From assembly GCA_035403145.1 (NCBI GenBank), contig DAONEO010000004.1, forward strand, positions 46,816 through 110,815: a stretch of 64,000 nucleotides of DNA. The letters are read 5' to 3'. The notes below the pieces were generated by a model, which had not been told where the DNA came from, did not search any database, and saw only the letters and a program-made list of their open reading frames with translations. This DNA is from Candidatus Omnitrophota bacterium. GTDB lineage: Bacteria; Omnitrophota; Gorgyraeia; Gygaellales; Profunditerraquicolaceae. The position numbers were made by a program, and so were the translations under genes. This document shows, piece by piece, positions 1 to 64,000 of the stretch (positions within the stretch are counted from its first letter, which is position 1; every line of letters starts with the position of its first letter).

Positions 1-1
1 A

Positions 2-337
2 CGAAAAGCAGTACAGGAAGCAGGCCCGCAACTTTTAGAGCCGGTTATGGAAGCAACCATTACGATCCCCGATGATTCTCTCGGCGCGATAACAGGCGAT
101 ATTAATTCGCGGCGCGGCCGTATGATAGGGATGGATGTGAGGGCGCATACACACATTATAAAGGCAAACGTTCCGCTTACGGAGATGTTTGCTTATGCGA
201 ATGATTTACGATCTCTGACGGGCGGCCGGGGGGTGTATATCATGCGTTTTAGTCATTATGAAGTAATGCCGCAAAAACAGGCTCAGAGTATCATGGGCGC
301 GTATCAGGCGGCCAAGAAACACGACATCGAAATCTAG
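2..337 (+). CDS. fusA: Elongation factor G family, C-terminal fragment; the 5' end lies outside the window
   Basis: The frame is open from position 2. The translation ...ANVPLTEMFAYANDLRSLTGGRGVYIMRFSHYEVMP matches the conserved EF-G domain V / C-terminal region. Whether this is EF-G proper or an EF-G2 paralog cannot be decided. Confidence 0.7.
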   Translation, partial: RKAVQEAGPQLLEPVMEATITIPDDSLGAITGDINSRRGRMIGMDVRAHTHIIKANVPLTEMFAYANDLRSLTGGRGVYIMRFSHYEVMPQKQAQSIMGAYQAAKKHDIEI

Positions 338-568
338 CCGTTAAGACCGCGCGTACTAGTTCATGCTTCATGGCCCAAGGTTTAAAGCTTGAATTCCGTT
401 AGAAGCGGGTATCACCATTCGCATAACTACGAACTGCCATTGAACAGTGTGCGTTGAACTAGCGTGTGACCGTATGACGTTGTAACTTCCGCGGGTTTTT
501 GCGCATACGACCAATCTAGAAATCATAAACAAAGGATGTATTATCTAACCCTATGAAAGGAATACCCA

Positions 569-1270
569 ATGAAAGTATGCGTTTTTGCTATCGCCGAACT
601 GCAACCGGGAAAGAAGAATGTTAAAGACAGCCGTCTTGATCAGGCGGATTCATTTGTCAAAGCTAAGAAAAGGACGTATATCCAGATTGATCTTGTCGGA
701 GAAGATAAAATCCTTGAAGCGGATTCCGTTCTTATCTTGAAAGAGAACCGCACGGATTTAATTTTAGCGGATCTCGATTTTGTGGAGACGCGTCTTTCCC
801 GTGCGACCGAGGATAATGAAAAAAACCTGCTTTCGAAAATGAAAGCATCGCTTGAAAAGGAGGAGTTTCTTTCTACCCTGACGTTTACCGACGCCGAAAA
901 AGCGCTGATGGCTAGTTATAATATTGTTACGCACAAGCCGGTTGTTTTGGCTGAAAAGGCGGAACTTGAAAATGAGAATGATCTTTTGAGCCGTGCGGTC
1001 AAGGAGAGCGGGTATACGAGTTTCTTTACCGTCGGTGATAAAGAGACCAGGGCATGGTTGATTAAAAAAGGCACGACTGCGCATGAGGCGGCCGGCGCGA
1101 TCCATTCCGATATCCAGAAAGGTTTTATCCGCGCCGAAATTATCGGCTTTGATGATTATATGAAAGCAGGCGGAGAAGTCCCTGCTAAACAGGCGGGTAA
1201 ACTGCATTCCGAGCAAAAAGAATACATTATGCAGGATTGCGATATTGTTAATTTCCGGTTTAATAAATAA
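569..1270 (+). CDS. YchF/Obg-family-like protein with a degenerate G domain; the YchF C-terminal TGS/DUF933 domain is retained
   Basis: The C-terminus FFTVGDKETRAWLIKKGTTAHEAAGAIHSDIQKGFIRAEIIGFDDYM...EYIMQDCDIVNFRFN matches the YchF TGS domain. The N-terminus MKVCVFAIAELQPGKKN aligns to the YchF P-loop (CGIVGLPNVGKST) but has lost GxxxxGKS/T. The protein is 233 aa versus about 363 for YchF, and the switch regions are deleted. Confidence 0.6.
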   Translation: MKVCVFAIAELQPGKKNVKDSRLDQADSFVKAKKRTYIQIDLVGEDKILEADSVLILKENRTDLILADLDFVETRLSRATEDNEKNLLSKMKASLEKEEFLSTLTFTDAEKALMASYNIVTHKPVVLAEKAELENENDLLSRAVKESGYTSFFTVGDKETRAWLIKKGTTAHEAAGAIHSDIQKGFIRAEIIGFDDYMKAGGEVPAKQAGKLHSEQKEYIMQDCDIVNFRFNK

Positions 1271-1337
1271 GAGTTTGGTATCGGTATGATGATGGGGGAT
1301 ACTTCCGGTTATCTTTTCGGGAATACCATATAACGAT

Positions 1338-2789
1338 ATGTCCGGCCAACGTATTTGCAGCTTCATCCTTGGGATTGTCATTATCGGTAAGCTTTGCGGG
1401 GTTTGGTATGGGTTTGATCGATTACCGCTGGTGACAAACACCGATGAATATTGGTTCAGCCAAGCGCCTCTTGCAATGAGTCGAGGAGAGGGGCTTGTGA
1501 TGAAGAGTATGACAGGGGTAATGAACCTGGACAAATACTATGCCTTGCACCCTCCGGTTTATCTTTTAACCCAGGCAGCCGTTTTCCGTATGGCTGGTTT
1601 TTCACCGCTGACCTTGCGCGGTGTCAGCATCCTTTGTTTTAGCGCATGCATGTTCTTTGTTATCCTGTTGTTTTATCGCCTTAAGAAAGCGCGGATTTTT
1701 GATGCGTTCGCTTTTTGGATGGCAACACTGCTTTTTTTATCCGACCCCGTAACGTTTACTATTGCGCGTTCGGGACGAAGCGATATGCTTGGTTTTGTTT
1801 TGGGAGTTGCCGCATTTTTACCGGTCATTTCCAGCCGCGGCATACGTACAACGCTGCTTCCATGGATAGGAGGGGCTTTTTTAATAGGCGCGGCACTTGC
1901 AACCCATGTGGAATTTGTGTTGTTTTGGGCAGTCTATAGCAGCATTGCCTATCTTAGTATACGCAAAAAAAGTTTTTTTGCTCTTGTTGTAAGTATCCCC
2001 CTTCTTGTCTATCTCGGGTTATGGGTCATGGTGTATCAAGTCAATACGTTTGGCGCCTTGCAACAGTTTTTTCGGCACGTGTTTTTAAAAACGGATTTCT
2101 CATGTAATCCGTTTCTTTCTTTTTTCTTCGGTTCATTGCAGGGGTGGGTGTTTTTTTTATTCGCAGTTATTTTTGTTATGTGCACGGCGATACTATCACG
2201 CGTTTGGTATGTCTTCTCGCATAAGGACGATACATGCACATATCTCCGGCGCCGGCTTTTTTTTGTCTCGGTTTTTACCGGTATCAGTATTGCGTATGTG
2301 TGTACCGTGACCGGATGTTCGGTTTATCGGGGCCTTGTTGTTATGCCGATTCTGCTTTTTTGTTTTGGTGTCGCGATTTCGTATATTCGCCTTCCGTATA
2401 GGCGCTTGATAGCGGTTGTTGTCGGCGCACTCATTGTGACCGGCTTGGTGGGGCACGTCTTGTATCTTTCCCGTTTACCCGTGGAGTGGCGCCAGCGGGA
2501 TCCGCAAAGATTTGCTTCTCTGGTGACGAGTATTCCTACCCAGGCAAAGATTGTTACTGTTTCCAGCTTGTGGTATGCGTTAGAATCATCAGGTCATAGG
2601 AATGTCAGTATTATTGATCTGGCTTTTCCTGAAGACAGGAAATTCTGGGAGAAGAATCGGGATACGTTAGCCTCATTCGATGTTATACTATTGCCTTCGG
2701 ACCATCCGTTGCTCCCATCGCTTATCGCCGTACAAAGGGGGCATGAAACGGTAGTGGTTGGGAAAGAGATTTTTTACATATTCCGGTAG
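1338..2789 (+). CDS. Polytopic membrane glycosyltransferase, GT-C fold (ArnT/PMT-like, GT39/GT83-type)
   Basis: The protein has more than 10 predicted TM segments. A TNTDEYWFSQAPL loop after TM1 resembles the DE-x-Y acidic motif of ArnT/PMT family transferases, and the C-terminal domain is soluble. Confidence 0.45.
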   Translation: MSGQRICSFILGIVIIGKLCGVWYGFDRLPLVTNTDEYWFSQAPLAMSRGEGLVMKSMTGVMNLDKYYALHPPVYLLTQAAVFRMAGFSPLTLRGVSILCFSACMFFVILLFYRLKKARIFDAFAFWMATLLFLSDPVTFTIARSGRSDMLGFVLGVAAFLPVISSRGIRTTLLPWIGGAFLIGAALATHVEFVLFWAVYSSIAYLSIRKKSFFALVVSIPLLVYLGLWVMVYQVNTFGALQQFFRHVFLKTDFSCNPFLSFFFGSLQGWVFFLFAVIFVMCTAILSRVWYVFSHKDDTCTYLRRRLFFVSVFTGISIAYVCTVTGCSVYRGLVVMPILLFCFGVAISYIRLPYRRLIAVVVGALIVTGLVGHVLYLSRLPVEWRQRDPQRFASLVTSIPTQAKIVTVSSLWYALESSGHRNVSIIDLAFPEDRKFWEKNRDTLASFDVILLPSDHPLLPSLIAVQRGHETVVVGKEIFYIFR

Positions 2790-2830
2790 CATTTGGTAGC
2801 TCCGCGGTATTATTTTTAATGGAGGGTTCC

Positions 2831-4387
2831 ATGATTAAAATGAAGCGTGCGTTGATAAGCGTGTCCGATAAGACCGGCATCCTTGAATTGGTCAAGTCCT
2901 TGCAGAAATATGACATCGAAATTATTTCAACCGGCGGTACGGCAAAGATGTTACGCGATAATAACATCCCGGTTAAAGACGTTTCTGAATATACCGGTTT
3001 TCCTGAAATGCTTGATGGCCGCGTGAAAACACTGCATCCGAAGATCCATGGGGGGCTTCTTGCAGTGCGTTCGAACCAGGGACATATGCAGAGCCTGGAG
3101 AGTCACGGTATCGGGCTTATTGATATGGTGGTGGTTAATTTATATCCGTTTGAGAAAACTATTGCTAAGCCGAACGTCAGCATCGAAGAGGTGATAGAAA
3201 ATATTGATATCGGGGGCCCCAGCATGTTACGTTCAGCGGCAAAAAATGCAGGAAGCGTTGCGGTTGTTTGTGACCCCGAGCGTTACACCCAGATCATCGA
3301 TGAATTGGGGAAACATAACGGAAGCCTTCCCGAGAGCTTACTGCGTCAATTGGGCATTGAAGCGTATAAACTGACCAGCCACTATGATAGCGTTATTCAC
3401 CGGTATTTAAAAAACCATTTTTATCCCGAGTTCCACAGCGGAATGCCGCAGGAGATGGATATATCATTTACGAAAGTCCAGGATTTACGGTATGGTGAGA
3501 ATCCCCACCAGAAAGCCGCTTTTTATCGCGATGCCGGTAAACTTACGGGTTTGTCGACGATAAAACAGCTTTGGGGGAAAGAGCTTTCATTTAATAATAT
3601 TCTCGATTTAAACGCGGCAGTGAACATTGTCCAAGAATTCGTATTACCCGCGGTCGTTTTTGTCAAACACAATAATCCCTGCGGGGCGGCGGAAAATAAG
3701 AGTATCTATAAGGCGTATACCGATGCCTGGCAGTGTGACGCGCTTTCTGCGTTTGGCGGTATTGTAAGCCTGAATCGTGAGATTGATCTGCGTTTGGCAA
3801 AACTCATCGCACAAAGCGGTTTTTTAGAGTGTATTATCTGCCCGCGTTTTGCTCCTGACGCTCTTGCGCTTTTGAAAGCGAAGAAGAATGTCCGTCTTCT
3901 CGAATTACCGGCATTAACAGAGAGGGTCATCCAGTCTGATTATAAACGCGTTGCCGGAGGGTTTCTGGTGCAGGATGAAGATACGGCACTGTATGACGAA
4001 AAGTCGTTTACGGTTGTTACACGGAAAAAACCGACTAAAAAAGAAATGGATAGTCTTTTGTTTGCCTGGAAAGTAGCAAAATATGTGAAGTCGAACGCGA
4101 TTGTTTTAGTACAGGATAGGCGAACCGTTGGTATTGGCGCGGGGCAAACGTCGCGTGTTGATTCGGTTTTTATCGCGACGAGAAAGGCGGGAAAATCAGC
4201 GCGGGCTTCTGTACTGGCGTCCGACGCATTCTTTCCGAAAGAAGATGGTATCAAACTTGCTGCACGTTTCAAAGTACGGGCTATCATTCAGCCGGGCGGC
4301 TCGATTGCTGATGAAAAGATTATTGCAGTTGCTAATCGATATGAGATCCCCATGGTTTTTACCGGCATGCGGCATTTTCGTCACTAA
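2831..4387 (+). CDS. purH: Bifunctional AICAR transformylase / IMP cyclohydrolase
   Basis: MKRALISVSDKTGILELVKSL...KTLHPKIHGGLL is the classic PurH MGS-like N-terminal domain, and the protein is PurH-sized at about 520 aa. A GGAGGG lies upstream. The start could be ATG 2831 or 2840; the ORF itself opens at 2819. Confidence 0.9.
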   Translation: MIKMKRALISVSDKTGILELVKSLQKYDIEIISTGGTAKMLRDNNIPVKDVSEYTGFPEMLDGRVKTLHPKIHGGLLAVRSNQGHMQSLESHGIGLIDMVVVNLYPFEKTIAKPNVSIEEVIENIDIGGPSMLRSAAKNAGSVAVVCDPERYTQIIDELGKHNGSLPESLLRQLGIEAYKLTSHYDSVIHRYLKNHFYPEFHSGMPQEMDISFTKVQDLRYGENPHQKAAFYRDAGKLTGLSTIKQLWGKELSFNNILDLNAAVNIVQEFVLPAVVFVKHNNPCGAAENKSIYKAYTDAWQCDALSAFGGIVSLNREIDLRLAKLIAQSGFLECIICPRFAPDALALLKAKKNVRLLELPALTERVIQSDYKRVAGGFLVQDEDTALYDEKSFTVVTRKKPTKKEMDSLLFAWKVAKYVKSNAIVLVQDRRTVGIGAGQTSRVDSVFIATRKAGKSARASVLASDAFFPKEDGIKLAARFKVRAIIQPGGSIADEKIIAVANRYEIPMVFTGMRHFRH

Positions 4388-4426
4388 TCATTTTTGTTCT
4401 TCAGAGGTTTTTATAGTGTGTGCGGC

Positions 4427-5770
4427 ATGACATATAAACAGGCGATAGCGTATATAGAATCATTCGTTAATTACGAGAAGGTTTCTTGCTGGTCATATAA
4501 AAAATCCCTGAAGCTTGAGCGCTTGAGGGATTTTTTATCATGCATCGGTAATCCGCATGAGTCATTGTTTGTGGTGCATGTTGCCGGTTCTAAAGGCAAA
4601 GGTTCGACGTGCGCCTCGATTGCGTATATACTCCGTGCGGCCGGCTTTGTAACCGGGCTTTATACGTCGCCGCACCTGGTAAGTTTTCGCGAGCGAATCA
4701 GGATTTTGAAGCCGGGTAAATTGGCGGGGGACGATTTTGAAGGGATGATTCCACCGTCGCAGCTGATTGCAACGATTGAACGCCTGGCCCCGTCTATAAA
4801 CCGGTTTTGCCGTCAATCCCGCTTTGGCCCTCTTTCGTTTTTTGAAGTCTATACGGCGGTGGCATTCGAATATTTCCGGCAGCGGCATGTTGATTGTGTG
4901 GTTTTGGAGACGGGTATGGGGGGACGGCTTGATGCGACCAATGTTGTTGCAAGCCCGGTGCAAGTTATTACTTCGTTGAGTTACGAACATACGGATAAAC
5001 TCGGCACGACCCTGGCAGCAATTGCGTATGAGAAGGCGGGTATTATCAAGCCAGGCGCACTCGTTGTCACGGCGCCTCAAAAACAGGAAGCTTTGCGGGT
5101 CATTGAGGCAACCTGTCGTCGATTAGGGAGCCGTTTATGGCGCTTCGGTGAAGAGATTACGGTTGTACGCGAACAAGGGAGGAAATTTTCCGTTGTAACC
5201 GAGAAACACAGGTACACGGGTTTGCGGACTCGCCTGGAAGGTGAGCACCAGATTGAAAATGCTGCCGTTGCTGTTGCGGCGGTTGAAGCGTTGCGCCGGC
5301 GCGGGGTTTTGATACGCAATGCTGCGGTGCGCGCAGGGTTGTCTGCAACAGTCTGGCCGGGCAGATGTGAAATTATTGCGCGCCAACCGTTTGTTGTTCT
5401 TGATGGCGCTCACAATAGCGCTTCATCCGCATGTTTACGCACGGTGCTTGAAAAATATGCAATGAACCGGCGGAGAATCCTTGTTATTGGTGTTTCTGAC
5501 GACAAAGATATTGCAGGTATCTGTCGGCATCTGGTGCCGTCTATGGATACGGTTATTGTGACCAGATCGCAGAACCCGCGTGCCGCTTCGTGCGCGCGCA
5601 TAGAAGAGGTCATTCGAAAAATGATACATCCCGGATGTGCCGTAGTCAGTACTGATTCCGTACGTCAGGCTAAAAAAACTGCGTTTAGGTTGGCGCGAAA
5701 GCGCGACATGATTATTGTTACCGGTTCGTTATTTGTTGTGGGAGAATTCCGCCGTGAAATTACCGCATAA
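4427..5770 (+). CDS. folC: Folylpolyglutamate synthase / dihydrofolate synthase (Mur ligase family)
   Basis: VHVAGSKGKGSTCASIAYIL is the Mur-ligase P-loop and ...TSPHLVSFRERI is FolC-like. Alternative starts are TTG 4394 and GTG 4418. Confidence 0.85.
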   Translation: MTYKQAIAYIESFVNYEKVSCWSYKKSLKLERLRDFLSCIGNPHESLFVVHVAGSKGKGSTCASIAYILRAAGFVTGLYTSPHLVSFRERIRILKPGKLAGDDFEGMIPPSQLIATIERLAPSINRFCRQSRFGPLSFFEVYTAVAFEYFRQRHVDCVVLETGMGGRLDATNVVASPVQVITSLSYEHTDKLGTTLAAIAYEKAGIIKPGALVVTAPQKQEALRVIEATCRRLGSRLWRFGEEITVVREQGRKFSVVTEKHRYTGLRTRLEGEHQIENAAVAVAAVEALRRRGVLIRNAAVRAGLSATVWPGRCEIIARQPFVVLDGAHNSASSACLRTVLEKYAMNRRRILVIGVSDDKDIAGICRHLVPSMDTVIVTRSQNPRAASCARIEEVIRKMIHPGCAVVSTDSVRQAKKTAFRLARKRDMIIVTGSLFVVGEFRREITA

Positions 5771-7136
5771 TACAGACACAATCGTTGCCATGGCAACAGG
5801 AGCCGGTGATGCCGGTATTGGCATTATCCGCATGAGCGGCGATAAAGCGCTGGCTATTGCCGATGCGTTATTTGTTGCAGCCAACGGTAAAAAAGCATCG
5901 TCGTTTAAAACCTACACCGTTCATTTTGGCTGGGTGAAAGATTCCAATGAAATAATCGATGAAGTGCTGGTGACTGTGATGCGGGCTCCGCGTTCGTATA
6001 CCAGGGAAGATGTTGTTGAAATCAATACGCATGGCGGCATTATCGCTATGCGCCGCGTACTTGAGTTGGCGTTGGCACGAGGTTGCCGTCTTGCAGAACC
6101 GGGAGAATTTACCAAAAGGGCTTTTTTAAACGGCAGGATTGATTTAGCGCAGGCCGAGGCAGTACTTGATATTATGAGGGCACAATCGGATGCTGCTTTG
6201 CGTGTGAGTATGGGGCAGTTAGAAGGCGCGCTTTCTTCAGAGATTTCCGCTATTCGCAATACTATCCTTGAAGCTCTGGCGCCGCTTGAAGCAATGATTG
6301 ATTTTCCTGATGAAGAGATCGGAGCTGTTGAAACGCGTCAGGCGCGGCTTCTTGTGCGGCAGGCATCCGAGCGCTTGTCCCGGTTGTTGAAAACAACTTC
6401 CTATGGCGCAGTCCTGCGTCAGGGGCTTCACGTTGTTATTTGCGGCTGTCCGAATGTCGGTAAATCATCCTTGTTAAATGCGCTTGTACGCAGGGAGCGT
6501 TCAATTGTTACGTCGGTTGCCGGAACAACGCGGGATACTATTGAAGAAATTATTGATATCCGCGGGATCCCCGTTCGTATTGTTGATACAGCCGGTATTC
6601 TTGCGCCGCGCAATTTGGTTGAGAAAAAAGCTGTGCACCGAGCCAAGCATCAGATTGCAATGGCTGATTTAGTGCTTCTTATCTTTGACGGGAGCCGTCC
6701 TCTGAGGCTGTCCGACCGGTTGTTGATAAAAACGTGTAGAAAGAAATCCGTATGTGCGGTCGTGAACAAAATTGATTTACGTCAACGTATTGATACGCAG
6801 TATTTAGTCAAGCATTTCGGCTCATGTATAGCGTTATCTGCACGGAAAGGAAAACATATCAACCTGCTTGAAGACGCGATAGCCGAGCGGGTTTTACAGG
6901 GAACAGTGGTTGCGGGAGAATCCGTCGTGGTGACGAATGCCCGCCATGGGGCAATTCTTAGGAAGACCCAAAAATGTATTGCAGAGTCACTCGTTTCATT
7001 AGATAATAACCTATCGTTAGAATTTGTAACGCAGGATTTGAAAGAATCCGTGCGTTCTCTTGATCAGCTCCTGGGGAAGGAGTTTTCCGAAGATCTGTTG
7101 GAAAGGATCTTCGGCGATTTTTGCATCGGGAAGTAA
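5754..7136 (+). CDS. mnmE: tRNA modification GTPase MnmE
   Basis: DTIVAMATGAGDAGIGIIRMSG is the MnmE N-terminal domain. The G domain carries GCPNVGKSSLLNAL and DTAG, and the C-terminal ...CIGK is the MnmE signature. A GTG start at 5754 is preceded by GGGAGA and overlaps the folC end by 17 nt; the ORF opens at 5715. Confidence 0.9.
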   Translation: MKLPHNTDTIVAMATGAGDAGIGIIRMSGDKALAIADALFVAANGKKASSFKTYTVHFGWVKDSNEIIDEVLVTVMRAPRSYTREDVVEINTHGGIIAMRRVLELALARGCRLAEPGEFTKRAFLNGRIDLAQAEAVLDIMRAQSDAALRVSMGQLEGALSSEISAIRNTILEALAPLEAMIDFPDEEIGAVETRQARLLVRQASERLSRLLKTTSYGAVLRQGLHVVICGCPNVGKSSLLNALVRRERSIVTSVAGTTRDTIEEIIDIRGIPVRIVDTAGILAPRNLVEKKAVHRAKHQIAMADLVLLIFDGSRPLRLSDRLLIKTCRKKSVCAVVNKIDLRQRIDTQYLVKHFGSCIALSARKGKHINLLEDAIAERVLQGTVVAGESVVVTNARHGAILRKTQKCIAESLVSLDNNLSLEFVTQDLKESVRSLDQLLGKEFSEDLLERIFGDFCIGK

Positions 7137-7217
7137 GATGTTTCTTCCGCTTGAAAATTCCCGGAGGAATTTTTTCGCACGCGCGGAATGACGCTCAATA
7201 AAAACGTAAGGTGCCCC

Positions 7218-7775
7218 ATGAATAAAAAAAAGATCGAAAAAGCAGTGCGTGATATCCTGGAAGCGATCGGAGAAAATCCCCGTCGTCAGGATTTGTTGGA
7301 AACCCCGCGACGCGTTGCCGAAATGTACGAAGAAATCTTCGCCGGGCTTATCGTTGATCCGGAGAAGGAACTCGAAGTTATCCTCGACCAGAAGCACGAC
7401 GAAATAATCCTGTTAAAAAATATCCCCCTGTATTCAATCTGCGAGCATCATTTAGTCCCTTTCTTCGGGAAGGCCTTTGTCGCCTATATTCCCAATCAGG
7501 GGCGGGTAACCGGGTTAAGTAAATTGGCGCGCGTTGTTGATGCGTTGGCGCATAGGCCGCAAGTCCAGGAACGTTTGACTTCGCAGATCGCCGAACTTAT
7601 CATGAAAAAACTTAAACCCCGTGGATGCATGGTGGTTATTGAAGCCGAACATATGTGTATGTCGATGCGGGGCGTTAAGAAACCGGGGACATTAACGGTT
7701 ACCAGCGCAGTGCGCGGAATTTTTCAGAAAAGTGAGAAAACTCGCGCCGAGACATTGGCCCTTATGAAAATGTAA
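7218..7775 (+). CDS. folE: GTP cyclohydrolase I
   Basis: [19 protein letters not shown] and ...LSKLARVVD are conserved FolE motifs. An AAGGTG RBS precedes ATG 7218; the ORF opens at 7188. Confidence 0.88.
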
Positions 7776-7801
7776 TTGCTTTATTAAAGGAGAGCAGATC
7801 A

Positions 7802-8998
7802 GTGAAAAAAATTGCTGCGATAATTTTAGCATGTTCCTTCCTGGCAGGATGCGCAACCTATAAATTTGCTCCCGGGAAAGATCCATACGATAAAGGATAT
7901 GTTGCTTCGCGTGATGGCTATGCTATTCCGGAATATACTGTTGGAAAAGATAACGGTGTGCCTGATAATTTAGCGCTTGCCAAGGAGCGTTTTAAGCGAC
8001 GCCGTACCATGGTTGAATATTACTATAAGAAGATGGGGTATATTGAAAATCGTTTCCGGGAACAGGTTTGGGATCGCGGTGCGCTGATGCTTAAGTTTAT
8101 GGCTGCTCCGTTACGGCTGCCGTTTGTCGCGGTTGATAATTATCGTTACGAACATAATAGCGACTATCGGAGACGCGTGCAGGAAAAACAGGATGAGGGT
8201 GATTTAAAAGAAGAAGTACGTGTTTCTAAGATCAAAGAGACCTTGAAACAATATATCCTTCAAGATATGGCACACGAAGACGGGCTCCCCGTGCCTATCG
8301 AGAAGTCTGTGAAAAAGGCGCGGCCTGGTATAAAAAAAGTAGCAAAGAAAGCGGTTAAGAAAACAAAACAAAAAGAATCTGTGCGGGATATAGTATCTCC
8401 TGCGGCAGCGGAAGAAAGATCCGTTTCAACTCCTGCTCTTGCACCGGTTGCCGGAACAAAAACTCCGGAGGCAGTACAGGAGAATACCGTTACGCCGGCA
8501 TTACCAGCAGCGCTTGATGAGACACGGGCCCCAGACTTGGTGCAAGAAACTCCTGCTGTTTCTGCACCAGAGCCAGCTGCTGCAGAAAATAAAGCGCCTG
8601 TTGTGCAACAGGGGTCTGTTGCTACTCCTTCTGCCCCGGTCCAAACGCCGGCACCTCTGGCAAAACCGGTTAAAACTAAGAAAGCCATACAACAAGAATC
8701 GCGTAAAGTCTCCCGTCAGCCGGGGAATATCACGGCGATCATATCCGCTCACCCGATTACCGGCGCATCGCCTTTAAAAGTACGTTTTCGCGGCGATGCA
8801 TCCCGTTCTGATCTGGGTCGTATTATTTCTTATGAATGGGATTTTGGCGATGGAGATACCTCTGTCCTGAGGAATCCGTCGAATACCTATTGGAGCACAC
8901 TTTTCGGGATTAAGACCTTTACCGTTATATTAACGGTGCGGGATGACGCGGGGAATGTTGCTACCGCGACACAGGCAATCGACGTCATCAATAACTAG
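7802..8998 (+). CDS. Lipoprotein with a Pro/Ala/Val-rich linker and a C-terminal PKD-like domain
   Basis: A GTG start follows AAAGGAGAG. The signal peptide and lipobox read MKKIAAIILACSFLAGC. The middle is low-complexity PAxxP repeats. The C-terminus YEWDFGDGDTS...NPSNTY...ILTVRDDAGNVATAT resembles a PKD domain. Confidence 0.6.
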   Translation: MKKIAAIILACSFLAGCATYKFAPGKDPYDKGYVASRDGYAIPEYTVGKDNGVPDNLALAKERFKRRRTMVEYYYKKMGYIENRFREQVWDRGALMLKFMAAPLRLPFVAVDNYRYEHNSDYRRRVQEKQDEGDLKEEVRVSKIKETLKQYILQDMAHEDGLPVPIEKSVKKARPGIKKVAKKAVKKTKQKESVRDIVSPAAAEERSVSTPALAPVAGTKTPEAVQENTVTPALPAALDETRAPDLVQETPAVSAPEPAAAENKAPVVQQGSVATPSAPVQTPAPLAKPVKTKKAIQQESRKVSRQPGNITAIISAHPITGASPLKVRFRGDASRSDLGRIISYEWDFGDGDTSVLRNPSNTYWSTLFGIKTFTVILTVRDDAGNVATATQAIDVINN

Positions 8999-9013
8999 CC
9001 CTTGTTTTAAAGT

Positions 9014-9406
9014 ATGGTTCCTCCCTACCGCGAATCCGAAAGAAGAAAATTCAAACGTCTTGCCGTCAATTTTATCGTTATTTATCGGGTCCATCAGCCG
9101 TTCGAAGTGATTATGATTGTTGGTACCCGGGAAGTCAGTGCGATGATGATTGATTTGAGCCAAGGGGGGATGGCATTGATGACAGAATATGACATTCCTC
9201 CTGATGCGCGTCTTTTGTTGTGTTTTACGCTTATCAACCCGTATGGCGTGACTGCGGATCGCGTTGCGACGATGGAACTTGAAGGAGATGTCCGGTATAA
9301 TGTTGCGCTTGGTAAAAAAGAGCATCGTTTGGGCATTTGTTTTCGAGATGTTTCTCAGTCAGATCAACACGCAATAGCTTCATTTATCCGGCTGTCCCAT
9401 CAATAA
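9014..9406 (+). CDS. PilZ domain protein (c-di-GMP-binding family)
   Basis: ERRKFKRL is the RxxxR motif and DLSQGGMAL is the D/NxSxxG motif, both about 40 residues apart as in PilZ domains. Confidence 0.6.
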   Translation: MVPPYRESERRKFKRLAVNFIVIYRVHQPFEVIMIVGTREVSAMMIDLSQGGMALMTEYDIPPDARLLLCFTLINPYGVTADRVATMELEGDVRYNVALGKKEHRLGICFRDVSQSDQHAIASFIRLSHQ

Positions 9407-9576
9407 TATGCTGTTGACCGGGCAGCGTTTGTTCATCGCCGGTGAAAAGTTCATAATTAAAAGCGTGCGCGCCAAAAAAGTTCCGTATCCAGCATCAGTC
9501 AGAAAAATATTTTTTGCAAGCGGCGTTCTATAGGGACGGGAATATATAGTTTGAGGGGTATGCGGTTTTTAGCGCT

Positions 9577-10641
9577 ATGATTGCAATGAACCACAGGGAA
9601 TTTTTGCAGAAAACACGGAACATGATACGAGGGAAGCTTGTCCGCTCTTTACAGTTCCGGCCATTTTTGGTGGATATTCTCAAAAGGGTATTTTCGCATC
9701 CGTTTCTTGTCAATAATACGTTGTATCAAAAGGTGATTTTACAAAAAGCCCGTCAATTTGCACGCGCGCATCCAGATGGGATTATGGGTGTTTCTCTGGA
9801 AACAACGGTTCTTTGCAATTCGAAATGTGTTATGTGTAACCACCGGTATCATGATATGCGCGGGGTTATGGGCATGGAGCTTTTCAAAAAGATTGTTGCC
9901 GATTGTCTGGATAACCATATTTTAAGAATCGGCTTAAGCGTGTATGGCGAACCGTTCATGGATCCGCATCTCTTTGAGCGGATTCTATATTTGAGGGATT
10001 TTCAGATAGAGTACGGCCTTTCAACGAACGGATCCCTTCTGGATATGTCTTGTGCGGAAAAACTTTTCCGGATCGGCGGGCTTCGCCGGATAAATTTTTC
10101 CGTGTGCGGCTATTCACCGGAAGTCTACGAGTCTGTTATGCAGGGGCTTCAGCGGGATGTGGTATATGAAAATATCCGTAATTTCCTGCTTTTGAAAGAG
10201 CGGTATCACCGCACGGATATAGACGTTGTGATATCAACGGTAAAATTGCATGCCAACCAGCATGAAAGAAAAGAATTTATCCGTTTTTGGCAAAAACAGC
10301 CCGGCGTGAACAGTATTATAACTGCGGATTTATGGGATCGTGTCGGAGACCAGGGAATCGACGAAATTGGCTCCTTGGGGAACATGCATCGCAGAAATAA
10401 TTGGCTTGCTCCGTGCAAACAATTGTGGGGTGCCGCGAATGTTTATTTTGACGGCAGAGTCGCTCCGTGTTGCGATGATGCCGATACCAGAGAACTTATT
10501 GTCGGCGATTTAAATAAAGAATCGCTCCGGCAGGTCTATGCGGGAATACAATTCCGGCAGCTGCGTGCGTTGCATCTTGATAATAAAAGGCGGTTGCATC
10601 CTTTGTGCGGGAAGTGTTATCATTCCTGCGCGTGGATTTAA
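9577..10641 (+). CDS. Radical SAM protein with a C-terminal Cys-rich SPASM/twitch-like domain
   Basis: VSLETTVLCNSKCVMCNH is a CxxxCxxC radical SAM cluster motif. The C-terminus APCKQLWGAANVYFDGRVAPCCDD...CGKCYHSCAWI is a Cys-rich auxiliary-cluster domain. The exact start is uncertain, with 9577 or 9592 possible. Confidence 0.7.
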   Translation: MIAMNHREFLQKTRNMIRGKLVRSLQFRPFLVDILKRVFSHPFLVNNTLYQKVILQKARQFARAHPDGIMGVSLETTVLCNSKCVMCNHRYHDMRGVMGMELFKKIVADCLDNHILRIGLSVYGEPFMDPHLFERILYLRDFQIEYGLSTNGSLLDMSCAEKLFRIGGLRRINFSVCGYSPEVYESVMQGLQRDVVYENIRNFLLLKERYHRTDIDVVISTVKLHANQHERKEFIRFWQKQPGVNSIITADLWDRVGDQGIDEIGSLGNMHRRNNWLAPCKQLWGAANVYFDGRVAPCCDDADTRELIVGDLNKESLRQVYAGIQFRQLRALHLDNKRRLHPLCGKCYHSCAWI

Positions 10642-10678
10642 AAAGAGATTTGTGATAAACCAGAGAAAGAGCCGTTTG

Positions 10679-11734
10679 ATGGCTGTTGATGCGTGGTATT
10701 TGGAAAATTTGGTTTGCCCCCGGGATCACGGACGCTTGGTCGCCGAACAGGATGGTTTGTGCTGTTTGGTTTGCCGAGGGACATATCCTGTTGTTGCAGG
10801 AATTCCTGTTATGTTGCGTGATGATGTGGAGCAGACAATAGGGGTAGCTCAAGCGTCGATACGATGCGCGCACGGTCAGCGCACTGATATGCGGGCTCCG
10901 GATTTGTATCTCGAGACGCTTGGGGTGAACGATGAAGAAAAAACCTTGGCTGCTTCTTTATCCGGGACCTCCGCGATAGACCCTGTTGTCAGCGTCCTTA
11001 TCGGCGCGACATCAGGAAATATGTACCGACGGTTGATTGGTTCGCTGGACCGGTATCCAATTCCGGCATTACGATTAGAACCCGGTTCCGGGAAACGATT
11101 TTTAGATATTGGATGTAATTGGGGCAGATGGTCTATTGCCGCAACGCGGTTGGGTTATCAGGCGGTGGGGATTGATCCAAGCCTGGGGGCTATTCTTGCC
11201 GCCCGCCGAGTGAGTACAGGTTTGGGGATTGATATAAAATATGTTGTAGCCGATGGCAGATATCTTCCGTTCGGTGGCGGGTGCTTCGACGTTGTTTTTT
11301 CTTACAGCGTTTTGCAGCATTTTTCAAAAAATGATGTTGCGATCTGCCTCCGGGAAGTCTCCCGTTTGTTGAAAATCAAAGGATATTGTTTTATCCAGCT
11401 GGCCAATGTGTTTGGTATCCGGAGTTTCTATCATCAACTCAAAAGAGGATTTCAAGAACCAAAGGGGTTTGATGTACGGTATTGGTCGCCGCGGTGCATA
11501 CAACGCACATGTAATGCGCTTATCGGGAAAACAACGCTTGCGGTTGACGGTTATTTTGGGCTGGGTATTCAAGAAAGCGACTGGGCATTAATGCCGGGCT
11601 ATTATAAGGCGGTCATTGCTTTGTCTGAAACGCTGCGCAGGATAAGTACCGTCTTTGTACCGCTGGTTTATGGCGCCGATAGCTTGTACGCTAAGGCAAT
11701 AAAAATCGGCGATGGTGATGAGAGGCTGCCGTAA
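10679..11734 (+). CDS. Class I SAM-dependent methyltransferase with an N-terminal Trm112-like zinc-ribbon
   Basis: The N-terminus LVCPRDHGRL...LCCLVCRGTYPVVAGIPVML is a Trm112/YbaR-type motif. FLDIGCNWGRWS and ...VFSYSVLQHF are the methyltransferase motifs I and post-I. The ORF opens at 10538, overlapping the upstream gene, and ATG 10679 was chosen. Confidence 0.65.
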   Translation: MAVDAWYLENLVCPRDHGRLVAEQDGLCCLVCRGTYPVVAGIPVMLRDDVEQTIGVAQASIRCAHGQRTDMRAPDLYLETLGVNDEEKTLAASLSGTSAIDPVVSVLIGATSGNMYRRLIGSLDRYPIPALRLEPGSGKRFLDIGCNWGRWSIAATRLGYQAVGIDPSLGAILAARRVSTGLGIDIKYVVADGRYLPFGGGCFDVVFSYSVLQHFSKNDVAICLREVSRLLKIKGYCFIQLANVFGIRSFYHQLKRGFQEPKGFDVRYWSPRCIQRTCNALIGKTTLAVDGYFGLGIQESDWALMPGYYKAVIALSETLRRISTVFVPLVYGADSLYAKAIKIGDGDERLP

Positions 11735-11739
11735 TATTT

Positions 11740-13266
11740 TTATAATCCCCGGTCCAAACTTCTGTATTGTATAGCTTCCGCAATATGCTCTTCTTTGATG
11801 CATGATGATTCTTCCAGATCAGCAATTGTCCGCGAAACCTTCAGGATTTTGTCAAAAGCGCGTGCCGATAAACGCAGCTCAAGCATTGCCATTTCTAACA
11901 ATTTTTCGGCATTGGCTTGGAGATTACAGTATTTTTTTATCAGGGGGATATTCATTTGAGAATTATACAGAATCCCTTCTGATTGGAAGCGTTCCTTTTG
12001 TTTAATTCCCGCTTTCTCTACCCGGGCCCGTATTGTTATCGATGATTCGGTTTCTTTCGAACTTGTTAGTTCTTGATACGCCAGAGAAGAAAGTTCAACA
12101 TGGATATCAATTCTGTCAAGAAGAGGACCGGATATTTTGTTGTGGTAGCGCTGAATTTTATTGGGGTTACACCGGCATGGTTTGTGCCGATCACTGTAGA
12201 ATCCGCACGGGCAGGGGTTCATTGCTGCGGTAAGAAGGAACGATGCCGGGAAAACCGCTGTTTGATGTTGCCGGCAAACCGTTATGCTGTTTTCTTCAAG
12301 CGGTTGCCGGAGCGCCTCCAGGCAATTCCGGTTGAATTCCGGTAGCTCATCGAGAAAGAGCACTCCCCGGTGGGCCAGACTTATTTCTCCGGGTTTCGGG
12401 ACTGACCCGCCACCGACCAGCGAAATGTGCGATGCGGTGTGGTGCGGATTCCGGAAGGGCCGGGTGAATATAATGCCGTCTTTTGCTGATTGCGTGCCTG
12501 CCGCGGAATGGATATTGGTAATTTCTAGAGCTTCTTGACGAGTCAGCGGCGGCATGATAGTAGGGATGCGCTTTGCCAGCATTGTTTTTCCGCTGCCGGG
12601 AGGCCCTACAAAAAGGATGTTATGCCAGCCGGCAACGGCGACTTCCACCGCCCGTTTTGCCAGATGCTGGCCTTTTATTTCGGAAAAATCAGACGTGTAT
12701 ACCTGCTGCTGCCCCGGAGTGGGGGATGTCTGATGGATAAATGGCAGGATGTTGGCTTGATTGTGTAAAAATTCAACAACTTCCCGTAACGTGCTTGCCG
12801 GATAACACCTGATCCCTTCTACAATCGCTGCTTCTGCGGCATTGTGCTGGGATACAATGATGCTTTGTATCGATGATTGAGCCATTGCCAGGGCGATGGG
12901 GAGTGTTCCGGCAATGGGTTGTAAAGATCCGTCTAATCCCAAGCCTGCGGCAAAGATATGGTGTTGCAAATGTGCGGGGTTTATTTGTCCCGTAGCCGCA
13001 AGAATCCCAAGGGCTATCCCGAGGTCAAAGAGGACGCCTTCTTTTTTGATATCTGCAGGAAGAAGGCTGATGGTAACCCGCTCGTATGGCCATTCAAATC
13101 CGGCATTTTTTATGGCTGATTTTACGCGTTCTTTGCTCTCGCGGATGGCAGTATCAGCTAATCCCACCAGCAAGACAGCCGGCAGTCCGCTTGAAACATC
13201 TACCTCGGTCTCAACAGGATATGCCTGGATTCCCGCTATTCCATAACCTTTAATCTTTGCCAGCAT
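11740..13266 (-). CDS. comM: Mg-chelatase-like AAA+ ATPase, YifB/ComM family
   Basis: The N-terminal Lon-protease-like domain MLAKIKGYGIAGIQAYPVETEVDVSSGLPAVLLVGLADTAIRESKERV, the Walker A GPPGSGKT and a C-terminal Mg-chelatase ChlI-like domain are all characteristic of YifB/ComM. Confidence 0.85.
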   Translation of the reverse strand: MLAKIKGYGIAGIQAYPVETEVDVSSGLPAVLLVGLADTAIRESKERVKSAIKNAGFEWPYERVTISLLPADIKKEGVLFDLGIALGILAATGQINPAHLQHHIFAAGLGLDGSLQPIAGTLPIALAMAQSSIQSIIVSQHNAAEAAIVEGIRCYPASTLREVVEFLHNQANILPFIHQTSPTPGQQQVYTSDFSEIKGQHLAKRAVEVAVAGWHNILFVGPPGSGKTMLAKRIPTIMPPLTRQEALEITNIHSAAGTQSAKDGIIFTRPFRNPHHTASHISLVGGGSVPKPGEISLAHRGVLFLDELPEFNRNCLEALRQPLEENSITVCRQHQTAVFPASFLLTAAMNPCPCGFYSDRHKPCRCNPNKIQRYHNKISGPLLDRIDIHVELSSLAYQELTSSKETESSITIRARVEKAGIKQKERFQSEGILYNSQMNIPLIKKYCNLQANAEKLLEMAMLELRLSARAFDKILKVSRTIADLEESSCIKEEHIAEAIQYRSLDRGL

Positions 13267-13385
13267 TGTAGTTTCCTCCCTGATAAAAAGGTATCGTTCT
13301 GAATAATTGCTCCAGAATAATAGACGTCTGAGCTGCCAAATTCTAACAAAAAAACTTGCTTTTTACCGGTCCTGCTTTATAATAG

Positions 13386-14024
13386 GTGTTCAGGTATATT
13401 CCTATGAAAATCAGAAAAACATATCTTTTTATTATCCTGCTTTCCGCCATCACGGCGTATAGCTTATTTATGTATATCTCTTCCCAGAAAGAGCGGTATC
13501 AGCTTTTAGATACCCTTTCTCAGGCTCAAGGACGGGCGCAATCTCTGGAACAAGAGAATGGTGATTTGCGTGTTTCTTTAGCTCAGGAAAAGGAGCAGGA
13601 AGCAAAGCTTGTACGGGAAAATACATTGCTCAAAGGCGGTTTAAAGGCCGGGAAGCAAAAAATCGGTAAACTTCATAAACAGGTGCAGAATGCCGATGCT
13701 TTTGGCAATGATTTGAAAGCTCAATTTACCCTGGTTAAGACGGAAAATGAAATACTCAGAAAAGACCGGGATGAAATTAACTCAAAGTTTTCTCAAACTG
13801 TCCAGGAGAATGAGTCTTTAAAGGTTAAATTAAGTTCGATAGCGGAACTTAAAAAAGCAATTCGCGAAGTCAAAAAACAAATGCGCGGGGTGGCTGTTTC
13901 CATTTTCCATAAGGTTGAGGCGCCCCGGATTATTGGCGGCAACGGCGGTTATATTATTCGAAACGGTAAGCCTACCTCCCCACCGAAAATAAAAATTGAA
14001 GTCAAGCCTGTTTCGGAGAAATAA
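13386..14024 (+). CDS. Membrane-anchored coiled-coil protein, function unknown
   Basis: An N-terminal TM segment LFIILLSAITAYSLFMYI is followed by heptad-rich Q/E/K/L sequence. No motif was recognised. Confidence 0.4.
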   Translation: MFRYIPMKIRKTYLFIILLSAITAYSLFMYISSQKERYQLLDTLSQAQGRAQSLEQENGDLRVSLAQEKEQEAKLVRENTLLKGGLKAGKQKIGKLHKQVQNADAFGNDLKAQFTLVKTENEILRKDRDEINSKFSQTVQENESLKVKLSSIAELKKAIREVKKQMRGVAVSIFHKVEAPRIIGGNGGYIIRNGKPTSPPKIKIEVKPVSEK

Positions 14025-14026
14025 TC

Positions 14027-14473
14027 ATGTCCGAAATATTCATTGATATTTGCAAGAACAAAATTTTTGTAACAACGATTCTTGCCTGGGTCGTTGCCCA
14101 GACAATCAAAGTGTTAATCGGCGTCGTCCGCCAGAAGAAATTTGATTTCCGTTGGTTTGTGGGGACCGGCGGCATGCCGTCAAGTCATGCTGCAGGAGCT
14201 TCGTGTTTAGCGGCGGCCAGCGGCTTGGAGTATGGTTTTGACAGCGTTTTTTTTGCGCTCGCCGCTTCTTTTGCGTTGGTGGTTATGTTTGATGCGCAAG
14301 GTGTTCGCCGGTCAGCCGGAAAACAAGCGCAGCTTTTGAATATGATCACCGAAGATATTTATTGGCAGGGAAAAATCAAAGAAAACAGATTACGGGAACT
14401 TATCGGGCATACTCCGGTGGAGGTTATTGTTGGAGGTCTCGTGGGTATTACCGTTGCTTTTTTAGCCGGGTAG
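14027..14473 (+). CDS. Divergent PAP2 / acid phosphatase-vanadium haloperoxidase-related membrane protein (DUF212/YuiD-like)
   Basis: GGMPSSHAAGASCLAAA and FDAQGVRRSAGKQAQLLN match the conserved DUF212 motifs. The protein has four TM segments. Confidence 0.6.
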   Translation: MSEIFIDICKNKIFVTTILAWVVAQTIKVLIGVVRQKKFDFRWFVGTGGMPSSHAAGASCLAAASGLEYGFDSVFFALAASFALVVMFDAQGVRRSAGKQAQLLNMITEDIYWQGKIKENRLRELIGHTPVEVIVGGLVGITVAFLAG

Positions 14474-14518
14474 CTGCGCCATTGCGCGTTGCGGGATCCC
14501 GCTTGATACGAGCATAGA

Positions 14519-15364
14519 GTGTTCGAGGAGGCTTTCGTGGATAGAAAAATTGCGTTAGGGATTATTATCGGCGTGGCGGCGATCGGGTTGGTTTTTGCCG
14601 CGTTTTTTGCGGGTCGTTCAAAACAACCGGTGTCGGTGGATTCTAAAAAAGCGGTTATTCCGGTATCGGCGTCGGCAATCCTTGCACAGGCAAAAGATTT
14701 CGAGGTCAAGGGGAACCTTCTTGATGCAAAAACCGCCTATCAGAAATTGGTTACCGAGTATCCGAATCTTTCCGATGTTATGACCTGGCAGCGTAAGCTT
14801 GAAGAGCTTACCATGAAATTGCTTTTTTCCCCTGTTATTACCCCTAAAAGTATTCAATATGAGATCAAACCGGGAGATACGCTTGCGCGGATCGCAAAAG
14901 ATAATAAAACCACGGTTGAACTTATCAAACGCAGCAATAATCTGTCCAGTGACAATATCGTCCCCGGTAAAAAACTAAAGATCTGGACGGCCCCGTTGAG
15001 CATTCTCGTCTATAAGGGCCAGAATATCCTGATATTGAAGGCGGACGAGGAAATTATTAAAACCTATATCGTTTCAACAGGGGCCAATAATTCCACGCCT
15101 GTTGGAACGTATAAAATCGTCACGAAGTTACCGAACCCGACCTGGTTTAAGGCAGGCGCTGTTGTCGCCTCAGGAAGCGCGGATAATCAGCTTGGTACCC
15201 GCTGGCTTGGCTTTAATCTGCAGGGGTACGGTATCCACGGAACAATCGATCCCCAGAATTTAGGTAAACAAGTGACACAGGGTTGTGTCCGTATGGCCAA
15301 TGCAGATGTTGAAGAAGTTTTTGCCATTGTCCCTTCAGGCACAACTGTGACTATCGTTGACTAG
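14519..15364 (+). CDS. L,D-transpeptidase (YkuD fold) with a LysM domain and an N-terminal TM anchor
   Basis: The LysM reads YEIKPGDTLARIAKDNKTTVELIKRSNNL...PGKKLKIW. The YkuD catalytic motif is GYGIHGT...GCVRMANADVEEVF, containing the His and Cys. Confidence 0.7.
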   Translation: MFEEAFVDRKIALGIIIGVAAIGLVFAAFFAGRSKQPVSVDSKKAVIPVSASAILAQAKDFEVKGNLLDAKTAYQKLVTEYPNLSDVMTWQRKLEELTMKLLFSPVITPKSIQYEIKPGDTLARIAKDNKTTVELIKRSNNLSSDNIVPGKKLKIWTAPLSILVYKGQNILILKADEEIIKTYIVSTGANNSTPVGTYKIVTKLPNPTWFKAGAVVASGSADNQLGTRWLGFNLQGYGIHGTIDPQNLGKQVTQGCVRMANADVEEVFAIVPSGTTVTIVD

Positions 15365-15380
15365 CCAGCCCCCTCGACCT

Positions 15381-16331
15381 ATGCATGGACTTGATTTTGA
15401 AAAACCAATTCTTGAATTAGAGAAGAAGATCCAGGAACTTAAAAACCTCGGCCGCGACAATAAGAAAATCGATATTGTTGCCGAAGTAAAAAAACTGGAA
15501 GAGAAGCTTAACCGTTTGCGTAAAGAAATATACGGTACTCTTTCTGCCTGGCAACGGGTGCAGATTGCCCGCCATCCGCAACGGCCATATACGCTTGATT
15601 ATGTAGCGATGATGATGACTGATTTTATCGAGCTTCATGGTGATCGGGCGTTTGCCGACGATAAAGCGTTGATTACCGGAATGGCTCGTTTTGACGGACA
15701 AAAAGTCGTTATTATGGGGCATCAAAAAGGGCGGGATACCAAGGAAAATTTAAAACGTAATTTTGGCTGCGCGCATCCGGAAGGATACCGCAAGGCACTG
15801 CGGGTTATGGAACTGGCGGATAAATTTAAATTACCGATTCTGGTTTTTATTGATACCCCCGGGGCATATCCGGGAGTTGATGCGGAAGAGCGGGGGCAAG
15901 CTCAGGCAATTGCGTTAAACTTGCGTCAAATGGCTCTTATCGGAGTTCCCATTATTGCAACGGTTATTGGTGAAGGGGGTTCCGGTGGTGCACTTGGTAT
16001 CGGCGTGGCCGATCGCGTCTGTGTTCTAGAAAATGCGTATTACTCCGTTATTTCTCCTGAAGGGTGCGCAGCAATTCTTTGGAAAAGCGGAACAAAGGCT
16101 CCGGAAGCTGCCGAAGTCCTGAAATTAACCGCGCCGGATCTTTTAAAGCTGGGTATTATTGATGAAGTTGTCCCTGAACCGTTAGGCGGTGCGCATCGTG
16201 ATCCTCAGGAAATGGGGCAGGCCCTGAAAGAAGTGATCAAGCGGCGGTTAAAGGAATTAATGCCGCTGGATCGTACTGAACTTCTTGATGAACGTTACAA
16301 AAAATTCAGGTCAATCGGCAAGTTTGCATGA
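15381..16331 (+). CDS. accA: Acetyl-CoA carboxylase carboxyltransferase alpha subunit
   Basis: LDFEKPILELEKKIQEL...RHPQRPYTLDYV...ITGMARFDGQKVVIMGHQKGRDTKENLKRNFG is a hallmark AccA sequence. The ORF opens at 15357. Confidence 0.9.
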   Translation: MHGLDFEKPILELEKKIQELKNLGRDNKKIDIVAEVKKLEEKLNRLRKEIYGTLSAWQRVQIARHPQRPYTLDYVAMMMTDFIELHGDRAFADDKALITGMARFDGQKVVIMGHQKGRDTKENLKRNFGCAHPEGYRKALRVMELADKFKLPILVFIDTPGAYPGVDAEERGQAQAIALNLRQMALIGVPIIATVIGEGGSGGALGIGVADRVCVLENAYYSVISPEGCAAILWKSGTKAPEAAEVLKLTAPDLLKLGIIDEVVPEPLGGAHRDPQEMGQALKEVIKRRLKELMPLDRTELLDERYKKFRSIGKFA

Positions 16332-16846
16332 CAGAGCAGGAATTAATATTATTAGGGCTTTTGCACGAAAGTCCTAAACATGGTTACGAAATAAAAAAGA
16401 AAATCCGCGAAATCCTGTTCCTTTTTGCGGGCGTCGATTTAAAGTCAATTTATTATCCTCTCGGGATCCTTGAGAAAAAAGGGTATGTCCATAAACGCAC
16501 CGGCCGTCAGGGAAAAAGGCCGGAACGCTATGTTTATGCGCTTACTCCGCTGGGTGAGACGCGTTTTAATGAACTCCTTTCGAAGAGTTTCCTTGATTTT
16601 AAGCGGCCGCAATTCAGTCTTGATTTGAGCCTGTATTTTTTACAATATATTCCCGCGCATGTTTCGCGTCGACGTCTGCGTGCGCGGTTGCAATTATTGT
16701 CTGGTTTGTGCCGCAGTATGCGCCAGATGATTACCGCAGCCCGGAAAAAGGGGCCTCGACAACTTACCTATATCTTAGAGCATAATCTTTCCATGGTGGA
16801 AGCTGAGGCGACATTTTTACGGGGATTAATCAATACGCTTGAATAA
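16328..16846 (+). CDS. PadR-family transcriptional regulator
   Basis: LLGLLHESPKHGYEIKKKI...YYPLGILEKKGYV is the PadR winged-helix signature. The gene overlaps the accA stop by 4 nt. Confidence 0.6.
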   Translation: MTEQELILLGLLHESPKHGYEIKKKIREILFLFAGVDLKSIYYPLGILEKKGYVHKRTGRQGKRPERYVYALTPLGETRFNELLSKSFLDFKRPQFSLDLSLYFLQYIPAHVSRRRLRARLQLLSGLCRSMRQMITAARKKGPRQLTYILEHNLSMVEAEATFLRGLINTLE

Positions 16847-16899
16847 CGCAGGGGATTGTTTTTCTTGATGATGCGGTAAATCTTGCTATAATAACGTAT

Positions 16900-18366
16900 A
16901 TGCTGAAATTCTCCGAAATTATTACAGAATCCATTACATGGACAGGAACGGTTCTTTTCCGGCCGTTTCGTCTTAAAAAATGGATTTTTCTTGCTCTCGT
17001 TGCTCTCTTCGCAGGGCAGCTTCCAGGAACGTTTAATTCTTCTAACAATTTGTCTCCCGATAGAAAACAGGCACACGCGCAGACCCAGGGCATTGCACCG
17101 GCACCGGCGACTTCCCAAACAACAGCGGATCGTCCTATCATTGATGTATTACGTGCGTCGAAACAAGAATTTGTCAAATATACATCGGACAGTAGGTTTG
17201 TTCCGCTAGCCTGGGGTATCGGGCTGGTTGTTGCGTTTCTTGTTTTACTGATGATTTGGATTTCCAGCCGTTTTTCGTTTATCTTTGTCGACGATGTTGT
17301 TAAAAATGATGCTTCTATCCGCGCCCCGTTCCGCGCCTATAAAAAGGCAGGTAATTCCCTGTTTGGTTTTGCGTTGATTACCGCAATTATTTCATTGGGG
17401 ATTTCTCTTTTGTTTTCGTGGGGAGCGTTCACGGCGCTTTTGAAAACAGGCGTTTTAAATCAAACATTTACCTGGACATTTGTTGCGCAGGCAACGGGGA
17501 TTATTTGGCCCTGGCTGCTTGCTCTTCTTGTAGTTTTGTGCGGCATCATACTTATTCATTTTCTTGTCTATGATTTTGTTGTGCCGGTTATGTATACAGA
17601 GAAGGTTGGCGTGTGCGCCGGTTGGAAAAAAGTCCTTTCTATTGTTGGCGGGCATGTTTTCGATACGGTTTGCTATGCGTTTTTAAAAGTCGTCCTGTAT
17701 ATTGCTTCATTGATTGTGCTGATGTTTGTTGGTCTTGTCGCTTTCGCAGGGCTCTTATTTCAAGGTTTTATCGGTGCGATTATTGCGTTCGGGATATATA
17801 AAATTTCACCGCTTGTTTTGCATCTGCCGTATAAGATTATTTTTATTGGTGTTGCTGTGCCGGTTGTTATCGTGCTTGCGTGTGCTTTTATATGTTTAGC
17901 GTTGCCTATCGCAGTATTCTTCCGGACGTTCAGCATTAAATTTCTCGGCCGCCTGATTCCCGAATATACGTTTTTTACATTGTGCAGACAGTGCGCCGCG
18001 GAGCACCCCGATACCGCAGGATATTGCGCCGCTTGTAGCGCGGTTCGAAAAGGAGAGGTGCCGGTCAAACCATACCGGTCGCCGGCATTAGCAGCTATCA
18101 TGAGTTTTGTTGTCAGCGGATTCGGTCAGATTTATAACGGACAGGTGGCAAAGGGGCTTTTGTTTTTCTTTACGTCGTGGCTTGTTGTTCCCTGGGTTTT
18201 CGGTATTCGAGATGCATATAAAACCGCCCGGAAGATTAATGAGGGGGTTTTGATTACGAAGAAACGGTTGGGTTGTTTGCTGGCAATGGCAATTGCTGTT
18301 GCGGTACTTGCGCTTATTGTCCTTGTTCTTGCGGTGGCAGCCAGTTTTCTAATTCAAAAAAGGTGA
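16900..18366 (+). CDS. Polytopic membrane protein with a C-terminal zinc-ribbon and a TM2-like domain
   Basis: Many TM helices are predicted. CRQCAAEHPDTAGYCAACSA is a zinc ribbon, and SGFGQIYNGQVAKGLLFF resembles the TM2 domain motif. Confidence 0.4.
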   Translation: MLKFSEIITESITWTGTVLFRPFRLKKWIFLALVALFAGQLPGTFNSSNNLSPDRKQAHAQTQGIAPAPATSQTTADRPIIDVLRASKQEFVKYTSDSRFVPLAWGIGLVVAFLVLLMIWISSRFSFIFVDDVVKNDASIRAPFRAYKKAGNSLFGFALITAIISLGISLLFSWGAFTALLKTGVLNQTFTWTFVAQATGIIWPWLLALLVVLCGIILIHFLVYDFVVPVMYTEKVGVCAGWKKVLSIVGGHVFDTVCYAFLKVVLYIASLIVLMFVGLVAFAGLLFQGFIGAIIAFGIYKISPLVLHLPYKIIFIGVAVPVVIVLACAFICLALPIAVFFRTFSIKFLGRLIPEYTFFTLCRQCAAEHPDTAGYCAACSAVRKGEVPVKPYRSPALAAIMSFVVSGFGQIYNGQVAKGLLFFFTSWLVVPWVFGIRDAYKTARKINEGVLITKKRLGCLLAMAIAVAVLALIVLVLAVAASFLIQKR

Positions 18367-18382
18367 TTAAGGAGTTTAGGGT

Positions 18383-19111
18383 ATGTATATGAGACGCGTG
18401 ATTGCGATGATGTTGGCAATACTTGTGTTTGGGATAGGCGTGGTGTATGCCGATATGGTGGTTTTAAAATCAGGCAAAAAAGTTGAGGGAAAAATCACCG
18501 AGCGGAAAACCGATCTTATCATGGTCGATGTGGAAGGCGTGGGGGTACCGTATTTTCTCGATGAGATCTCTGAGATAAACGGAGAGAAGGTAGTCCCTCC
18601 GGCACCTGTTGTTGTTCCTCCGCAATCGTCACCGGTTGCGCCAAACGCCGCGTCAAATCCTCTTGTCGGAAGCGCAACGACAGCGACACATGACTCTGTG
18701 GCAGGAAGTTCCCTGCGCCAAGATGATATCGAAAGAACAAATGCTCAAACAAAGGCAATCATGCTTATCGGTGTTATTATGATCGGCATTATCGTGTTGA
18801 TCTATATTTATATTTCACTGTGCCTTTTTTTAATTGCCAAAAAATTGGCCAAAGAACCCGCCTGGCTTGCCTGGATTCCCATTGGTAATCTTTTTCTGGT
18901 ATGTAATCTTGCCGGTATCCGATACTGGTGGCTTTTAGTGTTACTGTCTGCTATTTTACCGTATCTGGCAATTTTGGCAGGTATGGCATTTTCTGCGTTT
19001 GTTTGGTGGCATATCTCGAAAACCCGGGGAAAACCCGCATGGCTGGGGATTCTTACTATTCTTCCGGTGGTCAATTTTATTATTATCGGGTATTTGGCTT
19101 TTAGCGAATAA
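18383..19111 (+). CDS. Secreted or membrane protein of unknown function: a signal peptide, a Pro-rich linker and a C-terminal multi-TM region
   Basis: An AAGGAG RBS precedes the start. A signal-like MRRVIAMMLAILVFGIGVVYA is followed by a PPAPVVVPPQSSP linker and three or four TM helices. Confidence 0.4.
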   Translation: MYMRRVIAMMLAILVFGIGVVYADMVVLKSGKKVEGKITERKTDLIMVDVEGVGVPYFLDEISEINGEKVVPPAPVVVPPQSSPVAPNAASNPLVGSATTATHDSVAGSSLRQDDIERTNAQTKAIMLIGVIMIGIIVLIYIYISLCLFLIAKKLAKEPAWLAWIPIGNLFLVCNLAGIRYWWLLVLLSAILPYLAILAGMAFSAFVWWHISKTRGKPAWLGILTILPVVNFIIIGYLAFSE

Positions 19112-19195
19112 AACATTTCGTATCCCGCACTTATAAATTCTTTCTCCTCCCCTTGAAAACCGATAAATCTCACGGTATACTTTAAGCACATACTA

Positions 19196-19268
19196 GGCCT
19201 GTCCCTTAAGGGGCAGGCAATGCCACGGCGACAAAGGGTTTATCCTTAAGGCCGTGGTTTTTTTTGGG
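19196..19268 (+). terminator. Intrinsic terminator candidate: two hairpins followed by a T8 run
   Basis: The first hairpin is CCTGTCCC-TTAA-GGGGCAGG and the second is GCCACGGC...GCCGTGG, immediately followed by TTTTTTTT at 19258-19265. Confidence 0.5.
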
Positions 19269-19277
19269 AGATACGTA

Positions 19278-19688
19278 ATGCGGGATCTTTCCAACAGGCT
19301 TCCATTTGAAGACAGGCGGCGTTTTCAGCGATTGAGCGTCAATATTACGGTTTTCTTCCAGATCGAAGAGCCGGGTGATCTGCGCCAAACCATTGGTTCT
19401 CAGGAAATTGAAGCAACGACCGTTAATATCAGTGAAGGAGGTATGGCCTTTATAACGCGCCATAACTTGCCTGCCTGGACAAAGCTCGCCGTTAAGTTTT
19501 ACCTTTTTAAAAGCGGTATGAGCCGCGGGATTTTGCGTTTTATGAAGCCAGTTCGTATTGCCGCGGAAGTCCGGACAAATCTTGCTCTTGAAATGAATGA
19601 ATATCGAGTCGGTGTCAGTTTTAAGGATGTCAGTCCCGTTGATCAAGAGCGCTTGAGCGCTTTCTTCCGGTCAGTATCGTGTAACTAG
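19278..19688 (+). CDS. PilZ domain protein (second paralog)
   Basis: DRRRFQRL is the RxxxR motif and NISEGGMAF is the xxSxxG motif. A GGGAGA RBS lies 7 nt upstream of ATG 19278. The ORF opens at 19254, inside the terminator. Confidence 0.55.
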   Translation: MRDLSNRLPFEDRRRFQRLSVNITVFFQIEEPGDLRQTIGSQEIEATTVNISEGGMAFITRHNLPAWTKLAVKFYLFKSGMSRGILRFMKPVRIAAEVRTNLALEMNEYRVGVSFKDVSPVDQERLSAFFRSVSCN

Positions 19689-19810
19689 TTTCTGTCCGAG
19701 AATCGTAAACCGAATACCGCTTCCCGATGCGAATTCTTTTCTTGCCGGGGTAAATTTTTTATAGTACAATACCTTCATGCACGGGACAATGATAAAGCGA
19801 TAACATGGGA

Positions 19811-19846
19811 AAGCAGCTTTTTAAAGGCTGCTTTTTGTTTTTGTGG
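19811..19846 (+). terminator. Intrinsic terminator candidate
   Basis: An AAGCAGC-TTTTTAAAG-GCTGCTT hairpin is followed by TTTGTTTTTG. Confidence 0.4.
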
Positions 19847-19858
19847 TGAGGCAAGCGC

Positions 19859-20182
19859 ATGGTGTTTGATGAATTAAAGCAAAAGCTGGCAACGTTTTCA
19901 TATTCGGAGAAACGAGCCGATGATGCGGAGTATTTTGAAGGAGTGATTGATGCGGCTCAGCGCCAGAATATGTGCGCCTGTTTGGAGAATTTCTTAGGCA
20001 AACCGGTATGGCCGTCAAACGGCGATTTGCCTGAGCATATCGAAGAAGCGATTCAGGATTTGGGGGGTGTTTGGGAAAACCAGATGTTGTATTTCGGCGG
20101 GGATAGTCCCCAGGCGGTTTTTGCTATGCTTTGGCCGTGGAGCGACGGTAAACATATTACGGTAAAAGTCGGATTAAAATAG
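19859..20182 (+). CDS. Hypothetical protein
   Basis: A 107-aa ORF with no recognised motif. Confidence 0.35.
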   Translation: MVFDELKQKLATFSYSEKRADDAEYFEGVIDAAQRQNMCACLENFLGKPVWPSNGDLPEHIEEAIQDLGGVWENQMLYFGGDSPQAVFAMLWPWSDGKHITVKVGLK

Positions 20183-20195
20183 AGCGGAGGATATC

Positions 20196-20357
20196 ATGAT
20201 TGAAAGAAGCGAATTTAAAGGGAAGCCGGTACTTATTTTAAAAAGGGATGAGGAAGATCGTTATCCGTTTTCATTTGGCGTCGGCAAGGCACGTTTGATC
20301 GTCGAGAATTTCGAAGAGATCAAGAAATTTGTGCAGGAAAACGAAGAAAAAGCATAG
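20196..20357 (+). CDS. Small hypothetical protein of 53 aa, not in the supplied ORF track
   Basis: ATG 20196 is preceded by GGAGG with 5 nt spacing. It encodes MIERSEFKGKPVLILKRDEEDRYPFSFGVGKARLIVENFEEIKKFVQENEEKA. Confidence 0.35.
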   Translation: MIERSEFKGKPVLILKRDEEDRYPFSFGVGKARLIVENFEEIKKFVQENEEKA

Positions 20358-20521
20358 CGGAGTTTCTGAACGGGGTTATTTGCAAAACACCGTGGAATAT
20401 GGTATGCTTTATATAGGAGACCACAGAATCGGCAAGGGGAAAAATTACCAGCGGGCAGGCAATGCTCCGGTAAAACCAAAATTAAATTTTCTCCCCTTGC
20501 TTTTTATTTTGTAGAGGGGTT

Positions 20522-20791
20522 ATGCACGAAAAGAAATCGTTCTGGCAGCGTCTGATGTATACATACGAACTCGTGGGGACTGTTGAGCGTGACGGGCAGA
20601 TATTTAAGAAATATAAAAAGATCCCCCGTTATCCTGCGCTTAAAAGTATTGCGATTGTGTTTATGTATATGTGCGTATTAGGGGCAGTTTTTGTTTTTTT
20701 CAACTTTTTATGGAACCTGACGCAGTCCAAAAAAGATGTTCCTCCCCAGCAGCAGACACGGGCGTCTATACTGCAGCAGTATTTCGTGTAG
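20522..20791 (+). CDS. Small membrane protein, hypothetical
   Basis: An 89-aa ORF with one TM helix, IAIVFMYMCVLGAVFVFF, and a GAGGGG RBS. Confidence 0.35.
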   Translation: MHEKKSFWQRLMYTYELVGTVERDGQIFKKYKKIPRYPALKSIAIVFMYMCVLGAVFVFFNFLWNLTQSKKDVPPQQQTRASILQQYFV

Positions 20792-20830
20792 ACCTATCTA
20801 AAACCATATGTGTGCAATAAGGAGGGTGGT

Positions 20831-21376
20831 ATGAAACGTTTCTCTATCATCGGAGTATTTATTATGTGTGCGGCACTCTGTGCCGGGAAAGGGTTTGGCA
20901 TGGGCAATGCAACGGTTGTTCTTGAAACGACGCAGGGAAGTATCGAGGTAAAATTGTTTTCGGATATCGCACCCAAGGCCTGCGAGAATTTCACCGGTCT
21001 TGTTGAAAAAGGCTATTATAACGGAATCATATTCCATCGCGTTATCAAGGATTTTATGATCCAGGGCGGAGATCCGACTGGTACCGGTAGGGGCGGTCAG
21101 TCGTTGTGGGGAACGCCGTTTGAAGATGAGTGCAAGCCGGGTATTACGTTTAGCAAAAAAGGGATATTGGCAATGGCTAATGCCGGGCCGAGCACCAATG
21201 GCAGCCAATTTTTTATTACAACCGCTCCGACGCCATGGCTTAATATGAAACACACTATTTTTGGCGAGGTAGTTTCCGGCTACGATGTGGTTGCCAAGAT
21301 TGAGGGGGTTGCGACAGGCCCCGGTGACCGTCCGGTACAAGATGTTAAGATTATAAAGGCGTATGTCAAGAAATAA
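20831..21376 (+). CDS. ppiB: Peptidyl-prolyl cis-trans isomerase, cyclophilin type, secreted
   Basis: [26 protein letters not shown] and ...NGSQFFIT are cyclophilin signatures. A signal peptide is present, and an AAGGAGG RBS lies 6 nt before ATG 20831. Confidence 0.85.
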
Positions 21377-21378
21377 GC

Positions 21379-21876
21379 ATGGCAGATACTTTTTCATTTG
21401 ATATCGTTTCCGAGGTTAATTTGCAGGAAGTTGATAATGCAGTGAATCAGGCTGCCAAAGAGCTTGCGCAGCGGTATGATTTTAAGGGCTCACAATCGTC
21501 GTTTGCCTTTGATCGCGCTGAAAAAAAGATTACCGTGATTGCCGACGACGATTTTAAGCTGCGCGCGCTTAAAGATATGCTTGCTACGCGGCTTGCCAAA
21601 CGCGGCGTATCGCTTAAATCGTTGCAGTTTGGCGGAGAAGAGCATGCGTTTGAGGGGACGATCCGTCAGGTTGCGGAAATTGCCACCGGACTTCCGAAAG
21701 AAAAAGCCAAAGAATTGGTACAGATTATTAAAGGAGTTAATCCAAAGATTCAGACGCAGATTGAGGGAGAGAAAGTCAGGGTTCTATCACCTAAGAAAGA
21801 TGATTTGCAGGCCGTTATTGCTCACCTAAGGTCGCTGGACTTTTCCCTGCCGTTGAGTTTCTGTAATTACCGATAG
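21379..21876 (+). CDS. yajQ: YajQ family nucleotide-binding protein (UPF0234)
   Basis: MADTFSFDIVSEVNLQEVDNAVNQAAKEL..RYDFKGS is typical of the YajQ N-terminus, and the protein is about 165 aa. Confidence 0.75.
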   Translation: MADTFSFDIVSEVNLQEVDNAVNQAAKELAQRYDFKGSQSSFAFDRAEKKITVIADDDFKLRALKDMLATRLAKRGVSLKSLQFGGEEHAFEGTIRQVAEIATGLPKEKAKELVQIIKGVNPKIQTQIEGEKVRVLSPKKDDLQAVIAHLRSLDFSLPLSFCNYR

Positions 21877-22255
21877 TTTTGGAAAGTGGCTTTTGTAGCG
21901 ATGGTACTGTAATGAGTATCCGTGAGAAAAATCCTGTTCGGTTTAATGAGTCCGGGATATTTTCTTGCTCAAGCTACATTGCCTAAAATCGACATTCGCT
22001 CAATAATATTCCTGATTCATTTTAGCAATGGGTTTACTTTTTTTTAAGAATAGGCAAGAACGTATGCTTGTGGTGATGGCAAGGCTTGTCGTACGCAGGA
22101 CGTGGGAGGCTACGATCGGGCACGGATCGTCTGTAGAATACTTCCGGCGAGAGCGAGCGTGACGACCACGAGCGAAGATTTTCCACGCCGGGGGAAATCG
22201 AGTGATCCTGCGGAAAATCATGATTTGCCAGGACCCGCAACCAAAAAATGAACCG

Positions 22256-24307
22256 ATGAAAAAAATAGACTACACACAAGAGTTGAATTCCGCACAATTA
22301 CAGGCTGTTCAGTCTACTGAAGGCCCGCATCTGGTTATTGCCGGTGCCGGAAGCGGTAAGACGCGTGTTCTGGTTTATCGCGTGGCGCATCTGGTAGAAA
22401 AAGGGATATTGCCGGAGCAGATTCTTCTGTTGACCTTTACGCGCAAAGCTTCTTTTGAAATGTTGCGGCGCGCTTCGCTTCTTCTGGATGACCGATGTCA
22501 GCATGTTGCCGGAGGGACCTTCCACTCTTTTGCAAACATGACGTTGCGCAAATATGCCGCATATATCGGTATTTCAAATTCATTTACCATCCTTGATCAG
22601 TCTGATGCCGAGGATACGCTTAATTTAGTGCGCACGCAGCTCGGTTTTCATAAACTCGATAAACGTTTCCCCCGCAAACACGCCTTGCTTGAAATTATTT
22701 CAAAAAGCGTTAATACATCACAGGAGCTTGGCAAGGTTATGTATGATGAATTTCCCCATTTTCTTGAATGGGAGAAAGAGGTTAGTAAGATCCGCGATGG
22801 GTATGCGGCGTATAAGAAAGAAAAGTCACTTCTTGATTATGATGATCTCTTGGTTTATCTGAAAAATCTCCTGGTAACCAGGGATGATATCCGTAAAACC
22901 CTTTCTCGCATGTACCGGTATATCATGGTTGACGAGTATCAGGATACAAATAAGTTGCAGGCCTATATTGTCTGCCTTTTGGCAAGCGAACATAAGAATG
23001 TGATGGTTGTCGGAGATGATTCACAGAGTATTTATTCATTCCGCGGCGCTAATTTTAAAAATATCATGGATTTTCCCCGGATATTTGAAGGCGCCAAAAT
23101 TATCACGCTTGAAGAAAATTATCGGTCTATGCAGCCAATTTTGAATCTTACAAATGAGGTTTTGGTCCATGCGCGTGAAAAATTCGAAAAGACACTGTAT
23201 ACGAAGAAGAAGGGGGGCACAACGCCGGTTTTCGTCGATGCGCACGATGACCATGCGCAGTCGCGATATGTCGCTGATAGGATCCTGGAGCTTCGCGAAG
23301 AGGGGGTTGAGCTTGGTGATATCGCCGTTCTCTTCCGGTCAGGCTGGCACTCGAACGATCTGGAGGTCGAACTTACCAGCCGCAATATCCCCTTTGTAAA
23401 ATACGGCGGCCAGAAATTCGTCGAAGCAGCGCATATTAAAGATATTATTTCATTTTTGCGCATTGTTTATAATAAGGCTGATGCGGTGAGTTGGTATCGG
23501 GCATTGCTTCTTTTGCGCGGGGTTGGTCCTAAAACCGCGGAGAAAATAATCGCGGAAATCATTGGTAACAAAAAAGGGTTTGCTCTTGAAGATCGGTTAA
23601 TTAAAAAGCAGGAAGATATGGCTGCCTTATTTGATATTCTGCGTAAAGTTGACACTGCACCAATGACGCCGGTTGAATTGATCCAGGTCTTTCTCGGGTA
23701 TTACCAGCCGCTTCTACAGGATAAGTATGATGATTATCACAAGCGGTTGAATGACCTTGCTTCATTGGAACGGATTGCTGAGCGGTATGATACTTTGGAG
23801 GGATTTTTGACGGATATGGCGCTTGAGCCTCCCGAACGCACGCTGGTTGAAGCAGGCAGGCGTGATGGCGATGATTCAACGTTGACACTCTCTACGATAC
23901 ACTCAGCCAAAGGCTTGGAGTGGCATACGGTTTTTGTTCTCTATGTTGCCGAAGGGCACCTGCCGTCCTATTTATCTATGGAGGATGAAGAAGCGATTGA
24001 AGAAGAACGCAGGCTTTTTTATGTTGCGTGTACCCGCGCAAAAGAGAATCTGTATCTTCTTAAGCCGCATATGGATCATTCTCCCCGTGGTTTTATGAAC
24101 AGCGGCGGGTCTGTTTTTACCGAAATCTCGCGGTTTCTTCTTGAGGGTAACCTCATGGAACGTTTTTTGACTATTGAAGGTGCCGGTCAGGAAGAAGGGC
24201 TTGATGCTGTTGGAATAGAAGATATTATCGGTGAAGACAAAGGTATGGATCGCAACTTGTTGGGGCGTATGCGCGAGTTCTTCCCTGATGAAGACTACCC
24301 CGTATAA
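22256..24307 (+). CDS. UvrD/PcrA/Rep-family ATP-dependent DNA helicase
   Basis: LNSAQLQAVQSTEGPHLVIAGAGSGKTRVL is helicase motif I and the Q-motif region. VDEYQDT is motif II, and the C-terminus has ...YVACTRAKENLYLL. The ORF opens at 22202. Confidence 0.85.
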   Translation: MKKIDYTQELNSAQLQAVQSTEGPHLVIAGAGSGKTRVLVYRVAHLVEKGILPEQILLLTFTRKASFEMLRRASLLLDDRCQHVAGGTFHSFANMTLRKYAAYIGISNSFTILDQSDAEDTLNLVRTQLGFHKLDKRFPRKHALLEIISKSVNTSQELGKVMYDEFPHFLEWEKEVSKIRDGYAAYKKEKSLLDYDDLLVYLKNLLVTRDDIRKTLSRMYRYIMVDEYQDTNKLQAYIVCLLASEHKNVMVVGDDSQSIYSFRGANFKNIMDFPRIFEGAKIITLEENYRSMQPILNLTNEVLVHAREKFEKTLYTKKKGGTTPVFVDAHDDHAQSRYVADRILELREEGVELGDIAVLFRSGWHSNDLEVELTSRNIPFVKYGGQKFVEAAHIKDIISFLRIVYNKADAVSWYRALLLLRGVGPKTAEKIIAEIIGNKKGFALEDRLIKKQEDMAALFDILRKVDTAPMTPVELIQVFLGYYQPLLQDKYDDYHKRLNDLASLERIAERYDTLEGFLTDMALEPPERTLVEAGRRDGDDSTLTLSTIHSAKGLEWHTVFVLYVAEGHLPSYLSMEDEEAIEEERRLFYVACTRAKENLYLLKPHMDHSPRGFMNSGGSVFTEISRFLLEGNLMERFLTIEGAGQEEGLDAVGIEDIIGEDKGMDRNLLGRMREFFPDEDYPV

Positions 24308-24314
24308 CAATTTT

Positions 24315-24331
24315 TACACCTCTGGGGTGTA
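24315..24331. repeat. REP-like palindrome TACACCTCTGGGGTGTA, related to the palindromes flanking the RAYT transposase at 62.2-63.0 kb
   Basis: It is a near-perfect 17-bp palindrome followed by A6 and T6 runs, and it matches TACACCCCTGGGGTGTA at 62970-62986. Confidence 0.55.
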
Positions 24332-24405
24332 AAAAAGGTTTTTTGATGAAGATTATCTGCTATAACTCCGCATGAATCATAGACTTAACTTTCAGTTAAA
24401 ATTTC

Positions 24406-24433
24406 TTGACAGACCAGAAATAGGAATTATAAT
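24406..24433 (+). promoter_or_regulatory. Consensus sigma70-type promoter
   Basis: TTGACA at 24406-24411, a 16-nt spacer and TATAAT at 24428-24433 sit about 40 nt upstream of the first gene of the biosynthetic cluster. Confidence 0.5.
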
Positions 24434-24472
24434 ATTCAGACATAGTCAAATTTTACTATTTATGGTGAACAT

Positions 24473-24736
24473 ATGAATTGGAATCCCCAGACACTAGAAA
24501 AATTTAAAGTTATGATCTCTAAAATCCCGATTTTTCATCGAGCGATTACTCTGGAGGTTGTTACTAAAAAAGCAGAAGAGTTGGCAGTAGCGCGGCAAGC
24601 TTCGCAGGTGGAAGAAGTGGATATTATAAACGCATTTTTCTCCGATGTCCCCAGTCCTTTTTATAGCATGATGGTCCGCCTTTTGGAGCAGAACGGTTTT
24701 GATTATAAGAAATACGGATATCCGAAAACGCATTAG
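24473..24736 (+). CDS. Small protein with a PCP-reductase-type domain (the domain found at the C-terminus of protochlorophyllide reductase BchB, PF08369-like)
   Basis: MNWNPQTLEKFKVMISKIPIFHRAITLEVVTKKAEELAVARQ fits the W..EA...L..IP.F.R.....E..A pattern of that domain. Confidence 0.4.
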   Translation: MNWNPQTLEKFKVMISKIPIFHRAITLEVVTKKAEELAVARQASQVEEVDIINAFFSDVPSPFYSMMVRLLEQNGFDYKKYGYPKTH

Positions 24737-24739
24737 AGT

Positions 24740-25756
24740 ATGAAGATTGCTGTTATCGGTGCGGGTGCTATCGGCGGGCTTGTCGCCGGTTATCTGAAGC
24801 AAAAAGGCAATGACGTTGCGTTAGTTGCTCATGCGGATTCGGTTGCTGCTATCCGGCGCGACGGGTTACATATTGCAGGTGTTCGTCATGAAGTTTCTGT
24901 GCGGATTGATGTTACTGACCACCTTGCATGTTCGCCTGATTTGACAATTCTTGCCACCAAATCTCAGGATTTGGATGATTGTATGCGTTACCATGCGCCT
25001 TGTATGAAAACAGGGCTTGTTTTGACTACGCAGAACGGCGTTCGAGCCGATGAAATTGTTGCTCAGTATATCCCTCGCCTGAATATTGTCTCAAGTATCG
25101 TAATGTTTGGCGCAACACGGCTCAAGCCAGGCAGGATTATGCATAATTTTGAAGGGGACTGGATCATCGGTAAACCCTTTAGTCCGAATGATGCAACGGT
25201 CGCAACGATTGCCGGAGTGCTTGATCAGGCATTCCCAACTGTTGTCAGCGATACTATTTCCGGGATGAAGTACCTTAAATTATTCGTGAACGCCAATAAT
25301 TGTATTCCCGGGATACTCGGTGTCAGTATGCAGGAGGCATTTGCCGACGAGAAAGTATGCGCGATCAGCATTGCTCTCTGGAAAGAAGGATTGGCGGTTG
25401 TTAATACCGCAGGGATTAAGCTTGCGTCGCTCCCCGATTTCCCTTTGGAGCGTTTGATGAAATTGACTGCGATGCCGCTTCGTGAAGCCGCCAAGATCTT
25501 TTCTGGTATTATGGTGAATTTGAGTAAAGCGCCGTTGTATGGCTCCATCTTGCAGAGTATTAAACGCGGCAAGCAGTCAGAGATAGATTTTATAAACGGG
25601 GAATTTGTCCTTTTGGCGCGGACGTTCAAGACGGTCGCTCCATTGCATGAGAAAGTGGTTGTGATGGTGCATGAAGTTGAACGTACGAATAAATTTTTTA
25701 GCAAAGACGAGTTATTGAGATCAGTAAACCAGTTTGTTCCTGAAGGAGTGCTGTAA
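24740..25756 (+). CDS. Ketopantoate reductase (ApbA/PanE) family NAD(P)-dependent oxidoreductase
   Basis: MKIAVIGAGAIGGLVAGYL is a Rossmann motif. The length and the C-terminal helical domain fit ApbA/PanE. Confidence 0.6.
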   Translation: MKIAVIGAGAIGGLVAGYLKQKGNDVALVAHADSVAAIRRDGLHIAGVRHEVSVRIDVTDHLACSPDLTILATKSQDLDDCMRYHAPCMKTGLVLTTQNGVRADEIVAQYIPRLNIVSSIVMFGATRLKPGRIMHNFEGDWIIGKPFSPNDATVATIAGVLDQAFPTVVSDTISGMKYLKLFVNANNCIPGILGVSMQEAFADEKVCAISIALWKEGLAVVNTAGIKLASLPDFPLERLMKLTAMPLREAAKIFSGIMVNLSKAPLYGSILQSIKRGKQSEIDFINGEFVLLARTFKTVAPLHEKVVVMVHEVERTNKFFSKDELLRSVNQFVPEGVL

Positions 25757-25758
25757 GT

Positions 25759-26352
25759 ATGGTAGATACGCCGTTTCCAAAGTTGAAATTAACCGTTACC
25801 GGAGTTGGAGGGGTGTGTTATCACGGGTATACGATCGGGGATGAAATTATCCTTGATGATTTTACTCATCCGCCGCAACATTTTTGCCTTGGTTTGGCAC
25901 ATGCGGCGTTCCCTAATCTCTACGCTCTCAGTTTTGGCGCACAATTTCCTTTTCGCGATAATCAGCGATCATTGTCGGTTACCTGCCCTGACGGCGGGAA
26001 GCTTGAATTCAAAGTCGAGATTCTCGATAAACAGGGCAATGTCGAAGTTGTTCCTAAAGATCCCAATTTCAAGGGACCCAATCCAAAAAAAATGGTTATT
26101 GAAGTTGTTAAAGCAAAAGGTAAATGTACGTTTGGGTATAAGATCGGTGATACATGGGAGACCACGGGATTAAAGTGTATCCCCGGTTTTTGCGGTGCGG
26201 CGTTTCATTGCGCGTTCCCAGCGTTGTTTGCGCTTAATTTCGGCGCGCGGTTCTTTTTTATGCAGGATCCGAATTCTATTGATACGGTTACCTGCCCTGA
26301 CGGCGGCAATATAGTATTCAAGGTTCGTAGAGTAGAAGAGAAAAAAGAATAG
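25759..26352 (+). CDS. Cys/His-rich protein made of two tandem homologous ~95-aa modules, function unknown
   Basis: Both modules share C..G[YF].IGD, C.G.A.H.AFP.L.AL.FGA.F.F.D and VTCPDGG...FKV. This is an internal duplication. Confidence 0.55.
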   Translation: MVDTPFPKLKLTVTGVGGVCYHGYTIGDEIILDDFTHPPQHFCLGLAHAAFPNLYALSFGAQFPFRDNQRSLSVTCPDGGKLEFKVEILDKQGNVEVVPKDPNFKGPNPKKMVIEVVKAKGKCTFGYKIGDTWETTGLKCIPGFCGAAFHCAFPALFALNFGARFFFMQDPNSIDTVTCPDGGNIVFKVRRVEEKKE

Positions 26353-26493
26353 TTGAGCGCCTGGCTCATTGCGTAGAGGTCATAGGATGTTTTTCGACGG
26401 AGGCTGACCCGCGATTTTAAATTTTACGGTGAGCTATCAGCTACGAGCAATGATCTCAACGCGCAATCAGTATATTACCTAAGGAAGTGCATT

Positions 26494-27756
26494 ATGTTTA
26501 AAAAGAGAAGAGTTGTCGTTACCGGTATTGGCGTTATTTCGCCGAATGGTATTGGGAAAGAAAACGTGTGGAAGTCGATGTCAAACGGTGTTTCCGGCAT
26601 TCGCCGGGTCGATCAATTTGACGTCTCCGTTTTTAATACGAAGATCGCGGCGCAAGTGCTTGATTTTGATCCGTTCAAATTCGGCCTGACGCATGACGAA
26701 GTTATGCGCATGGACCGGTATGTGCAATTCGGCGTCGTAGCCGGTACGATGGCTGTCCAGGACAGCAAAATAGATTTTTCAACGCTTGACCGTAACCGGG
26801 TCGGTGTTTGTTTAGCAAATGCGATCTGCGGGACTAAATATATGGAAGAAGAATTCGCCTTGGTTACCGACGGCGGGAAAAACCCGATTGACCCGGCTCA
26901 GGGCAGACCCGATCTCTATGATGCCGCAATGTTCAATACCCCTTCGATCGAGTTGTCCGCAAAATACAAATTAAACGGTGTTTGTACGACCATCTCAACG
27001 GGATGCACTGCCGGAACAGACGCGATCGGATATGCATTGGAGTCAATCCAAGATGGCGAGCATGATGTGATTATTGCCGGAGCCGCGGAAGCGCCGCTGA
27101 CCCCGATCACGTTTGGTGCATTTGACGTGGTGAATGTTTTGTCTGCTCATAATGATGAACCGCAAAAAGCTTCGCGTCCGTTTGATAATAAACGCGATGG
27201 ATTTGTCCTTTCCGAGGGGGCGGGCGTTTTGATCCTTGAGGAACTGGGACATGCTTTGAAACGCAACGCGCATATTTACGCGGAAGTACTTGGTTTTGGT
27301 ACAAGCTGTAACGCGTTTCACATGACGGATCTACCGGCAGATGGCGGCGCTATGGCCCGTTGTATTAAACTTGCGCTTGACGACGCCTCCATGAAACCCG
27401 CGGAGATCGAGTATATCAGCGCGCATGGTTCATCAACACGTATGAATGATATTTTTGAAACAGCCGCCTATAAAATGGTCTTTGGAGAGCATGCCTATAC
27501 GATTCCTATCAGTTCGTTGAAATCAATGATCGGGCATCCTTTGGCGGCGTCCAATGCTGTGGAGTTAACGGTTTGCATGATGATTTTTCAGAATAATCTC
27601 TTGCCTCCGACGATAAATCAGGAAGAAAAAGATCCTTTGTGCGATCTCGATTATATTCCGAATGTCGCCCGCAGCAAGAAAGTCAATACGATTATTAAAA
27701 CGAGCAGCGGTTTTTCGGGGATTCATTCGTCATTAATTATGAGGCGGTACTCATGA
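26494..27756 (+). CDS. Beta-ketoacyl synthase, KS-alpha (FabF/type II PKS KS)
   Basis: The active-site Cys lies in TISTGCTAGTDAIGYA, and the two His lie in YISAHGSST and KSMIGHPLAAS. Confidence 0.85.
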   Translation: MFKKRRVVVTGIGVISPNGIGKENVWKSMSNGVSGIRRVDQFDVSVFNTKIAAQVLDFDPFKFGLTHDEVMRMDRYVQFGVVAGTMAVQDSKIDFSTLDRNRVGVCLANAICGTKYMEEEFALVTDGGKNPIDPAQGRPDLYDAAMFNTPSIELSAKYKLNGVCTTISTGCTAGTDAIGYALESIQDGEHDVIIAGAAEAPLTPITFGAFDVVNVLSAHNDEPQKASRPFDNKRDGFVLSEGAGVLILEELGHALKRNAHIYAEVLGFGTSCNAFHMTDLPADGGAMARCIKLALDDASMKPAEIEYISAHGSSTRMNDIFETAAYKMVFGEHAYTIPISSLKSMIGHPLAASNAVELTVCMMIFQNNLLPPTINQEEKDPLCDLDYIPNVARSKKVNTIIKTSSGFSGIHSSLIMRRYS

Positions 27757-27965
27757 ACCCCGCATCTTCAATATGTTCCACAAGGTACCATGGTTACTTG
27801 TTGCAGGGCCAGCGCAAGGGTATTTCTTTTGAAGATGCCCCAAAATATGAGGAATCCCTTCAATCAAGTGGTAAGGCATATAGTCTTTTAAAGAAAAGAA
27901 TTCATACAAGTTTTGACCAATTACCGTCTTCACCTATGAATACTTTGGAGGTGCAGGGTGGATAA
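27753..27965 (+). CDS. Small 70-aa ORF translationally coupled between the KS-alpha and KS-beta genes, hypothetical
   Basis: Its ATG overlaps the KS-alpha TGA as ATGA, and its stop overlaps the KS-beta GTG start by 8 nt. No motif was recognised. Confidence 0.35.
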   Translation: MNPASSICSTRYHGYLLQGQRKGISFEDAPKYEESLQSSGKAYSLLKKRIHTSFDQLPSSPMNTLEVQGG

Positions 27966-29184
27966 GATAGCAATTACCGGATTTGGGATTGTGGCGCCAA
28001 GCGGCATCGGGCGCAGGCAGTTCTGGGCTAACATTAAAGCAGGCAGGTCGTTTGTCAAGAAAGTCACTCGCTTTGATTCTTCCAAATATCAGACGCAGAT
28101 TGCAGGGCAGATCGATGACCTGGAGAAATATTCCACGTTCTCTGAGCGGCTGTTAAAAAAGATCGATACGTTCTCCCACATGGCCCTGATCGGATCAGAA
28201 ATGGCGATGCAGGATGCCGGTATCGCTATCAAAGAAGAAGATCTTAATCGTGTGGGTATTTTTATGGGTAATGCTATCGGCGGATGGCTTTACGCAGAAA
28301 CCGAATTGCGCGATCTATATCTTGAAGGGCGGGAAGGGGTTTCTCCGTATATGGCATCGGCATGGTTCCCCGCTGCTCCGCAAGGACAAGTTTCTATCTA
28401 TTATGGTATTAAGGGTTTTTCAAAAACCGTTGTTTCCGATCGCGCCAGTTCTCTTGATGCTATCGGGTATGCGCGTAAGACGCTGCTTAAAGATAAACTG
28501 AACATGATTTTAGCAGGGGGTACCGAAGCACCTGTTTCTCCCTATGGTTTTTTATGCTGCAATACCTATGGTTGCCTTTCGACGAACAACGCGGATCCCC
28601 GCGGTGCATATCGGCCGTTTGACAAAAAACGCTCTGGTTTTGTAGTTGGCGAGGGCGCAGGGATCATGGTTATGGAGCCTGTGGCGCGCGCTCAGGCTCG
28701 TGGTAAGACGCCGATCGGGTTTATTTCCGGTTATGGCACAACCTGCGACGGAGTCTCCCGGCTGGATCCTGATCCGTCTGGCGATCAATTGTGCAGGGCT
28801 ATTACCATTGCCTTAGAAGACGCGGGACTTTCTGCGCGTGATATTGATTATGTTTCTTTGGACGGTTTAGCGGTTGATATCTGGGATACAAGTGAAGTTG
28901 CGGGGCTGAAGAAAGCTTTGGGGAAACATCTTGAAAAGATCCCGGTGAGCTGCCCAAAATCAATGTTTGGGAATTTACTTGGTGCTTCAAGCGCGGTTGA
29001 CGTGATCATCACGTTGTTGGCAATGGAAAATAATTTAATTCCCCCGACTATTAATTTAGAGGTTCCTGATCCGAACGGCTTGAATTATGTCATAGGAGAG
29101 GCCCAGGAATTTACTGTAAACAAGGCATTAGTTATTGCCCGCGGCAGAGGCGGGATTAATTCTGTATTGGTGATAGAAAAATAA
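27958..29184 (+). CDS. KS-beta / chain-length-factor-like ketosynthase paralog lacking the catalytic triad
   Basis: The protein has KS thiolase fold homology throughout. The Cys position reads TVVSDRASSLDAIGYA, so Cys is replaced by Arg. The His positions read VSLDGLAV, with His replaced by Asp, and KSMFGNLLGASSA, with His replaced by Asn. A GTG start follows a GGAGGTG RBS. Confidence 0.75.
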   Translation: MDKIAITGFGIVAPSGIGRRQFWANIKAGRSFVKKVTRFDSSKYQTQIAGQIDDLEKYSTFSERLLKKIDTFSHMALIGSEMAMQDAGIAIKEEDLNRVGIFMGNAIGGWLYAETELRDLYLEGREGVSPYMASAWFPAAPQGQVSIYYGIKGFSKTVVSDRASSLDAIGYARKTLLKDKLNMILAGGTEAPVSPYGFLCCNTYGCLSTNNADPRGAYRPFDKKRSGFVVGEGAGIMVMEPVARAQARGKTPIGFISGYGTTCDGVSRLDPDPSGDQLCRAITIALEDAGLSARDIDYVSLDGLAVDIWDTSEVAGLKKALGKHLEKIPVSCPKSMFGNLLGASSAVDVIITLLAMENNLIPPTINLEVPDPNGLNYVIGEAQEFTVNKALVIARGRGGINSVLVIEK

Positions 29185-29257
29185 GTTGTCGATGGACCAT
29201 AGGCTATAGTCTATAGACCCCGAGTAATACACGTATCTATAAGGAGGAGGAAAAAGC

Positions 29258-30718
29258 ATGAAGATCTTATTTGTAATGCCTAAAGTCGGTGCCTGGGCAA
29301 CACACGGAAAACATCTCGGACCGAACCAGCTTTACGCGCATTGGGCAGCATATGTCCGCGAAAAAGGATATGCGGATGTTGAAGTCCTTGATTGTAAGGC
29401 CCTTGATATAGAGATGGACCAGATGGTTGAAACGGTTAAATCAAAAAAGCCCGATGTCATTGTTATGGGTGAGCAGTTACATTCATACGGCGGCTACGCA
29501 GTTGTCGCGCATTTTAACGATACGGCTAAACGCATTAAAGCGGCATATCCGGCGGGAACGATTGTTTTCGGCGGTCTCTGGTATTCTGCTATGCCGACCG
29601 AGACCCTTGCGGCAAACCCTGCGGTTGACTACGTGGTTATGGGCGAAGAAGAATCTTTTTACGATCTGATCAATGCCATTGATACAAAGAAGAACATGAA
29701 AGATGTCGCTGGGGTTACCAGCCGCATCGGCAGCGAGATTGTTATGGGACCGTACAAGCCTCTTTTAATGGATCTGGATTCTCTTCCGCTTCCGGCATAC
29801 GACCTTTTTCCGATGGATAAATACGTAGGGCATACGTTCTGGAAGCCGTTTGTAGAGTTGGTTACCAGCAGAGGTTGTCCTTCGGCATGTACGTTCTGTT
29901 ATGAATGGGATCAGTATGATCCCCGCAATCCCGGTGATTTCTTGAAATGGCGGTCGAAGAGCCCGGAACGCGTTATTGAAGAGTTGAACCTTTTGCATAA
30001 AAAATACGGTGTTAAAGTGGTGGTTTTGCAGGATGATAATTTTAACGTTAATCCCGCGCGCGTCAAGAAGTTTTGCGAATTGAAAAAAGCCAGCAATAAT
30101 CCGATCAAGTGGGTTTCGCTCGGACGTGCGGTGGACTGGATCAATTGCGAATCGATCCTGCCGCTTATGAAAGAAACGGGATTATTTACCGGTGTTTTCG
30201 GGATTGAAGTTACGACCCCCGAAGAGCTGAAGAAGATCGCTAAGGGTATTACCGTTGAGCAGATCATGAAGACGGTCGAAATTTTGCGTAAAAACAATAT
30301 CGCCGTTGTCGCCGATATCATGATGGGGTTTGATTATGACGATGAAGCGGTTATCAAACAGCGTTATGAATTCACCGATATGGTTGATCCGGATATTCTC
30401 TGGATCGGGTATGTTACGCCGGCACCCAACTCACCGATGTGGAAGATGGGGTTGAAGAAAAAATGGATCGATCCGACAAAGATCGATTTCGCGCGCTGGG
30501 ATTTCCTGCATCCGGTTATGCCGACAGACCACTTAACCATCGAAGACCTGGGCCGCCTGGGTTCTTGGTGTATGCGTGAATTCTTCTCAAAACCAGGCCG
30601 TATCAACCGTATTATGGAGACAGATTTCGATATATTGGCAAAACTTTGTTTCCAGGATGTTATGGCTGGTGTCGGCAAGTGGGAGGCAGGCGCCACAAAA
30701 GGCGAAGTTCATATTTGA
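29258..30718 (+). CDS. Cobalamin-binding (class B) radical SAM enzyme
   Basis: The N-terminal B12-binding domain reads MKILFVMPK...DVIVMGEQLHSYG. The radical SAM cluster motif is VTSRGCPSACTFCYE, a CxxxCxxC. Confidence 0.75.
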   Translation: MKILFVMPKVGAWATHGKHLGPNQLYAHWAAYVREKGYADVEVLDCKALDIEMDQMVETVKSKKPDVIVMGEQLHSYGGYAVVAHFNDTAKRIKAAYPAGTIVFGGLWYSAMPTETLAANPAVDYVVMGEEESFYDLINAIDTKKNMKDVAGVTSRIGSEIVMGPYKPLLMDLDSLPLPAYDLFPMDKYVGHTFWKPFVELVTSRGCPSACTFCYEWDQYDPRNPGDFLKWRSKSPERVIEELNLLHKKYGVKVVVLQDDNFNVNPARVKKFCELKKASNNPIKWVSLGRAVDWINCESILPLMKETGLFTGVFGIEVTTPEELKKIAKGITVEQIMKTVEILRKNNIAVVADIMMGFDYDDEAVIKQRYEFTDMVDPDILWIGYVTPAPNSPMWKMGLKKKWIDPTKIDFARWDFLHPVMPTDHLTIEDLGRLGSWCMREFFSKPGRINRIMETDFDILAKLCFQDVMAGVGKWEAGATKGEVHI

Positions 30719-30812
30719 AATTGGGCAGCGGTTTTCGGTTAACGGTTATCGGTGTGCGCCGGTTCGACGCCCACCGGTACCGGAACATCGCTTGCTGAAG
30801 AAGGAGGAAATA

Positions 30813-31049
30813 ATGGATGTTAAAGCAGTTGCCAGAAATACGCTGGTTCAGCTTTTGAAAATCAAACCGGAAGAATTGAAAGATGATGTGCAGCTGACGA
30901 ACGGCATTGGCGTAGACTCGACAGAGATGGTGGAATATTGTATTGCGCTTGAAAAAGCGTTTAATACAAAAATAAGCCCCAAAGAGATTACCAAATACTC
31001 CACGATCAATGAGATCGAGCAAATTGTAAAGGCAAAGCTGAACTTTTAG
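30813..31049 (+). CDS. Acyl carrier protein
   Basis: The 78-aa protein carries LTNGIGVDSTEMVEY with the phosphopantetheine Ser in DS. A GAAGGAGG RBS lies 5 nt upstream of ATG 30813; the ORF-track frame opens at 30576. Confidence 0.8.
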   Translation: MDVKAVARNTLVQLLKIKPEELKDDVQLTNGIGVDSTEMVEYCIALEKAFNTKISPKEITKYSTINEIEQIVKAKLNF

Positions 31050-31059
31050 AAGGGGGATC

Positions 31060-31860
31060 TTGATGAAGATCGTTGATTTAAGTCTTCCTATTGATGAGCG
31101 GGCACCCGAAGTGCATCCGATGTGGATTGATCGCCTGGGGCATAAAGAAGGCGTTCGTCATATTAACTGGGTGATGATGAAACATACCCTGAAAGGGAAA
31201 ATCGAATTCTTTTTGGGGAAGCGCATTATTGAGCCGTCACATTTGCCGGATGGGGAATTCCTCTCACTTGAAACCGTGCATTGCCCGGTGCATATCGGCA
31301 CGCATATTGATTTCTCATTCCATTACGGGACGCAGTCGCAAGGCCGCCCTTCAAAACCGATCATTGAACTTCCGCTTGAATGGTGTTACGCGGATGCGGT
31401 TGTTTTGAATTTTACGCACAAGAAACCGGGAGAAGTCATCTCCAAAGATGACGTTGTGCAGGCATTAGTTAAAGTCAAGTATGCTATAAAACCCAACGAC
31501 ATTGTTTTATTACATACCGGCGCCGATCAATATTTCGGGACGCGGGAATATCTGACGAATTATCCCGGAGTTTCGCCGGAGGCTATCGCCTATATTCTTG
31601 ATCATAACGTTCATATCATCGGAGTTGACTCGCTTGGTTTTGACCGGCCGTATAAATACATGATGGCTGATTTCCATAAAACCAAAGATGGCTCGGTTCT
31701 CTGGCCGGCGCATTTTTACGGCCGCAAACAGGAGTATGCGCATATCGAACGATTGACGAATTTAGGAAAATTACCGGCGCATGGCTTTAAAATCCAGTGT
31801 TTCCCGATCAAGATCCTTGATTGCGGAGCTGCCTGGTCGCGCGTCGTTGCGTTTGTGTGA
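31060..31860 (+). CDS. Putative cyclase family protein (PF04199, kynurenine formamidase-like fold)
   Basis: HCPVHIGTHIDFSFH is the HxGTHxD metal-binding motif typical of this family. A GAAGGGGG RBS precedes the start. Confidence 0.65.
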   Translation: MMKIVDLSLPIDERAPEVHPMWIDRLGHKEGVRHINWVMMKHTLKGKIEFFLGKRIIEPSHLPDGEFLSLETVHCPVHIGTHIDFSFHYGTQSQGRPSKPIIELPLEWCYADAVVLNFTHKKPGEVISKDDVVQALVKVKYAIKPNDIVLLHTGADQYFGTREYLTNYPGVSPEAIAYILDHNVHIIGVDSLGFDRPYKYMMADFHKTKDGSVLWPAHFYGRKQEYAHIERLTNLGKLPAHGFKIQCFPIKILDCGAAWSRVVAFV

Positions 31861-32177
31861 TGAGAAAAATTTATCCGGTTATCGAAGATCTCGATGCGTT
31901 GATGGAATTTCCCCGGCAGGGAGTTTTCAGTAAGGTTTTAGCAAAGACTCCCGGTTCGAATTATACGCTTATGTGCCTTGCTCAGGGAAGCGATATATCG
32001 GAACATACCTCAACGCGTGAAGCGGCAGTAATCGTATTAAAAGGTACAGGCGTATTCATGCTTGGCAGGAAAAAGATCGTTATGAAACCGGGCGTTTTTA
32101 TCTTTATGCCGAAGAATGCGCCGCATAGTTTAAGTGCGGATGAAAATTTGGCTATTGTGTTGAGTATATTTGGATAA
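31860..32177 (+). CDS. Cupin domain protein (TcmJ-like small cupin)
   Basis: The roughly 105-aa protein reads ...EHTSTREAAVIVLKGTGVFMLGRKKIVMKPGVFIFMPKNAPHSL, a two-motif cupin. Its ATG overlaps the upstream stop as TGATG. Confidence 0.6.
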   Translation: MRKIYPVIEDLDALMEFPRQGVFSKVLAKTPGSNYTLMCLAQGSDISEHTSTREAAVIVLKGTGVFMLGRKKIVMKPGVFIFMPKNAPHSLSADENLAIVLSIFG

Positions 32178-32270
32178 TTTGTTAGGTTTTCGGTTTGCGG
32201 TGTTCGGTTAGCGGCGTATTCCCGAAAACCGATAACCGTTCACCGATAACCAAGGAAGACGAGGTGCCTT

Positions 32271-32711
32271 ATGGGTCATACATGTAACTCAATTATCATA
32301 AACGCTCCGTATGAAAAAGTTTTTGATATTTCCAACGATATCCCCCGCTGGACCGAACTTTTTGGCGGCGAGTATAAAAAAGCGGAAATTATACGTAAAG
32401 AAGGCAATACGATTACGTTTCGTCTTACTGATGATGAAAATCAGTCCTGGGTATCATGGAGACTTCTTTTGAAAGATAAGAATTTAGCGTATGCCGAGCG
32501 CCAGGAGCCGAAATTTCCCTTCCGGTATATGAAAATTGTCTGGCTCTACACGCAGAAGCCGCAGGGTGTTGAATTGACCTGGATCCAGCATTTCGAGATG
32601 GATGAAAAAGCGAAATTCAACGATGAACAGGTTGAAGGGTTTATTAATAAACATTCCAAAGATAATTTGAAGATATTCAGGGATGCAATAGAGAAGGCTG
32701 CCCGGGAGTAA
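32271..32711 (+). CDS. SRPBCC-superfamily polyketide cyclase/aromatase-like protein (TcmN/Bet v1-like)
   Basis: The 146-aa protein begins ...CNSIIINAPYEKVFDISNDIPRWTELF, typical of the Polyketide_cyc2 fold. The assignment is by fold-level motif only. Confidence 0.55.
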   Translation: MGHTCNSIIINAPYEKVFDISNDIPRWTELFGGEYKKAEIIRKEGNTITFRLTDDENQSWVSWRLLLKDKNLAYAERQEPKFPFRYMKIVWLYTQKPQGVELTWIQHFEMDEKAKFNDEQVEGFINKHSKDNLKIFRDAIEKAARE

Positions 32712-32807
32712 TTTCAATGGCATCACGTCACACTGGTATCAAAAAAGCTTTTACTTGTGGCGGTGTGATCTGTGCCTTTGTGACATCGCATTGTCGTTCT
32801 TTGAGTA

Positions 32808-33929
32808 ATGAATAAGCGAACATTTTTTCTACTCTGCCTTGAAGGCGCGTTGTTATCATTCAATGTTGCTGCTTCAGCGGCACTGGTTCCGTCAATTGCC
32901 GCAGAATTCGGGGTTTCGCAGTTTATCGCCGGCAGGATCATCTGGCTCTATATGCTTCCCTATGGTCTGGCCGCGCTTTTCTATGGCCCGCTTATCAGGG
33001 CGATTGACGCCAAGAAAGTGGAACTTGTTTGTCTGATCCTATTTTCATTGGCAAATCTGCTGGTGGGAGTTTCGAATAGTATCGGAATGCTTTTTGCGGG
33101 TAGACTGCTGATGGGAGTATTTGGCGCATCCGTTATTCCGTTGGGAATAATTCTTATCGGTCGGCATATAACGCCTCTTCGCCGCGGCAGGGCAGTCGGT
33201 ATTTTCTTCGGCGGCACGTTTAGTGCCTCTCTTGCGGGGCTTGTTTTAAGCGGTATTATACCCTGGCGTTTGATTTATATTGCTCCGGCAATTGCCGGGT
33301 TTATTCTTGTGATTTTTTTATGGATTTACCTGCCGAGTTTTCAGCAGGATGTTACGCGATTTAGTTGTAACTATCGTAAGGTATTTGCTAACGCGAACGT
33401 TGCGCGTGTATTTCTGTATATATTTCTTATCAGCATTTTTTATCACGGCGTACAGCAATGGCTGGCGGTGTATTTTTCAAAGAAATTCGGATTCAGCCAG
33501 TTTGTTATCAGTATGCTGGTTATGGCAACGAGTTTGAGCGGTATTTTCGGCGAAGTCATCGGTGGTTTTTGCGCCGATACGCTGGGCCGTATCAAGACCG
33601 CCAATATCGGCTCTTTGATTATGATTCTTACCGTTGCCGCGGTCCTTATGAAGCTGCCGCTTGCGGTGATTGGTATAGTGATGCTTGCCTGGGGATTCGG
33701 CTGGACATTGAATCACGCGGGAATTTCCACGATTTTAACTGATTTACCGCATGATCATCTGCATGAATCAGCGAGTTTAAACAGTAGCCTGCGCTTTATT
33801 GCCGGCGGTATAGGGGCTGCGTGGGGCGGATATTTGATGCAGTTCGATATTCATTTGGGTTTTATTGTGTTTGGTGTGTGTGTAGCCGGATTATTGGTTT
33901 GTACGAAGCCGTTACTGAAGAAGGCCTAG
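32808..33929 (+). CDS. MFS transporter
   Basis: Twelve TM segments are predicted, and GRLLMGVFGASVIPLG plus a ...RRGRAVGIFF loop motif after TM2 are MFS signatures. Confidence 0.75.
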   Translation: MNKRTFFLLCLEGALLSFNVAASAALVPSIAAEFGVSQFIAGRIIWLYMLPYGLAALFYGPLIRAIDAKKVELVCLILFSLANLLVGVSNSIGMLFAGRLLMGVFGASVIPLGIILIGRHITPLRRGRAVGIFFGGTFSASLAGLVLSGIIPWRLIYIAPAIAGFILVIFLWIYLPSFQQDVTRFSCNYRKVFANANVARVFLYIFLISIFYHGVQQWLAVYFSKKFGFSQFVISMLVMATSLSGIFGEVIGGFCADTLGRIKTANIGSLIMILTVAAVLMKLPLAVIGIVMLAWGFGWTLNHAGISTILTDLPHDHLHESASLNSSLRFIAGGIGAAWGGYLMQFDIHLGFIVFGVCVAGLLVCTKPLLKKA

Positions 33930-33946
33930 AAGAAAGGAAGATACGC

Positions 33947-34723
33947 ATGAGTATAGAATTAAAAGGTAAGATAGCGATTGTTACAGGCGCCAGCCGCGGG
34001 ATAGGAAAAGCTTTGGCATCAACGGTAGCAAGTATGGGCGCCAATGTTGTGATTGCCGCTCGTCAGGAAGGCCCTTTACAAGAAACCGCACAAGAGCTTA
34101 AAAATAAATACAAGGTTGAGGTCCTCCCGGTTGTGTGCGATGTTACGAAGCTGGAAGACCTGGAGAACCTGGTGAATCAGACAAAAAAGAAATTCGGCAA
34201 ACTTGATATTCTGATTAATAACGCAGGTGTTTCCAGCCAGTATCCTTTTGAGAAACAGCCGATCGAAGACATTGAAAAACTCGCATATACCAATTATCTT
34301 GGATATGTCCGGTTGATCCGTCTGGTGATCAATGATTTTATCGCCCAGAAATCGGGTGCTATCATTAATATGGTTTCAGGCTCAACTCTGTGCGATCCGC
34401 TTCCCAGGACGTTTGTTGTGTATAGCTCGCTGAAGGTTGGTTTGCGCGCCTTCTGTAAAGGACTTTTCTGGGAATTACGCGATCATGGTATTAAAATTAC
34501 CTCGCTTTTGCCCGGGGTTACCGACACCGATTTAACCGGTAAATTAAAAGAAGTTACCGGTGATACGTCGAGGCTGATGTCCACCGAAGCTATTGAAAAT
34601 GCGGTGCGTTTTGCATTGACGGTGCCGCACAATGTCTGCCCGCTCGAAATAGCCATTATTAATCAGCAGACGCCGTGGACAGCGCCGGTCATTCCGTTTA
34701 AGCAGGAGCATCCGGAGAAGTAA
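33947..34723 (+). CDS. SDR-family oxidoreductase (ketoreductase-like)
   Basis: KIAIVTGASRGIGKA is the TGxxxGxG motif, followed by NNAG and the catalytic YSSLK (YxxxK). The ORF track opens at 33821, but ATG 33947 follows a GAAAGGAAG RBS. Confidence 0.8.
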   Translation: MSIELKGKIAIVTGASRGIGKALASTVASMGANVVIAARQEGPLQETAQELKNKYKVEVLPVVCDVTKLEDLENLVNQTKKKFGKLDILINNAGVSSQYPFEKQPIEDIEKLAYTNYLGYVRLIRLVINDFIAQKSGAIINMVSGSTLCDPLPRTFVVYSSLKVGLRAFCKGLFWELRDHGIKITSLLPGVTDTDLTGKLKEVTGDTSRLMSTEAIENAVRFALTVPHNVCPLEIAIINQQTPWTAPVIPFKQEHPEK

Positions 34724-34820
34724 GGTTCCATGGTTTGCTGCGAGTCGTCTGGAGTGCGTTTTGAGTAAAAACAATCGGCCTGATCAGGGTACAAGCTATT
34801 CTCTAGCATGGAGGAGTCCA

Positions 34821-35429
34821 ATGAAAAAATTACTATTTGCGTTCAGTCTTGTTGTTGTATGTGCGGCATGGGCGTTTGCTGCTGAAAAGAGTGTTCAACT
34901 TGATGATTTTGAAGGGGTAATTTCCGGCGGTGCTGAGGGTACGGTTGATTTTGGCGCTGGTAATGGTTCGGCGGTAGAAGTAACGGCAACACCTGAACAG
35001 GCGCATGGCGGGAAGCAATCTTTGAAGGTTGTCTATGATGCGGTTTCCGGCGGATACATGTATATTGCCAAAGGTACAAAACTGGACGCCAAGAAAGCTG
35101 ATTGGAAGGTTAAGCCTGAGGATGTGAATTGGAAAGAATTTAACGCGATCTCTGTTTGGGTTTTTGGCGCTGATTCCAAAGAAACGGTGGCAATCGATGT
35201 GAAAGATAATGGCGGAGAAATTTGGCGCTCGACCTTTGTCGATGATTTTAAAGGATGGAAACAAATTGCGATTTTATTTAATGAGTTCAAGGCGCGCGAT
35301 GATTGGCAGCCGGATAGCGCGGATAAAAACGGCACGCTTGATTTTCCGGTCAGAAGTTACCAATTCGAACCGCTGACACCGGGCAAAGGTGTTTTATATT
35401 TCGACGATGTTGAGATAATTCAAAAATAG
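34821..35429 (+). CDS. Secreted beta-sandwich protein (CBM11/CIA30-like carbohydrate-binding-type domain)
   Basis: A signal peptide MKKLLFAFSLVVVCAAWAFAA is followed by LDDFEG...W...YFDDVEI, a pattern reminiscent of CIA30/CBM11 domains. A GGAGGAG RBS precedes the start. Confidence 0.4.
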   Translation: MKKLLFAFSLVVVCAAWAFAAEKSVQLDDFEGVISGGAEGTVDFGAGNGSAVEVTATPEQAHGGKQSLKVVYDAVSGGYMYIAKGTKLDAKKADWKVKPEDVNWKEFNAISVWVFGADSKETVAIDVKDNGGEIWRSTFVDDFKGWKQIAILFNEFKARDDWQPDSADKNGTLDFPVRSYQFEPLTPGKGVLYFDDVEIIQK

Positions 35430-35447
35430 CCGGAAGGGGAGACGACT

Positions 35448-35849
35448 ATGGCAAAAAAATGCGACTATAAGAATCTTCATAAGCGGTATCTGATATGGCT
35501 TTATAAAACCACCCAGGAACAGGTGGATACGGTAGAGCGGAAATTTTCCCAGCTTGAGATTGATGAGATGATTATCGAGCAGATCAAGAAGTTTGATAAA
35601 GAAAAGAAGCTTGAAACGTATAGTGATGAGTTTAAAACGTATATTGATAACAAGAAAAAGAAAGGGTTGGAGCTTAAATTCGACGGTCTTGAAGTAAAAC
35701 CGGAGTTCCAGTTCCTTGTATACAAGTTGGCTGCTATTGAGGTTTTGATTGTTAAGGAGTTTGGTGAAGTTGCGTTGCAGGAAATAAAATGTGCTTATGA
35801 AGAAGAAATGATCAGGCGGATTTTAGCTGAACGGGAAGAAAAGCGTTGA
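35448..35849 (+). CDS. Hypothetical protein
   Basis: A 133-aa charged helical protein with no recognised motif. It has an RBS and overlaps the next gene by 4 nt. Confidence 0.4.
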   Translation: MAKKCDYKNLHKRYLIWLYKTTQEQVDTVERKFSQLEIDEMIIEQIKKFDKEKKLETYSDEFKTYIDNKKKKGLELKFDGLEVKPEFQFLVYKLAAIEVLIVKEFGEVALQEIKCAYEEEMIRRILAEREEKR

Positions 35850-36763
35850 TGATCGTTGACGCGCACAGCCATTGGCTGCCGAATGAGATTATCACCAATG
35901 CCCATTTTTATCATACGGGCTGGGGTGATATTGAGGCTCAGGTCAAGATGATGGATGAGGCGGGGATTGCGCAGGCGGTTTTGTCGTATCCGACATCAGA
36001 TGCGCATCTGAAGCTTGGCGGTCTTGCGCAGGTCAGCACAATTTTTAATGATAACGTTGCTGCAATTATAAAACGATATCCGAAACGATTTATCGGCGCG
36101 GCGATTCTTCCGGTCGGGAATGCCGATATGATGCTTCGGGAGTGGTACCGGGCGCGTGATGTAGGCTTCCAGGCAATCTCTCTTGCCACCAGCTATGAGG
36201 GGAGATATCTTGACGATAAAGAATTCATCCCGCTTTATCAAGAAGCGCAGGCGCATTCAATACCCATCTTCGTGCATCCCCAGATTGTTAATCCGATCGG
36301 TTTTGAGCGGGTGCAGGATCCTTTATTGACCCCGGTGATCGAGTATGTTTTTGATACGACTATTTGTATCGGTAAATTGATGATGTCGGGAGTCCTTGAT
36401 GAGTATCAGGAAGTCAAATTTGTTTTTGCTTATTTCGGCGGGGCGATACCGTTTTTAGCGCATCGCTTTGACGCGACGTATCAAATGTTGCGCTCGATTA
36501 ATTTCGTGAAAGATCTCAGAGTTGACCCGACGGTATTGTTAAAACGCGTGTATGTTGATACCAGCGGTGATACAACACAGGCGAATTTAGAGGCGGCACG
36601 CGTATTATTTGGGACAAAACATCTTGTGTGGGGAAGCGACTGGCCTGCGAAAAAAAATATTGGAGGTTCCATCCAAGCGATCAGTGATTTGGATTTAACG
36701 CCGGAAGAGAAAGACGGGATATTAGGCGGGAATCTGATGCGGTTGTTTACGGATGGAGGGTAG
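35846..36763 (+). CDS. Amidohydrolase-2 family metal-dependent hydrolase/decarboxylase (ACMSD/LigI-like)
   Basis: MMIVDAHSHW starts with the HxH metal motif at the N-terminus. ...FVHP, ...HLVWGSDWP and the overall TIM-barrel pattern fit PF04909. Confidence 0.65.
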   Translation: MMIVDAHSHWLPNEIITNAHFYHTGWGDIEAQVKMMDEAGIAQAVLSYPTSDAHLKLGGLAQVSTIFNDNVAAIIKRYPKRFIGAAILPVGNADMMLREWYRARDVGFQAISLATSYEGRYLDDKEFIPLYQEAQAHSIPIFVHPQIVNPIGFERVQDPLLTPVIEYVFDTTICIGKLMMSGVLDEYQEVKFVFAYFGGAIPFLAHRFDATYQMLRSINFVKDLRVDPTVLLKRVYVDTSGDTTQANLEAARVLFGTKHLVWGSDWPAKKNIGGSIQAISDLDLTPEEKDGILGGNLMRLFTDGG

Positions 36764-36764
36764 A

Positions 36765-37493
36765 ATGCGTATGGGGAAGCGCATCATGTTAGGCAGTTGT
36801 TTGTTTTGGCTGGGGTTTATGAGTTGTGTTTTGGCGGAAGTTCCTACCTATAAAGGATTCCCCGTGTATCCGGACAGCTCTATAGATACGGTTGCACGAG
36901 AGGGCAATGATGAATTCACCACGAAAGAGGTATGTACAGCCGCGAATAAAGAGTCGAAGAACAAAGCTGCCGAGAAATATATAATGGATAATGCCGTAGC
37001 ATTGGGCTGGCGATTTATCCGCAAACAAGCTTATGAGTGCCCATGCCACGGGTTGGTTTTTGGCAAAGTCGATACGAAGGCCCATTACGTAGAAGTAATG
37101 TTTGAAGATGGCGGATTTGAAATAGACGATCCATTCCAAAAAAAGACTGTCCTTGATTTTGTAAAGCCTGTTGAGAATTCGATTAAATATAAATTCAGGG
37201 AGCATGGTTTACCGATATTGTATGAAGGCTTTCCTTTGGCATATAATACAGCAGATAGCTCTTTGTTTAATCGAATCAATACAGAAGAGGGAGTTGTTAT
37301 GGAGGCGTCTGCTGATTATAATGATCCCTCTGGCGTTCGATTCGATTATGATCTTCCCGAATTATATGGCTGGGAAAAAAAGGCATCTAGTGATTTTGTA
37401 TTCTCTGAAGCTACCTATACAAAGAATGGCGTGCGGGTGAAAACGTCTGTAAAAAATAGTAAGATTAGCATTGTTTTCTATAACCAGCCTTAA
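36765..37493 (+). CDS. Secreted protein, hypothetical
   Basis: A signal peptide MRMGKRIMLGSCLFWLGFMSCVLA is present, with no recognised domain. Confidence 0.4.
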   Translation: MRMGKRIMLGSCLFWLGFMSCVLAEVPTYKGFPVYPDSSIDTVAREGNDEFTTKEVCTAANKESKNKAAEKYIMDNAVALGWRFIRKQAYECPCHGLVFGKVDTKAHYVEVMFEDGGFEIDDPFQKKTVLDFVKPVENSIKYKFREHGLPILYEGFPLAYNTADSSLFNRINTEEGVVMEASADYNDPSGVRFDYDLPELYGWEKKASSDFVFSEATYTKNGVRVKTSVKNSKISIVFYNQP

Positions 37494-37628
37494 TCATTTA
37501 TGTATGGAGATGGAAGAGAAAGACGGGATATTAGCAATAAATTAGGTTTACGGTTTTCGGTTAACGGTTAGCGTCGGAATTTGCGCCGAACGCTGCTAAC
37601 AGGAGTTACTATTAAGGAGAAGAGACAT

Positions 37629-38378
37629 ATGCAAATGCAAAAAGATGTTCATATGACCGGAAAAGATTTGACAGCGATGGTGCAGCTGAGGCCGCAGGAT
37701 GTGGGTTCGTACGCGATCGTCCCCGGGCCGCGCGACAGACTGGATGTTCTCATGAAAAAGATCGAGAATCCGGTGCGTAATTTCTCTTTCATGGAATATA
37801 CGATGTATACCGGCACCTTCGAGGGAATCAAAGTGACGGGTATTAACGGCGGCCGGTTTTCGACGGATACTTCAATTACCTCGGAAGTTATGTGTAATGC
37901 CGGGATCAAGAATATCATCCGCATCGGTTCGTGCGGATCTCTTGATGAGAATATCCAAATCGGCGATTTGTTTATTGTAGATTCGGTTATCCGCGGTGAT
38001 GGAGTGACCCCGTATTACGTGAAACCGGATTTCAAAACTGTGGCCGATAAGAAAATATCGGATACCATGTTTGGCATAGCGCACGACATGGGATTAAAGG
38101 TGCACCGCGGTGTTGCCTGGACAACAGACGCTTTATTGCGTGAAACCCGGGAGATTGTCGAGGCAAAACGTACAGAAGGAGCCCAGGTTGTTGATATGGT
38201 TTCTTCAACGCTTTTAACGATTGCACAGACATATCATGTTAAAGCCGGCTCAATCCTGGCGGTGAGTGATAATGTTGTTACCGGTGAAATGGGATTTATG
38301 AATCCCCTGTATTACATGGCCGAGACGAATTTGATAAAAATAGCGCTTGAGACGGTTAAGAAACTGGAAGGCAAATAA
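37629..38378 (+). CDS. Purine/uridine nucleoside phosphorylase family (PNP_UDP_1) enzyme, candidate 5'-deoxyadenosine/MTA phosphorylase
   Basis: VPGPRDRLDVL and RIGSCGSL are motifs of the PNP/UDP/MTAP fold. An AAGGAGA RBS lies 8 nt before ATG 37629; the ORF opens at 37581. Confidence 0.6.
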   Translation: MQMQKDVHMTGKDLTAMVQLRPQDVGSYAIVPGPRDRLDVLMKKIENPVRNFSFMEYTMYTGTFEGIKVTGINGGRFSTDTSITSEVMCNAGIKNIIRIGSCGSLDENIQIGDLFIVDSVIRGDGVTPYYVKPDFKTVADKKISDTMFGIAHDMGLKVHRGVAWTTDALLRETREIVEAKRTEGAQVVDMVSSTLLTIAQTYHVKAGSILAVSDNVVTGEMGFMNPLYYMAETNLIKIALETVKKLEGK

Positions 38379-38477
38379 ATGGTCGATGGACGATAGCCAA
38401 TGGACGATGGTAAAGCCTAAATACAATCAAGGGTTTTAACAATTGACTATTGACCATAGACTATAGACTGCGAAGCT

Positions 38478-39416
38478 ATGAAGTATTCCCCATTATTTTG
38501 GCCCATTGAATATAAAGACGGCGTTATCCGCATTCTTGACGAGACACTGCTGCCGCATACCGTGCAGTATATTGAAGCGCGGACGTATCAGGATTGTTGT
38601 AACGCCATCAAGGAGATGAAAACGCGCGCCGTGGGGCAGGTGATCCTGGTTTTTTATACCTTTCTGATGGTGTTGGAACAGAATGCGAGTAAAAAGGATT
38701 TGTCCGGGATCATTGCGCACGTTGCCGAAGCAATGAACGCGACTCGGCCGACGCTTTCTTTCAAATACCTGACGGATATGATTCTTGGATGGCACAAAAA
38801 AGGAGCGCCGCTTGAGCAGAGCATTGAAGGATTCCTTGAGATGCTCAAGGCAAAACGTATTCAACAAGCCGAGGATGCCAGTAATCTCTTAAGTGACAAA
38901 GATGTTGTTTTAACACATTGCAATATGAGCGGTCTTATGCCTTTGATCGCGGAGTTTGCCGAAGAGCATGGCAAGGCGATAAGTTTCTTTGTCACGGAAA
39001 CACGTCCGTATCTGCAAGGCTCGCGTTTGACTGCCTGGGAATTACATGAGGCGGGGTACCCGGTGACAATTATTGCCGATAATATGGTGGCAGCGGTGAT
39101 GGCTGAGGGAAAGATTTCGAAAGTTATCGTTGGTGCTGACCACTTAACGCAGAATGGCGATATTGCAAATAAAATCGGCACCTATCAAATTGCGCTCTTA
39201 GCAAAGCATTTCCACATACCTTTTTATGTTATTTGTCCGCCGCCATCGTCATTAAAAACCGGCAAGGATATCCATATCGAGATCCGCCCGGATACAGAGT
39301 TACTCGAATATCAGGGGATTTGTCTTGCTCCTAAAGGGTGCAAAGGGTATTATCCTGCGTTTGATGTGACGCCGAATGATTTAATTACCAAGCATATTTA
39401 TCTGGAGGTGCGTTAG
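38478..39416 (+). CDS. mtnA: eIF-2B alpha/beta/delta-related sugar-phosphate isomerase (MtnA-like 5-(methylthio/deoxy)ribose-1-phosphate isomerase)
   Basis: GADHLTQNGDIANKIGTYQIALLAKHFHIPFYVICP is the conserved MtnA/e2b2 C-terminal motif. Confidence 0.7.
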   Translation: MKYSPLFWPIEYKDGVIRILDETLLPHTVQYIEARTYQDCCNAIKEMKTRAVGQVILVFYTFLMVLEQNASKKDLSGIIAHVAEAMNATRPTLSFKYLTDMILGWHKKGAPLEQSIEGFLEMLKAKRIQQAEDASNLLSDKDVVLTHCNMSGLMPLIAEFAEEHGKAISFFVTETRPYLQGSRLTAWELHEAGYPVTIIADNMVAAVMAEGKISKVIVGADHLTQNGDIANKIGTYQIALLAKHFHIPFYVICPPPSSLKTGKDIHIEIRPDTELLEYQGICLAPKGCKGYYPAFDVTPNDLITKHIYLEVR

Positions 39417-40418
39417 ATGTATGACCATCAGAGGAAGATGAAAGAAGAGATCATAAAGATCGGCCGGCGCCTCTATGCGCAAGGCTTAGCAGTGGCTAAA
39501 TCGGGGAATTTAAGCTGTCGTTTAGATGCCGAACATATTTTAATCACCGCGACAGGTACCCGTTTAGGTGAATTGGATTATGACGATATTGTAAAAGTGA
39601 ATGTTTCTTCCGGAGAATCGGCTGACGGGAAGAAACCGAGTTCTGAATTGCCGTTACATGGTCTGATTTATAAGAATTTTCCTGCCAAAGCGGTGATTCA
39701 TGCGCATCCGCCGTTGACCAACGGCTATTTTGCAGTACGGGATACGCTGGAGGCGCTGACTTTTGAAACGAAATTTTATATAGGTAATGTGCCGTGCGTT
39801 ACGCAAGAGACCCCGACGGTTACCAAGCCAGACCAGGTGATCGATGCTTTGAAAGCGAATAAGCTGGTGGTGTTGAAGAACCATGGTATTGTTGCCATGG
39901 CGGATAAATTCGACGATGCTTTGGAGTTAGTGGAAGCGCTGGAAGAAGCGGTTAAGACCGCGGCGCTTGCGCATATTTTTTCGCAAGGCGCTTCTGCTGC
40001 CGCACAATCGCAGCGTATCGAGGGGGTATCTTCAACCGAGAGTGCATACGACATGTTCTCACGCGAGCATATTCAGGCGATTGTTGACCTGGTTAATAAA
40101 GATACGTTCATCGCACAAAAAGGCCAGGAGCTTGATCTGACGGTGCAGCTTGCTATAAAAATGGATGGCGCGCAAGACGCATTTAAATTCAATTTTGAAA
40201 AAGGCAGAATTATCCGGCTTGATTTCGATGATAACGCGCCGTTTGTGATTTCAGCGCCTGCTGCAACGTGGGAGCAGGTGTTTCATGGCAAGCTCGATTC
40301 ATTTGTCGCGGTAACGCAAGGGAAAATGAATTTGAAGGGCGAGCTCGGCAAGCTTTCCCGCTGGTATGTGCCCTTTACCAGGCTCTTTGAACTTTTTAAG
40401 CAGGTAAAGATTAAGTAA
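39417..40418 (+). CDS. Class II aldolase/adducin-family protein (MtnB / MTRu-1-P aldolase-like) fused to a C-terminal SCP2-like domain
   Basis: The N-terminal ~200 aa carry ...AKSGNLSCRLD... and VIHAHPP of the class II aldolase fold. The C-terminal ~120 aa end in ...AVTQGKMNLKGELGKLSRW, an SCP2 sterol-carrier signature. Confidence 0.6.
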   Translation: MYDHQRKMKEEIIKIGRRLYAQGLAVAKSGNLSCRLDAEHILITATGTRLGELDYDDIVKVNVSSGESADGKKPSSELPLHGLIYKNFPAKAVIHAHPPLTNGYFAVRDTLEALTFETKFYIGNVPCVTQETPTVTKPDQVIDALKANKLVVLKNHGIVAMADKFDDALELVEALEEAVKTAALAHIFSQGASAAAQSQRIEGVSSTESAYDMFSREHIQAIVDLVNKDTFIAQKGQELDLTVQLAIKMDGAQDAFKFNFEKGRIIRLDFDDNAPFVISAPAATWEQVFHGKLDSFVAVTQGKMNLKGELGKLSRWYVPFTRLFELFKQVKIK

Positions 40419-40440
40419 TAGATGCGGGTTCCACGGTCAC

Positions 40441-40475
40441 ACGTCACAAGTAAGAACTTTTTGTACTTGTGACGT
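40441..40475. promoter_or_regulatory. Perfect 12-bp inverted repeat ACGTCACAAGTA-N11-TACTTGTGACGT, a candidate operator
   Basis: Read directly from the sequence. It lies 30 nt upstream of the ALDH start and contains TCACA/TGTGA half-sites. Confidence 0.4.
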
Positions 40476-40505
40476 TGCAACCCTGCCAATGTTCAGGATC
40501 TCATT

Positions 40506-41990
40506 ATGAGTATTTATTCGCCTTACATTAACGGCCAATTTAAAGAAACCAGCCAGAAGCGCGATGTGATTGATCCATCGACGGGCGAAGTTTTTGCGCA
40601 GGCGGGGCTTGCTTCACGCGAAGATGTTGAAGAGGCGCTTATTGCGGCGCGTCTTGCTTTTGATTACGGCGAATGGCCGCGCCTGCCGCTTTCCGAGAGA
40701 AAAATATATATCCAGAAAATTTGTGATGGTATCCTTGCAAAGGCGGGAGAGCTAGCGGCGCTTGAAACCCGGAATACAGGTAAGCCGATCAAGGAATCGA
40801 CCTTCATGGATATTCCCTCTGCCGCAAGGACCTTTCGGCACTTTGCCGATCATCTGGAAGAATATGTAAAGCCGGAGATTCTCAATGTGGAAAATGCGCA
40901 GTCGACACTCCTGCGTGAGCCTCGTGGTGTTGTCGTGCTTATCGTCCCCTGGAATTATCCGCTTCTTATCGCCTCATGGAAACTTGCTTCTGCTTTGGCA
41001 GCAGGTAATACGGTTATTCTCAAACCTTCCAGCCTAACACCCCTCACCGTATTGGAATTGGCAAAGATACTTCATGCGGCAGGTTTGCCCAAAGGCGTCG
41101 TTAATATTGTAAATGCCGACGGATCGTTGATGAGCGAGACGCTTTGTAAAGATAGTCGCGTTGATATGATTTCTTTTACCGGCAGCAATGAAGTCGGGAA
41201 AAAGATCATTGAAAATTCGGCAGCTTCTGCAAAAAAGCTTATTTTGGAGCTTGGCGGAAAATCAGCTTCAATTGTTTGTAAAGATGCGGATCTGGAACTA
41301 GCGGTCAATGGCGCGCTTTGTTCGGCATTTTTGAATGGCGGGCAGATGTGTACGCAGATGTCGCGCATTTTTGTTGATGAAAGTATTTATGATGATTTCG
41401 TCGGCGAATTTGTTGCAAAGGCCAAGAGAATAAAGGTGGGGCCGGGGGCTGATTATGAAACGCAGATCGGTCCGCTTGTTTCTCGAGCGCAACAGGAGCG
41501 CTGCAAAGATTTTGTTGATAAAGCAAAGCAGGAAGGTGCGCGGGTTTTGTGCGGCGGAGGAATTCCCCGTCATAATGGTTTTTATTTTGAGCCGACGGTT
41601 TTAGCTGGGGTCACGAATAAAATGGGGATCTTTCATGAAGAAGTTTTTGGGCCTGTTGTTTGTATCGGTACATTTTCTTCTGTTGATGATGCGGTTATGC
41701 AGGTAAATGATAGCGATTTTGGGCTTGCGGCGGCTCTTTGGTCGCTCGATACGAAGAACGCACCTGCAATTGCCAGCCGGCTTAATGTCGGCACCGTATG
41801 GATTAATACCTATGGCATGTTTTATCCGGAATTGCCCTATGGCGGATGCAAGCAGAGCGGTTTTGGAAAAGAGCTGGGGAGGGAAGGATTTTTAGAATAC
41901 ACGAGGTTAAAGAATATCTTTCTTGACCGCACGCAGGGCGCTAAGCCGCTGGTCAATTATTGGTATGGTTTATCGCACGGAGGTGTTTAA
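40506..41990 (+). CDS. NAD(P)-dependent aldehyde dehydrogenase
   Basis: ELGGKSASIV is the Glu-active-site region, and FLNGGQMCTQMSRIFV contains the catalytic Cys. Confidence 0.85.
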   Translation: MSIYSPYINGQFKETSQKRDVIDPSTGEVFAQAGLASREDVEEALIAARLAFDYGEWPRLPLSERKIYIQKICDGILAKAGELAALETRNTGKPIKESTFMDIPSAARTFRHFADHLEEYVKPEILNVENAQSTLLREPRGVVVLIVPWNYPLLIASWKLASALAAGNTVILKPSSLTPLTVLELAKILHAAGLPKGVVNIVNADGSLMSETLCKDSRVDMISFTGSNEVGKKIIENSAASAKKLILELGGKSASIVCKDADLELAVNGALCSAFLNGGQMCTQMSRIFVDESIYDDFVGEFVAKAKRIKVGPGADYETQIGPLVSRAQQERCKDFVDKAKQEGARVLCGGGIPRHNGFYFEPTVLAGVTNKMGIFHEEVFGPVVCIGTFSSVDDAVMQVNDSDFGLAAALWSLDTKNAPAIASRLNVGTVWINTYGMFYPELPYGGCKQSGFGKELGREGFLEYTRLKNIFLDRTQGAKPLVNYWYGLSHGGV

Positions 41991-43498
41991 TGGACGTTAT
42001 TAAACTTTTGCAGAAACGCGCGGAAGAGTTTCCTTCAAAACCGGCTGTGATTGCCCGGGGGAATCCTGTTACATTTTCCCAATTGAGGGATACTGTTTTC
42101 AAACTTGCCGATAGCTTGGAAAAACTCGGAGTTAAAAAAGGCGATGCGGTCGCAATTTATCTTCCCGGTTGCCCGGAATATATGTATAGCTATTTGGCGG
42201 TCTGGTGCCTGGGCGCGGTTGCCGTCCCCCTTGATTATATGTTAACCGGCGATGAGCTTATTTCCTGTTTGGGCCATTCCGAAGCAGTACTCTTGATCGC
42301 CCGGCCAAAGCCGATCGTATCATTTGATACGATTAAAAGTCAAAGCCCCGCGCTTAAAGATATCGTTGTTTGCCAGGCGCACGAATCATCGCTGCCGTTG
42401 TTTGAATCGCTTCTGGAACATGGCACGCCGGCACTACGTGTGTCATCTGTATCGGAACGGGACCGCGCGATCATTTTCTATACGTCCGGCACAACAGGGA
42501 AACCCAAGGGGGTTATCATTAATTATCGGCAGTTGGGAGCGCCTCCTGAATCAATGGGTTTTTTTGTGGGTGATCTTTCAAGCCAGGATGTGGCGTTGTG
42601 CGCGTTGCCGTTTTCGCATCTCGGCGGGCTTATCTATATCCTTAATTGTATTGCTTTCGGGATGACGTTTGTTTTGATGGAGCGTTTTGTCCCGGCGGAG
42701 TTTTTGAAAAATATTCAGCAATATAAAGTAACCTGTTTCTGGATTGTTCCCTCAATGTACTATGCGTTTTTACAGCTGAAGGAATTTGAAAGTATTGGTT
42801 TGTCGAGTTTGCGGTGGATGGTTACTTTTGGTGCTTCCAATTCTCCTGATGCGTTGCGCCGCTTCCAGCAGTATTGCCCGAAGGCGCATTTATTGAACGG
42901 CTGGGGTTTAACTGAGACAAACGCGCCGACGACGGTTATCCCCCGCGGTTCAAACAAGATCGAGAGTGTTGGCAGGCCCGCGCCCTGGATTGATGTTAAG
43001 ATTTTTGACGATGCCGATAAACCGCTTCCGGCAGGCAGTGTCGGAGAGGTGGTGGTAAAAAGCTGGGTCGTTACCCAAGGATATTTTAAGGATCCGGAAC
43101 TTACCGCCGAGACGATTAAAAACGGCTGGTTCCACACCGGTGATTTGGGAAGATTGGATGCCGAAGGGCTCTTATATATTGTCGGCCGGAAAAAAGAGAT
43201 GATTAAGGTTTCGGGTGAAATTGTTTTCGAGCCGGAAGTTGAGGCTGCAATCCATAAACATCCGGCAATCGCGGAAGTCGCAGTCATCGGTGTGCCGGAT
43301 ACCCTGCGGGGAGAGATCCCGAAAGCGTTTATTGTTGTGAAACCTCAGGAAAATACGGACGGTGAAGACCTGCGGCAGTTCTGCCGGCAACACTTGGCGC
43401 ATTTTAAAGTTCCTCACTATTTTGAATTTGTCACAGAACTCCCTAAAAACCGCACCGGTAAGATCGATAAAGAACTGTTGCGGCGGAAAGGGCTCTAG
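41990..43498 (+). CDS. AMP-dependent synthetase/ligase (acyl- or aryl-CoA ligase)
   Basis: IFYTSGTTGKPKGV is the AMP-binding motif I. YGLTET and ...GWFHTGDLG follow. A GGAGGTG RBS precedes the start, and the ATG overlaps the ALDH stop as TAATG. The ORF opens at 41960. Confidence 0.85.
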   Translation: MDVIKLLQKRAEEFPSKPAVIARGNPVTFSQLRDTVFKLADSLEKLGVKKGDAVAIYLPGCPEYMYSYLAVWCLGAVAVPLDYMLTGDELISCLGHSEAVLLIARPKPIVSFDTIKSQSPALKDIVVCQAHESSLPLFESLLEHGTPALRVSSVSERDRAIIFYTSGTTGKPKGVIINYRQLGAPPESMGFFVGDLSSQDVALCALPFSHLGGLIYILNCIAFGMTFVLMERFVPAEFLKNIQQYKVTCFWIVPSMYYAFLQLKEFESIGLSSLRWMVTFGASNSPDALRRFQQYCPKAHLLNGWGLTETNAPTTVIPRGSNKIESVGRPAPWIDVKIFDDADKPLPAGSVGEVVVKSWVVTQGYFKDPELTAETIKNGWFHTGDLGRLDAEGLLYIVGRKKEMIKVSGEIVFEPEVEAAIHKHPAIAEVAVIGVPDTLRGEIPKAFIVVKPQENTDGEDLRQFCRQHLAHFKVPHYFEFVTELPKNRTGKIDKELLRRKGL

Positions 43499-43642
43499 AG
43501 TTCTGATACAAGAAGAGAATTGGTCGTAACGTCATAAAGTCATACCAACACAAGCAACTATGAACATCTGCTATTTGTGCTTCTTTGTGGCGTATGACGG
43601 TGTGACTTTACCTCGTGCACCATCGTGAGGGTATAATAAGAA

Positions 43643-44962
43643 TTGCGAAGTCACGTGAAAGAAGGCAGAGTTAAACAGAGCTTGCGGGTTTCTTTCTGGG
43701 ACGGAGTTTTTTACGCCTGCATGACCGGGCTTGTTTCTGATTATTTGACTCCGTATGCGCTTGCCTTGAAGGCGACTCCCGGCGATATCGGCATTCTTGC
43801 TGCGGCTCCCAGTTTAGTCGCAACGCTGACTCAATCCAAAGCCCCTGATTTGACCGAGCGTTTCAAAAGTCGCACGACCACGATAAATCTCTTTGTGTTC
43901 ATGCAGGCGCTGATGCTGATACCGATCATGGCTATTCCGTATTTGTTCAAAGCAAATCCCGTTATTGCCCTCATTATTTTTGCGACACTCTTTACCGCGT
44001 TCGGCGGTTTGGCGAATCCCCCCTGGGCGGGGTTAATGGCGGAGTATATCCCGGCGCGGAAACGGGGAGCATATTTTGGCTGGCGCAATAAAATTACCGG
44101 TATTGTTACCGTCGCGGCGTCGTTTGTTTCCGGATTTATTTTGTTCCGTTTGACGCATAATATCTTCGTTGCTTTTCTGACAATTCTCATCTTGGCTTTC
44201 ATCTGTCGTCTTATTTCATGGGGGTTCCTTACGCGGATGTACGAGCCTCGTTTTGCGCCGGCGCGGGAAGATTATTTCAGTATTTGGGATTTTATTAAGC
44301 GTATGCGTCAAACAAATTTCGGCAAGTTTGTTTTTTTTGCCGCCAGTTTTAATTTTTGTGTGCAGATTGCCGCTCCGTTCTTTCCCGTTTTCATGCTCAA
44401 GGATTTGCAGTTTAATTATTTGACCTATACCCTTTTAACGATCACCGTGACAGCGGCCCAGATAATTGCCATTGACCGCTGGGGGATGCTTGCCGACAGA
44501 ACCGGTAACATCAAAGTTCTCAAGGTTTGTTCCCTGCTTATTGCTTTTAACCCGCTCTTTTGGATCATCAATCGGCATCCGGCATATCTTATTTTTGCCC
44601 AGATTGCCGCCGGATTTTCGTGGGCGGGGTTTAATATCTGCGCAACTAATTTCATTTATGATGCGGTAACCCCGCAAAAGCGGGTGCGGTGCATCGCTTA
44701 TTTCAACGTATTGGTCGGGTTAGGAATATTCCTGGGCGCTTTGTGCGGCGGACTGCTTGCTACGCGTATGCCGATCCTCTTTGGATACCGCCTGCTTTCG
44801 CTTTTTTTGCTTGCCAGTATTATGCGTTTTGCCGTTATTGCGATTATGGCGCCCCGGATACACGAGGTTCGGCGTGCAGCGGAACCGATGAGGAAACGGG
44901 ATTTATTTTACAGCGTTATCGGCATCAAGCCGTTAACCGAAGGACAGAGCCTTAAAGAATAA
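43643..44962 (+). CDS. MFS transporter (second)
   Basis: Twelve TM helices are predicted. It has a TTG or GTG start, with GAGGGT upstream. Confidence 0.6.
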   Translation: MRSHVKEGRVKQSLRVSFWDGVFYACMTGLVSDYLTPYALALKATPGDIGILAAAPSLVATLTQSKAPDLTERFKSRTTTINLFVFMQALMLIPIMAIPYLFKANPVIALIIFATLFTAFGGLANPPWAGLMAEYIPARKRGAYFGWRNKITGIVTVAASFVSGFILFRLTHNIFVAFLTILILAFICRLISWGFLTRMYEPRFAPAREDYFSIWDFIKRMRQTNFGKFVFFAASFNFCVQIAAPFFPVFMLKDLQFNYLTYTLLTITVTAAQIIAIDRWGMLADRTGNIKVLKVCSLLIAFNPLFWIINRHPAYLIFAQIAAGFSWAGFNICATNFIYDAVTPQKRVRCIAYFNVLVGLGIFLGALCGGLLATRMPILFGYRLLSLFLLASIMRFAVIAIMAPRIHEVRRAAEPMRKRDLFYSVIGIKPLTEGQSLKE

Positions 44963-45010
44963 CAACGAGCCTGTTTCACTGCGTTCGTAGAATAGGTAGA
45001 GGGCGGCAGT

Positions 45011-46054
45011 ATGCGGGATATAAAAGAACTTTCACAGTCACAGCTGGAAGCGATTGTTTTGGGTTGGGGATTAAAGCGTTTTTACGCCGGGGAGATTTTT
45101 CAATGGATCTTTCAAAAAGGTATTGTTGACTTTTCGAAAATGAGCAATCTGCCGCGCCACCTTCGTGAAAAATTACTCGCTGAATTCCGGATTACCAGCC
45201 TTTCCATACAAGAAGTTGTTACTTCAAAAGACGGAACGGAGAAATTGCTCCTGGAGCTTTCCGATGGGAATGTTGTAGAGGCGGTCATTATTCCTACCGC
45301 TGCGCGGGTGACAATCTGTATTTCTTCGCAGGTTGGGTGTAAATTCGCCTGCCGCTTTTGCGCCAGCGGTCTGAAGGGATTTCAGCGTGATTTAACTGTC
45401 GCAGAAATTATCGATGAAGTGCTGCTTCTTAAAAATCGTCTTAATGTGCAAAAGCGGAATTTGACCCATGTGGTTTTTATGGGGACAGGAGAGCCGCTTG
45501 ATAATTACGATACTGTTTTGCAAGCTGTGAGAATTTTAAACGATGAGTCCGGTTTTCATATCGGTGCCCGGCGCATCACGATTTCCACGTGTGGAATTAT
45601 CCCTGGTATTAAGCGGTTGTCGGAAGAGGGGATACAGGTTGAGCTTTCCATTTCTTTGCATGCTGCGGATGAGTTGACGCGGGAGAAACTTATGCCGGTT
45701 AATCATAAATACCCGCTGAAAGATTTAATTGAAACATGCAAAGAGTATGTTGAACGGACTAATCGCCAAATCACCTTTGAATATATACTCTTGCAAGGTC
45801 TTAATGCTGATTTGCAAACTGCTCAAAAATTGGGTATACTATTACAGGGTGTACGGCTTGCCAAGGTGAATCTTATCCCCGCAAACTATATCCCCGAGTT
45901 GGGCTTGAAACCGCCTGCGCATGAAGAAATTCATGCGTTTAAAGAAGTCCTTCTTCAGGCAGGTATTCATGTTACGGTAAGGGCTTCGCGCGGCGAGGAT
46001 ATTGAAGCCGCCTGCGGGCAATTGAGGTTGCGTCATGAAACAGGAAAATCGTAA
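45011..46054 (+). CDS. rlmN: 23S rRNA (adenine2503-C2)/tRNA methyltransferase RlmN (radical SAM)
   Basis: ICISSQVGCKFACRFCASG is the RlmN/Cfr-type CxxxCxxC context, and the C-terminus ...EAACGQL is as in RlmN. Confidence 0.85.
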   Translation: MRDIKELSQSQLEAIVLGWGLKRFYAGEIFQWIFQKGIVDFSKMSNLPRHLREKLLAEFRITSLSIQEVVTSKDGTEKLLLELSDGNVVEAVIIPTAARVTICISSQVGCKFACRFCASGLKGFQRDLTVAEIIDEVLLLKNRLNVQKRNLTHVVFMGTGEPLDNYDTVLQAVRILNDESGFHIGARRITISTCGIIPGIKRLSEEGIQVELSISLHAADELTREKLMPVNHKYPLKDLIETCKEYVERTNRQITFEYILLQGLNADLQTAQKLGILLQGVRLAKVNLIPANYIPELGLKPPAHEEIHAFKEVLLQAGIHVTVRASRGEDIEAACGQLRLRHETGKS

Positions 46055-46718
46055 GTCATTTATACAGAACTGGGGCATGCCGATTACAGGCATGCTTTTT
46101 TTTGCTTTGGCAACACTTTATGTAGCAAGCGGCTGTGCTCAAAAAGAGGTTATCAATCGTGATTCAAAAGGCACATCGGTTGTTTGCTTCGGGGATAGCC
46201 TGACGTATGGCTATGGCGTTGAGCGCGGCAGTGATTATCCGCGGATCCTTTCGCAAAAAATAAATATGCCGGTTATTAACGCCGGCATCAATAGCAATAC
46301 CTCGGAACTTGCCAAAGTCCGCATGCAATCGGATGTTCTGTCGTATGACCCTTACATTGTTGTTATTGAATTCGGCGCCAATGATTTTATGACGCATGTG
46401 CCCATTGATACGACGATCGCAAATGTGCGCCAACTTATTCGAAAATCGCAGGAAGGCGGCGCAATGGCTTTCTTGGTTGATGTCAGCGCCGGTCTTTTGA
46501 TGAAAGAATATCAGCCGGCGTATGCCCGCCTTGCTTCTCAAACCGGAGCTGTTTTTATCCCGGATGTTTTTGCCGGTATTATTACGAATCCCCGTTTAAA
46601 AAGCGATTTTGTTCATCCGAATGCCGCTGGTTACGACCTTATCGCGGAACGTATTCATAAAGCGCTTCTTCCGTATTTGGTAAAAAAAGATCTGCTTAAG
46701 AAGATAGTCCGGAAATAG
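46035..46718 (+). CDS. SGNH/GDSL hydrolase-family lipoprotein (TesA-like esterase/lipase)
   Basis: VVCFGDSLTYGYG is the GDSL block I. ...GANDF is block III, and DxxHP lies near the C-terminus. The signal and lipobox-like sequence reads ...LYVASGC. The gene overlaps the rlmN end by 20 nt. Confidence 0.7.
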   Translation: MKQENRKSFIQNWGMPITGMLFFALATLYVASGCAQKEVINRDSKGTSVVCFGDSLTYGYGVERGSDYPRILSQKINMPVINAGINSNTSELAKVRMQSDVLSYDPYIVVIEFGANDFMTHVPIDTTIANVRQLIRKSQEGGAMAFLVDVSAGLLMKEYQPAYARLASQTGAVFIPDVFAGIITNPRLKSDFVHPNAAGYDLIAERIHKALLPYLVKKDLLKKIVRK

Positions 46719-47042
46719 CTAAAAATCCTCTCTAAAGTAGAAAGAAATCAATAAAAAGTGGAAGTAAGAGCTTTACCATTGTTTAATTTCTTAGTACAAT
46801 AACACAATTACTTACCTTATATACTAAAATAGTTCGTGGGGCATTGTTCATTGATCGTATCCCTTTTTAGTCGTGCCTACAGCAGACAGGTGATTTTAAA
46901 ACCCGTAGTTTTTTGTTACGAAGCATCCCTTTCTGACGTAACACCTATGAGCTATCAGCTATGAGCCGTGAACTAAATAGTTGATTTAGGTAAGGCGCTA
47001 TACTACACTAAGAGGTATCTTTTTTTACAGGAGGATTCCTGG

Positions 47043-49988
47043 TTGTTTAAAACTATTTTTCCCGCGCTTGAAAAGAAACTTTCCAATCTTACCAGTAAAC
47101 CGGTCCGCTTACGGGCTATCCTTTCTGTCCTTCTCGTTATTCCCCTTTTCATATTTGCAGTAATTTCCTACTTGTATACGAACCGGGTGCTTACCGACGC
47201 TATTATTGCAGAACGTCACGATATTACGCAACTTTCGGCGGATATCATTAAAGAGCGTTTAGATAAGGTAGTTGGTCTTGCTTCTTCGTTGGCAAGCCGT
47301 CCGAGCGTGGTTGACGCTGTTTCTCAAGGCAGATGGGATGACGCAAGCAATGCTTTGCGGACTATCCCCGCGGAATTCCCGTTTGTGCAGGCCTTGACCC
47401 TGTATGATACAAAGAGTATTTTAAAAACAGGTATTCCTTCAGGGACATCTCCCGTTGGCCGGGATTTTTCTTTTCGTGATTGGTATAAGGGGGTATCTCA
47501 TTCGTGGTCTCCCTATGTTTCCGAAGTTTATCATAGTATAACGAAACCGGAGCTTAATATTATCGGTGTTGTCGTTCCTATTCGGCACCGGGTTTTGGAA
47601 GAGCAAAGCACGTCAGACCGTGCCGTTGTTCCTTCGGAAATTGCGGGTATTCTGAATCTTCATATCCGTGTGGAGGTCCTGGGAACCTGGGCGCAGGATA
47701 TAAGCCGGCTCAGTAATAACGCCACTATTATTATTCTTGATAAAAACGGTAATCTTGTTTTTCATCAAAAGTATGATGCTCAGGGGTTGATCAGAAAATA
47801 TCCGAATACCGGCATTCTGGGGCAGCTTTTAGAACGCAAGCATGGGGTTATGGTTTTTCAGGAGCCGGGAGAGTCTCAGAGGATTCTGTGCGCATTTTAT
47901 CCGGTTCCGCAATATGATTTTAGCGTGGTTATGGAAGAACCCGAACGATCAGCGTTTAAGGAACGCGATAGACAGCTTATGTTATTGTTGCTTATCTATC
48001 TGGCATTTTTTGTTTTGGCATCCTGGGTTGTGTATTCCACCGTCAGCAATATTGTTCTGCGCAAGGCAATTGATGATGTGACAAAGGAATCAGAGCGCAG
48101 GTATCAGGGGCTCTTTGATTCAATGCGCGATGGCGTTATCCGCGTTTCAATGGATTGGAAGATCCAGGAGGTCAATGCCTCATTTGCAGAGATCGTTGGC
48201 TATACGAAGGCTGAGTTGCTTCAGATGACGTTTATGGATCTGACTGCGGATGCCTGGAAGGAGTCTACCCGTAAGATTATTCAGGAACAAACCATTGGCC
48301 GGGGATATAGTGATGAGTACGAGAAGGAATATATCCGTAAAGATGGGATCATCGTACCTATTAGTGCCAAGAGCTGGTTGATCAGGGATGAATATGGCAA
48401 AGGGGTGGGGATGTGGGGTTTTGTTCGGGATATTAGCGAGCGCAAGCGTATGGAGAAGGAGCTTCAAGAATACAGAATCGGACTTGAGAATCTGGTGAAC
48501 GAGCGGACAAAAGAGTTGCGGCAGTCAGAAGAGAAATACCGCCGTCTTATTGAAACGGCCAACGAAGCCATTTGGCAGATGGATAAGGACTTTGTTACGA
48601 CATTCGTTAATCTGCACATGGAAAAATTGACCGGCTATACTGCGCACGAGATGGTGGGGCATCCGACATATGAATTCATTTTTCCGGAAGATCGTGATGA
48701 CCATGAAAAACGCTTACAGAATCGAAGGGACGGTTTCTCGGAGCATTATGAACGGCGTTTGCGGCATAAAGATGGGCACGAGGTATGGACGATTGTATCA
48801 TCGACTCCACTTTATGGTTTGAATAGCGAGTTTAACGGGGCATTTGCTTTTTTTACCGATATTACGGAACGCAAGAGGCTTGAAGAATCACGTACCAATC
48901 TTTCAAAAGTTGTTGAGTCCAGTTTGAACGAGATCTATTTTTTTGATCCCCGGACGCTGAAATTTCAATTCGTCAATCTCGGCGCTTTGAAAAATCTCGG
49001 CTATACACTCGAGGAAATGAAAGAAATGACTGTTATTGACGTCAAACCGGAATTTACTATGGAATCGTATCATGCTATGGTAGATCCGCTTATAAAACAC
49101 CAGCAAGAAGGGGTGGAGTTTAGGTCTGTACAACGGCGCAAAGATGGGAGTATTTATCCCGTTGAAGTGCATCTGCATTTAGGTTCGACGCTTTCGGGAA
49201 CAGTTTTTATGGCGATTATCCTTGATATCAGCGAACGTATCAAAGCGGAAGAAGAGATCATGAAGTTGAATCAGGAGCTTGAGGCGCGTGTTGAGCAGCG
49301 TACCACACAGCTGGCAGAAGCAAATAAGGAGTTGGAAGCATTTAGTTATTCGGTTTCGCATGATTTGCGCGCTCCGTTGCGCAGTATGGATGGTTTTAGC
49401 CAGGCTGTGCTGGAGGATTATAAGGATAAGCTGGATGCCCAGGGTAAAGACTATCTTTTGCGTATCCGGAATGCAACGCAGCGGATGGCAGGGCTTATCG
49501 ATGATCTTCTTGATTTATCGCGGGTCGGCCGGGCTGTTATGCATCTCCAGGAAATTGATCTGGCGATTCTGGCAAAGCAGATTATTGAAGAGCTGCATGT
49601 TGTTGAACCTGATAGAAATATTGATATAAATATCGGACAGAATTTAATCGTTCATGCTGACGAGCATCTGATGCGGGTACTATTGGACAATCTTTTGAGG
49701 AATGCCTGGAAATTCACCAGTAAAATCGATCATGCGCATATCTGGCTTGATCAGACAACTATTGACGGTAATCGAGTTTTTTTTGTGCGTGATAACGGTG
49801 CTGGTTTTGATATGAATTATGCCGATAAACTCTTTACCGCGTTTTCGCGTCTTCACTCCGAAAAGGAGTTCCCCGGCAGTGGTATTGGTTTGGCATTAGT
49901 GCGGAGAATCATGAACCGGCATCAAGGCACGGTTTGGGCTGAAGGTGTACCCGGGAGAGGGGCGACAGTGTATTTCAGGTTGCCGTAA
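47043..49988 (+). CDS. Sensor histidine kinase: two TM segments flanking a ~290-aa periplasmic Cache-like domain, then PAS repeats, HisKA and HATPase
   Basis: A TTG start follows AGGAGGA. TM helices lie at about residues 20-45 and 320-345. The H-box reads FSYSVSHDLRAPLRSM, and the HATPase G-boxes read DNGAGFD...GSGIGLALV. Confidence 0.8.
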   Translation: MFKTIFPALEKKLSNLTSKPVRLRAILSVLLVIPLFIFAVISYLYTNRVLTDAIIAERHDITQLSADIIKERLDKVVGLASSLASRPSVVDAVSQGRWDDASNALRTIPAEFPFVQALTLYDTKSILKTGIPSGTSPVGRDFSFRDWYKGVSHSWSPYVSEVYHSITKPELNIIGVVVPIRHRVLEEQSTSDRAVVPSEIAGILNLHIRVEVLGTWAQDISRLSNNATIIILDKNGNLVFHQKYDAQGLIRKYPNTGILGQLLERKHGVMVFQEPGESQRILCAFYPVPQYDFSVVMEEPERSAFKERDRQLMLLLLIYLAFFVLASWVVYSTVSNIVLRKAIDDVTKESERRYQGLFDSMRDGVIRVSMDWKIQEVNASFAEIVGYTKAELLQMTFMDLTADAWKESTRKIIQEQTIGRGYSDEYEKEYIRKDGIIVPISAKSWLIRDEYGKGVGMWGFVRDISERKRMEKELQEYRIGLENLVNERTKELRQSEEKYRRLIETANEAIWQMDKDFVTTFVNLHMEKLTGYTAHEMVGHPTYEFIFPEDRDDHEKRLQNRRDGFSEHYERRLRHKDGHEVWTIVSSTPLYGLNSEFNGAFAFFTDITERKRLEESRTNLSKVVESSLNEIYFFDPRTLKFQFVNLGALKNLGYTLEEMKEMTVIDVKPEFTMESYHAMVDPLIKHQQEGVEFRSVQRRKDGSIYPVEVHLHLGSTLSGTVFMAIILDISERIKAEEEIMKLNQELEARVEQRTTQLAEANKELEAFSYSVSHDLRAPLRSMDGFSQAVLEDYKDKLDAQGKDYLLRIRNATQRMAGLIDDLLDLSRVGRAVMHLQEIDLAILAKQIIEELHVVEPDRNIDINIGQNLIVHADEHLMRVLLDNLLRNAWKFTSKIDHAHIWLDQTTIDGNRVFFVRDNGAGFDMNYADKLFTAFSRLHSEKEFPGSGIGLALVRRIMNRHQGTVWAEGVPGRGATVYFRLP

Positions 49989-50002
49989 GAAAGGAGCTAC
50001 CT

Positions 50003-50455
50003 GTGGTTAAGAAAAATTATATTCTCCTTATTGAAGATAGCTTGGATGATGCGACACTTATTGAGCGGTCGTTTCTGAAAAATAATATCCAGAATGAAAT
50101 AGTCCATTTGACTGATGGCGCTCAGGCAGTTGATTACATAACATGCCAGGGGCAGTATGCCGGGCGTGACCAGTATGAAATACCGATGTTAGTTCTACTT
50201 GATTTAAAACTGCCTAAACGCAATGGGGTTGAAGTTTTAAGAGTTATACGCGCCTGCGAGCATACAAAATTACTGCCTGTGGTGATCCTTACTTCGTCCA
50301 AAGAAGAGCAGGATGTTGTTAACGGCTATACCAATGGCGCTAATAGTTTTGTCCGTAAGCCGGTAGCATTTGAGGATTTTGCCAAGGCAGTGCAAACGCT
50401 TGGCTTGTATTGGTTGTTGTTAAATGAGTCACCCCCGCAATGCAAGAAGGAGTAA
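50003..50455 (+). CDS. Stand-alone response-regulator receiver domain protein
   Basis: ILLIEDSLDD...LVLLDLKLPKRNG...ILTSS...K is a REC fold with the conserved Asp/Lys. No output domain is present. Confidence 0.75.
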   Translation: MVKKNYILLIEDSLDDATLIERSFLKNNIQNEIVHLTDGAQAVDYITCQGQYAGRDQYEIPMLVLLDLKLPKRNGVEVLRVIRACEHTKLLPVVILTSSKEEQDVVNGYTNGANSFVRKPVAFEDFAKAVQTLGLYWLLLNESPPQCKKE

Positions 50456-50457
50456 CT

Positions 50458-51564
50458 ATGGCTATACCGTTGAATGTTTTAATGGTTGAAGATTCTGAAA
50501 ATGACGCCGCGTTAATCATTCGCGAACTCTCCAAAGGGGGTTTTGTTCTCTCCTGTGATCGCGTTGAAACTGCCGAGGCAATGGAGAATGCCCTTTCCCG
50601 GAAATGCTGGGATTTGATTATCGCCGACTATAAAATGCCCCGTTTTAGCGGGCTTGAAGCGATCCTTCTGGCAAAAGAGAAAGATCCTGCGATGCCGGTT
50701 ATTATTACTTCGGGAACGGTAGGCGAAGATGTTGCGGTTGAGACGATTAAAGCCGGGGCTAATGATTATCTTCTTAAGGGGAACCTTATTCGTTTGATAC
50801 CTGCCGTGCAGCGGGCTTTGCGTGAAGCGCATATGACCAGGGAACATAAAGAAATGCAAGAAGAGATTGTGCGTTCGAATACCGAATTACAGCAATTCGC
50901 CTATTCTCTTTCCCATGATTTACAGGAGCCGTTGCATATGGTTGTTAGTTACATGCGTTTATTAAGCCAGCGGTATAAGGGAAAGTTCGACACGGATGCC
51001 GATGAGTTCATCGATTTTGCGGTTGCCGGGGGGACGCGTATGCAGGAGATGATCAACGGGCTTCTGGAATATTCCCGGATACATACCAGGGGCGAGAAAT
51101 TTATGCATATTGATACCGAGGCCGCTTTACTGAGCGCGTTAGAAAATTTGCGTTTTATGATCCAGGATGCGCATGCGGTTATTACCCATGATCCCTTGCC
51201 TCTGGTGTGGGGAGATGCAACTCAGCTGACGCGTGTTTTTCAGAATCTTATCAGTAATGCTATTAAATTCAAGGGTGCGCAACCGCTGGTAATACATGTT
51301 GCGTGCGCCGAAAAAGATACTGAGTACGTTTTTAGCGTGCAGGATAATGGTATCGGCTTGGCGGTAGAATTTCAAGAGCGCATTTTTGGGTTTTTCCAGA
51401 GATTACACGGGAATAGTTATGCCGGAGTCGGTATCGGGCTTGCTATTACCAAGCGTATTATTGAACGCCATGCCGGCCGTATCTGGGTTGAATCCCTGCC
51501 GGATAAAGGGTCAACATTCTTCTTTAGTATCCCTGTGCAACCAAAGGAGACAGCGACAACGTGA
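50458..51564 (+). CDS. Hybrid REC-HisKA-HATPase histidine kinase
   Basis: The N-terminal REC contains ADYKMP and the H-box reads FAYSLSHDLQEPLHMV. The HATPase motifs are QDNGIGL...GVGIGLAI. An AAGGAG RBS precedes ATG 50458. Confidence 0.8.
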   Translation: MAIPLNVLMVEDSENDAALIIRELSKGGFVLSCDRVETAEAMENALSRKCWDLIIADYKMPRFSGLEAILLAKEKDPAMPVIITSGTVGEDVAVETIKAGANDYLLKGNLIRLIPAVQRALREAHMTREHKEMQEEIVRSNTELQQFAYSLSHDLQEPLHMVVSYMRLLSQRYKGKFDTDADEFIDFAVAGGTRMQEMINGLLEYSRIHTRGEKFMHIDTEAALLSALENLRFMIQDAHAVITHDPLPLVWGDATQLTRVFQNLISNAIKFKGAQPLVIHVACAEKDTEYVFSVQDNGIGLAVEFQERIFGFFQRLHGNSYAGVGIGLAITKRIIERHAGRIWVESLPDKGSTFFFSIPVQPKETATT

Positions 51565-54500
51565 TGATGGAAAAGGGAACAATGCGCGTTCTTCTTATCG
51601 AAGATAATTCCGGAGAGGCCCGGCTCATCCAGGAAATGCTTGCAAATTCACCAGCATTAGCATTTGATGTTGTCTGGGCTGCTTCCTTGCAAGTCGGTTT
51701 AGAACGCTTGAGCCAGGAGCATTTTGATATTGCACTGCTCGATCTTGGTTTGGAGGACAGCCAGGGGCTTACAACACTTAAAAAAGTTCATGAGAAAAAT
51801 CAGGAAATCCCCGTTATTATTGTTACCACGCTTGTTGACGAGATGGTGGGCGTTCAGGCTGTTCAGTTGGGCGCCCAGGATCATCTTTTAAAACAGCAGC
51901 TTACCGCGCCACTTTTAATCCGTTCCCTGCAATATGCCTTTGAACGCAAAAACTCTGAGCGCCTCATGCGTGAAAGCGAAGAGCGTTTTCGTACGCTTAC
52001 CGCGATGTCTCCATCAGGCGTTTTTTTTACGGATCAAAAAGGAAAATATATATATGTGAATCAGGCCTGGCTCGATATGGCGGGGATGGCATTCCAGGAT
52101 GTTTTGGGTGATGGCTGGACGCGGGCCTTATTCTCCGATGATCGCGCCAGTAGTATCACTGCCTGGAATGATTTTATTTCCGGTCAAGGCGTTTGGAACA
52201 GGGAATATCGTTTAAGTGTACCCGGCGGTAAGCTTGTGTGGGTGTATAGCAAAGCTGTTGCGCTTCGGGATACCCAGGGGGTTATTACGGGATATCTGGG
52301 GGCAAATACCGATATTACCGAACGTAAATTAGTAGAGAGCGCACTGCGTAAACAACGGGACAGAACCCAGCGTTATCTTGATATTTCGGGAAATGTTATT
52401 ATCGTGCTTGATTGCCAAGGGGCGGTTACGCTCGTCAATAAAAAAGGGTGTGAAATTTTCGGCCACAAGGAAGAGGAGATCGTTGGCAAGAATTGGTTTG
52501 ATTTATATGTACCGGCGGAGTATCGGGAGCAGATACAAGGGCAATTCCGGCAATTTATCTCCGGTAATTTTAAAGACAATGAATATTTTGATGTTGAAAT
52601 TATCAATGCGCACGGAGAGTATAAGATTCTTTCCTTGCATAACATTTCTTTGTACAATGACGCCGGTTTAATTGTCGGCGTGCTTTCTTCGGGAGAAGAT
52701 GTTACCGAACGCAGGCGTCTTGAACAGGAAAAAACATCCCGCTCTGAACAGATTATCCGTCATCAGGGCGCATTGTTGGCGTTGGCTAAGGAGAGCGGGA
52801 CAGATCTAGCCAAGGTTATTGAACGGGTTATTGAAGTTGCCGCAAAGACGTTGCATGCTCAACGCGCCAGCGTAGGGTTCTTTGACAATGCTCACCAAAC
52901 GCTTATGTACGATGATGTTTTTGAGGTATCGAATAATCGCCATGTTTCGGGTGAGCGGCTTTCAGTCGCAGAATTCCCGCTGTATTTTAAGGCTTTTGAA
53001 GAGAACCGGGTTATCGCGGCCCATGACAGCTTTTTAGACAGCCGTACCAGCCAGTTACACGATGCGTATTTGCAGCCGCGGGGGATTACTTCGTTGCTGG
53101 ATGTTCCTATACGCCTTCATGGAAAAGTTGTCGGTGTGGTGAGTATTGGACATGTGGGAGAAAAACGATTCTGGCTTGAAGAGGAGCAGAATTTTGCCGC
53201 CTCCCTTGCTGATTATATTGCTTTGTCCATGGAAACATTAGAGCGCCGGGAAACGGAAGATGCTTTGCGCAAGAGTGAAGGCAGGCTCTGGACGGTTTTT
53301 GAATCGGCAAAGGACGTCGCTTTTATTGTCACTGATTATGTCGGCGCGCATTCACGGATACTTGAGTTCAGCGCCGGCGCACAGGTAATTTTCGGATATA
53401 CCCGGCAGGAGGTTATCGGCAGTCCGGTGTCTGTTTTGCAATTTCCTAACGAATTCTTGGATGAACAGGAATTCCGCGAGAAACAAAGCGTTATTTCCCG
53501 GGAGGTTCTTCTAGAACGCAACGGAAAAGGAAGATTCCCCGCGTCATGTTCCGTTTATACCTTAGTTGATGCCCAGGGGCAGCCGTATGGTTTGTTATGG
53601 GTTGTTTTGGATTTAACCGAGCGTAAGCGGTTTGAGGAACGTTTAAAAAAGATTAACGAATGTTTCCTGCGTTTTGTTCCCGATCCTCTTGAGAACATCG
53701 AACGGCTGACCATTCTCTGCGGTGATGTCCTGGAAGCCGATATGGTGCTCTATAATCGTTTGGAGAACGGGAAGTTATATGCAATGGGGCAATGGAATGT
53801 TCCGGACGATTTTAGTGCGGTTTCTGATGCCAAGGGCCACATCTGTTCCGATGTTATCGCTCATTCCGGTGAAGAGATCCGTTTGTTGCGGAATTTACCT
53901 GAAACCGAATACGCCGCGACGGATCCGGCAATAGCCCGGTATCACTTAAAAACGTACATGGGGCATGTTGTTAAAGACCGGGGCAAGGCGGTTGGTTCTC
54001 TGTGCGCTCTTTTTACCAGGGATGTGTCTCCCGGCGAGTTCGATATAAAAACAATGGGTATTCTTTCCGCGGCTATTGGGATCGAAGAAGAACGCCGGGG
54101 AATGATTATTTCTTTACGCAAGAGTGAATTAAATTACCGCGAGCTTGTTGAAGGAGCCAATAGTATTATCTTGCGTATGGATACCAACGGCGTTGTTATC
54201 TTTTTAAATGAGTTTGCGCAGAGATTTTTCGGATTTCGTGCCGAAGAGATAATCGGGCAGAATGTTGTCGGTACGATTGTCCCGGAAACGGATACGGGAG
54301 GAAGAAATTTAAGAGGGATGATCGAGGATATCGGTAAGAATCCGGAACGCTATGCTGCGAATGAAAATGAGAATATCCGTAAAGATGGTACACGGGTAAC
54401 TGTTGCCTGGACCAACAGGGTTTTGTTTGATAAAGAAGGGCATGTTTCAGAGATTCTCTGTGTCGGGAATGATATCACCGAGCTTAAGAACGCACGGGAA

Positions 54501-56564
54501 CATATACAAGAACAGTATCTTTTTTTACAGCGTCTCATGGATACTATCCCTAATCCGATTTTTTACAAAGATCTGCATGGCGTGTATCTTGGTTGCAATG
54601 AGGCATACGGGCGTTTCTTAGGGAAATCCTGCGCTGAGATCATCGGCAAGACCGTGTTTGATATTATGCCGGAAAATTTAGCACGGACGCATACCGATCT
54701 TGATACGCAACTTTTTGATAATCCCGGGTTGCAGGTTAATGAAGAGGATGTCCTTGATTCCGATGGCGCGCGCAGACATGTTTATTTTAACAAGGCGACG
54801 TTTAACAACCGGTATGGCATGGTTGCCGGTCTTGTCGGCGTTATTATTGATGTGAGCGATATCAAGGCGGCGCAGGAAGAGTTGCGTAAATCAAAAGAAT
54901 TCCTCGGGAGCATTATTAATACGATTGGAGATCCGATTTTTGTTAAAGATGAGGCGCATCGGTTTATGATTGTCAATGACGCCGAATGTACGCTTATTGG
55001 AAAACCCCGGGAAGAGATCATTGGCAGGACCGATGCCGATTTCTTTCCCCTGGAGCAGGTTGCCGTGTTTTGGGAGAACGACAACTTTGTTATGGTGACA
55101 GGAGTTACCAATGAGAATGAAGAGAATATTACTGATAAGGAAGGCCAGACGCACATTATTCTTACCAAGAAAGCGCTTCATAGAGATCCAACCTCCGGCA
55201 AGAAGCTGTTGGTTGGAGTTATCCGTGATATTACCGATCGTAAGAAAGCCGAACAGGATGTGACACGGAGTTATGCTGTTCAAAATACGGTGAACGCGTT
55301 GTTACGGCTTTCCCTAGAAGACGCTTCTCTTGAAGAAATCCTTTCCCAGGCATTACATTTGATACTCGAGGCTGATTGGATCGCGCAGGAGAAAAAAGGA
55401 GTGATTTTTCTTATTGAAGATGATCCTGATACGCTGGTTATGAAAGCCCAGGTGGGATTATCTGAGCAGCGTCAGCACCTATGTTCCCGGATACGCAAAG
55501 GGTTCTGCTATTGCGGGTGCGCGGCATTGGAAGAAAAACTGGAATTTACCAGTTGTGTTGATACGAAGCACGAGGCTGTTTATGACGGGATGCCCGGACA
55601 TGGCCATTACTGCGCGCCTATTATTGCGGGTCAACGGCTGATCGGCGTTTTGAACGTGTATGTTTCTGAAGGAGCCCAGCGGACAACAGCGACCGATGCT
55701 TTTATGAATGCCATTGCAACCACTCTTTCCGGTGTTATTCAGCGTAAACGGGCGGAATTTGAGCTTAAGAATGCCTATCAGCGGTTGCGAGAAACGCAGT
55801 CGCAGCTTATTCATGCCGAGAAGATGCAGGTTGTGGGAACCCTTGCCAGCGGTATTGCGCATGAAGTAAAGAATCCTTTGGGGATTATTATTCAGGGAGT
55901 TGGGTTTCTGGAAAAAGAGCCTGGCACTAATCGGGGGACATCGGGGGAAGTTCTGATGATGATTAAAGAAGCTGTGGAACGGGCAAATCGTATTATCCAT
56001 GGGCTCCTTGATTTTACTCGCAGCTCCCCGATTGAATTTAAGCCCCAGGAAATCCAGGAGGTCCTGGAAACCTCGTTGATGTTAGTGCAAAAACAACTGG
56101 TTCTGAAGAATATCAAGATTATCCGGGATTATCAGGAAAGCCAGCGCGTTGTACGCGCTGATAAACATCAGTTGGAACAGGTTTTTGTCAACGTTATTTT
56201 AAATGCCTTTCAGGCAATGCCAAAAGGTGGTATACTAACGGTGCGGACGTTTAATAAGACCTTTATTCAGCTCCAGGAAGGCATGGGCCGCAGAGCAACC
56301 GACTTTTTGCACCCGGGGGACAGTGCTCTTGTTGTTGAGATAGAAGATACCGGTTCCGGAGTACAACCGGAACTGATCAATAAAATTTTCGATCCGTTTT
56401 TTACGACTAAGCCGCCGGGACAGGGAGTAGGCCTTGGGTTAAGTATCTGCCGCTCGATTATCGATAGTCACGGAGGGTTGATGACGATGGAGAGTGCGCC
56501 TGGCAAGGGAGCAAAAATTGTTATTATGCTGCCGGTATTTCTTGAAAAAAGACAATTAGTATAA
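51561..56564 (+). CDS. Giant 1667-aa multi-sensor hybrid histidine kinase: REC, multiple PAS, GAF domains, HisKA and HATPase
   Basis: The N-terminal REC is ...ALLDLGLEDSQG. Recurrent PAS signatures include ...TERK and ...DITERK linkers, and GAF-like blocks are present. The H-box reads LASGIAHEVKNPLGII, and the HATPase region reads ...GSGVQPE...GLGLSI. Confidence 0.8.
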   Translation: MMMEKGTMRVLLIEDNSGEARLIQEMLANSPALAFDVVWAASLQVGLERLSQEHFDIALLDLGLEDSQGLTTLKKVHEKNQEIPVIIVTTLVDEMVGVQAVQLGAQDHLLKQQLTAPLLIRSLQYAFERKNSERLMRESEERFRTLTAMSPSGVFFTDQKGKYIYVNQAWLDMAGMAFQDVLGDGWTRALFSDDRASSITAWNDFISGQGVWNREYRLSVPGGKLVWVYSKAVALRDTQGVITGYLGANTDITERKLVESALRKQRDRTQRYLDISGNVIIVLDCQGAVTLVNKKGCEIFGHKEEEIVGKNWFDLYVPAEYREQIQGQFRQFISGNFKDNEYFDVEIINAHGEYKILSLHNISLYNDAGLIVGVLSSGEDVTERRRLEQEKTSRSEQIIRHQGALLALAKESGTDLAKVIERVIEVAAKTLHAQRASVGFFDNAHQTLMYDDVFEVSNNRHVSGERLSVAEFPLYFKAFEENRVIAAHDSFLDSRTSQLHDAYLQPRGITSLLDVPIRLHGKVVGVVSIGHVGEKRFWLEEEQNFAASLADYIALSMETLERRETEDALRKSEGRLWTVFESAKDVAFIVTDYVGAHSRILEFSAGAQVIFGYTRQEVIGSPVSVLQFPNEFLDEQEFREKQSVISREVLLERNGKGRFPASCSVYTLVDAQGQPYGLLWVVLDLTERKRFEERLKKINECFLRFVPDPLENIERLTILCGDVLEADMVLYNRLENGKLYAMGQWNVPDDFSAVSDAKGHICSDVIAHSGEEIRLLRNLPETEYAATDPAIARYHLKTYMGHVVKDRGKAVGSLCALFTRDVSPGEFDIKTMGILSAAIGIEEERRGMIISLRKSELNYRELVEGANSIILRMDTNGVVIFLNEFAQRFFGFRAEEIIGQNVVGTIVPETDTGGRNLRGMIEDIGKNPERYAANENENIRKDGTRVTVAWTNRVLFDKEGHVSEILCVGNDITELKNAREHIQEQYLFLQRLMDTIPNPIFYKDLHGVYLGCNEAYGRFLGKSCAEIIGKTVFDIMPENLARTHTDLDTQLFDNPGLQVNEEDVLDSDGARRHVYFNKATFNNRYGMVAGLVGVIIDVSDIKAAQEELRKSKEFLGSIINTIGDPIFVKDEAHRFMIVNDAECTLIGKPREEIIGRTDADFFPLEQVAVFWENDNFVMVTGVTNENEENITDKEGQTHIILTKKALHRDPTSGKKLLVGVIRDITDRKKAEQDVTRSYAVQNTVNALLRLSLEDASLEEILSQALHLILEADWIAQEKKGVIFLIEDDPDTLVMKAQVGLSEQRQHLCSRIRKGFCYCGCAALEEKLEFTSCVDTKHEAVYDGMPGHGHYCAPIIAGQRLIGVLNVYVSEGAQRTTATDAFMNAIATTLSGVIQRKRAEFELKNAYQRLRETQSQLIHAEKMQVVGTLASGIAHEVKNPLGIIIQGVGFLEKEPGTNRGTSGEVLMMIKEAVERANRIIHGLLDFTRSSPIEFKPQEIQEVLETSLMLVQKQLVLKNIKIIRDYQESQRVVRADKHQLEQVFVNVILNAFQAMPKGGILTVRTFNKTFIQLQEGMGRRATDFLHPGDSALVVEIEDTGSGVQPELINKIFDPFFTTKPPGQGVGLGLSICRSIIDSHGGLMTMESAPGKGAKIVIMLPVFLEKRQLV

Positions 56565-56588
56565 GATGCTCGTAAAGGAGGGATCCAC

Positions 56589-56981
56589 ATGTCAAAGAAA
56601 AAAATTCTGATTATTGATGATGAAAAAGATTTTACGCAGATGGTAAAGCTGAATCTTGAAAAAGGCGGCAGATTCGAGGTTTATATTGAGAACAAGAGCC
56701 CTCATGCTTTGGCGGCAGCCAAACGGTATGTTCCCGACGTTATTTTATTGGATATCTTGATGCCCGAAATGGACGGGTTTAAAGTTTTGGAACTCTTAAA
56801 GAAGGATTATAATACGATTTCTATCCCGGTTGTCATGCTTACGGCAGTTATGACTGATGAGGCAAAAGCCAAGTCAACCAGCCTTTATGATGAGGGGTAT
56901 ATAGAAAAGCCGGTTACCGCAGAAGAGCTGGAACGTGAAATCGAGAAAGTGTTACGTATTCGGGATAGCGCTAAAGAATAA
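56589..56981 (+). CDS. Stand-alone response-regulator receiver domain protein
   Basis: KKILIIDDEKDF...VILLDILMPEMDGF...VVMLTA is a REC fold. A GGAGGG RBS precedes it. Confidence 0.75.
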   Translation: MSKKKILIIDDEKDFTQMVKLNLEKGGRFEVYIENKSPHALAAAKRYVPDVILLDILMPEMDGFKVLELLKKDYNTISIPVVMLTAVMTDEAKAKSTSLYDEGYIEKPVTAEELEREIEKVLRIRDSAKE

Positions 56982-57013
56982 CGGTATCAAACTGACAACG
57001 AGGAAAATCGAAA

Positions 57014-57391
57014 ATGGAAAAAAAGAAGGTTCTCATTGTTGATGATGAAAAAACTTTTTGCGAGCTCGCAAAAATCAATCTTGAAGCAACGGGCGAATTC
57101 ATTGTTCAGACGGTGAGCGATTCCCGCCAGACAATTGCTGCGGTGCGTTCCTTTGTGCCGCATATGATCCTTCTTGATCTGATTATGCCGCATATTGGAG
57201 GGATGGAAGTTTTAGAAATGCTTAATAGTGACGAAGTCAGCAGCAGAATCCCGGTTGTTATTTTATCGGCCCTGGAAAAAGATACGGATAAATTAAGGGC
57301 ATATAAACTTGGTGTTGTCGGATACCTGGTTAAACCGGCGCAGACTACGGATATTATTCAGGCTATCCATAAAGCGTTGGAGTTTAAGTGA
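57014..57391 (+). CDS. Stand-alone response-regulator receiver domain protein
   Basis: KKVLIVDDEKTF...MILLDLIMPHIGG...VVILSA is a REC fold. Confidence 0.75.
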   Translation: MEKKKVLIVDDEKTFCELAKINLEATGEFIVQTVSDSRQTIAAVRSFVPHMILLDLIMPHIGGMEVLEMLNSDEVSSRIPVVILSALEKDTDKLRAYKLGVVGYLVKPAQTTDIIQAIHKALEFK

Positions 57392-57525
57392 GGAGTCCCT
57401 GCCGCAGTAGGTCCGTCATAAAAACCCGCGAGTAAATGTATCCTTTGTATTGAGCGGTTCCTCTTTTGTTCTCAAAACACCTGCACACTGTTTTGCCTGT
57501 CTGCCGGCGCGCGCGGATATTTTGA

Positions 57526-57681
57526 TTATTGGCGCGTTGATTTTGAAAGGGTGTTCCTTTCTTTTAACAGCCTGGACAGCCAGTCGATTTTTTCCCGGAA
57601 TTCCTTTCTTTGAGGAGTATCACCTAATTCTTTGGAAATAACCGCCCACTCTGAATACGATACATAGTGTTGATCTCGCAT
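57526..57681 (-). CDS. Small 51-aa hypothetical protein, weakly supported
   Basis: A GGAGGG RBS lies 4 nt upstream of the minus-strand ATG at 57681. It encodes MRDQHYVSYSEWAVISKELGDTPQRKEFREKIDWLSRLLKERNTLSKSTRQ. The longer track ORF 57526..57765 begins without an RBS. Confidence 0.25.
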   Translation of the reverse strand: MRDQHYVSYSEWAVISKELGDTPQRKEFREKIDWLSRLLKERNTLSKSTRQ

Positions 57682-58061
57682 TTTCCCTCCGTTCTTTATC
57701 GTGGCAAATATCCCTGTTGTGGCGAAATGCCGCTTGAAAGAATAATAATACAGTAATGCCTGCACGTATGGCCGCGGTTTCTAAAAAAATGTCAGGGTGT
57801 CCCCTCCGACAGTTTTAACATATGGTTTGTTCCGGACACGGGTGTATTCTTAAGAAGAGATTTGCTAGTGAAGAAATAACAAGAGAAGCGGGAAAATTAT
57901 CCGGAACTTCCGGAGTAAATTCGCGCATATAACGTACGGTATCCCTTCGGGATTCCGTAAGCGCGGGATCGGTTTTCTGAAAATGAGCTGAGGGAAAATT
58001 CAGTGTCGAAGAAGGAAGTTGCCAACCATCAAAACATGGGCTGATCCGCGTGGAAATCTAG

Positions 58062-58144
58062 TGCTGGAGGAGGGAGTTGAACCCTCACGGGCGTGAACCC
58101 ATCGGTTTTTGAGACCGACATGTATGCCATTCCATCACTCCAGC
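58062..58144 (-). tRNA. tRNA-Leu(CAA), class II with a long variable arm, no encoded CCA
   Basis: Manual fold of the minus-strand sequence. The acceptor is GCTGGAG/CTCCAGC plus discriminator A. The D-arm contains GG. The anticodon stem TCGGT/ACCGA encloses the loop CTCAAAA, giving anticodon CAA. The variable arm reads TCAC-GCCC-GTGA. The T-arm is GAGGG-TTCAACT-CCCTC. Confidence 0.7.
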
Positions 58145-58204
58145 AAAAAAAGCTATTTGTATTGGCGTGGTCTGCCAATATGTGTGGCGGCAACCTTTAC
58201 GAGG

Positions 58205-58250
58205 TTGCCCGCATCGGTTTTTGAGACCGATCTGCATGCCATTGTATTAC
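58205..58250 (-). pseudogene. Partial duplicate of tRNA-Leu(CAA) covering the D-loop through the anticodon arm, with no matching acceptor or T-arm
   Basis: CATCGGTTTTTGAGACCGAtcTGcATGCCATT on the + strand matches 58100-58131 of the intact tRNA with 3 mismatches. The flanks do not form an acceptor stem. Confidence 0.5.
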
Positions 58251-58276
58251 TTCGGCGAAAATGTATTGTGGTTTCG

Positions 58277-58416
58277 CACTCGCTCGCCGAAAAACTGCAC
58301 ACTGGCCTATCCAATTAGGCCAGGTGATACGCTCGTTCCGTACGTTGTGACATTTTGGCACGCCGCTCGCTGCCTCGCTTGCCGCTCGGCTACGCTCGCT
58401 TTGTGCACTTTTCAAT
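58277..58416. repeat. 140-bp direct repeat, copy 1. The minus strand carries a hairpin plus a T5 terminator-like element and (GCGAGC)n-rich sequence
   Basis: It is about 98% identical to 58501-58640, with 3 mismatches. The minus strand carries CACCTGGCC-TAATTGGATA-GGCCAGTGTG followed by CAGTTTTTCGG. Confidence 0.7.
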
Positions 58417-58500
58417 ACTGACTCCGACACCTACGCATTCGCAAATTCCATAGGAATTTGCTCATAGGTGCGGAGTAAATTTGCGCATACAACTTACGTT

Positions 58501-58640
58501 CACTCGCTCGCCGAAAAACTGCACACTGGACTATCCAATTAGGCCAGGTGATACGCTCATTCCGTAAGTTGTGACATTTTGGCACGCCGCTCGCTGCCTC
58601 GCTTGCCGCTCGGCTACGCTCGCTTTGTGCACTTTTCAAT
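58501..58640. repeat. 140-bp direct repeat, copy 2
   Basis: As for copy 1. It ends 24 nt from the 3' end of tRNA-Ala. Confidence 0.7.
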
Positions 58641-58664
58641 TTTCTTTGTCAGAAAATTGAAAAG

Positions 58665-58737
58665 TGGAGCTGAGGAGGATCGAACTCCTGACCCCTTGCA
58701 TGCCATGCAAGTGCTCTCCCAGCTGAGCTACAGCCCC
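58665..58737 (-). tRNA. tRNA-Ala(GGC)
   Basis: The minus strand reads GGGGCTGTAGCTCAGCTGGGAGAGCACTTGCATGGCATGCAAGGGGTCAGGAGTTCGATCCTCCTCAGCTCCA, a canonical 73-nt cloverleaf. The G3-U70 Ala identity pair is present, the anticodon loop ATGGCAT gives GGC, and the T-loop is TTCGATC. Confidence 0.9.
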
Positions 58738-58936
58738 GATTATCTAAATTATGCAGACCTTCCCTGGGGAACGGCCGTATTATTTCACAATTAAGCTCAA
58801 TAAATATAACATTCAAGCCGTGGATTGTCAACGTTGTTTTTCAGCCTGTTATAGACTGCCGTTAATCGAATTTCTCCTTTGCATAGGGAACACCGGTCTT
58901 GACCCTGGATTGTAACTAGAGTATAATCAATAAACT

Positions 58937-59785
58937 ATGATTTTAGGGGTGCATACTTCTACGCAGGGCGGGATTCAGAATGCAATACTGCGGGCGCATG
59001 AACTTGGGTGCAATACGCTTCAAATCTTCTCCCGTAACCCGCAGCAATGGCGTAGCGTTGCCTTGGACGCCGGACGCGTTGCAGAATTTCGCTTTTTTCG
59101 CAAAGAGTATCATATCGATCCGGTTTTTATTCATATCCCCTATTTGATAAATCTTGCTTCTCCCAATCCGCGGCTTTATAAAGCTTCTGTACAGGCATAT
59201 ATCGAGGATATTCAGGAAGCGGCTTGTCTTGAAGCCGATTTTATTGTTACGCATATGGGAAGTCATAAAGATACGACAGAGATTGGCGGGATACGCCGTT
59301 TTGCGCGCGCATTAAACAAGATTATCGGAAAAACCGCTGATTCCAATGTCGGGATTTTACTGGAAAATACCGCGGGTTCCGGCTCATGGCTCGGGTATAA
59401 ATTCAGTCATCAGCGTAAAGTGCTTGAGCATGTAAAAGATCCAGCGCGTATCGGGCTTTGCCTGGATACAGCCCATGCGTATGCGGCAGGGTATGATTTA
59501 GCAACGCCTGAAGGTCTTGCAAAGCTTCTTGATGATGTTGACAAGAATGTCGGCGTTCAGCGCATAAAGCTTATTCACTTGAACGATACGCCGGAAAAAT
59601 TGAAGTCGCGGCGTGATCACCATACGCATATTGGCGAAGGCAATATCGGTCTTGCCGGGATGAAGCGGATTATCAACCATGAAACGCTGAGGGATTGTGC
59701 GTTTATTTTAGAGACTCCCAAGATGGTCCCGCAGGATGATGCGCGTAATCTAGCGGTGGTACGGACATTACGGAAAGAAGTATAA
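58937..59785 (+). CDS. nfo: Endonuclease IV (AP endonuclease, Nfo)
   Basis: [12 protein letters not shown]...[11 protein letters not shown]...[15 protein letters not shown]...THMGSH... are conserved Nfo TIM-barrel metal-site motifs. Confidence 0.85.
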
Positions 59786-59792
59786 CGGAAAG

Positions 59793-62186
59793 ATGAAAGA
59801 ATACGTATTTAAGACAATTGAGGCGGCATGGCAACAGAAGTGGCGTCAGGAGAAAACATTTAAAGCGACTATTTCCGGCAAAGCGAAATTTTACTGCCTG
59901 GAGATGTTTCCGTATCCGTCGGGACGTATCCATATGGGGCATGTGCGTAATTATACTATTGGTGATGTGTACAGCCGGTATAAATGGATGCGCGGGTTCG
60001 ATGTTCTACATCCCATGGGGTTTGATGCTTTTGGTCAGCCCGCGGAAAACGCGGCAATAAAGAATAAAAGTAAACCCGATGTCTGGACCCATAAATGTAT
60101 TGCCGACATGGAAGTTGAGTTGTCCAAAATGGGTTTTTCCTATGATTGGGACAGGGAAATTTCCACATGCGATGCAACCTATTATATGTGGAATCAATGG
60201 ATATTCCTGAAAATGATGGAGCGCGGCCTGGCGTATAAAAAGGCCTCGCGGGTGAATTGGTGCCCGTCATGTGCCACGACGCTTGCCAATGAGGAAGTTA
60301 TTGAAGGCGGCTGCTGGCGTTGTAAAACGCAGGTTGAACAAAAAGAGCTTGATCAGTGGTACCTGAAGATTACCGAATACAAAGAGCGGCTGTTGGATGA
60401 TTTAAAACATTTGAAAAATTGGCCTGAGCGCGTGGTTGCTATGCAGACGAACTGGATCGGTAAGAGCCAGGGTGTCGAGGTTTATTTTAAGCATGTCGAA
60501 TCCGATACTATTATTCCGGTTTTTACCACGCGCGTTGATACGATTTTCGGCGCAACCTACATTGTCCTTGCCCCCGAACATCCGCTTGTTGAAAAACTTA
60601 TTCAGGGTACTACGCAGGCGTCCAGCGTGAGATCGTTTGTTGAAAAAGTAAAACAGGAAAAAGCTTCCAGCCGTTCTCTTGGAGAGACTAAAAAAGAAGG
60701 GGTTTTTACCGGCTCGTTTGCCGTTAATCCCGCGAATAAAGAAACGATTCCGATTTGGGTTGCCGATTATGTTTTGATGGAATACGGGACTGGTGCGATT
60801 ATGGCGGTACCGACGCATGACCAGCGTGATTTTCTTTTTGCCAAAGAACACGCGCTTGCCATGCGCGTGGTGATCCAGCCGGAAGGGATGACATTGTCGC
60901 CGGAAACAATGAGTCAGGCGTATGAAGACGACGGCATGCAAATTAATTCCGGCGGATTTGACGGTATTCCAAATAAAGAAGGGAAATTACGTATTGCCTC
61001 ATGGATGGAAGAAAAAGGGATCGGAAAGATCCGGACTCATTGGCGTCTGCGCGATTGGCTTATCTCTCGCCAGAGATATTGGGGGACTCCGATACCTGTT
61101 ATCTATTGCGACCGATGCGGTATTGTCCCTGTTCCGTATGACCAGCTTCCGGTTAAACTTCCCGCTGATGCGCCGTTTACCGGCGAAGGAGGGAGCCCTC
61201 TGGGGAAAGTACAAGATTTTGTTGAGGTGCCATGCCCCCGTTGTAACCGTCCTGCCCGCAGGGAAACAGATACTATGGCGACATTTTTTGACTCATCGTG
61301 GTATTTTTTGCGTTATTGCAGCCCGAAGGAATTACAGCAGCCTTTTGATCCTGAAGAAGCAAAGTACTGGATGCCGGTTGATCAATATATCGGGGGTATT
61401 GAGCATGCGATTTTACATCTCTTATATTCCCGCTTCTTTACAAAATTTTTTCATGACCTGGGCTTGATTTCTTTTACCGAACCGTTCCGCAGCCTTTTAA
61501 CGCAAGGGATGGTTTTAAAAGAGGGCGAGGTCATGTCAAAGTCAAAAGGGAACATCGTTGACCCCGATTTGATCATTGATAAATATGGTGCCGATACGTT
61601 GCGTCTTTTTATCCTGTTTGCAGCTCCCCCTGAAACTGAACTTGAGTGGGATGACCGCGGGCTTGAGGGTGCATATAAGTTTTTGAACCGTATCTGGCGT
61701 ATTCAGGAGAATTTGAAGGACCAGGCGGATCCGGCCTTAGTGCGTAGTCTCCATAAAACCATTAAAAAAGTTACTGAAGACATAGAAGCATTTAAATTTA
61801 ATACGGCTATCGCCAGTCTTATGGAATTAGTGAATGAGATTTATAAACGCGGCGCGGATAAGGATGTTTTTGAAAAACTTCTTCTATTAATCGCGCCCAT
61901 TGTCCCGCATTTTTGCGAAGAACTGTGGAGAGAACGAGGGTATACGGAAAGTATTTGCCGAGCCAGTTGGCCGGCATGGGATCCTGCCATGCTGGTCGAG
62001 TCAGTGGTAACTATTGTCGTACAGGTTAATGGTAAGGTTCGTTCTAAGATTGATGTTCCCGCAGATATATCCGAGGCTGCTTTGAAAGAAATGGTATTGG
62101 CTGATGAGCGGATTAAGTTTTGGGTAACCGCTGTCCCCCGCACCGTGATTATTGTCCCCAAAAAACTCGTCAATATAGTCGTCTAG
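59793..62186 (+). CDS. leuS: Leucyl-tRNA synthetase
   Basis: [21 protein letters not shown] is the class I HIGH motif region. VMSKSKGN is the KMSKS motif. The CP1 editing domain is present, and the protein is about 797 aa. Confidence 0.92.
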
Positions 62187-62197
62187 ACCCCTTTTTC

Positions 62198-62994
62198 CAC
62201 CCCGTAGGTGTTTAACACCCCGTAGGTGTAAAATATTTGTTAGATTTTTATCTTGCCTGCGTCAAATACATGTAGAGAAGATGTAATGTGCATAATGTAG
62301 AAAGGGGAGAAAATGCAAGCAAGACATCTTGTTACTGGGGAAGTATACCATATTTTCAGTAAAAGCATTGCAGGGTATCGGATTTTTAATGCTCAAGACG
62401 ATTATGTACGAATGAGACGTCTTATTGAGTATTATCGGTTCTGTGGAATAAAACAAAAATTTATACACTATAGCGGAATTAGGAAGGAAATATCTCCTGT
62501 TTTGACTGATGTGTATATTGAGATTATAGCGTATTGTTTTATGCCGACGCACTTTCATTTTGTGCTCAAACAGCAGGTTGATCAGGGAATTTCTTTGTTC
62601 TTGGGGAGGATACTTAATAGCTATACGCGATATTTTAATATTAAATATAGGAGGAAAGGTCCCCTATGGGAATCTCGTTTTAAAAGTGTGCATGTCGCAG
62701 GCGATGAGCAGCTTATTCATTTGACACGATACGTGCATCTTAATCCCGTATCAGCTTTTTTGGTCAAAACTCCCAGTCAATGGCAATATTCATCGTATAG
62801 CGAGTACGTTTTAAACAGAAATGAAAAGCAAGATATTTGCTGCCGTAGTATGATTGGTTTGGCGGGGAGTATGTATAAGAGGTTTGTTGAAAATCATGCG
62901 GACTACCAAAGAAAGCTAGGTTTGGTAAGAAAATTAATAGGTGACCATCTTGACACCCCGTAGGTGTTTTACACCCCTGGGGTGTAGGGGGGGG
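62198..62994. mobile_element. REP-RAYT unit: an IS200/Y1-type transposase gene flanked by REP-like palindromes
   Basis: Upstream is the tandem CACCCCGTAGGTGT x2 at 62198-62229. Downstream is ACACCCCGTAGGTGT, which overlaps the stop, plus TACACCCCTGGGGTGTA and a G8 run at 62954-62994. Confidence 0.6.
62313..62963 (+). CDS. REP-associated tyrosine transposase (IS200/IS605 TnpA-like, Y1 transposase)
   Basis: ...CFMPTHFHFVLKQ is the HuH motif and ...LTRYVHLNPV contains the catalytic Tyr. The length is 216 aa and an AAAGGGGAG RBS precedes it. Confidence 0.75.
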   Translation: MQARHLVTGEVYHIFSKSIAGYRIFNAQDDYVRMRRLIEYYRFCGIKQKFIHYSGIRKEISPVLTDVYIEIIAYCFMPTHFHFVLKQQVDQGISLFLGRILNSYTRYFNIKYRRKGPLWESRFKSVHVAGDEQLIHLTRYVHLNPVSAFLVKTPSQWQYSSYSEYVLNRNEKQDICCRSMIGLAGSMYKRFVENHADYQRKLGLVRKLIGDHLDTP

Positions 62995-62995
62995 C

Positions 62996-63364
62996 TTACT
63001 TGAGGATGTTTTTGATGCAGAAGAGGAGCTTGTGAAAGTCTACGGGCTTTTCGAGGTAATCCTCTATCCCGCTTATTGCGGCCGCGTGTTTATCGATATC
63101 TTCTTTCCGCAATGAAATTGCGATGATAGGTATTGCGGCATATTCCGGATTTTGTTTAATTTCCTGCGCCGTTTTAAAACCGCTTTGTCCGGGAAGGACC
63201 AGGTCGAGAAGAATAATACGGGGTTTTTCCTGGGGAATTTTTATAATCCCTTCTTCGCCGCTTTCGGCAAGAACAACATCAAATCCTTCTGAATCAAGAA
63301 ATTCTTTCAAGCTTGCTGCGGCATTGCGGTCATCGTCAATGACGAGAATACGCGATTTTTCCAT
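62996..63364 (-). CDS. Stand-alone response-regulator receiver domain protein
   Basis: RILVIDDDRNA...IILLDLVLPGQSGF...IIAIS...K is a REC fold. Confidence 0.7.
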   Translation of the reverse strand: MEKSRILVIDDDRNAAASLKEFLDSEGFDVVLAESGEEGIIKIPQEKPRIILLDLVLPGQSGFKTAQEIKQNPEYAAIPIIAISLRKEDIDKHAAAISGIEDYLEKPVDFHKLLFCIKNILK

Positions 63365-63619
63365 ATCTTAAGTATGCCTTAAAAATAAGTAGATTGCAAG
63401 TGAGTTCATAGCTCTTGGCTTGTAGATCATAGGGTGTATTTTGTTAGAAACGACTAAATTTTTCAAAAAACTCAATTTTTTAATACGTCCCCCCCCCGGC
63501 GTAACGCAGTCTATGAGCCATGAGCTATGGCCTATGAGCTCAGCGGTAGTACAGTTGCGAAGATATTTGTTAGAAAATTCAACTCTCCGCGTCTTATAGA
63601 TGAGAAAGGAGAGGGTTTT

Positions 63620-63949
63620 ATGTTTGCGTTGAATCGAGAAGAGAAAAAGGCGGCACTCGTCATTCTTGTATTTGCCTGTATCGGTCTGTGTGTTCGTTTC
63701 GCAGCAAAAACCAATTACAGCGTGTCCCGTCATATCGCCCTTGAAGAGAAAATTACTCAATTTGATGCCAATCAAATTACGTTGCATGAGCTTTTGAGAT
63801 TCCGGGTGTTTCCCCGTAAGGTTGCCGAATCCTATATTTCTTTTCGCAATGAACAAGGGCCTTTCCGTGATATTGAAGATATTAAACGTGTTCCCGGGAT
63901 AGGGCCGCAGCGCTTTGAAAAACTCAAGAACGTACTCTATGTGGATTGA
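63620..63949 (+). CDS. comEA: ComEA-like helix-hairpin-helix DNA-binding protein
   Basis: An N-terminal TM segment is followed by ...ITLHELLRFRV...IEDIKRVPGIGPQRFEKLKNVLYV, an HhH motif. An AAGGAG RBS lies 8 nt upstream of ATG 63620; the ORF-track frame opens at 63527. Confidence 0.6.
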   Translation: MFALNREEKKAALVILVFACIGLCVRFAAKTNYSVSRHIALEEKITQFDANQITLHELLRFRVFPRKVAESYISFRNEQGPFRDIEDIKRVPGIGPQRFEKLKNVLYVD

Positions 63950-64000
63950 TCGGATTCCCGCGGTCATGGTGGGTGCGTTTTGTATGGCCGCAGGGATTAT

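Follow-up and report, generated by a model that had tools for sequence, protein, structure and literature searches.

KS-CLF pairs have been listed for 14 phyla, Omnitrophica among them (PMC10132072), and antiSMASH 'ladderane' matches have been reported in Omnitrophota (PMC9902471). An AMP-ligase, AntG, belongs to an AntD-type cluster (PMC6638757) and gives a precedent for the ligase described below, and a triad of nucleoside phosphorylase, sugar-phosphate isomerase and class II aldolase corresponds, at family level, to the MtnP-type DHAP shunt (PMC10986504). Here we analyse a cluster in a 64,000-nucleotide stretch of DNA (the window) from an Omnitrophota metagenome-assembled genome, a host that bears out the non-actinobacterial origin suggested by an initial annotation of the sequence. 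We found no published description of this cluster. PMC10132072 and PMC9902471 contain no functional description of it, and the supplementary files of the former, in their accessible portion, name neither Omnitrophica nor the accessions tried. The combination had been called undescribed; this stands as far as function is concerned, but not for the KS-CLF pairs and 'ladderane' matches of the phylum, which were already on record.

Results

The cluster genes, from 24473 to 44962, are closely packed on the plus strand (Table 1) and, as proposed initially, the block starts at a consensus promoter-like site; a terminator-like hairpin (24311-24335), 3′ of uvrD, lies just 5′ of that site. Housekeeping genes surround the locus, GC content is uniform across it, and no mobility genes were found at its borders. 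Nearly all earlier domain calls were reproduced with Pfam and NCBIfam, including those for the ACP, the PF04199 cyclase, the tandem TIGR04076 protein, Amidohydro_2, the ApbA-type reductase, both MFS transporters, the ALDH and the AMP-ligase. One call needs correction: the 87-aa product of the first ORF, kept in 54 loci at a median identity of 66%, had been named a PCP-reductase-domain protein, but it matches PF08369 (PCP_red) only at E=0.077 (13.5 bits) and DUF2621 best. The reported lack of PPTase and MAT genes holds for the block and extends to 80 related loci. A cluster-specific regulator is likewise missing inside the block; upstream of it, PadR is conserved as the next gene in at least 17 relatives: homologs with 49-65% identity lie 100-500 bp 5′ of the cluster start in 17-18 related loci. 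In the window an insertion of ~7.5 kb parts the PadR gene from the cluster, whereas in relatives it is the immediate upstream neighbour. The pair accA-padR directly precedes the first cluster gene in at least 15 related loci; accA is an ancestral upstream neighbour of the cluster and would supply malonyl-CoA.

Table 1. Features of the cluster and its upstream neighbours (positions in the window).
Feature	Position	Strand	Remarks
accA, acetyl-CoA carboxylase carboxyltransferase alpha	15357..16331	+	Pfam ACCA 500.9 bits
PadR-family regulator	16328..16846	+	Pfam PadR 49.4 bits
Promoter-like site, sigma-70 consensus TTGACA-16 nt-TATAAT	24406..24433	+	12/12 consensus matches
Small DUF2621/PCP_red-like protein, 87 aa, first ORF	24473..24736	+	DUF2621 E=4.8e-6, 27.1 bits (cut-off 27.7)
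ApbA/PanE-like NAD(P)H oxidoreductase, ketopantoate-reductase family	24740..25756	+	ApbA, ApbA_C; TIGR00745 163.9 bits (cut-off 141)
Tandem-duplicated TIGR04076 protein, conserved Cys/His	25759..26352	+	two repeats, 93.7 bits
KS-alpha, active ketosynthase	26494..27756	+	Cys171-His311-His348, STGC motif
CLF-like inactive KS partner	27958..29184	+	Asp-Arg at Cys position; both His replaced, by Asp and Asn
B12-binding-domain radical SAM enzyme	29258..30718	+	PF02310 47.4 bits, PF04055 80.4 bits
Acyl carrier protein	30813..31049	+	PP-binding, ACP models, DS motif
PF04199 'putative cyclase', metal-dependent hydrolase/cyclase fold	31063..31860	+	102.1 bits
Cupin_2 protein, TcmJ-like by context	31860..32177	+	Cupin_2 43 bits
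TcmN-type mono-domain aromatase/cyclase (SRPBCC)	32271..32711	+	PF10604/PF03364
MFS transporter, probable exporter	32808..33929	+	MFS_1 132.9 bits
SDR, short-chain dehydrogenase/reductase	33947..34723	+	adh_short 174.6 bits; source-contig gene call starts 33899
Secreted CBM_11-like beta-sandwich protein, accessory	34821..35429	+	CBM_11 76 bits; signal peptide by eye
Conserved 133-aa protein	35448..35849	+	translationally coupled to decarboxylase gene
Amidohydro_2, ACMSD/LigW/gamma-resorcylate-decarboxylase-like	35849..36763	+	family assignment
Secreted 242-aa protein, lineage-specific	36765..37493	+	in 0/47 related loci
PNP_UDP_1 nucleoside phosphorylase, hexameric Udp/DeoD-like	37629..38378	+	proposed 5′-deoxyadenosine phosphorylase
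MtnA-like sugar-1-phosphate isomerase	38478..39416	+	IF-2B 191.7 bits
Class II aldolase with C-terminal SCP2 fusion	39417..40418	+	Aldolase_II 131.4, SCP2 22.2 bits (cut-off 21.3)
NAD(P)-dependent aldehyde dehydrogenase (ALDH)	40506..41990	+	Aldedh 545 bits
AMP-dependent acyl-CoA/acyl-ACP ligase, FadD-like	41987..43498	+	AMP-binding 283 bits; PRK06187 439 bits
Second MFS transporter	43643..44962	+	MFS_1 99 bits; candidate cluster member

The B12 radical-SAM gene of the cluster is present in ~283 species-representative genomes. Around this gene we fetched 80 loci, one of them in a complete Desulfobacterota genome, ORM2a, and in the suggested comparison of synteny the cluster recurs in 80/80 where contigs are long enough, with ~18 recurring genes, an arrangement far beyond chance. 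The block of ligase, phosphorylase, isomerase, aldolase and ALDH genes lies downstream of the PKS block in some loci and upstream in others, and there are two alternative positions for the radical SAM gene. The linkage of shunt and PKS genes has outlasted at least two independent rearrangements. Median identities of the core enzymes (72-82%) are as high as those of the adjoining accA (69-77%) or higher. The locus is conserved vertically and is not a sporadic secondary-metabolite island.

Among solved structures, KS-alpha scores best against the actinorhodin (act) KS-alpha (388.5 bits) and AntD (381.9 bits); FabF structures reach at most 338 bits, ~50 bits under act KS-alpha, and the ishigamide KS and 7F27 reach 236.5 and 225.8 bits. 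In NJ trees of ~50 sequences, with AntE and act CLF left out, KS-alpha is sister to Photorhabdus AntD (bootstrap 100%) and groups with act KS-alpha (80%). The phylogeny called for by the initial annotation thus placed it with aromatic KS-alphas and not with FabF, in line with the predicted type II kind. On NCBIfam, both KS proteins score best on FabF models, KS-alpha exceeding the cut-off with 449 bits on PRK07314. Its CLF-like partner has Arg, Asp and Asn at the catalytic positions that are Cys, His and His in KS-alpha; the 'DR' motif is found in 72/75 related loci, and the CLF-like clade is monophyletic (bootstrap 94%). Canonical CLFs carry Gln where this protein has Asp-Arg, a difference that may leave it unable to use malonyl-ACP for priming. 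The partner is catalytically dead, yet not a canonical Gln-CLF, and the family profile is nearer to FabF (445 bits) than to act CLF (379 bits); the earlier assignment as a KS-beta/CLF lacking the triad therefore holds for the triad, lost at all three positions, and less well for the CLF identity. An ORF between the KS and CLF genes (27753-27965) is found in 0/55 related loci.

The ACP attachment motif reads x-D-S-x in 77 loci. The TcmN-like character of the SRPBCC protein was corroborated, all 7 of its solved-structure matches being TcmN/WhiE/Zhu-type aromatase/cyclases (best 5.1e-25) and its W-x-S-x-R motif being kept in 68/68 loci. The PF04199 cyclase has only distant matches among solved structures, to isatin hydrolase. 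The presumed TcmJ-like cupin does belong to Cupin_2, but it is an accessory gene, present in just 18/68 related loci. The ApbA/PanE-like cluster copy of the complete ORM2a genome, OS130_08895, is one of three such paralogs there. Judging by its family, the Amidohydro_2 protein is a probable non-oxidative aromatic-acid decarboxylase; the 133-aa protein encoded before it has no family match in Pfam or NCBIfam and occurs in 52/60 loci at 43-53% identity. Secreted beta-sandwich proteins had been predicted; a CBM_11-like one is present in 32/60 loci. The secreted 242-aa protein has no Pfam or NCBIfam match and is probably outside the conserved pathway. The first MFS gene is present in 42/63 loci, and in locus L071 rlmN directly follows the ligase gene 3′, with no intervening MFS. 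The SDR, with a median identity of 82% over 64 loci, is missing from the initial gene list.

The radical SAM gene stands between the CLF-like and ACP genes, and its class B (B12) assignment was upheld by both domains; the CxxxCxxC motif is present in 80/80 loci, and identity is 73-87% over 120 protein clusters. The BchE model is the best match by far (198 bits, 2.5e-58, below the cut-off of 481), followed by HpnJ (135 bits, 3.8e-39) and methylase models (at most 103 bits, 1e-29 or weaker), while rSAM_ladder_B12, for which the cut-off is 360, reaches 79 bits. These scores put the enzyme closest to BchE.

Few proteins of the cluster are as conserved as the phosphorylase (median identity 81% over 51 loci). 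It is Udp/DeoD-like and not MTAP-like, with only 25.8 bits on the MTAP model, and has weak matches to HpnG and futalosine-nucleosidase models. The isomerase exceeds the cut-off of TIGR00524 (202 versus 186 bits) and falls below that of the MtnA equivalog (239 versus 279 bits); in ORM2a the cluster copy, OS130_08830, is a second paralog relative to OS130_11480. Motifs HCN and GAD..NGD in the isomerase and SSE, HAH and NHG in the aldolase read as intact when set against catalytic motifs of MtnA and FucA. Solved-structure matches of the aldolase include 6VOP, 2IRP and 6BTD, and its fusion to SCP2, a domain that the initial annotation did not mention, is present in all 43 untruncated loci, even in copies that are 33-40% identical. 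In both arrangements of the locus the ALDH gene comes after that of the aldolase, and the ligase gene (OS130_08810 in ORM2a) is a cluster member at either cluster end.

Discussion

The cluster is confirmed as real: its genes, their catalytic motifs, their placement in trees and their conserved linkage are shown, and we infer every chemical step, the product and which way flux runs. On balance, we lean towards a type II route to an aromatic polyketide that needs no oxygen, encoded by a stably inherited chromosomal locus of Omnitrophota and a few Desulfobacterota. The AntD-like KS-alpha, the dead, Arg-containing CLF-like partner and the dedicated ACP would assemble malonyl units into a poly-beta-keto chain, with housekeeping ACC and FabD providing extender units and a housekeeping PPTase activating the ACP. 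The TcmN-type aromatase/cyclase and the PF04199 cyclase would fold and aromatise the chain, the ACMSD/LigW-type enzyme would remove a ring carboxylate, and the SDR and ApbA-like reductase could adjust keto groups. The BchE-like enzyme, perhaps assisted by the TIGR04076 and DUF2621-like proteins, may carry out an O2-independent oxidation, cyclisation or C-methylation, consuming SAM stoichiometrically and releasing 5′-deoxyadenosine. This by-product would enter a dedicated set of DHAP-shunt paralogs, in which phosphorylase, MtnA-like isomerase and class II aldolase act in turn to give adenine, DHAP and acetaldehyde; the ALDH would oxidise the aldehyde, and the AMP-ligase would re-activate the acid or, like AntG, load the ACP. 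The MFS pump may export the product, and PadR may control the locus. Several features sit uneasily with this scheme. The phosphorylase scores low on the MTAP model, the ligase is FadD-like and not acetyl-CoA-synthetase-like, and by score the CLF-like family is closer to FabF than to act CLF. A conserved lipid-binding SCP2 domain should not be needed by a 5-deoxyribulose-1-phosphate aldolase, and, with one by-product molecule per turnover, a module of five dedicated genes is hard to account for except at a high flux or SAM stoichiometry. In ORM2a, none of the tabulated cluster proteins has proteome spectra.

The 'salvage' genes might instead form a biosynthetic line that trims an adenosylated intermediate into an acyl starter. 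Like HpnH and MqnE, the radical SAM enzyme would add a 5′-deoxyadenosyl radical to a hydrophobic intermediate; in the manner of HpnG and MqnB, the phosphorylase would strip off adenine; the isomerase and SCP2-fused aldolase would cut the ribose to DHAP and R-CH2-CHO; and the ALDH and FadD-like ligase would turn the latter into the starter needed by a Gln-less KS/CLF. The invariant SCP2 fusion, the movement of ALDH and ligase with the triad as a block in both arrangements, the ORM2a cluster copies as extra paralogs beside canonical MtnP and MtnA, the highly conserved but non-MTAP-like phosphorylase with its HpnG and futalosine-nucleosidase matches, and the CLF without a priming Gln all argue for such a line. 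We nevertheless hold it to be unlikely. BchE, the best model match, releases 5′-deoxyadenosine, the Zn-ADH and DeoC-type aldolase neighbours of some loci resemble small-aldehyde handling, and the SCP2 score barely passes its cut-off; to our knowledge, the adenosylating enzymes HpnH and MqnE lack a B12 domain, and we know of no precedent for MtnA/aldolase trimming of an adenosylated intermediate. Ordinary MTA or 5′-deoxyadenosine salvage, simply adjacent to the PKS genes with no pathway-specific link, is very unlikely: the triad matches a generic DHAP shunt at family level, with isomerase and aldolase motifs that appear intact, but its linkage withstood rearrangement, ORM2a encodes MtnP and a second MtnA elsewhere, and the atypical SCP2 fusion and Udp-like phosphorylase speak against a generic role.

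Two further readings concern the product. The cluster could serve primary metabolism, making an aromatic head group for a quinone-like electron shuttle or redox cofactor in strict anaerobes without classical and futalosine menaquinone routes. Its breadth across species and fetched loci, conservation no lower than that of accA, housekeeping surroundings, uniform GC and borders without mobility genes are consistent with this, as is ORM2a, where the KEGG table gives 2/9 menaquinone biosynthesis blocks (MenA-type prenyltransferase and UbiE) and a NapC/NirT-type cytochrome is yet present; that the futalosine module is not among the ORM2a KEGG entries listed is weak evidence. However, none of the 80 loci has a prenyltransferase gene within the cluster or next to it, the MFS exporter and PadR point to a phenolic compound that is secreted, the cluster is not phylum-wide as far as judged, and the ORM2a proteomes likewise speak against it; we consider this role quite improbable. 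The chances of a lipid pathway that derives from fatty acids, be it FabF-type, aryl-polyene-like or ladderane-like, are slight. NCBIfam rankings, the CLF-like profile, the published 'ladderane' calls and the adjoining accA point towards it, but KS-alpha groups with AntD and act KS-alpha, the TcmN-type protein retains its catalytic motif, the cluster contains no FabZ/DH or enoyl reductase, the rSAM_ladder_B12 score is far below cut-off, and ORM2a has a separate full FAS set (FabD/G/ACP/FabF) outside the cluster. The initial annotation had named FabF-like KS proteins and SRPBCC proteins unlike PKS cyclases as signs of a lipid pathway; we found an aromatic-type KS-alpha and an SRPBCC protein similar to PKS aromatase/cyclases.

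For the aromatic polyketide pathway that we favour, a sister cluster (L083) offers a comparison. It keeps CLF, ACP, cyclase, aromatase/cyclase and a decarboxylase with 39% identity to the Amidohydro_2 protein. FMN/FAD enzymes are encoded there but a radical SAM enzyme is not, a pattern consistent with an exchange between two kinds of tailoring, O2-dependent and anaerobic. The predicted 5′-deoxyadenosine salvage-type module is supported at family level by its correspondence to the MtnP-type DHAP shunt, and the likeness extends to a companion gene: a Zn-ADH, also seen in known DHAP shunts, stands alongside the shunt genes in 8 of our loci.

Organization of the cluster and its surroundings

In our reading of the window's open reading frames, all plausible genes of the cluster lie on one strand with short or overlapping intergenic gaps, and the promoter in front of them directly follows the hairpin that closes uvrD. 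This promoter matches the sigma-70 consensus at 12 of 12 positions (TTGACA, 16 nt, TATAAT), as the initial annotation had proposed, and Pfam and NCBIfam searches recovered nearly every domain call made there. The PCP-reductase domain assigned to the first ORF was not borne out: PF08369 reached only E=0.077, and DUF2621 scored 27.1 bits against a cut-off of 27.7.

Table. Features of the window, with gene order in the cluster (domains by Pfam and NCBIfam), median identity of related-locus proteins to the window protein, and related loci that carry the gene
Feature	Coordinates	Strand	Median identity (%)	Related loci with gene
ORF of 130 aa	9014-9406			
Radical SAM/SPASM protein	9577-10641			
Class I SAM methyltransferase	10538-11734			
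accA-padR pair	15357-16846			
Block of ~7.5 kb between padR and cluster	16900-24307			
Terminator-like hairpin	24311-24335			
Sigma-70 promoter	24406-24433			
Cluster genes, overall	24473-44962	+		
1 DUF2621-like		+	66	
2 ApbA/PanE-like reductase		+	57	
3 Tandem TIGR04076		+	80	
4 KS (KS-alpha)	26494-27756	+	77	
ORF in KS-CLF spacer	27753-27965			0/55
5 KS-like (CLF-like) partner	27958-29184	+	72	
6 B12-binding radical SAM	29258-30718	+	79	
7 ACP		+	62	
8 PF04199 cyclase		+	58	
9 Cupin		+		18/68
10 SRPBCC (ARO/CYC)		+	78	
11 First MFS		+		42/63
12 SDR		+	82	
13 CBM_11-like secreted protein		+		32/60
14 133-aa protein of unknown function		+		52/60
15 Amidohydro_2 (decarboxylase)		+	65	
16 Secreted 242-aa protein of unknown function		+		0/47
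DHAP-shunt-like block (genes 17-21)	37629-43498	+		
17 PNP_UDP_1 phosphorylase		+	81	
18 IF-2B/MtnA-like isomerase		+	66	
19 Class II aldolase with C-terminal SCP2		+	60	
20 ALDH		+	61	
21 AMP-ligase		+		
22 Second MFS		+		
Three sensor kinase genes	47043-56564			
IS200/Y1-type transposase-like gene	62313-62963			

Housekeeping genes flank the cluster on both sides (purH, a Mur-ligase-type gene, mnmE, accA, uvrD, rlmN, leuS), and GC content is flat at 44-48%. In at least 15 relatives, accA (69-77% identity) and a PadR regulator gene (49-65%) lie immediately upstream of the cluster; in the window the pair is set apart by the ~7.5 kb block, which encodes DUF7544, a 242-aa ORF, PilZ, small ORFs, PPIase, YajQ and UvrD. 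Since accA-padR abuts the cluster in many relatives, this block appears to be an insertion or rearrangement specific to the lineage. At the other edge, rlmN follows the second MFS gene in the window and the ligase gene in L071, a related locus from another genome. The 70-aa ORF between the KS and CLF genes fills a spacer of 200 nt that typically measures 5-15 nt in relatives; gene calling on the source contig includes it, yet it is absent from 55 of 55 related loci and is probably spurious or a recent insertion.

Several features of the window lie apart from the cluster. The radical SAM/SPASM gene, just downstream of the 130-aa ORF, overlaps the start of the methyltransferase gene, and these genes may form a small cassette for peptide maturation or a cofactor, with no relation to the PKS cluster. 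The three sensor kinase genes follow one another downstream of rlmN and of a gene for a GDSL lipase, and encode proteins of 981 aa (dCache, PAS), 374 aa (a response-regulator/kinase hybrid) and 1667 aa (multiple PAS, GAF). The transposase-like gene lies near the window end. In 5 related loci (L017 11779-12477; the gaps of L014), similar genes of IS200/Y1 type separate the ACP gene from the cyclase gene, so that this element family moves within the cluster without breaking it up.

A type II PKS core with an unusual partner protein

KS-alpha has an intact triad (C171/H311/H348) and an STGC motif. On NCBIfam, both KS proteins score highest with FabF models, a ranking that suggests a fatty-acid enzyme. 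In a search of all solved structures, KS-alpha scored 388.5 bits with the actinorhodin (act) KS-alpha and 381.9 bits with Photorhabdus AntD, against 338 bits with the best FabF, 236.5 with the ishigamide polyene KS (6KXD) and 225.8 with 7F27. One segment is common to KS-alpha, act KS-alpha and AntD and aligns to FabF with gaps. In a neighbor-joining tree (50 sequences, 411 columns, 200 bootstraps; AntE and act CLF not included), the KS proteins of the window, of the Desulfobacterota member ORM2a and of the most divergent locus group with AntD at 100% bootstrap, and this clade joins act KS-alpha at 80%, separate from FabF-type sequences. The solved-structure scores and the tree indicate that the higher FabF scores reflect model coverage rather than placement, and we dropped the fatty-acid reading; the KS-alpha call of the initial annotation holds on phylogenetic grounds. 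The type II PKS identity of the cluster is conventional.

The protein encoded directly downstream has none of the triad residues, with Arg, Asp and Asn in their places, and falls among dead KS-like proteins that form a clade monophyletic at 94% bootstrap (neighbor-joining); many members share an Asp-Arg dipeptide, and some are fused to a KS of the STGC type. Asp-Arg stands in place of the (Glu)-Gln motif, for which we take the act CLF as the reference, in 72 of 75 related loci. The conserved CLF Gln, which serves malonyl-ACP decarboxylation for priming, is thus absent, and the family profile scores higher with FabF (445 bits) than with act CLF (379) or act KS (340). The KS-beta/CLF lacking a catalytic triad of the initial annotation therefore stands as a dead partner next to the KS, but with the Gln missing and the profile favoring FabF it is, as judged from its sequence, not a canonical CLF. 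We regard it as a putative heterodimer partner of KS-alpha; in the terms used by PMC10132072, the two make a 'type II KS plus FAS-like' pairing.

An identical CLF-like protein is encoded on a 130 kb ENA contig (ERZ795026 NODE_39) and on six other contigs; its best 120 relatives are 72-100% identical, and the named ones are almost all Candidatus Omnitrophica/Omnitrophota MAG proteins. Searching a library of representative proteins with it returned mostly multi-KS type I PKS giants, and about 40 single-domain representatives were used. Four library entries (P0242, P0249, P0261, P0266) are single polypeptides of 818-869 aa in which an active KS is followed by a C-terminal KS-like half, the active-site Cys of the latter being replaced in three of them. 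They are natural fusions of KS and CLF.

The remaining core proteins carry more specific signatures. The discrete ACP has a PP-binding domain, with an x-D-S-x motif in 77 loci. All seven solved-structure matches of the SRPBCC protein are ARO/CYCs (TcmN, WhiE and Zhu-type; 5e-25 to 5e-24), and its W-x-S-x-R motif, which corresponds to TcmN W65/S67/R69, is kept in 68 of 68 related copies, in agreement with the TcmN-like aromatase/cyclase first proposed. The PF04199 protein has only a distant solved-structure match, to isatin hydrolase. The Amidohydro_2 protein groups with ACMSD, LigW, and gamma-resorcylate and 2,3-dihydroxybenzoate decarboxylases, a family that fits the predicted removal of an aromatic carboxylate. 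Neither a PPTase nor a malonyl transferase gene was found in any of the 80 related loci fetched, the best of 283.

A BchE-like radical SAM enzyme

The radical SAM protein combines PF02310 (47.4 bits, cut-off 32.1) with PF04055 (80.4 bits) and an invariant C207-x3-C211-x2-C214 motif, and is a predicted cobalamin-binding enzyme of class B type. Its best curated model by far is BchE (2.5e-58, profile positions 2-416 of 497), followed by HpnJ (3.8e-39), with HpnR, PhpK and TokK-like methylase models trailing; no equivalog cut-off is reached, the BchE score being 198.2 bits against a cut-off of 481. The best solved-structure match, AprD4, gave only 55.8 bits. With the ladderane model rSAM_ladder_B12 (TIGR04072) the protein scored 79 bits against a cut-off of 360, and domain searches of the cluster found no dehydratase or enoyl reductase; with TIGR04072 below cut-off and no FabZ-type genes, the cluster does not fit the ladderane lipid type.

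A salvage-type module with dedicated paralogs

At the family level, the phosphorylase, the MtnA-family isomerase and the class II aldolase correspond to the MtnP variant of the DHAP shunt. The PNP_UDP_1 phosphorylase scores 112 and 90 bits with Udp/DeoD models and 25.8 with MTAP. The isomerase passes TIGR00524 (202 bits, cut-off 186) and falls below TIGR00512 (239, cut-off 279) and NF004326 (252, cut-off 271), and the aldolase scores 131 bits with Aldolase_II and matches solved structures including 6VOP and 6BTD, no equivalog cut-off being reached. The motifs HCN and GAD...NGD..NKIGT in the isomerase, and SSE, HAH and NHG in the aldolase, can be read directly from the sequences; their catalytic roles are known from MtnA and FucA. 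Fusion of the aldolase to SCP2 occurs in 43 of 43 full-length copies, including those just 33-40% identical, which hints that more than disposal is going on. The ALDH and a FadD-like, not Acs-like, ligase travel with the triad.

Some loci carry further genes. A Zn-ADH is added in 8 loci, and a DeoC-type class I aldolase (DeoC/LacD family; L033 15156-15980) in 11, at the downstream edge of the cluster; by eye, this aldolase resembles ADH-synthase/FbaB-type enzymes, and salvage of 5-deoxy-sugars might conceivably connect with the DKFP route to aromatics. Six loci have crcB fluoride channel and DUF190 genes between the decarboxylase and phosphorylase genes (L004 15394-15813, L053 17634-18050), and in 12 the cluster is closely preceded by a gene for a small P-II-like protein (PF00543, 28 bits; L027 4803-5168).

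Conservation and linkage across species

A scan of one genome per GTDB species with an alignment of the radical SAM protein gave 283 encoding stretches, the best 80 of which (76-87% identity) were fetched with 10 kb flanks, a length that under-samples the ALDH, ligase and second MFS genes in the locus counts. Among these 80, the same genes recur wherever the contig extends far enough. Relatives of the radical SAM protein are 73-87% identical and those of the TIGR04076 tandem 75-88%, named ones again being almost all from Omnitrophica/Omnitrophota MAGs. The cluster lies beside accA and is conserved to an equal degree. Gene order is less constant: in L017 the ligase-phosphorylase-isomerase-aldolase-ALDH block lies upstream of the PKS block, as opposed to downstream in the window; the ligase gene is upstream in L012 and L014, and the ligase and phosphorylase genes in L063; and the radical SAM gene comes after the SDR gene, not the CLF gene, in L063 and L081. 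Linkage that outlasts such shuffling argues for a functional connection. Two contigs of a single MAG, binchicken_co115_127, each hold a full cluster copy (L052, L054) with equal percent identities to the window for every gene, so that the locus is truly duplicated or one copy is a product of assembly or binning.

Three loci (L016, L021, L022) carry a Desulfobacterota label. L022 lies on the closed 3.3 Mb chromosome (CP113000.1) of the benzene degrader 'Candidatus Anaerobenzenivorax' ORM2a, and the accessible part of the supplement to PMC13101534 lists its cluster genes as OS130_08810 (AMP-binding), OS130_08830 (MtnA-like), OS130_08850 (SDR), OS130_08870 (ACP), OS130_08880 (KS family) and OS130_08895 (ApbA-like), in a tag order that matches the gene order in L022. 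The same material places a FabD/FabG/ACP/FabF set (OS130_03500-03515), a canonical MtnP (OS130_11380) and a second MtnA (OS130_11480) elsewhere in the genome (PMC13101534). The cluster KS pair is thus not the cell's fatty-acid synthase, and the cluster shunt enzymes are additional, dedicated paralogs. Those supplementary tables, as far as accessible, list no proteome spectra for the cluster proteins named above. ORM2a also has a highly expressed 'Magic' benzene-activation cluster, which we considered and rejected as the PKS cluster: locus tags in the available supplement put the latter elsewhere, with no spectra, and the available text of the 'Magic' paper makes no mention of radical SAM, ketoacyl, polyketide or cyclase (PMC13101534).

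A more distant relative was reached through the nearest outgroup CLF representative (P0244, 48% identity), for which a metagenome scan gave only two loci. One of them, L083, is an incomplete locus on a 5.7 kb peat-metagenome contig that encodes a CLF (46% identical to the window protein), ACP, PF04199 cyclase (46%), ARO/CYC (50%), FMN reductase, Amidohydro_2 (39%) and a FAD amine-oxidase-like enzyme. There is no radical SAM gene between its CLF and ACP genes, which suggests that the PKS-cyclase-decarboxylase core is older than the radical SAM addition and that flavoenzymes hold the tailoring slot in this sister cluster; one incomplete locus makes this a lead only.

Discussion

We propose an anaerobic aromatic polyketide pathway as the most likely mechanism and favor it with guarded confidence; the sequences show gene content, motifs, placement and linkage, and the chemical steps are inferred. 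The AntD-type KS, Arg-CLF and ACP would build a chain that the TcmN-type and PF04199 cyclases would shape and the decarboxylase and two reductases would trim. The BchE-like B12 radical SAM enzyme may catalyze O2-free oxidation, cyclization or C-methylation with stoichiometric consumption of SAM, and the dedicated shunt paralogs would clear and recycle the inhibitory 5'-deoxyadenosine. ALDH and ligase could then give back a C2 fragment, or the ligase could load the ACP, as proposed for AntG (PMC6638757).

The main rival is that the 'salvage' enzymes turn an adenosylated hydrophobic intermediate into a starter acid. Such a route would explain why the aldolase is fused to SCP2, the phosphorylase is not of MTAP type, the ligase is FadD-like, the CLF lacks Gln and the shunt enzymes are paralogs, but it is without precedent and hard to square with a B12 enzyme that resembles BchE, and we consider it unlikely. 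A more elaborate proposal makes the shunt-like block, ligase included, a new biosynthetic line for two-carbon homologation instead of waste disposal: the B12 radical SAM enzyme would attach a 5'-deoxyadenosyl group to a hydrophobic intermediate, the ribose would be cut to a -CH2-CHO handle, oxidized and loaded as starter of the Gln-less KS/CLF, and the pathway may end in a quinone-like redox molecule that is conserved in strict anaerobes. Taken jointly, these steps seem to us decidedly unlikely. The breadth and degree of conservation, together with incomplete menaquinone modules in the accessible ORM2a data, would suit a role in cofactor or primary metabolism, which we nevertheless hold to be improbable. 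Chance adjacency of the shunt genes is less probable still, and a lipid pathway is the least credible of these readings; placement of the KS, conservation and linkage across whole loci, and the paralogs and separate FAS of ORM2a all speak against both.

Full-text literature searches found no description of the cluster. The term 'undescribed' in the initial annotation is accurate to that extent and needs qualification at the level of the phylum, as Candidatus Omnitrophica is already listed among 14 phyla with KS-CLF pairs in PMC10132072, which also reports a large non-actinobacterial clade with FAS-like partners; its supplementary files, in their accessible part, name neither Omnitrophica nor the accessions searched. 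In PMC9902471, antiSMASH 'ladderane' calls in Omnitrophota MAGs appear without analysis, and our searches turned up only one radical SAM enzyme reported alongside a type II PKS, a HemN-like methylase of another class (PMC9714029). What is new is that the cluster is conserved in hundreds of species genomes, that it has an Arg-CLF, that its minimal PKS contains a BchE-like radical SAM enzyme, and that a second DHAP-shunt set with an SCP2-fused aldolase is inherited along with it. Such a co-inherited second copy is unusual, and our searches found no description of a biosynthetic cluster with recycling or use of a by-product built into it.

Nearly all that is known of type II PKS chemistry comes from aerobic actinomycetes, which need O2 for ring oxidation. 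The cluster, by contrast, is an AntD-type minimal PKS fixed in a phylum that is uncultured and largely anaerobic, with the radical SAM gene present in hundreds of species-level genomes, and a radical SAM enzyme found where the sister cluster has flavoenzymes is a concrete candidate for O2-free tailoring of aromatic polyketides. The hosts are uncultured or in enrichment culture only, and an aromatic product is predicted; the ORM2a enrichment culture and closed genome offer a living source. Few type II PKSs function in E. coli, and KS/CLF pairs of the AntD type are among them (PMC6638757), which makes the KS-alpha/CLF clade a realistic expression target.

Comparison with known systems

The closest counterpart of the core is the antA-I system for AQ-256 of Photorhabdus luminescens, whose AntD is the sister of the cluster KS-alpha. 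Both are Gram-negative, non-actinobacterial minimal PKSs with a discrete ACP, an aromatase/cyclase-type protein and a second cyclase, and both include an AMP-ligase (AntG in the AQ-256 system; PMC6638757). The cluster lacks counterparts of the PPTase AntB, the AntI lyase and an AntA-type C9 ketoreductase assignment; its CLF has Asp-Arg, and AntE is not among the listed solved-structure matches of the CLF-like protein or its family profile. Conversely, it adds the B12 radical SAM enzyme, the TIGR04076 tandem, the ApbA-like reductase, the Amidohydro_2 decarboxylase and the DHAP-shunt-like block, in a host lineage that is largely anaerobic.

The tetracenomycin-type logic suggested by the initial annotation survives in part. 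A mono-domain TcmN-type ARO/CYC with W-x-S-x-R is what would be expected for unreduced chains, and in the window a small cupin gene, the TcmJ-like one of the initial annotation, follows the cyclase gene; but the cupin is an accessory at 18 of 68 related loci, and the cluster has no TcmI-type cyclase, O2-dependent oxygenases or O-methyltransferase domain on the ARO/CYC. Its KS-alpha is nearer to AntD than to the actinobacterial KS-alpha tested (actinorhodin).

The radical SAM enzyme shares with BchE an N-terminal B12-binding domain and a CxxxCxxC core, yet its score (198 versus 481 bits) sets it apart from BchE orthologs, and its neighbors are PKS rather than (bacterio)chlorophyll genes. Coupling of a radical SAM enzyme to an adenine-removing enzyme of the PNP_UDP_1 family recalls HpnH/HpnG (adenosylhopane) and MqnE/MqnB (aminofutalosine). 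The likeness to HpnG is at superfamily level only (42 bits, cut-off 187) and the futalosine-nucleosidase match is weak; the cluster enzyme has a B12 domain and resembles HpnJ and BchE rather than HpnH or MqnE, and the downstream isomerase and aldolase have no counterpart in either pathway. At the family level, these two enzymes find their parallel in the DHAP shunt for 5'-deoxyadenosine and MTA (MtnP, MtnA, Ald2; the related DrdK/I/A; PMC10986504), which likewise has the triad in one block with an aldehyde-handling enzyme adjoining. The cluster version differs in its Udp/DeoD-like phosphorylase, an isomerase just below the MtnA equivalog cut-off and an SCP2-fused aldolase, and in the addition of ALDH and a FadD-like ligase to a block that is embedded in, and co-inherited with, a PKS cluster.

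Follow-up and report, generated by a model that had tools for sequence, protein, structure and literature searches.

The gene at 29258–30718 of the window (the whole 64,000-nucleotide stretch of DNA analysed here) encodes a radical SAM enzyme with a B12-binding domain (rSAM), which lies in an operon together with genes for an aromatic type II PKS and a phosphorylase–isomerase–aldolase module. We propose that rSAM is a radical tailoring enzyme of a single-operon aromatic type II PKS pathway, probably acting by methylation, and that the operon brings its own route of 5'-deoxyadenosine disposal. We put the probability of this tentative reading at about 45%.

In the proposed mechanism, the KS/dead-KS pair would assemble a poly-β-keto chain on the ACP, which the aromatase, cyclase, SDR and decarboxylase would convert to a hydrophobic phenolic compound. 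rSAM would functionalise a non-nucleophilic C–H without O2, either on the phenolic scaffold or on a pantetheine/ACP-bound precursor. The likeliest reaction is methyl transfer via methylcobalamin; at a cost of two SAM, it would yield SAH and 5'-deoxyadenosine. The latter, which is inhibitory, would be cleared in place by a route resembling the DHAP shunt (defined in PMC10986504), namely phosphorolysis to 5-deoxyribose-1-phosphate, isomerisation to 5-deoxyribulose-1-phosphate, and aldol cleavage to DHAP and acetaldehyde. ALDH would oxidise the resulting aldehyde, and the acid formed may then be activated again by the acyl-AMP ligase, possibly to serve as a starter that a CLF lacking Gln cannot generate itself. 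The small DUF2621 protein may serve as a subunit or helper of rSAM.

Organisation of the operon and its polyketide genes

The operon spans ~19 kb (24.4–43.5 kb of the window), is transcribed in a single direction (+) and is flanked by housekeeping genes. We compared 82 loci, including 39 with full flanks (full loci) and 53 that reach far enough 3' for the salvage genes. The features follow in order.

24311–24335, bidirectional: terminator hairpin just after uvrD and before the candidate promoter; 11-bp stem and T-run
24406–24433, +: candidate operon promoter; 12/12 match to TTGACA-16-TATAAT, from a consensus scan only
24473–24736, +: DUF2621/PCP_red-like small protein, the operon's first gene; 87 aa; Pfam DUF2621 27.1 bits, E 4.8e-6
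24740–25756, +: ApbA/PanE-family NAD(P)H oxidoreductase; Pfam ApbA and ApbA_C; TIGR00745 163.9 bits versus 141; 38/39 full loci
25759–26352, +: tandem TIGR04076-family protein; NCBIfam TIGR04076 93.7 bits, two stretches; 39/39 full loci, median identity 80%
26494–27756, +: KSα; Pfam ketoacyl-synt N and C domains; Cys-His-His triad intact
27958–29184, +: CLF-like dead KS paralogue; triad Cys→Arg, His→Asp, His→Asn by alignment with KS
29258–30718, +: rSAM, B12-binding-domain radical SAM enzyme of class B architecture; ATG start, 486 aa
30813–31049, +: ACP; 78 aa; Pfam PP-binding; AAGGAGG ribosome-binding site, ATG at 30813; GVDS motif
31060–31860, +: OxyN-type cyclase (PF04199 'putative cyclase', metal-dependent cyclase/hydrolase fold); Pfam Cyclase 102 bits; 39/39 full loci
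31821–32177, +: Cupin_2 protein, optional; Pfam Cupin_2 42.7 bits; 10/39 full loci
32271–32711, +: single-domain SRPBCC aromatase/cyclase, TcmN/WhiE type; 39/39 full loci, 77% identity
32808–33929, +: MFS transporter, probable exporter; Pfam MFS_1 132.9 bits; 31/39 full loci
33947–34723, +: SDR/ketoreductase-like protein; 258 aa; Pfam adh_short and KR; FabG-like by NCBIfam; 38/39 full loci, median identity 80.6%
34821–35429, +: CBM11-like secreted protein, optional; Pfam CBM_11 76 bits; signal-peptide-like N-terminus; 20/39 full loci
35448–35849, +: charged helical conserved protein; 133 aa; no Pfam or NCBIfam family matched; 32/39 full loci
35846–36763, +: Amidohydro_2 protein; Pfam Amidohydro_2 78.6 bits; 52/53 loci
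36753–37493, +: window-specific inserted ORF with signal peptide, outside the conserved set; homologue in 0/82 loci, no protein family matched
37629–38378, +: nucleoside phosphorylase (PNP_UDP_1, Udp/DeoD-like); Pfam 114.9 bits; 50/53 loci
38478–39416, +: MtnA-like (IF-2B family) aldose-1-phosphate isomerase; Pfam IF-2B 191.7 bits; 49/53 loci
39417–40418, +: class II aldolase with C-terminal SCP2-like domain; Pfam Aldolase_II 131 bits, SCP2 22.2 bits (cut-off 21.3)
40506–41990, +: ALDH, NAD(P)-dependent; Pfam Aldedh 545 bits
41960–43498, +: acyl-AMP/CoA ligase, medium/long-chain type; Pfam AMP-binding; NF004837 438.7 bits versus cut-off 476

The operon combines a KSα closer to PKS KSα than to FabF with a dedicated ACP and a TcmN-type aromatase, as in aromatic type II PKS systems. 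KSα, with triad motifs unchanged across 65 homologues, matches the actinorhodin KS (1TQY_A, 388 bits) and 6SMO_B, which we take to be AntD (382 bits), above the best FabF (338 bits). In the adjacent paralogue the triad substitutions are fixed among 75 homologues (Arg in 74 and Lys in one; Asp and Asn in all), and none of the 75 carries the Gln that takes the place of the active-site Cys in a canonical CLF; its PDB matches are FabF (278 bits) and the Act CLF 1TQY_B (261 bits). Judged by its sequence, this product is a catalytically dead, CLF-like KS partner and not a canonical CLF. rSAM does lie where the original prediction placed it in the window, immediately before the ACP gene, but the supposed CLF upstream is a dead KS without the canonical Gln.

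The ACP gene is nested in a longer mechanical ORF (30576–31049), and its phosphopantetheine attachment motif xDSTE is kept in 77 of 77 sequences. The SRPBCC protein matches TcmN ARO/CYC (2REZ/2RER, 91 bits, E 5e-25) and the polyketide cyclases 3TVR, 3TL1 and 2KF2, and for the OxyN-type cyclase, sequence similarity in the PDB is only weak and is to isatin hydrolase. The nearest PDB relatives of the Amidohydro_2 protein are ACMSD, the 5-carboxyvanillate decarboxylase LigW and γ-resorcylate decarboxylase, suggesting that it is probably a non-oxidative aromatic-acid decarboxylase. The ATG start of the SDR gene was picked by homologue length. A Pfam search of the operon found no FabZ, enoyl reductase or oxygenase genes. 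Each repeat of the TIGR04076 protein has three invariant Cys residues (C20/C43/C76 and C123/C145/C179), and the protein has no sequence relative in the PDB. The DUF2621 gene occurs in 57 loci, in 55 of them immediately 5' of ApbA; it adjoins rSAM in loci L083 and L091, and the two are fused in L092 as well as in further homologues of ~575 aa, which makes the DUF2621 protein a probable partner of rSAM.

The KS-CLF-ACP-TcmN-OxyN set is shared with the 'ancestral' non-actinomycete type II PKS architecture (dendrubin den, Photorhabdus Ant, clostrubin, with an anaerobic host among them; PMC7693217). The Omnitrophota operon differs in its Arg-type CLF, in the addition of a class B rSAM, DUF2621, ApbA, TIGR04076 and the DHAP-shunt module, and in being conserved like a housekeeping locus rather than scattered as a strain-specific biosynthetic gene cluster. 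A precedent for a radical SAM C-methylase acting on an anthraquinone-type aromatic polyketide of a type II PKS is coelulatin (PMC9714029); that enzyme is HemN-like and of class C, without a B12 domain, and comes from an aerobic setting (metagenomic/actinomycete) with no salvage module reported.

The radical SAM enzyme and its family

That the gene is real and its start codon correct is indicated by >120 protein clusters that equal rSAM in length and are 73–87% identical to it at 100% query coverage; both architecture and fold bear out the class B assignment made originally. The [4Fe-4S] motif GCPSACTFC (CxxxCxxC, residues 206–214 of the translation) is invariant in 83 of 83 homologue sequences. 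Residues 30–133 match Pfam B12-binding (PF02310; 47.4 bits, cut-off 32.1) and residues 202–364 match Pfam Radical_SAM (80.4 bits, cut-off 29.5). The AF2 model (pLDDT 90.9) has a β-α Rossmann pattern across residues 3–127 and a three-part layout of N-terminal Rossmann B12-type domain, [4Fe-4S]/SAM barrel and helical C-terminal domain. Foldseek matched it to AprD4, MgmA, TsrM, CysS, OxsB and TokK with query-normalised TM-scores of 0.62–0.72; the last five share with rSAM the three-part fold, with its Rossmann B12-type domain and CxxxCxxC SAM barrel. The Pfam domain and the fold suggest that rSAM may bind cobalamin; we know of no diagnostic cobalamin-ligand motif in class B enzymes, in which cobalamin is bound base-off, His-off.

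The likeness to solved class B structures is distant (15–18% identity; TokK 35 bits, CysS 24 bits), and rSAM, known here from sequence and a model, is shorter (486 versus 530–730 aa). TokK and CysS, which according to their PDB entry titles were crystallised with pantetheinylated substrates, set a precedent for carrier-bound substrates.

Profile comparison agreed with the original expectation that rSAM would fall outside the BchE, HpnR and MiaB families, since every NCBIfam score lies below its cut-off. BchE (TIGR02026 equivalog) gave 198.2 bits against 481, HpnJ 134.9 against 577.6, HpnR 103.4 against 650, and the ladderane-cluster B12 radical SAM enzyme (TIGR04072) 79.4 against 360. MiaB/RimO is likewise rejected (TIGR00089 19.8 bits versus 251); the UPF0004 and TRAM Pfam domains are absent, and structural matches to this group are weaker (TMq 0.53–0.56). 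Beyond the close family, the next relatives in the all-against-one library are at 49, 46, 39 and 38% identity, followed by generic class B proteins at ~30%. rSAM thus forms an isolated class B subfamily outside all curated families.

The best curated profile is BchE, which aligns over residues 3–431 and leaves its last ~80 positions unmatched. BchE is a non-methylating enzyme, and therefore methylation is not the sole reasonable chemistry for rSAM. A somewhat unlikely alternative is that rSAM is a BchE-like, non-methylating oxidase/cyclase, which would act on a benzylic or activated methylene H (e.g., an anthrone-type CH2) of the folded polyketide and insert a water-derived O or a C–C bond. 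Such an enzyme would give these strict anaerobes a substitute for the anthrone oxygenases that aerobic type II pathways use and that depend on O2, and its 5'-deoxyadenosine by-product would still be removed by the shunt genes. Consistent with this, the BchE score far exceeds those of the methylase HpnR and of PhpK (96 bits), the match is nearly whole-length, and databases label the homologues 'anaerobic Mg-protoporphyrin IX monomethyl ester cyclase'. BchE, too, is an anaerobe's enzyme that would stand in for O2-dependent chemistry. The DUF2621 partner weakly resembles PCP_red, which is found as a domain in an enzyme that binds a tetrapyrrole, and the operon lacks an oxygenase. However, 198 bits is far under the cut-off, with such scores common in generic class B proteins, and the PCP_red E-values are only 0.01–0.08. 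We know of no reconstitution of BchE chemistry with a polyketide substrate. As for membership of the BchE family itself, no bacteriochlorophyll genes were found near rSAM, whose neighbours are PKS and salvage genes, the remainder of the 64-kb window being housekeeping; the hosts are non-phototrophic Omnitrophota, and Thermodesulfobacteriota. In favour of the BchE-like chemistry, a preprint (10.64898/2026.06.07.730766) describes the operon hosts as having no aerobic terminal oxidase.

For the preferred methylation reading, it counts against us that both of the two best profiles, BchE and HpnJ, represent non-methylating enzymes. Nucleophilic carbons of polyketides are within reach of ordinary SAM methyltransferases; a radical methylase would therefore have to act on an unusual target.

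The phosphorylase–isomerase–aldolase module

The original prediction linked the 5'-deoxyadenosine released by rSAM to a downstream salvage module, and the module proved real, with PNP_UDP_1, IF-2B/MtnA-like and class II aldolase members. The phosphorylase, among the operon's most conserved proteins (median identity 80.7%), is closest to the Udp/DeoD type by NCBIfam and PDB (Udp 112, DeoD 90, HpnG 42, MTA nucleosidase 41 and MTAP 25.8 bits, with the Udp, DeoD, MTA nucleosidase and MTAP scores all below their cut-offs); we propose that it converts 5'-deoxyadenosine to 5-deoxyribose-1-phosphate. The isomerase scores as MtnA-type (TIGR00524, 202.4 bits; cut-off 185.85) and falls slightly under the equivalog cut-offs (NF004326 251.8 versus 271 bits; TIGR00512 238.9 versus 279 bits). 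The N-terminal domain of the aldolase matches the folds of YgbL, FucA and the Bacillus thuringiensis aldolase 6BTD/6BTG (TMt 0.77–0.78 for the last), and the protein is a predicted 5-deoxyribulose-1-phosphate aldolase. All its homologues are ~330 aa; an SCP2-like domain on a class II aldolase is atypical.

The order phosphorylase, aldose-1-phosphate isomerase, class II aldolase is that of the DHAP shunt (MtnP or MtnN+MtnK, MtnA, Ald2; DrdK/DrdI/DrdA in B. thuringiensis), and 6BTD/6BTG is itself a 5-deoxyribose-salvage aldolase. The operon departs from the shunt in its Udp/DeoD-like phosphorylase, the extra SCP2-like domain, the attached ALDH and acyl-AMP ligase, and its embedding in a biosynthetic operon that has just one rSAM, an arrangement of which our literature search found no report. 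Two features of the module weigh against the main reading: the phosphorylase is of Udp/DeoD rather than MtnP type, and NF004326 falls just short of its cut-off. The lipid-binding SCP2-like domain and the medium/long-chain ligase are, moreover, unexplained by salvage of a two-carbon fragment.

Conservation ties these genes to rSAM. In all 76 related loci that allowed a judgement, rSAM is accompanied by the KS/CLF/ACP set, a positive outcome of the co-occurrence check with KS/CLF pairs suggested originally, and the phosphorylase, isomerase and aldolase genes lie 3' of rSAM in 46–50 of 53 loci. rSAM, PKS genes and isomerase–aldolase–ALDH genes occur together in every complete operon seen. The salvage genes shift as a block yet remain inside the operon, and they still stand beside rSAM relatives of only 46–54% identity in differently organised operons. 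This conserved co-occurrence strongly supports the salvage link.

We distinguished three operon architectures, all of which keep rSAM with the isomerase, aldolase and ALDH. rSAM (78% identity) follows the SDR gene in L059 and L077, is the first gene of the PKS part in L091, and in L092 follows the SDR gene as the DUF2621 fusion. Because these sister operons do not keep rSAM between CLF and ACP, the positional argument originally made for an ACP-tethered substrate is weak. ALDH comes after the aldolase not only in the window but also in L084, L089, L090, L091 and L092, and the ligase accompanies the module in L084/L085 (61–64% identity), L089, L090 and L091. In L092, an Aminotran_4 gene takes the phosphorylase slot, which counts against the main reading.

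It is unlikely, in our view, that rSAM, the phosphorylase, isomerase, SCP2-aldolase, ALDH and ligase make up one biosynthetic module instead of an enzyme plus waste disposal. In one version of this idea, a hydrophobic substrate would take up the 5'-deoxyadenosyl radical, after which trimming of the ribose would leave a two-carbon aldehyde/acid extension that primes the Gln-less KS/CLF; in the other, each molecule of by-product 5'-deoxyadenosine would be converted into one acetyl starter for the pathway's own polyketide. If this were true, the polyketide would belong to the core physiology of a fermentative phylum with ultra-small cells, e.g., as a quinone-like redox lipid synthesised without O2, and the conservation of the operon above that of LeuRS would be accounted for.

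Radical adenosylation with two-carbon homologation, decidedly improbable as a specific route, would begin with addition of the 5'-deoxyadenosyl radical to a hydrophobic substrate (cf. HpnH, MqnE). The phosphorylase would strip adenine (cf. HpnG, MqnB), the isomerase and SCP2-aldolase would give DHAP and R-CH2-CHO, ALDH would yield R-CH2-COOH, and the acyl-AMP ligase would load this acid as starter for the Gln-less KS/CLF. The scheme gives every module enzyme a role. It is in keeping with the contiguity of the rSAM-to-ligase block in L084/L085 and L091, where the PKS genes are rearranged or not visible, with the SCP2-like domain, with a ligase whose best models are long-chain fatty-acid rather than acetate ligases, with the lack of the priming Gln in all 75 CLF homologues and with the strong conservation of the phosphorylase. 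In L092, a fusion of AFOR (aldehyde:ferredoxin oxidoreductase) to ApbA and TIGR04076 underlines aldehyde chemistry in the pathway. However, the phosphorylase is much nearer Udp/DeoD than HpnG, the SCP2 assignment is marginal, and plain by-product salvage accounts for the same genes with fewer assumptions; the adenosylating radical SAM enzymes known to us also lack a B12-type domain.

Cofactor, lipid comparison and conservation of the operon

AprD4 (6FD2) is the top PDB match of rSAM by both sequence (55.8 bits) and structure (TMq 0.72, TMt 0.77). AprD4 is a dehydratase that is not known to use cobalamin, a caution on cobalamin use by rSAM that counts against the main reading. A cobalamin-independent rSAM of the AprD4 kind, catalysing a dehydration or redox-neutral rearrangement with its Rossmann domain a structural relic, is very unlikely: the sequence and NCBIfam matches to AprD4 are confined to the SAM barrel (residues 166–436 and 165–434), whereas the N-terminal domain exceeds the Pfam B12-binding threshold and aligns from residue 1–3 with the BchE and HpnR models. 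Moreover, residues P8, W13, G17, P65, G71, G105, G106, D124 and E130 in this domain are invariant or near-invariant down to 28% identity, which argues for a functional ligand site.

Cluster I of anammox ladderane biosynthesis (bioRxiv 10.64898/2026.05.19.726425), also from an anaerobe, likewise pairs an active KS with a Gln-less inactive partner (amxFabF2/amxFabFmut) next to a dedicated ACP (amxACP) and a cobalamin-type radical SAM enzyme. That the operon serves a ladderane-like or other unusual fatty-acid or lipid pathway, in which the KS/dead-KS pair would work as the anammox pair does and rSAM would remodel an acyl chain, is highly improbable even with 'ladderane' cluster calls in Omnitrophota and Desulfobacterota MAGs (PMC9902471) and MMPL, DUF1329 and DUF1302 genes flanking the operon in Thermodesulfobacteriota, since the TIGR04072 score shows that rSAM is not orthologous, KSα is nearer the actinorhodin KS than FabF, and the operon has aromatase, cyclase and decarboxylase genes instead of FabZ, enoyl reductase or phytoene-desaturase homologues.

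The operon is syntenic across many Omnitrophota MAGs and one Thermodesulfobacteriota genome, and our literature search found no paper on it. Between the same genome pairs, identity is 74–77% for rSAM, 82–85% for the SDR and 77–85% for the phosphorylase, compared with 69% for LeuRS and 56% for RlmN. By these comparisons, the core enzymes are more conserved than LeuRS and appear to be under purifying selection. The operon appears to be vertically inherited and characteristic of Candidatus Omnitrophota, with occurrences in some Thermodesulfobacteriota. Type II aromatic PKSs are regarded mainly as scattered actinomycete secondary-metabolite machinery; here, one is surrounded by housekeeping genes in a phylum of uncultured anaerobes with small genomes and recurs in nearly the same order in many species-level genomes. 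This near-constant order and a conservation above that of a tRNA synthetase point to a physiological product, such as a pigment, redox carrier or membrane compound, and not to an occasional antibiotic.

In comparative-genomic terms, the locus is also a clear example of a biosynthetic operon equipped with what would be its own 5'-deoxyadenosine disposal route, and radical SAM by-product chemistry may feed back into the polyketide pathway. Four uncharacterised components, namely the rSAM subfamily, its partner DUF2621, the protein of the TIGR04076 family and the Arg-type CLF, together offer a concrete target for expression studies. One operon host, Thermodesulfobacteriota ORM2a, may be physically accessible via enrichment cultures.

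The radical SAM gene and its operon

The open reading frame at 29258–30718 on the + strand, originally predicted to encode a cobalamin-dependent radical SAM enzyme, was recovered with exactly these coordinates, an ATG start and a length of 486 aa; a ketosynthase (KS) and its catalytically dead paralogue (CLF-like) lie directly 5′ and, as claimed, the ACP gene directly 3′. At least 120 same-length protein clusters among the matches listed align over the full length at 73–87% identity, so the gene and its start codon are sound. The CxxxCxxC motif, translated as GCPSACTFC, is unchanged in 83/83 homologues, and Pfam places a B12-binding domain at residues 30–133 (47.4 bits vs a cut-off of 32.1) and a Radical_SAM domain at residues 202–364 (80.4 bits).

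Every gene from 24473 to 43498 lies on the + strand. A consensus scan found a 12/12 sigma-70 match at 24406–24433, 3′ of a terminator hairpin sited just past uvrD. An Rfam scan of the whole window returned two tRNAs only (minus strand, 58062–58144 and 58665–58737) and, for the operon, neither a riboswitch nor any other known RNA.

Genes of the operon, 5′ to 3′
1; from 24473; +; small DUF2621/PCP_red-like protein
2; +; ApbA/PanE-type reductase
3; 25759–26352; +; tandem TIGR04076 protein
4; 26494–27756; +; KS, Cys-His-His triad retained
5; 27958–29184; +; dead KS, triad positions Arg, Asp, Asn
6; 29258–30718; +; radical SAM enzyme (rSAM)
7; likely ATG at 30813 after an AAGGAGG ribosome-binding site; +; ACP, 78 aa, GVDS motif
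8; +; PF04199 cyclase
9; +; cupin, optional member
10; +; SRPBCC protein
11; +; MFS transporter
12; +; SDR
13; +; secreted CBM11-like protein, optional member
14; +; 133-aa protein
15; +; Amidohydro_2 protein
16; 36753–37493; +; window-specific inserted ORF
17; +; PNP_UDP_1 phosphorylase
18; +; IF-2B/MtnA-like isomerase
19; +; class II aldolase with SCP2-like C-terminal domain
20; +; aldehyde dehydrogenase (ALDH)
21; to 43498; +; acyl-AMP ligase

The KS and dead KS share 33% identity. The KS scores 388 bits with actinorhodin KSα and 382 bits with 6SMO_B, which we take to be AntD, vs 338 bits with the best FabF; the SRPBCC protein resembles the TcmN and WhiE aromatase/cyclases (E about 1e-24), and the closest relatives of the Amidohydro_2 protein are non-oxidative aromatic-acid decarboxylases. 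These relationships, drawn from sequence, place the operon with the “ancestral” aromatic type II PKSs, which in anaerobes comprise KS-CLF-ACP-TcmN-OxyN (PMC7693217). It is nonetheless unusual among such systems in its extra genes and in the Arg found where the active-site Gln of a canonical CLF is expected, which rules out a canonical CLF. Among homologues the substitutions of the dead KS are fixed, with Arg in 74/75 and Lys in the remaining one at the first triad position, and Asp and Asn each in 75/75 at the other two.

Several smaller features of the operon were recorded. The gap between the KS and dead KS genes (27757–27957) is 201 nt, with the whole-window Rfam scan negative there; the two genes abut in L001, a related locus in another genome. 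The TIGR04076 protein is among the most conserved of the operon (median identity 80%), falls into no Pfam family and lacks sequence relatives in the PDB; its invariant cysteines, three per repeat, to which the first repeat adds His22 and His37, suggest that it may hold a metal or Fe-S site. The ORF at 36753–37493 encodes 246 aa with a signal peptide between the decarboxylase and phosphorylase genes, belongs to no protein family and has a counterpart in 0/82 related loci. At this junction another related locus, L090, has an HTH/Fic/rSAM insertion, so the spot appears to tolerate insertions.

A grouping of the enzyme with housekeeping families, the alternative named in the original prediction, was checked against curated NCBIfam cut-offs. 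All scores fell far below them, including those for BchE, HpnR and MiaB, and identity as BchE, HpnR, HpnJ, MiaB, PhpK, BzaD, AprD4 or the ladderane rSAM is thereby ruled out.

Scores of the enzyme with curated NCBIfam models
BchE; 198 bits; cut-off 481
HpnJ; 135 bits; cut-off 578
ApyD; 113.5 bits; cut-off 750
HpnR; 103 bits; cut-off 650
PhpK; 96.5 bits; cut-off 600
Ladderane rSAM (TIGR04072); 79 bits; cut-off 360
AprD4, barrel only; 64 bits; cut-off 500
MiaB/RimO; 20 bits; cut-off 251

When 1.84 billion representative proteins were searched exhaustively, the closest relatives outside the enzyme’s own 50% cluster were at 49, 46, 39 and 38% identity, beyond which only generic class B proteins at ~30% were found; on these identities the enzyme is placed in an isolated subfamily. 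In six long, distant class B relatives that were scanned, the additional domains are class I methyltransferases or further copies of the radical SAM module, and none has a PCP_red or DUF2621 fusion. Among the better distant matches are three giants from the representative library (P0127, P0129 and P0132; 2096–2331 aa) with four or five radical SAM stretches each. In P0127, the one scanned, Radical_SAM occurs five times, B12-binding four times and SPASM once; it is unusual for multi-rSAM fusions to be this large.

Conservation and alternative gene orders

Relatives of the enzyme, sought in one genome per GTDB species, are encoded in 225 stretches. The best 80 of the 225 share 77–87% identity with it and, by MAG labels as deposited, are nearly all labelled Candidatus Omnitrophota or carry labels resolving to that phylum; the others among these 80 include the complete Thermodesulfobacteriota chromosome ORM2a and an “uncultured delta proteobacterium” MAG. 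Within the 21-kb loci examined, each core gene was present in 35–39 of the 39 whose 10-kb flanks are complete. Where loci reached at least 9.8 kb downstream (n = 53), the number carrying each gene was 52 for Amidohydro_2, 50 for the phosphorylase, 49 for the isomerase and 46 for the aldolase, counts for ALDH and ligase being lower bounds limited by flank length. Aldolase-centred loci read aldolase, ALDH, ligase, rlmN and GDSL lipase, matching the window; ALDH follows the aldolase in every case seen, and the ligase usually does too.

When the window is compared with two further Omnitrophota genomes, identities of the enzyme (74–77%), SDR (82–85%) and phosphorylase (77–85%) exceed those of LeuRS (69%) and RlmN (56%) in the same genome pairs; by this comparison the operon resembles a core locus that is inherited vertically and strongly constrained. 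Gene order in the ORM2a locus is that of the window, with MarR, MMPL, DUF1329 and DUF1302 genes as flanks, and the 79% identity of its copy suggests that the operon was transferred between phyla. In the Thermodesulfobacteriota-type loci L001 (CP113000.1 region) and L084, genes for MarR, an MMPL/RND transporter and the outer-membrane proteins DUF1329/DUF1302 border the operon, and these neighbours suggest a hydrophobic product exported to the envelope.

The order KS-CLF-rSAM-ACP holds in 74/76 loci, a count that sets aside seven cases with the KS truncated at a contig end; in L059 and L077 the rSAM gene (78% identity) sits 3′ of the SDR gene instead. Two further Omnitrophota architectures were seen. 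Type B (L091, GCA_040753015.1; rSAM 54% identical) begins with ligase, phosphorylase, isomerase, aldolase-SCP2, ALDH, rSAM, DUF2621, ApbA and TIGR04076, continues with KS, CLF, ACP and cyclase, and later SRPBCC and Amidohydro_2, and has as its last gene another class B rSAM (L091:20180–21467; 37% identity to the window enzyme), so that some lineages use two radical steps. Type C (L092, complete genome CP070797.1; rSAM 51% identical) starts with a 1165-aa aldehyde:ferredoxin oxidoreductase-ApbA-TIGR04076 fusion (L092:576–4073), followed by KS, CLF, ACP, cyclase, SRPBCC, MFS, SDR and a 575-aa rSAM-DUF2621 fusion (L092:10001–11728), and closes with Amidohydro_2, Aminotran_4, isomerase, aldolase and ALDH. 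As gene fusions, these tie ApbA/TIGR04076 functionally to aldehyde redox chemistry and DUF2621 to the rSAM; with several other ~575-aa homologues, the second makes DUF2621 a probable physical partner of the enzyme. L084 and L085 (rSAM 46%) read ligase, UbiE-like methyltransferase, rSAM, phosphorylase, isomerase, aldolase-SCP2, ALDH, MMPL and DUF1329; their contigs are short and no KS is visible on them. In several window-type loci the phosphorylase-isomerase-aldolase-ALDH block, sometimes with the ligase ahead, stands 5′ of ApbA rather than downstream.

The CLF-ACP slot is thus a lineage-specific arrangement, and the argument of the original prediction from this slot to an ACP-bound substrate is downgraded, since types B and C and L059/L077 place the gene elsewhere. 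Its proposed ties to the PKS and to a salvage module held up better: the short contigs L083 and L086 set aside, the PKS set and isomerase-aldolase-ALDH accompany the rSAM in every complete operon seen, and L092 is the one stretch that lacks the phosphorylase.

Putative cofactor, proposed pathway and proposed by-product removal

An AlphaFold model of the enzyme, built from 38 sequences (pLDDT 90.9, pTM 0.90), predicts a Rossmann domain, a partial TIM barrel and a helical C-terminal domain. Foldseek against the PDB ranked AprD4 first (TMq 0.72), followed by MgmA, TsrM, CysS, OxsB and TokK (TMq 0.62–0.69), with MiaB and RimO below. In sequence and predicted fold, the enzyme sits with class B radical SAM tailoring enzymes. 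Residues of the N-terminal domain, including G105 and G106, are kept down to 28% identity, the domain is alignable with the BchE and HpnR models from residue 1–3, and the AprD4 likeness is confined to the barrel; together these favour a functional cofactor site, with cobalamin as the putative ligand.

The phosphorylase, MtnA-like isomerase and class II aldolase probably make up a phosphorylase variant of the DHAP shunt, which converts 5′-deoxyadenosine to adenine, DHAP and acetaldehyde (PMC10986504). The module is alike, but its phosphorylase is non-canonical, being Udp/DeoD-like and not MtnP-like, and its aldolase has an extra domain. The isomerase clears the TIGR00524 cut-off, and the modelled aldolase domain resembles the B. 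thuringiensis aldolase 6BTD/6BTG (Foldseek, TMt 0.77–0.78), tied by its entry title to disposal of a radical SAM by-product. The 120 closest aldolase matches listed are all from Omnitrophota, and the two looked up both lie inside the operon. Because the aldolase domain dominated the Foldseek matches, the SCP2 call for the conserved ~120-aa extension rests on a marginal Pfam pass (22.2 bits vs a threshold of 21.3), precomputed Pfam matches in about one third of homologues and an alpha/beta secondary-structure pattern. The ligase is of the medium/long-chain type.

From the observed architecture, family placement and co-inheritance we infer a substrate, a reaction and a fate for the by-product, and give the resulting full chain, the best-supported reading, a probability of about 0.45. 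First, the KS/dead-KS pair and ACP would make a poly-beta-keto chain, which the SDR, TcmN-type aromatase, PF04199 cyclase and decarboxylase would turn into a hydrophobic phenolic compound, exported by the MFS (or MMPL) transporter. The radical SAM enzyme, aided by DUF2621, would carry out O2-independent functionalisation of a non-nucleophilic C-H, most likely methylation via methylcobalamin. Finally, the inhibitory 5′-deoxyadenosine would be cleared by the operon’s own shunt.

A BchE-like oxygen insertion or ring closure, in place of O2-dependent anthrone oxygenases, is unlikely but the strongest competitor; BchE aligns with the N-terminal domain and gives the highest family score, which is less than half its cut-off. 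Less probable again is a route in which radical adenosylation comes first and trimming then leaves a C2 extension to prime the PKS. Readings of the module other than waste disposal are kept alive by the SCP2 domain, the ligase type, the Gln-less CLF and the aldehyde oxidoreductase fusion, which pure waste disposal leaves unexplained. We consider an AprD4-like reaction without cobalamin quite improbable: AprD4 is the top structural match, its sequence likeness is confined to the barrel, and the N-terminal domain is conserved. A ladderane-like lipid pathway is the least credible, the ladderane rSAM model scoring far under its cut-off. Generic calls of “ladderane” BGCs made in Omnitrophota MAGs (PMC9902471), an anammox KS/CLF-like pair (bioRxiv 10.64898/2026.05.19.726425) and a class C rSAM methylase of an anthraquinone pathway (PMC9714029) are the nearest entries in the literature found by full-text search, in which the operon is undescribed. 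Phylum-level conservation and a by-product pathway built into the operon make the proposed PKS-rSAM chain notable.

Other features of the window

The remainder of the window holds ordinary housekeeping and signalling genes (purH, mnmE, folE, accA, uvrD, rlmN, leuS and PAS histidine kinases). GC content is uniform (0.42–0.49). Another radical SAM gene, unrelated and of SPASM type (9577–10641), overlaps a class I methyltransferase gene (10538–11734); the pair sits 3′ of a gene for a PKD-domain protein and may form a small peptide- or cofactor-modification locus. A dense signalling block 3′ of the operon region (47043–56981) encodes three kinases and two stand-alone receiver proteins. The kinases are a histidine kinase of the dCache/PAS type and two hybrids, one of which is 1667 aa long and contains six PAS folds plus a GAF domain. 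The block is missing at the matching place in the related locus L089, and in L090 that place is occupied by just one stand-alone receiver gene. An IS200/Y1-transposase-like ORF lies 3′ of leuS (62313–62963).

Follow-up and report, generated by a model that had tools for sequence, protein, structure and literature searches.

The window considered here, i.e. the whole 64-kb stretch of DNA from a Candidatus Omnitrophota bacterium that was analysed, contains a type II PKS-like operon in which genes for KS-alpha, KS-beta, a B12-radical-SAM protein, an ACP, a cyclase, a cupin, an SRPBCC protein, an MFS protein and an SDR protein form a co-directional run. The cupin gene (31821-32177) and the SRPBCC/polyketide cyclase gene (32271-32711) are separated by a spacer that holds a 67-nt imperfect palindrome at 32185-32251, here termed site B. 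An earlier note on this DNA had labelled the two flanking genes as cupin and SRPBCC, and had placed a 66-bp imperfect palindrome at 32186-32251 between them; both labels were borne out, as was the palindrome, the true start of which lies one base earlier, at 32185. Separate gene calls made on identical metagenome contigs agree with the gene calls for the window. The position of site B inside the co-directional run suggests that it is transcribed with the operon, and its 3' end is followed after 9 nt by the GAGGTG Shine-Dalgarno sequence, and after 19 nt by the ATG, of the SRPBCC gene. The coordinates of site B, of the neighbouring signals and of the other heptamer arrays in the window are collected in Table 1.

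Table 1. Site B, its flanking signals and the other heptamer arrays of the window (positions are those of the window)
Feature	Position	Strand	Description
Cupin stop codon TAA	32175..32177	+	7 nt upstream of site B
Site B, left arm	32185..32214	+	GGTTTTC GGTTTGC GGTGTTC GGTTAGC GG; 4.3 heptamers of type (C)GGTNNN
Site B, loop	32215..32221	+	7 nt, CGTATTC
Site B, right arm	32222..32251	+	CCGAAAA CCGATAA CCGTTCA CCGATAA CC; 4.3 heptamers of type NNNACCG, complementary to the left arm
SRPBCC Shine-Dalgarno and start codon	32261..32273	+	GAGGTG 32261-32266, ATG 32271-32273; no pairing with the hairpin
Site A, CGGT family	30729..30795	+	upstream of the ACP gene; left array CGGTTTT CGGTTAA CGGTTAT CGGTGTG
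Site C, CGGT family	37544..37605	+	upstream of the PNP_UDP_1 gene; left array AGGTTTA CGGTTTT CGGTTAA CGGTTAG CG
Site D, CGGT family	19696..19726	-	lone degenerate array; sense strand reads ACCG type
ATGG/CCAT-type heptamer arrays	29188-29218; 38379-38469		TRF; the second is another inverted pair
AGCTAT-type heptamer arrays	near 26430; 46945; 63513		TRF

A repeat search returned the arms of site B as 30 nt each, 73% complementary and separated by the 7-nt loop, together with two more pairing registers, shifted by 7 nt, in which complementarity reaches 78% over 23 nt and 88% over 16 nt. Both arms were recovered by Tandem Repeats Finder (TRF) as period-7 arrays of 4.3 copies each, and their units consist of CGGT and three variable bases. 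With at most one mismatch allowed, the window has 15 occurrences of CGGTNNNCGGTNNNCGG where 0.77 would be expected, a count that none of 100 shuffles matched, and there are four runs of at least three exact CGGT-heptamers compared to 0.09 in shuffles. RNA folding of the intergenic stretch, which the earlier note had put forward as a check, gave the same picture, as the segment 32178-32273 folds at -36.7 kcal/mol (z = -3.86), none of 200 dinucleotide shuffles folds as well, and the site B spacer has the strongest fold among the 21 intergenic gaps of the window that were folded. The excess of the repeat unit and the strong fold together place site B far beyond chance, and the palindrome is therefore genuine and statistically strong. 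Site B has the features by which heptamer simple-sequence repeats are recognised, namely a 7-nt tandem unit above chance, an intergenic position and a conserved core with free positions, and its two arrays are convergent (inverted) and only 7 nt apart.

The predicted fold comprises four helical blocks of 4-6 bp, formed from the CGGT/ACCG cores, and a short apical stem; at the variable positions the helices are interrupted by internal loops of 1x1 or 2x2, and there is a single G-U pair. The hairpin covers neither the cupin stop codon nor the SRPBCC Shine-Dalgarno sequence. A promoter and terminator consensus scan gave no promoter-like or terminator-like site at 32185-32251. The hairpin is followed by AAGGAAGACGAGG, with the U-tract of an intrinsic terminator missing, and an intrinsic (Rho-independent) terminator was rejected because site B has no GC-rich stem with a directly adjoining U-tract. 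Rfam covariance models found nothing at site B and no match at E <= 1 across 32100-32350, the sole matches in the window at the gathering threshold being two tRNAs.

Site B is one of four copies of a CGGT-heptamer family within the 64-kb window, the matches to CGGTNNNCGGTNNNCGG falling at 19696-19726 (minus strand), 30729-30759 (plus), 32184-32252 (both strands) and 37544-37574 (plus). The right arm of site A is degenerate (..CACCGGTACCGGAACATCG), and that of site C is decayed in this genome, intact as ACCG heptamers in the related locus L088, and two heptamers (14 nt) shorter in L010 and L084. Site D starts 8 nt past the stop codon of a PilZ gene (19254-19688, plus strand), outside the polyketide cluster. 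When sites A, B and C are aligned with their orthologues, they stay in register and their unit variants follow one another in the same order (GGTTTn, CGGTTnn, CGGTnnn, CGGTTAG-CG, loop, ACCG units), and an exact 20-mer is common to sites A and C; this shared order and the shared 20-mer argue that they are copies of one element and not independent expansions. The distance from the end of the left array to the next start codon is also alike, at 54-57 nt in all three. The left array of site C is identical at 29/29 positions in four genomes, where its flanks differ by ~25%, which hints at a constraint on the array sequence, such as factor binding, or at conversion between copies; arrays A and B, unlike that of site C, show no special conservation. 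Including the ATGG/CCAT and AGCTAT types, the window holds at least three unrelated heptamer cores, and there are dozens across the phylum.

As regards the conservation of site B in relatives, three contigs of the species, recovered from different samples, carry it with 100% identity, and it is also present in a sister species with an SRPBCC protein that is 90% identical. In the latter there are ~13 substitutions or indels over a 94-nt spacer; six of these changes lie in the arms, where several disrupt pairs and no compensatory one is seen, and the fold, at -25.8 kcal/mol (z = -0.57), is indistinguishable from that of shuffled sequence. At L088 (88% identical) site B is absent, with 15 nt separating the two genes, and L089 lacks site B, has no cupin gene and has a different, GC-rich spacer. 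Site B was found only in the species of the window and in its sister species, and its absence in the next relatives therefore makes it a lineage-specific gain. Compensatory changes were sought in orthologous copies, and none was seen at site B; the right arm of site C decays or shifts by a 14-nt indel. A phase-variable contingency locus was considered and rejected, since there is no length variation among three contigs of the species and four of the sister species, which come from different samples.

In a set of 78 orthologous clusters, there are fewer than 40 nt upstream of the SRPBCC gene in 28 and 40-400 nt in 44, and 21 of those 44 longer spacers fold with z < -3; eight of the 44 are heptamer-periodic, with unrelated sequences. 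Different palindromes have thus been acquired at this position in other lineages. The earlier note had named a lack of conservation in orthologous clusters as what would count against its reading, and the proposal of an element dedicated to control of the aromatase gene fails on this comparison, site B being absent in at least 28 of the 78 clusters. A related suggestion, that a long RNA hairpin insulates translation of the aromatase gene, holds in one part, as there is a strong predicted fold between the stop codon and the Shine-Dalgarno sequence, and falls in the other, that of control dedicated to this locus.

The heptamer architecture extends well beyond this spacer. Relatives of the SRPBCC protein were found at 154 genome-collection stretches, of which the best 80 are 72-90% identical and nearly all labelled Omnitrophota or MAGs misfiled as Planctomycetales, and the window and these 80 Omnitrophota loci, all of which surround the same operon, gave a comparison set of 1.19 Mb. 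The gene calls behind the intergenic statistics from this set are an ORF-based approximation, and the z-scores of the custom scripts rest on mononucleotide shuffles. Across the 1.19 Mb, TRF arrays of at least three copies number 104 for period 7, compared to 7, 5, 9 and 8 for periods 6, 8, 9 and 10, and 96 of the 104 are intergenic, intergenic DNA being ~8% of the sequence. Copy number of the period-7 arrays peaks at 4-5 (58 of the 96 intergenic arrays), and an inverted partner lies within 150 nt for 55-66 of the 96, against 5 in a reverse-only control, about one third of arrays being without a partner. These pairs make up 41 heptamer hairpin elements, 38 of them between co-directional genes, which start a median of 5.5 nt past the stop codon and end a median of 18 nt ahead of the next start.

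Folding and periodicity of the spacers give a consistent view. Among 219 co-directional gaps of 50-220 nt, 58% have z < -2 and 45% have z < -3, compared to 7% and 3% of length-matched coding controls, and lag 7 is the sole lag among 4-11 with excess self-identity, its strong signal being found in 50 gaps as against 8-14 for the other lags tested. Conservation within the heptamer unit is 91-99% at four positions, which pair in 83-98% of cases, and 61-79% at the three variable positions, which pair in 45-59%. Site B matches this architecture of four conserved, paired positions and three variable ones exactly, and is an ordinary member of a class that is very common in the phylum; none of the papers searched mentions repeats of this kind in Omnitrophota, and in its broad lines the class has been described before in other bacteria.

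Arrays of the CGGT type are also found outside the phylum. A metagenome scan for CGGTTNNCGGTNNNCGGTTANCG identified at least 120 contigs of 35-73% GC, most of the arrays listed extending to 4-10 units. An inverted ACCG-heptamer partner is present in at least 33 of these contigs, and among the matches listed the CGGT array forms the 5' arm in 33 of 33, a polarity that is independent of the strand read. The gene contexts among the matches listed are mixed (++ 16, -- 12, +- 12 and -+ 11), and a fixed orientation relative to transcription was rejected, site D being reversed and the listed metagenome matches showing no orientation bias. The compositional bias of the left arms in Omnitrophota is weak.

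The turnover of these elements was followed by anchoring on the coding flanks of each, and many pairs of filled and empty junctions were found. At one junction, with flanks 87-92% identical, there is an ATAGTCC palindrome in L023, an AAATCAC palindrome in L076, a GTAGAGG palindrome in L041, a GCGGATA element in L078 and nothing in L069. L076 and L078 share the 130-nt AAATCAC element at ~93% identity, at junctions that differ and have unrelated flanks, and its site in L078 is empty in L069, where the flank is 94% identical. L015 and L020 differ by an 18-nt indel in the left arm of another element and by a mirroring 18-nt indel in its right arm. Such patterns, read from sequence, are signatures of copy-and-paste or templated elements, and not of slow in-place drift.

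Within the 64-kb window, neither a transposase nor any other mobilising activity could be linked to the heptamer elements. The window does contain a RAYT-like gene (62313-62963) that matches Pfam Y1_Tnp at 33.9 bits and NCBIfam REP_Tyr_transpos at 60.4 bits, the latter below the cut-off of 80, and it is flanked by a classical GTAG-type REP, CACCCCGTAGGTGT, at 62198, 62216 and 62954. This RAYT-like Y1 transposase was rejected on present evidence as the mobiliser of the heptamers, because its GTAG-type REP is not at the heptamer sites. Site B has MITE-like traits in that its arms form terminal inverted repeats and the element is present in the window and at L084 and absent at L088; no parent autonomous element with the same ends was seen within the 64-kb window. 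No target-site duplication was visible at the boundaries of site B, or at those of the AAATCAC element at three junctions. The lack of a linked mobiliser and of a target-site duplication, and the identity of the site C left array, are among the observations that count against a dispersal reading.

The reading that we favour, with a probability of roughly 0.55, is that site B is a dispersed palindrome, non-autonomous and of recent arrival in the cupin-SRPBCC spacer, where it would be transcribed with its neighbours and able to fold, with a structure that is not maintained at this locus, and that it is not a polyketide-specific regulator. In the short spacers that separate co-directional Omnitrophota genes, heptamer elements would come and go quickly and take one another's place. 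The copying of whole elements to new junctions is seen for another heptamer family and is suggested for CGGT by the shared order of units, and the changes in arm length that were observed, including the two-heptamer indel, may be due to replication slippage and to templating of one arm by the other. Site B itself would have entered the spacer in the common ancestor of the species and its sister species. On mRNA or single-stranded DNA it is predicted to form an interrupted hairpin of ~30 bp that lies downstream of the stop codon and upstream of the following ribosome-binding site, and any effect on expression would be generic, there being no detectable selection at the site B locus; site B may, for example, hold back exonucleases, disturb termination of the cupin reading frame that ends 7 nt upstream, or uncouple the two cistrons. 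As for the hairpin, it is probably either a by-product or a feature common to operons in general.

A serious rival, to which we give a good deal less weight and which is on balance doubtful, is that the hairpin is itself selected as generic operon punctuation, the heptamers being merely one way to build a long interrupted stem. Such a stem-loop could block 3'-5' exonucleases, or protect the downstream 5' end after cleavage, and so set the output of neighbouring cistrons, and at 7 nt past the stop it may hinder termination of the upstream reading frame. The strong predicted fold of site B fits this well, as do its stereotyped placement, shared with 38 others (start 0-18 nt past the stop, end 5-30 nt before the next start), the prevalence of z < -2 in intercistronic gaps noted above (58% against 7% of coding controls), the different hairpins held by the same junctions in different species, and the mirrored indels that keep the arms matched. 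The mirrored indels and the high share of folding spacers in compact genomes could equally reflect hairpin selection. Pairing in the transcript was examined by comparing the two strands. When all gaps are taken, the sense strand is marginally more stable than the antisense (-28.0 vs -27.1 kcal/mol, p = 0.008), in keeping with a selected RNA; among strongly folding gaps, however, the two are alike, as they are for the 38 co-directional hairpins, at -33.2 (sense) and -33.6 kcal/mol (antisense), and G-U pairs on the sense strand of these hairpins are not in excess over A-C mismatches (58 vs 63). With G-U not above A-C and the strand energies equal, there is no sign of pairing kept specifically in the transcript, and this strand symmetry is the expectation for a DNA palindrome or for young insertions. 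Loss of the fold at site B in the sister species with no compensatory change, decay of the right arm of site C beside an intact left arm, and the many orthologous junctions that have no spacer at all also speak against a selected hairpin. A minor rival, and an unlikely one, is that the array and not the hairpin is functional, as a periodic platform to which a protein would bind, each subunit taking up 7 nt of single-stranded RNA or DNA; candidates would be cold-shock-domain or S1-type OB-fold proteins, or a HutP-like ring protein, and binding could compete with hairpin formation and so tune the downstream gene. The invariant left array of site C, amid drifting flanks and a drifting right arm, is what such a platform would predict, and the four conserved and three free positions of each unit, the frequency of arrays without a partner, the near-constant distance of 54-57 nt from left array to start codon at A, B and C, and the proposal of CspB (one per heptamer) and S1 as binders of the TAACTGA repeats of Beggiatoaceae (PMC4679880) all lie in the same direction. 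A single sequence-specific binder would nevertheless leave the many unrelated cores, at least three in the window and dozens in the phylum, unexplained, and orientation to transcription is not fixed, given the reversal of D and the mixed contexts of the metagenome matches listed, nor are arrays A and B especially conserved.

Simple slippage of the polymerase in a 7-nt register, in place and with the inverted arm made by template switching, would require neither transfer nor function, and we consider it quite improbable as the whole explanation. Indels do come in multiples of 7, as in the 14 nt at site C, and heptamers are favoured as a long unit, being the most abundant long simple-sequence-repeat class in many bacteria as reported by Mrazek (2007, via PMC4679880), a preference for which a polymerase-footprint slippage hypothesis has been offered (Mrazek 2007, as relayed in PMC4679880 and PMC4692102). 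The lack of length polymorphism within the species would then mark slowly changing repeats and not hypermutable contingency loci. Independent slippage, however, is not expected to give different sites the same order of non-identical units, and the swapping of unrelated cores at one junction between close relatives and the fixed CGGT/ACCG polarity (33 to 0 among the matches listed) sit poorly with it. Of all the explanations weighed, a cluster-specific operator or attenuator of the aromatase gene in the type II PKS-like operon has the least in its favour and is very improbable indeed. Site B does lie directly upstream of the SRPBCC gene, and three of the four CGGT-family copies are inside the cluster region; set against this are its lack of conservation in orthologous clusters, the lack of a terminator tail, promoter or Rfam match at site B, and the presence of the CGGT family outside both the cluster and the phylum. 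A multimeric regulator site, also raised in the earlier note, was not supported: a period of 7 bp is not the helical repeat, the CGGT family also lies beside the PilZ gene outside the cluster, other heptamer families fill other spacers of the window, and CGGT-type arrays occur in unrelated metagenome contigs of 35-73% GC.

A bolder possibility, which we regard as speculative and rather unlikely, is that heptamer palindromes constitute a distinct class of miniature mobile DNA unrelated to the GTAG-REP/RAYT system, or else arrays that are read by a protein in a 7-nt register and set the stoichiometry of cistrons. Propagation might then depend on a single-strand transposase that recognises the hairpin, or on a templated activity that adds 7-nt repeats and copies one arm to the other. 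The features that point to a distinct class are the convergent polarity (33/33 among the matches listed), the preference for positions just past a stop codon, the mirrored arm changes and the replacement of one family by another at the same junction.

At this locus a tempting lead proves mistaken: the Omnitrophota type II PKS-like operon has no conserved switch in this palindrome, which therefore offers no guide for regulatory models or for the boundaries of the cluster. More generally, in the uncultured, compact-genome Omnitrophota most of the longer intercistronic spacers hold strongly folding palindromes, about one quarter of them with 7-nt periodicity, and these palindromes turn over between close relatives. 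They provide a large natural data set for asking why heptamers are favoured in bacteria, and whether paired arrays are mobile DNA, RNA structures or protein platforms. At a practical level, heptamer repeats can fragment MAG assemblies and mislead motif searches.

Several known systems invite comparison with these arrays. In SARP operators, heptamers recur every 11 bp along one helix face upstream of a promoter; a SARP-type operator was rejected, as the units of site B are contiguous at period 7 and have no promoter-like site. HutP sites carry UAG every 7 nt and TRAP sites are repeats of GAG/UAG triplets, and both need their cognate protein. A HutP or TRAP site was likewise rejected, since the period fits HutP but the core is CGGU and not UAG, and no such protein is found among the ORFs of the window. 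REP/BIME sequences of E. coli inside operons, for example between malE and malF, act as stabilisers of mRNA 3' ends and, when within 15 nt of a stop, as down-regulators of translation; REPs in E. coli that lie within 15 nt of the stop codon reportedly hinder termination, in work of 2015 by Liang, Rudd and Deutscher. Like these, site B is, as judged from sequence alone, an intercistronic imperfect palindrome a few nt past a stop codon in a polycistronic transcript; it differs in that its structure is not maintained in the sister species.

Direct TAACTGA repeats upstream of start codons have been described by MacGregor (2015) in marine Beggiatoaceae, Cyanobacteria and Bacteroidetes, and proposed as sites for Csp, S1 or CsrA (PMC4679880), and the STRR sequences of cyanobacteria are also heptamers (Mazel et al. 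1990, as cited in PMC4692102). The arrays described here share with TAACTGA and STRR repeats a short length of 2-6 heptamers, an intergenic location that is often just upstream of a start codon, and a sporadic occurrence among phyla. The TAACTGA arrays, however, are almost all direct (169 direct sets vs one indirect), have one dominant unit and often replace the Shine-Dalgarno sequence, whereas those of Omnitrophota have degenerate units, form inverted pairs in two thirds of cases and leave the Shine-Dalgarno sequence intact as a separate signal.

A different likeness is to REPINs, hairpin-forming doublets of inverted REPs that RAYT transposases mobilise, REP singlets being subject to decay (Bertels and Rainey 2011, PMC3116915). 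Site B, too, has two inverted units and a spacer that can form a hairpin in single-stranded DNA or mRNA, and its family is dispersed in extragenic space, is non-autonomous and keeps its doublets better than its singlets, which decay, as at sites A, C and D. The REP unit, as summarised in PMC3733652, is a 20-40 nt imperfect palindrome with a terminal GTAG or CGTC tag; the arms of site B, in contrast, are non-palindromic tandem heptamer arrays that lack either tag, and no cognate RAYT was found in the 64-kb window, the RAYT-like gene there being flanked by its own GTAG-type REP instead.

The closest resemblance is to the (GGGANTN)n arrays of Xanthomonas described by Rehm et al. (2015), which mostly have four units, are intergenic and form 70-75 convergent inverted pairs per genome, and 83% of which keep their position between two species with varying lengths (PMC4692102). 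In the same account the Xanthomonas form is also written (GGGAATC)n, and related arrays in Nostoc are GGGGA(C/T)T (PMC4692102). The likeness covers the 7-nt unit with conserved and free positions, the modal number of about four units, the intergenic location, the predominance of two convergent arrays able to form a stem-loop or cruciform, the transcription of either strand, and a position often kept between sister species while length and sequence vary. The differences lie in the host phylum, in the many unrelated cores per genome found here, in the evidence from Omnitrophota of whole elements with a fixed unit order copied to, and replacing one another at, junctions, and in the core itself: the GGGNATC and GGGGAYT units of Xanthomonas and Nostoc can form G-quadruplexes, whereas CGGT has only two G in a row, and a G-quadruplex was rejected for site B because at least four tracts of three or more G are needed. 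On these grounds site B appears to be kin to the paired inverted heptanucleotide repeats of Xanthomonas, with a behaviour that resembles that of REPINs and MITEs.

The operon in which site B lies, between the cupin and SRPBCC genes, resembles a type II polyketide synthase (PKS) cluster. Its genes are for KS-alpha and KS-beta, ACP, a radical SAM enzyme that binds B12, and cyclase, cupin, SRPBCC, MFS and SDR proteins, besides an amidohydrolase, a CBM_11-like protein and three others that are conserved but lack a Pfam match; methionine-salvage-like genes (PNP_UDP_1, IF-2B and class II aldolase) adjoin it. The operon is kept across the Omnitrophota: the genome collection has relatives at 154 stretches, and SRPBCC homologues number 1155 at E <= 1e-40; a literature search on this operon in Omnitrophota found no paper.

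Locations of the operon, the palindrome families and the RAYT-like gene (window coordinates unless loci are named)
Feature	Location	Strand	Basis or remark
Type II PKS-like operon	26494-37493; also loci L001-L091		
Second heptamer family (ATGG type)	38379-38469 (paired arrays); 29188-29218 (single array)		
Third heptamer family (AGCTATG/AGCTATC type)	46945-46966; 63513-63539; about 26425-26445		
Large CGGT family	Metagenome loci L103, L111, L137, L141, L162, L184, L191, L193-L195, L199		GC 64-67%
RAYT-like ORF, 216 aa	62313-62963	+	Pfam PF01797 and NCBIfam profile matches
Flanks of the RAYT-like ORF with REP copies	62198-62229; 62954-62985		Sequence

The next spacer after site B, between the SRPBCC and MFS genes (32712-32807), carries a different hairpin, GUCACACUGG ... 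CGGUGUGAU, without a heptamer period and with a predicted fold of -27.8 kcal/mol (z -2.5 to -3.4 against shuffled sequence), so that neighbouring junctions each hold a palindrome of their own. The same operon junctions in relatives are occupied by other palindrome families (L088, 4450-4515; L089, about 4440-4470; L035 and L058), the palindrome being located upstream of the SRPBCC gene in L035 and L058, and L088 having a perfect 23-bp stem, CCACCACAACCTCGTAGGTTGCA ... TGCAACCTACGAGGTTGTGGTGG, ahead of its ACP gene. One such hairpin, GGGACTGTCCCC ... GGGGACTGTCCC, recurs in at least three genomes.

Heptamer arrays with cores other than CGGT also occur in the window. The paired ATGG-type site begins right behind a stop codon (38376-38378), and the next ATG follows 9 nt past its end; its left array reads ATGGTCG ATGGACG ATAGCCA ATGGACG ATGG and is separated by a 34-nt spacer from the opposing TTGACTA TTGACCA TAGACTA TAGACT, the whole folding at -25.7 kcal/mol (z -3.3). 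The single array of this type (TCGATGG ACCATAG GCTATAG TCTATAG) is upstream of the radical SAM gene. As for the third family, inverted pairs of its AGCTATC ... AGCTGAA core are found in other Omnitrophota loci as well (L031, L033, L061, L069 and L078). A further palindrome, of AATGTCA/TTTGACA type, is present in two close genomes (L015, 5290-5416; L020, 9035-9137), between which the left and right arms show mirrored indels of 18 nt each, indicating that both arms change length jointly.

The CGGT type itself, to which site B belongs, forms a large family in high-GC metagenome contigs with the layout AG-(CGGTTAG CGGTTGG)x2 ... spacer ... (CCAACCG CTAACCG)x2-CTTC, where the spacer spans 20-80 nt and often has a hairpin of its own. 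Among the matches listed in the metagenome scan, the CGGT arm was 5' in all 33 paired CGGT-type arrays, and the ACCG arm in none.

Elsewhere in the window, a 40-nt stretch composed of a duplicated 19-nt unit, GCCGCTCGGCTACGCTCGCTT, is found at two places (58362-58401 and 58586-58625, 224 nt apart) within a 1.5-kb non-coding region that also contains two tRNA genes, 58062-58144 and 58665-58737 (- strand). Positions 47043-57391 form a dense block of signalling genes, encoding a histidine kinase of dCache-PAS type (981 aa), a hybrid kinase of 1667 aa that has a receiver domain, several PAS domains and GAF domains, one more receiver-kinase, and three single-domain response regulators.

The window also encodes a RAYT-like protein, which matches the IS200-like Y1 transposase family at 33.9 bits and the NCBIfam profile 'REP-associated tyrosine transposase' at 60.4 bits, under the cut-off of 80. 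Its gene is bordered on either side by a GTAG-type REP, CACCCCGTAGGTGT, with two copies upstream and one downstream, and the flanks also contain ACACCCCTGGGGTGT, a related palindrome that precedes a G8 run. Judged by sequence, this gene and its flanking repeats look like a classical RAYT/REP system, separate from the heptamer palindromes.
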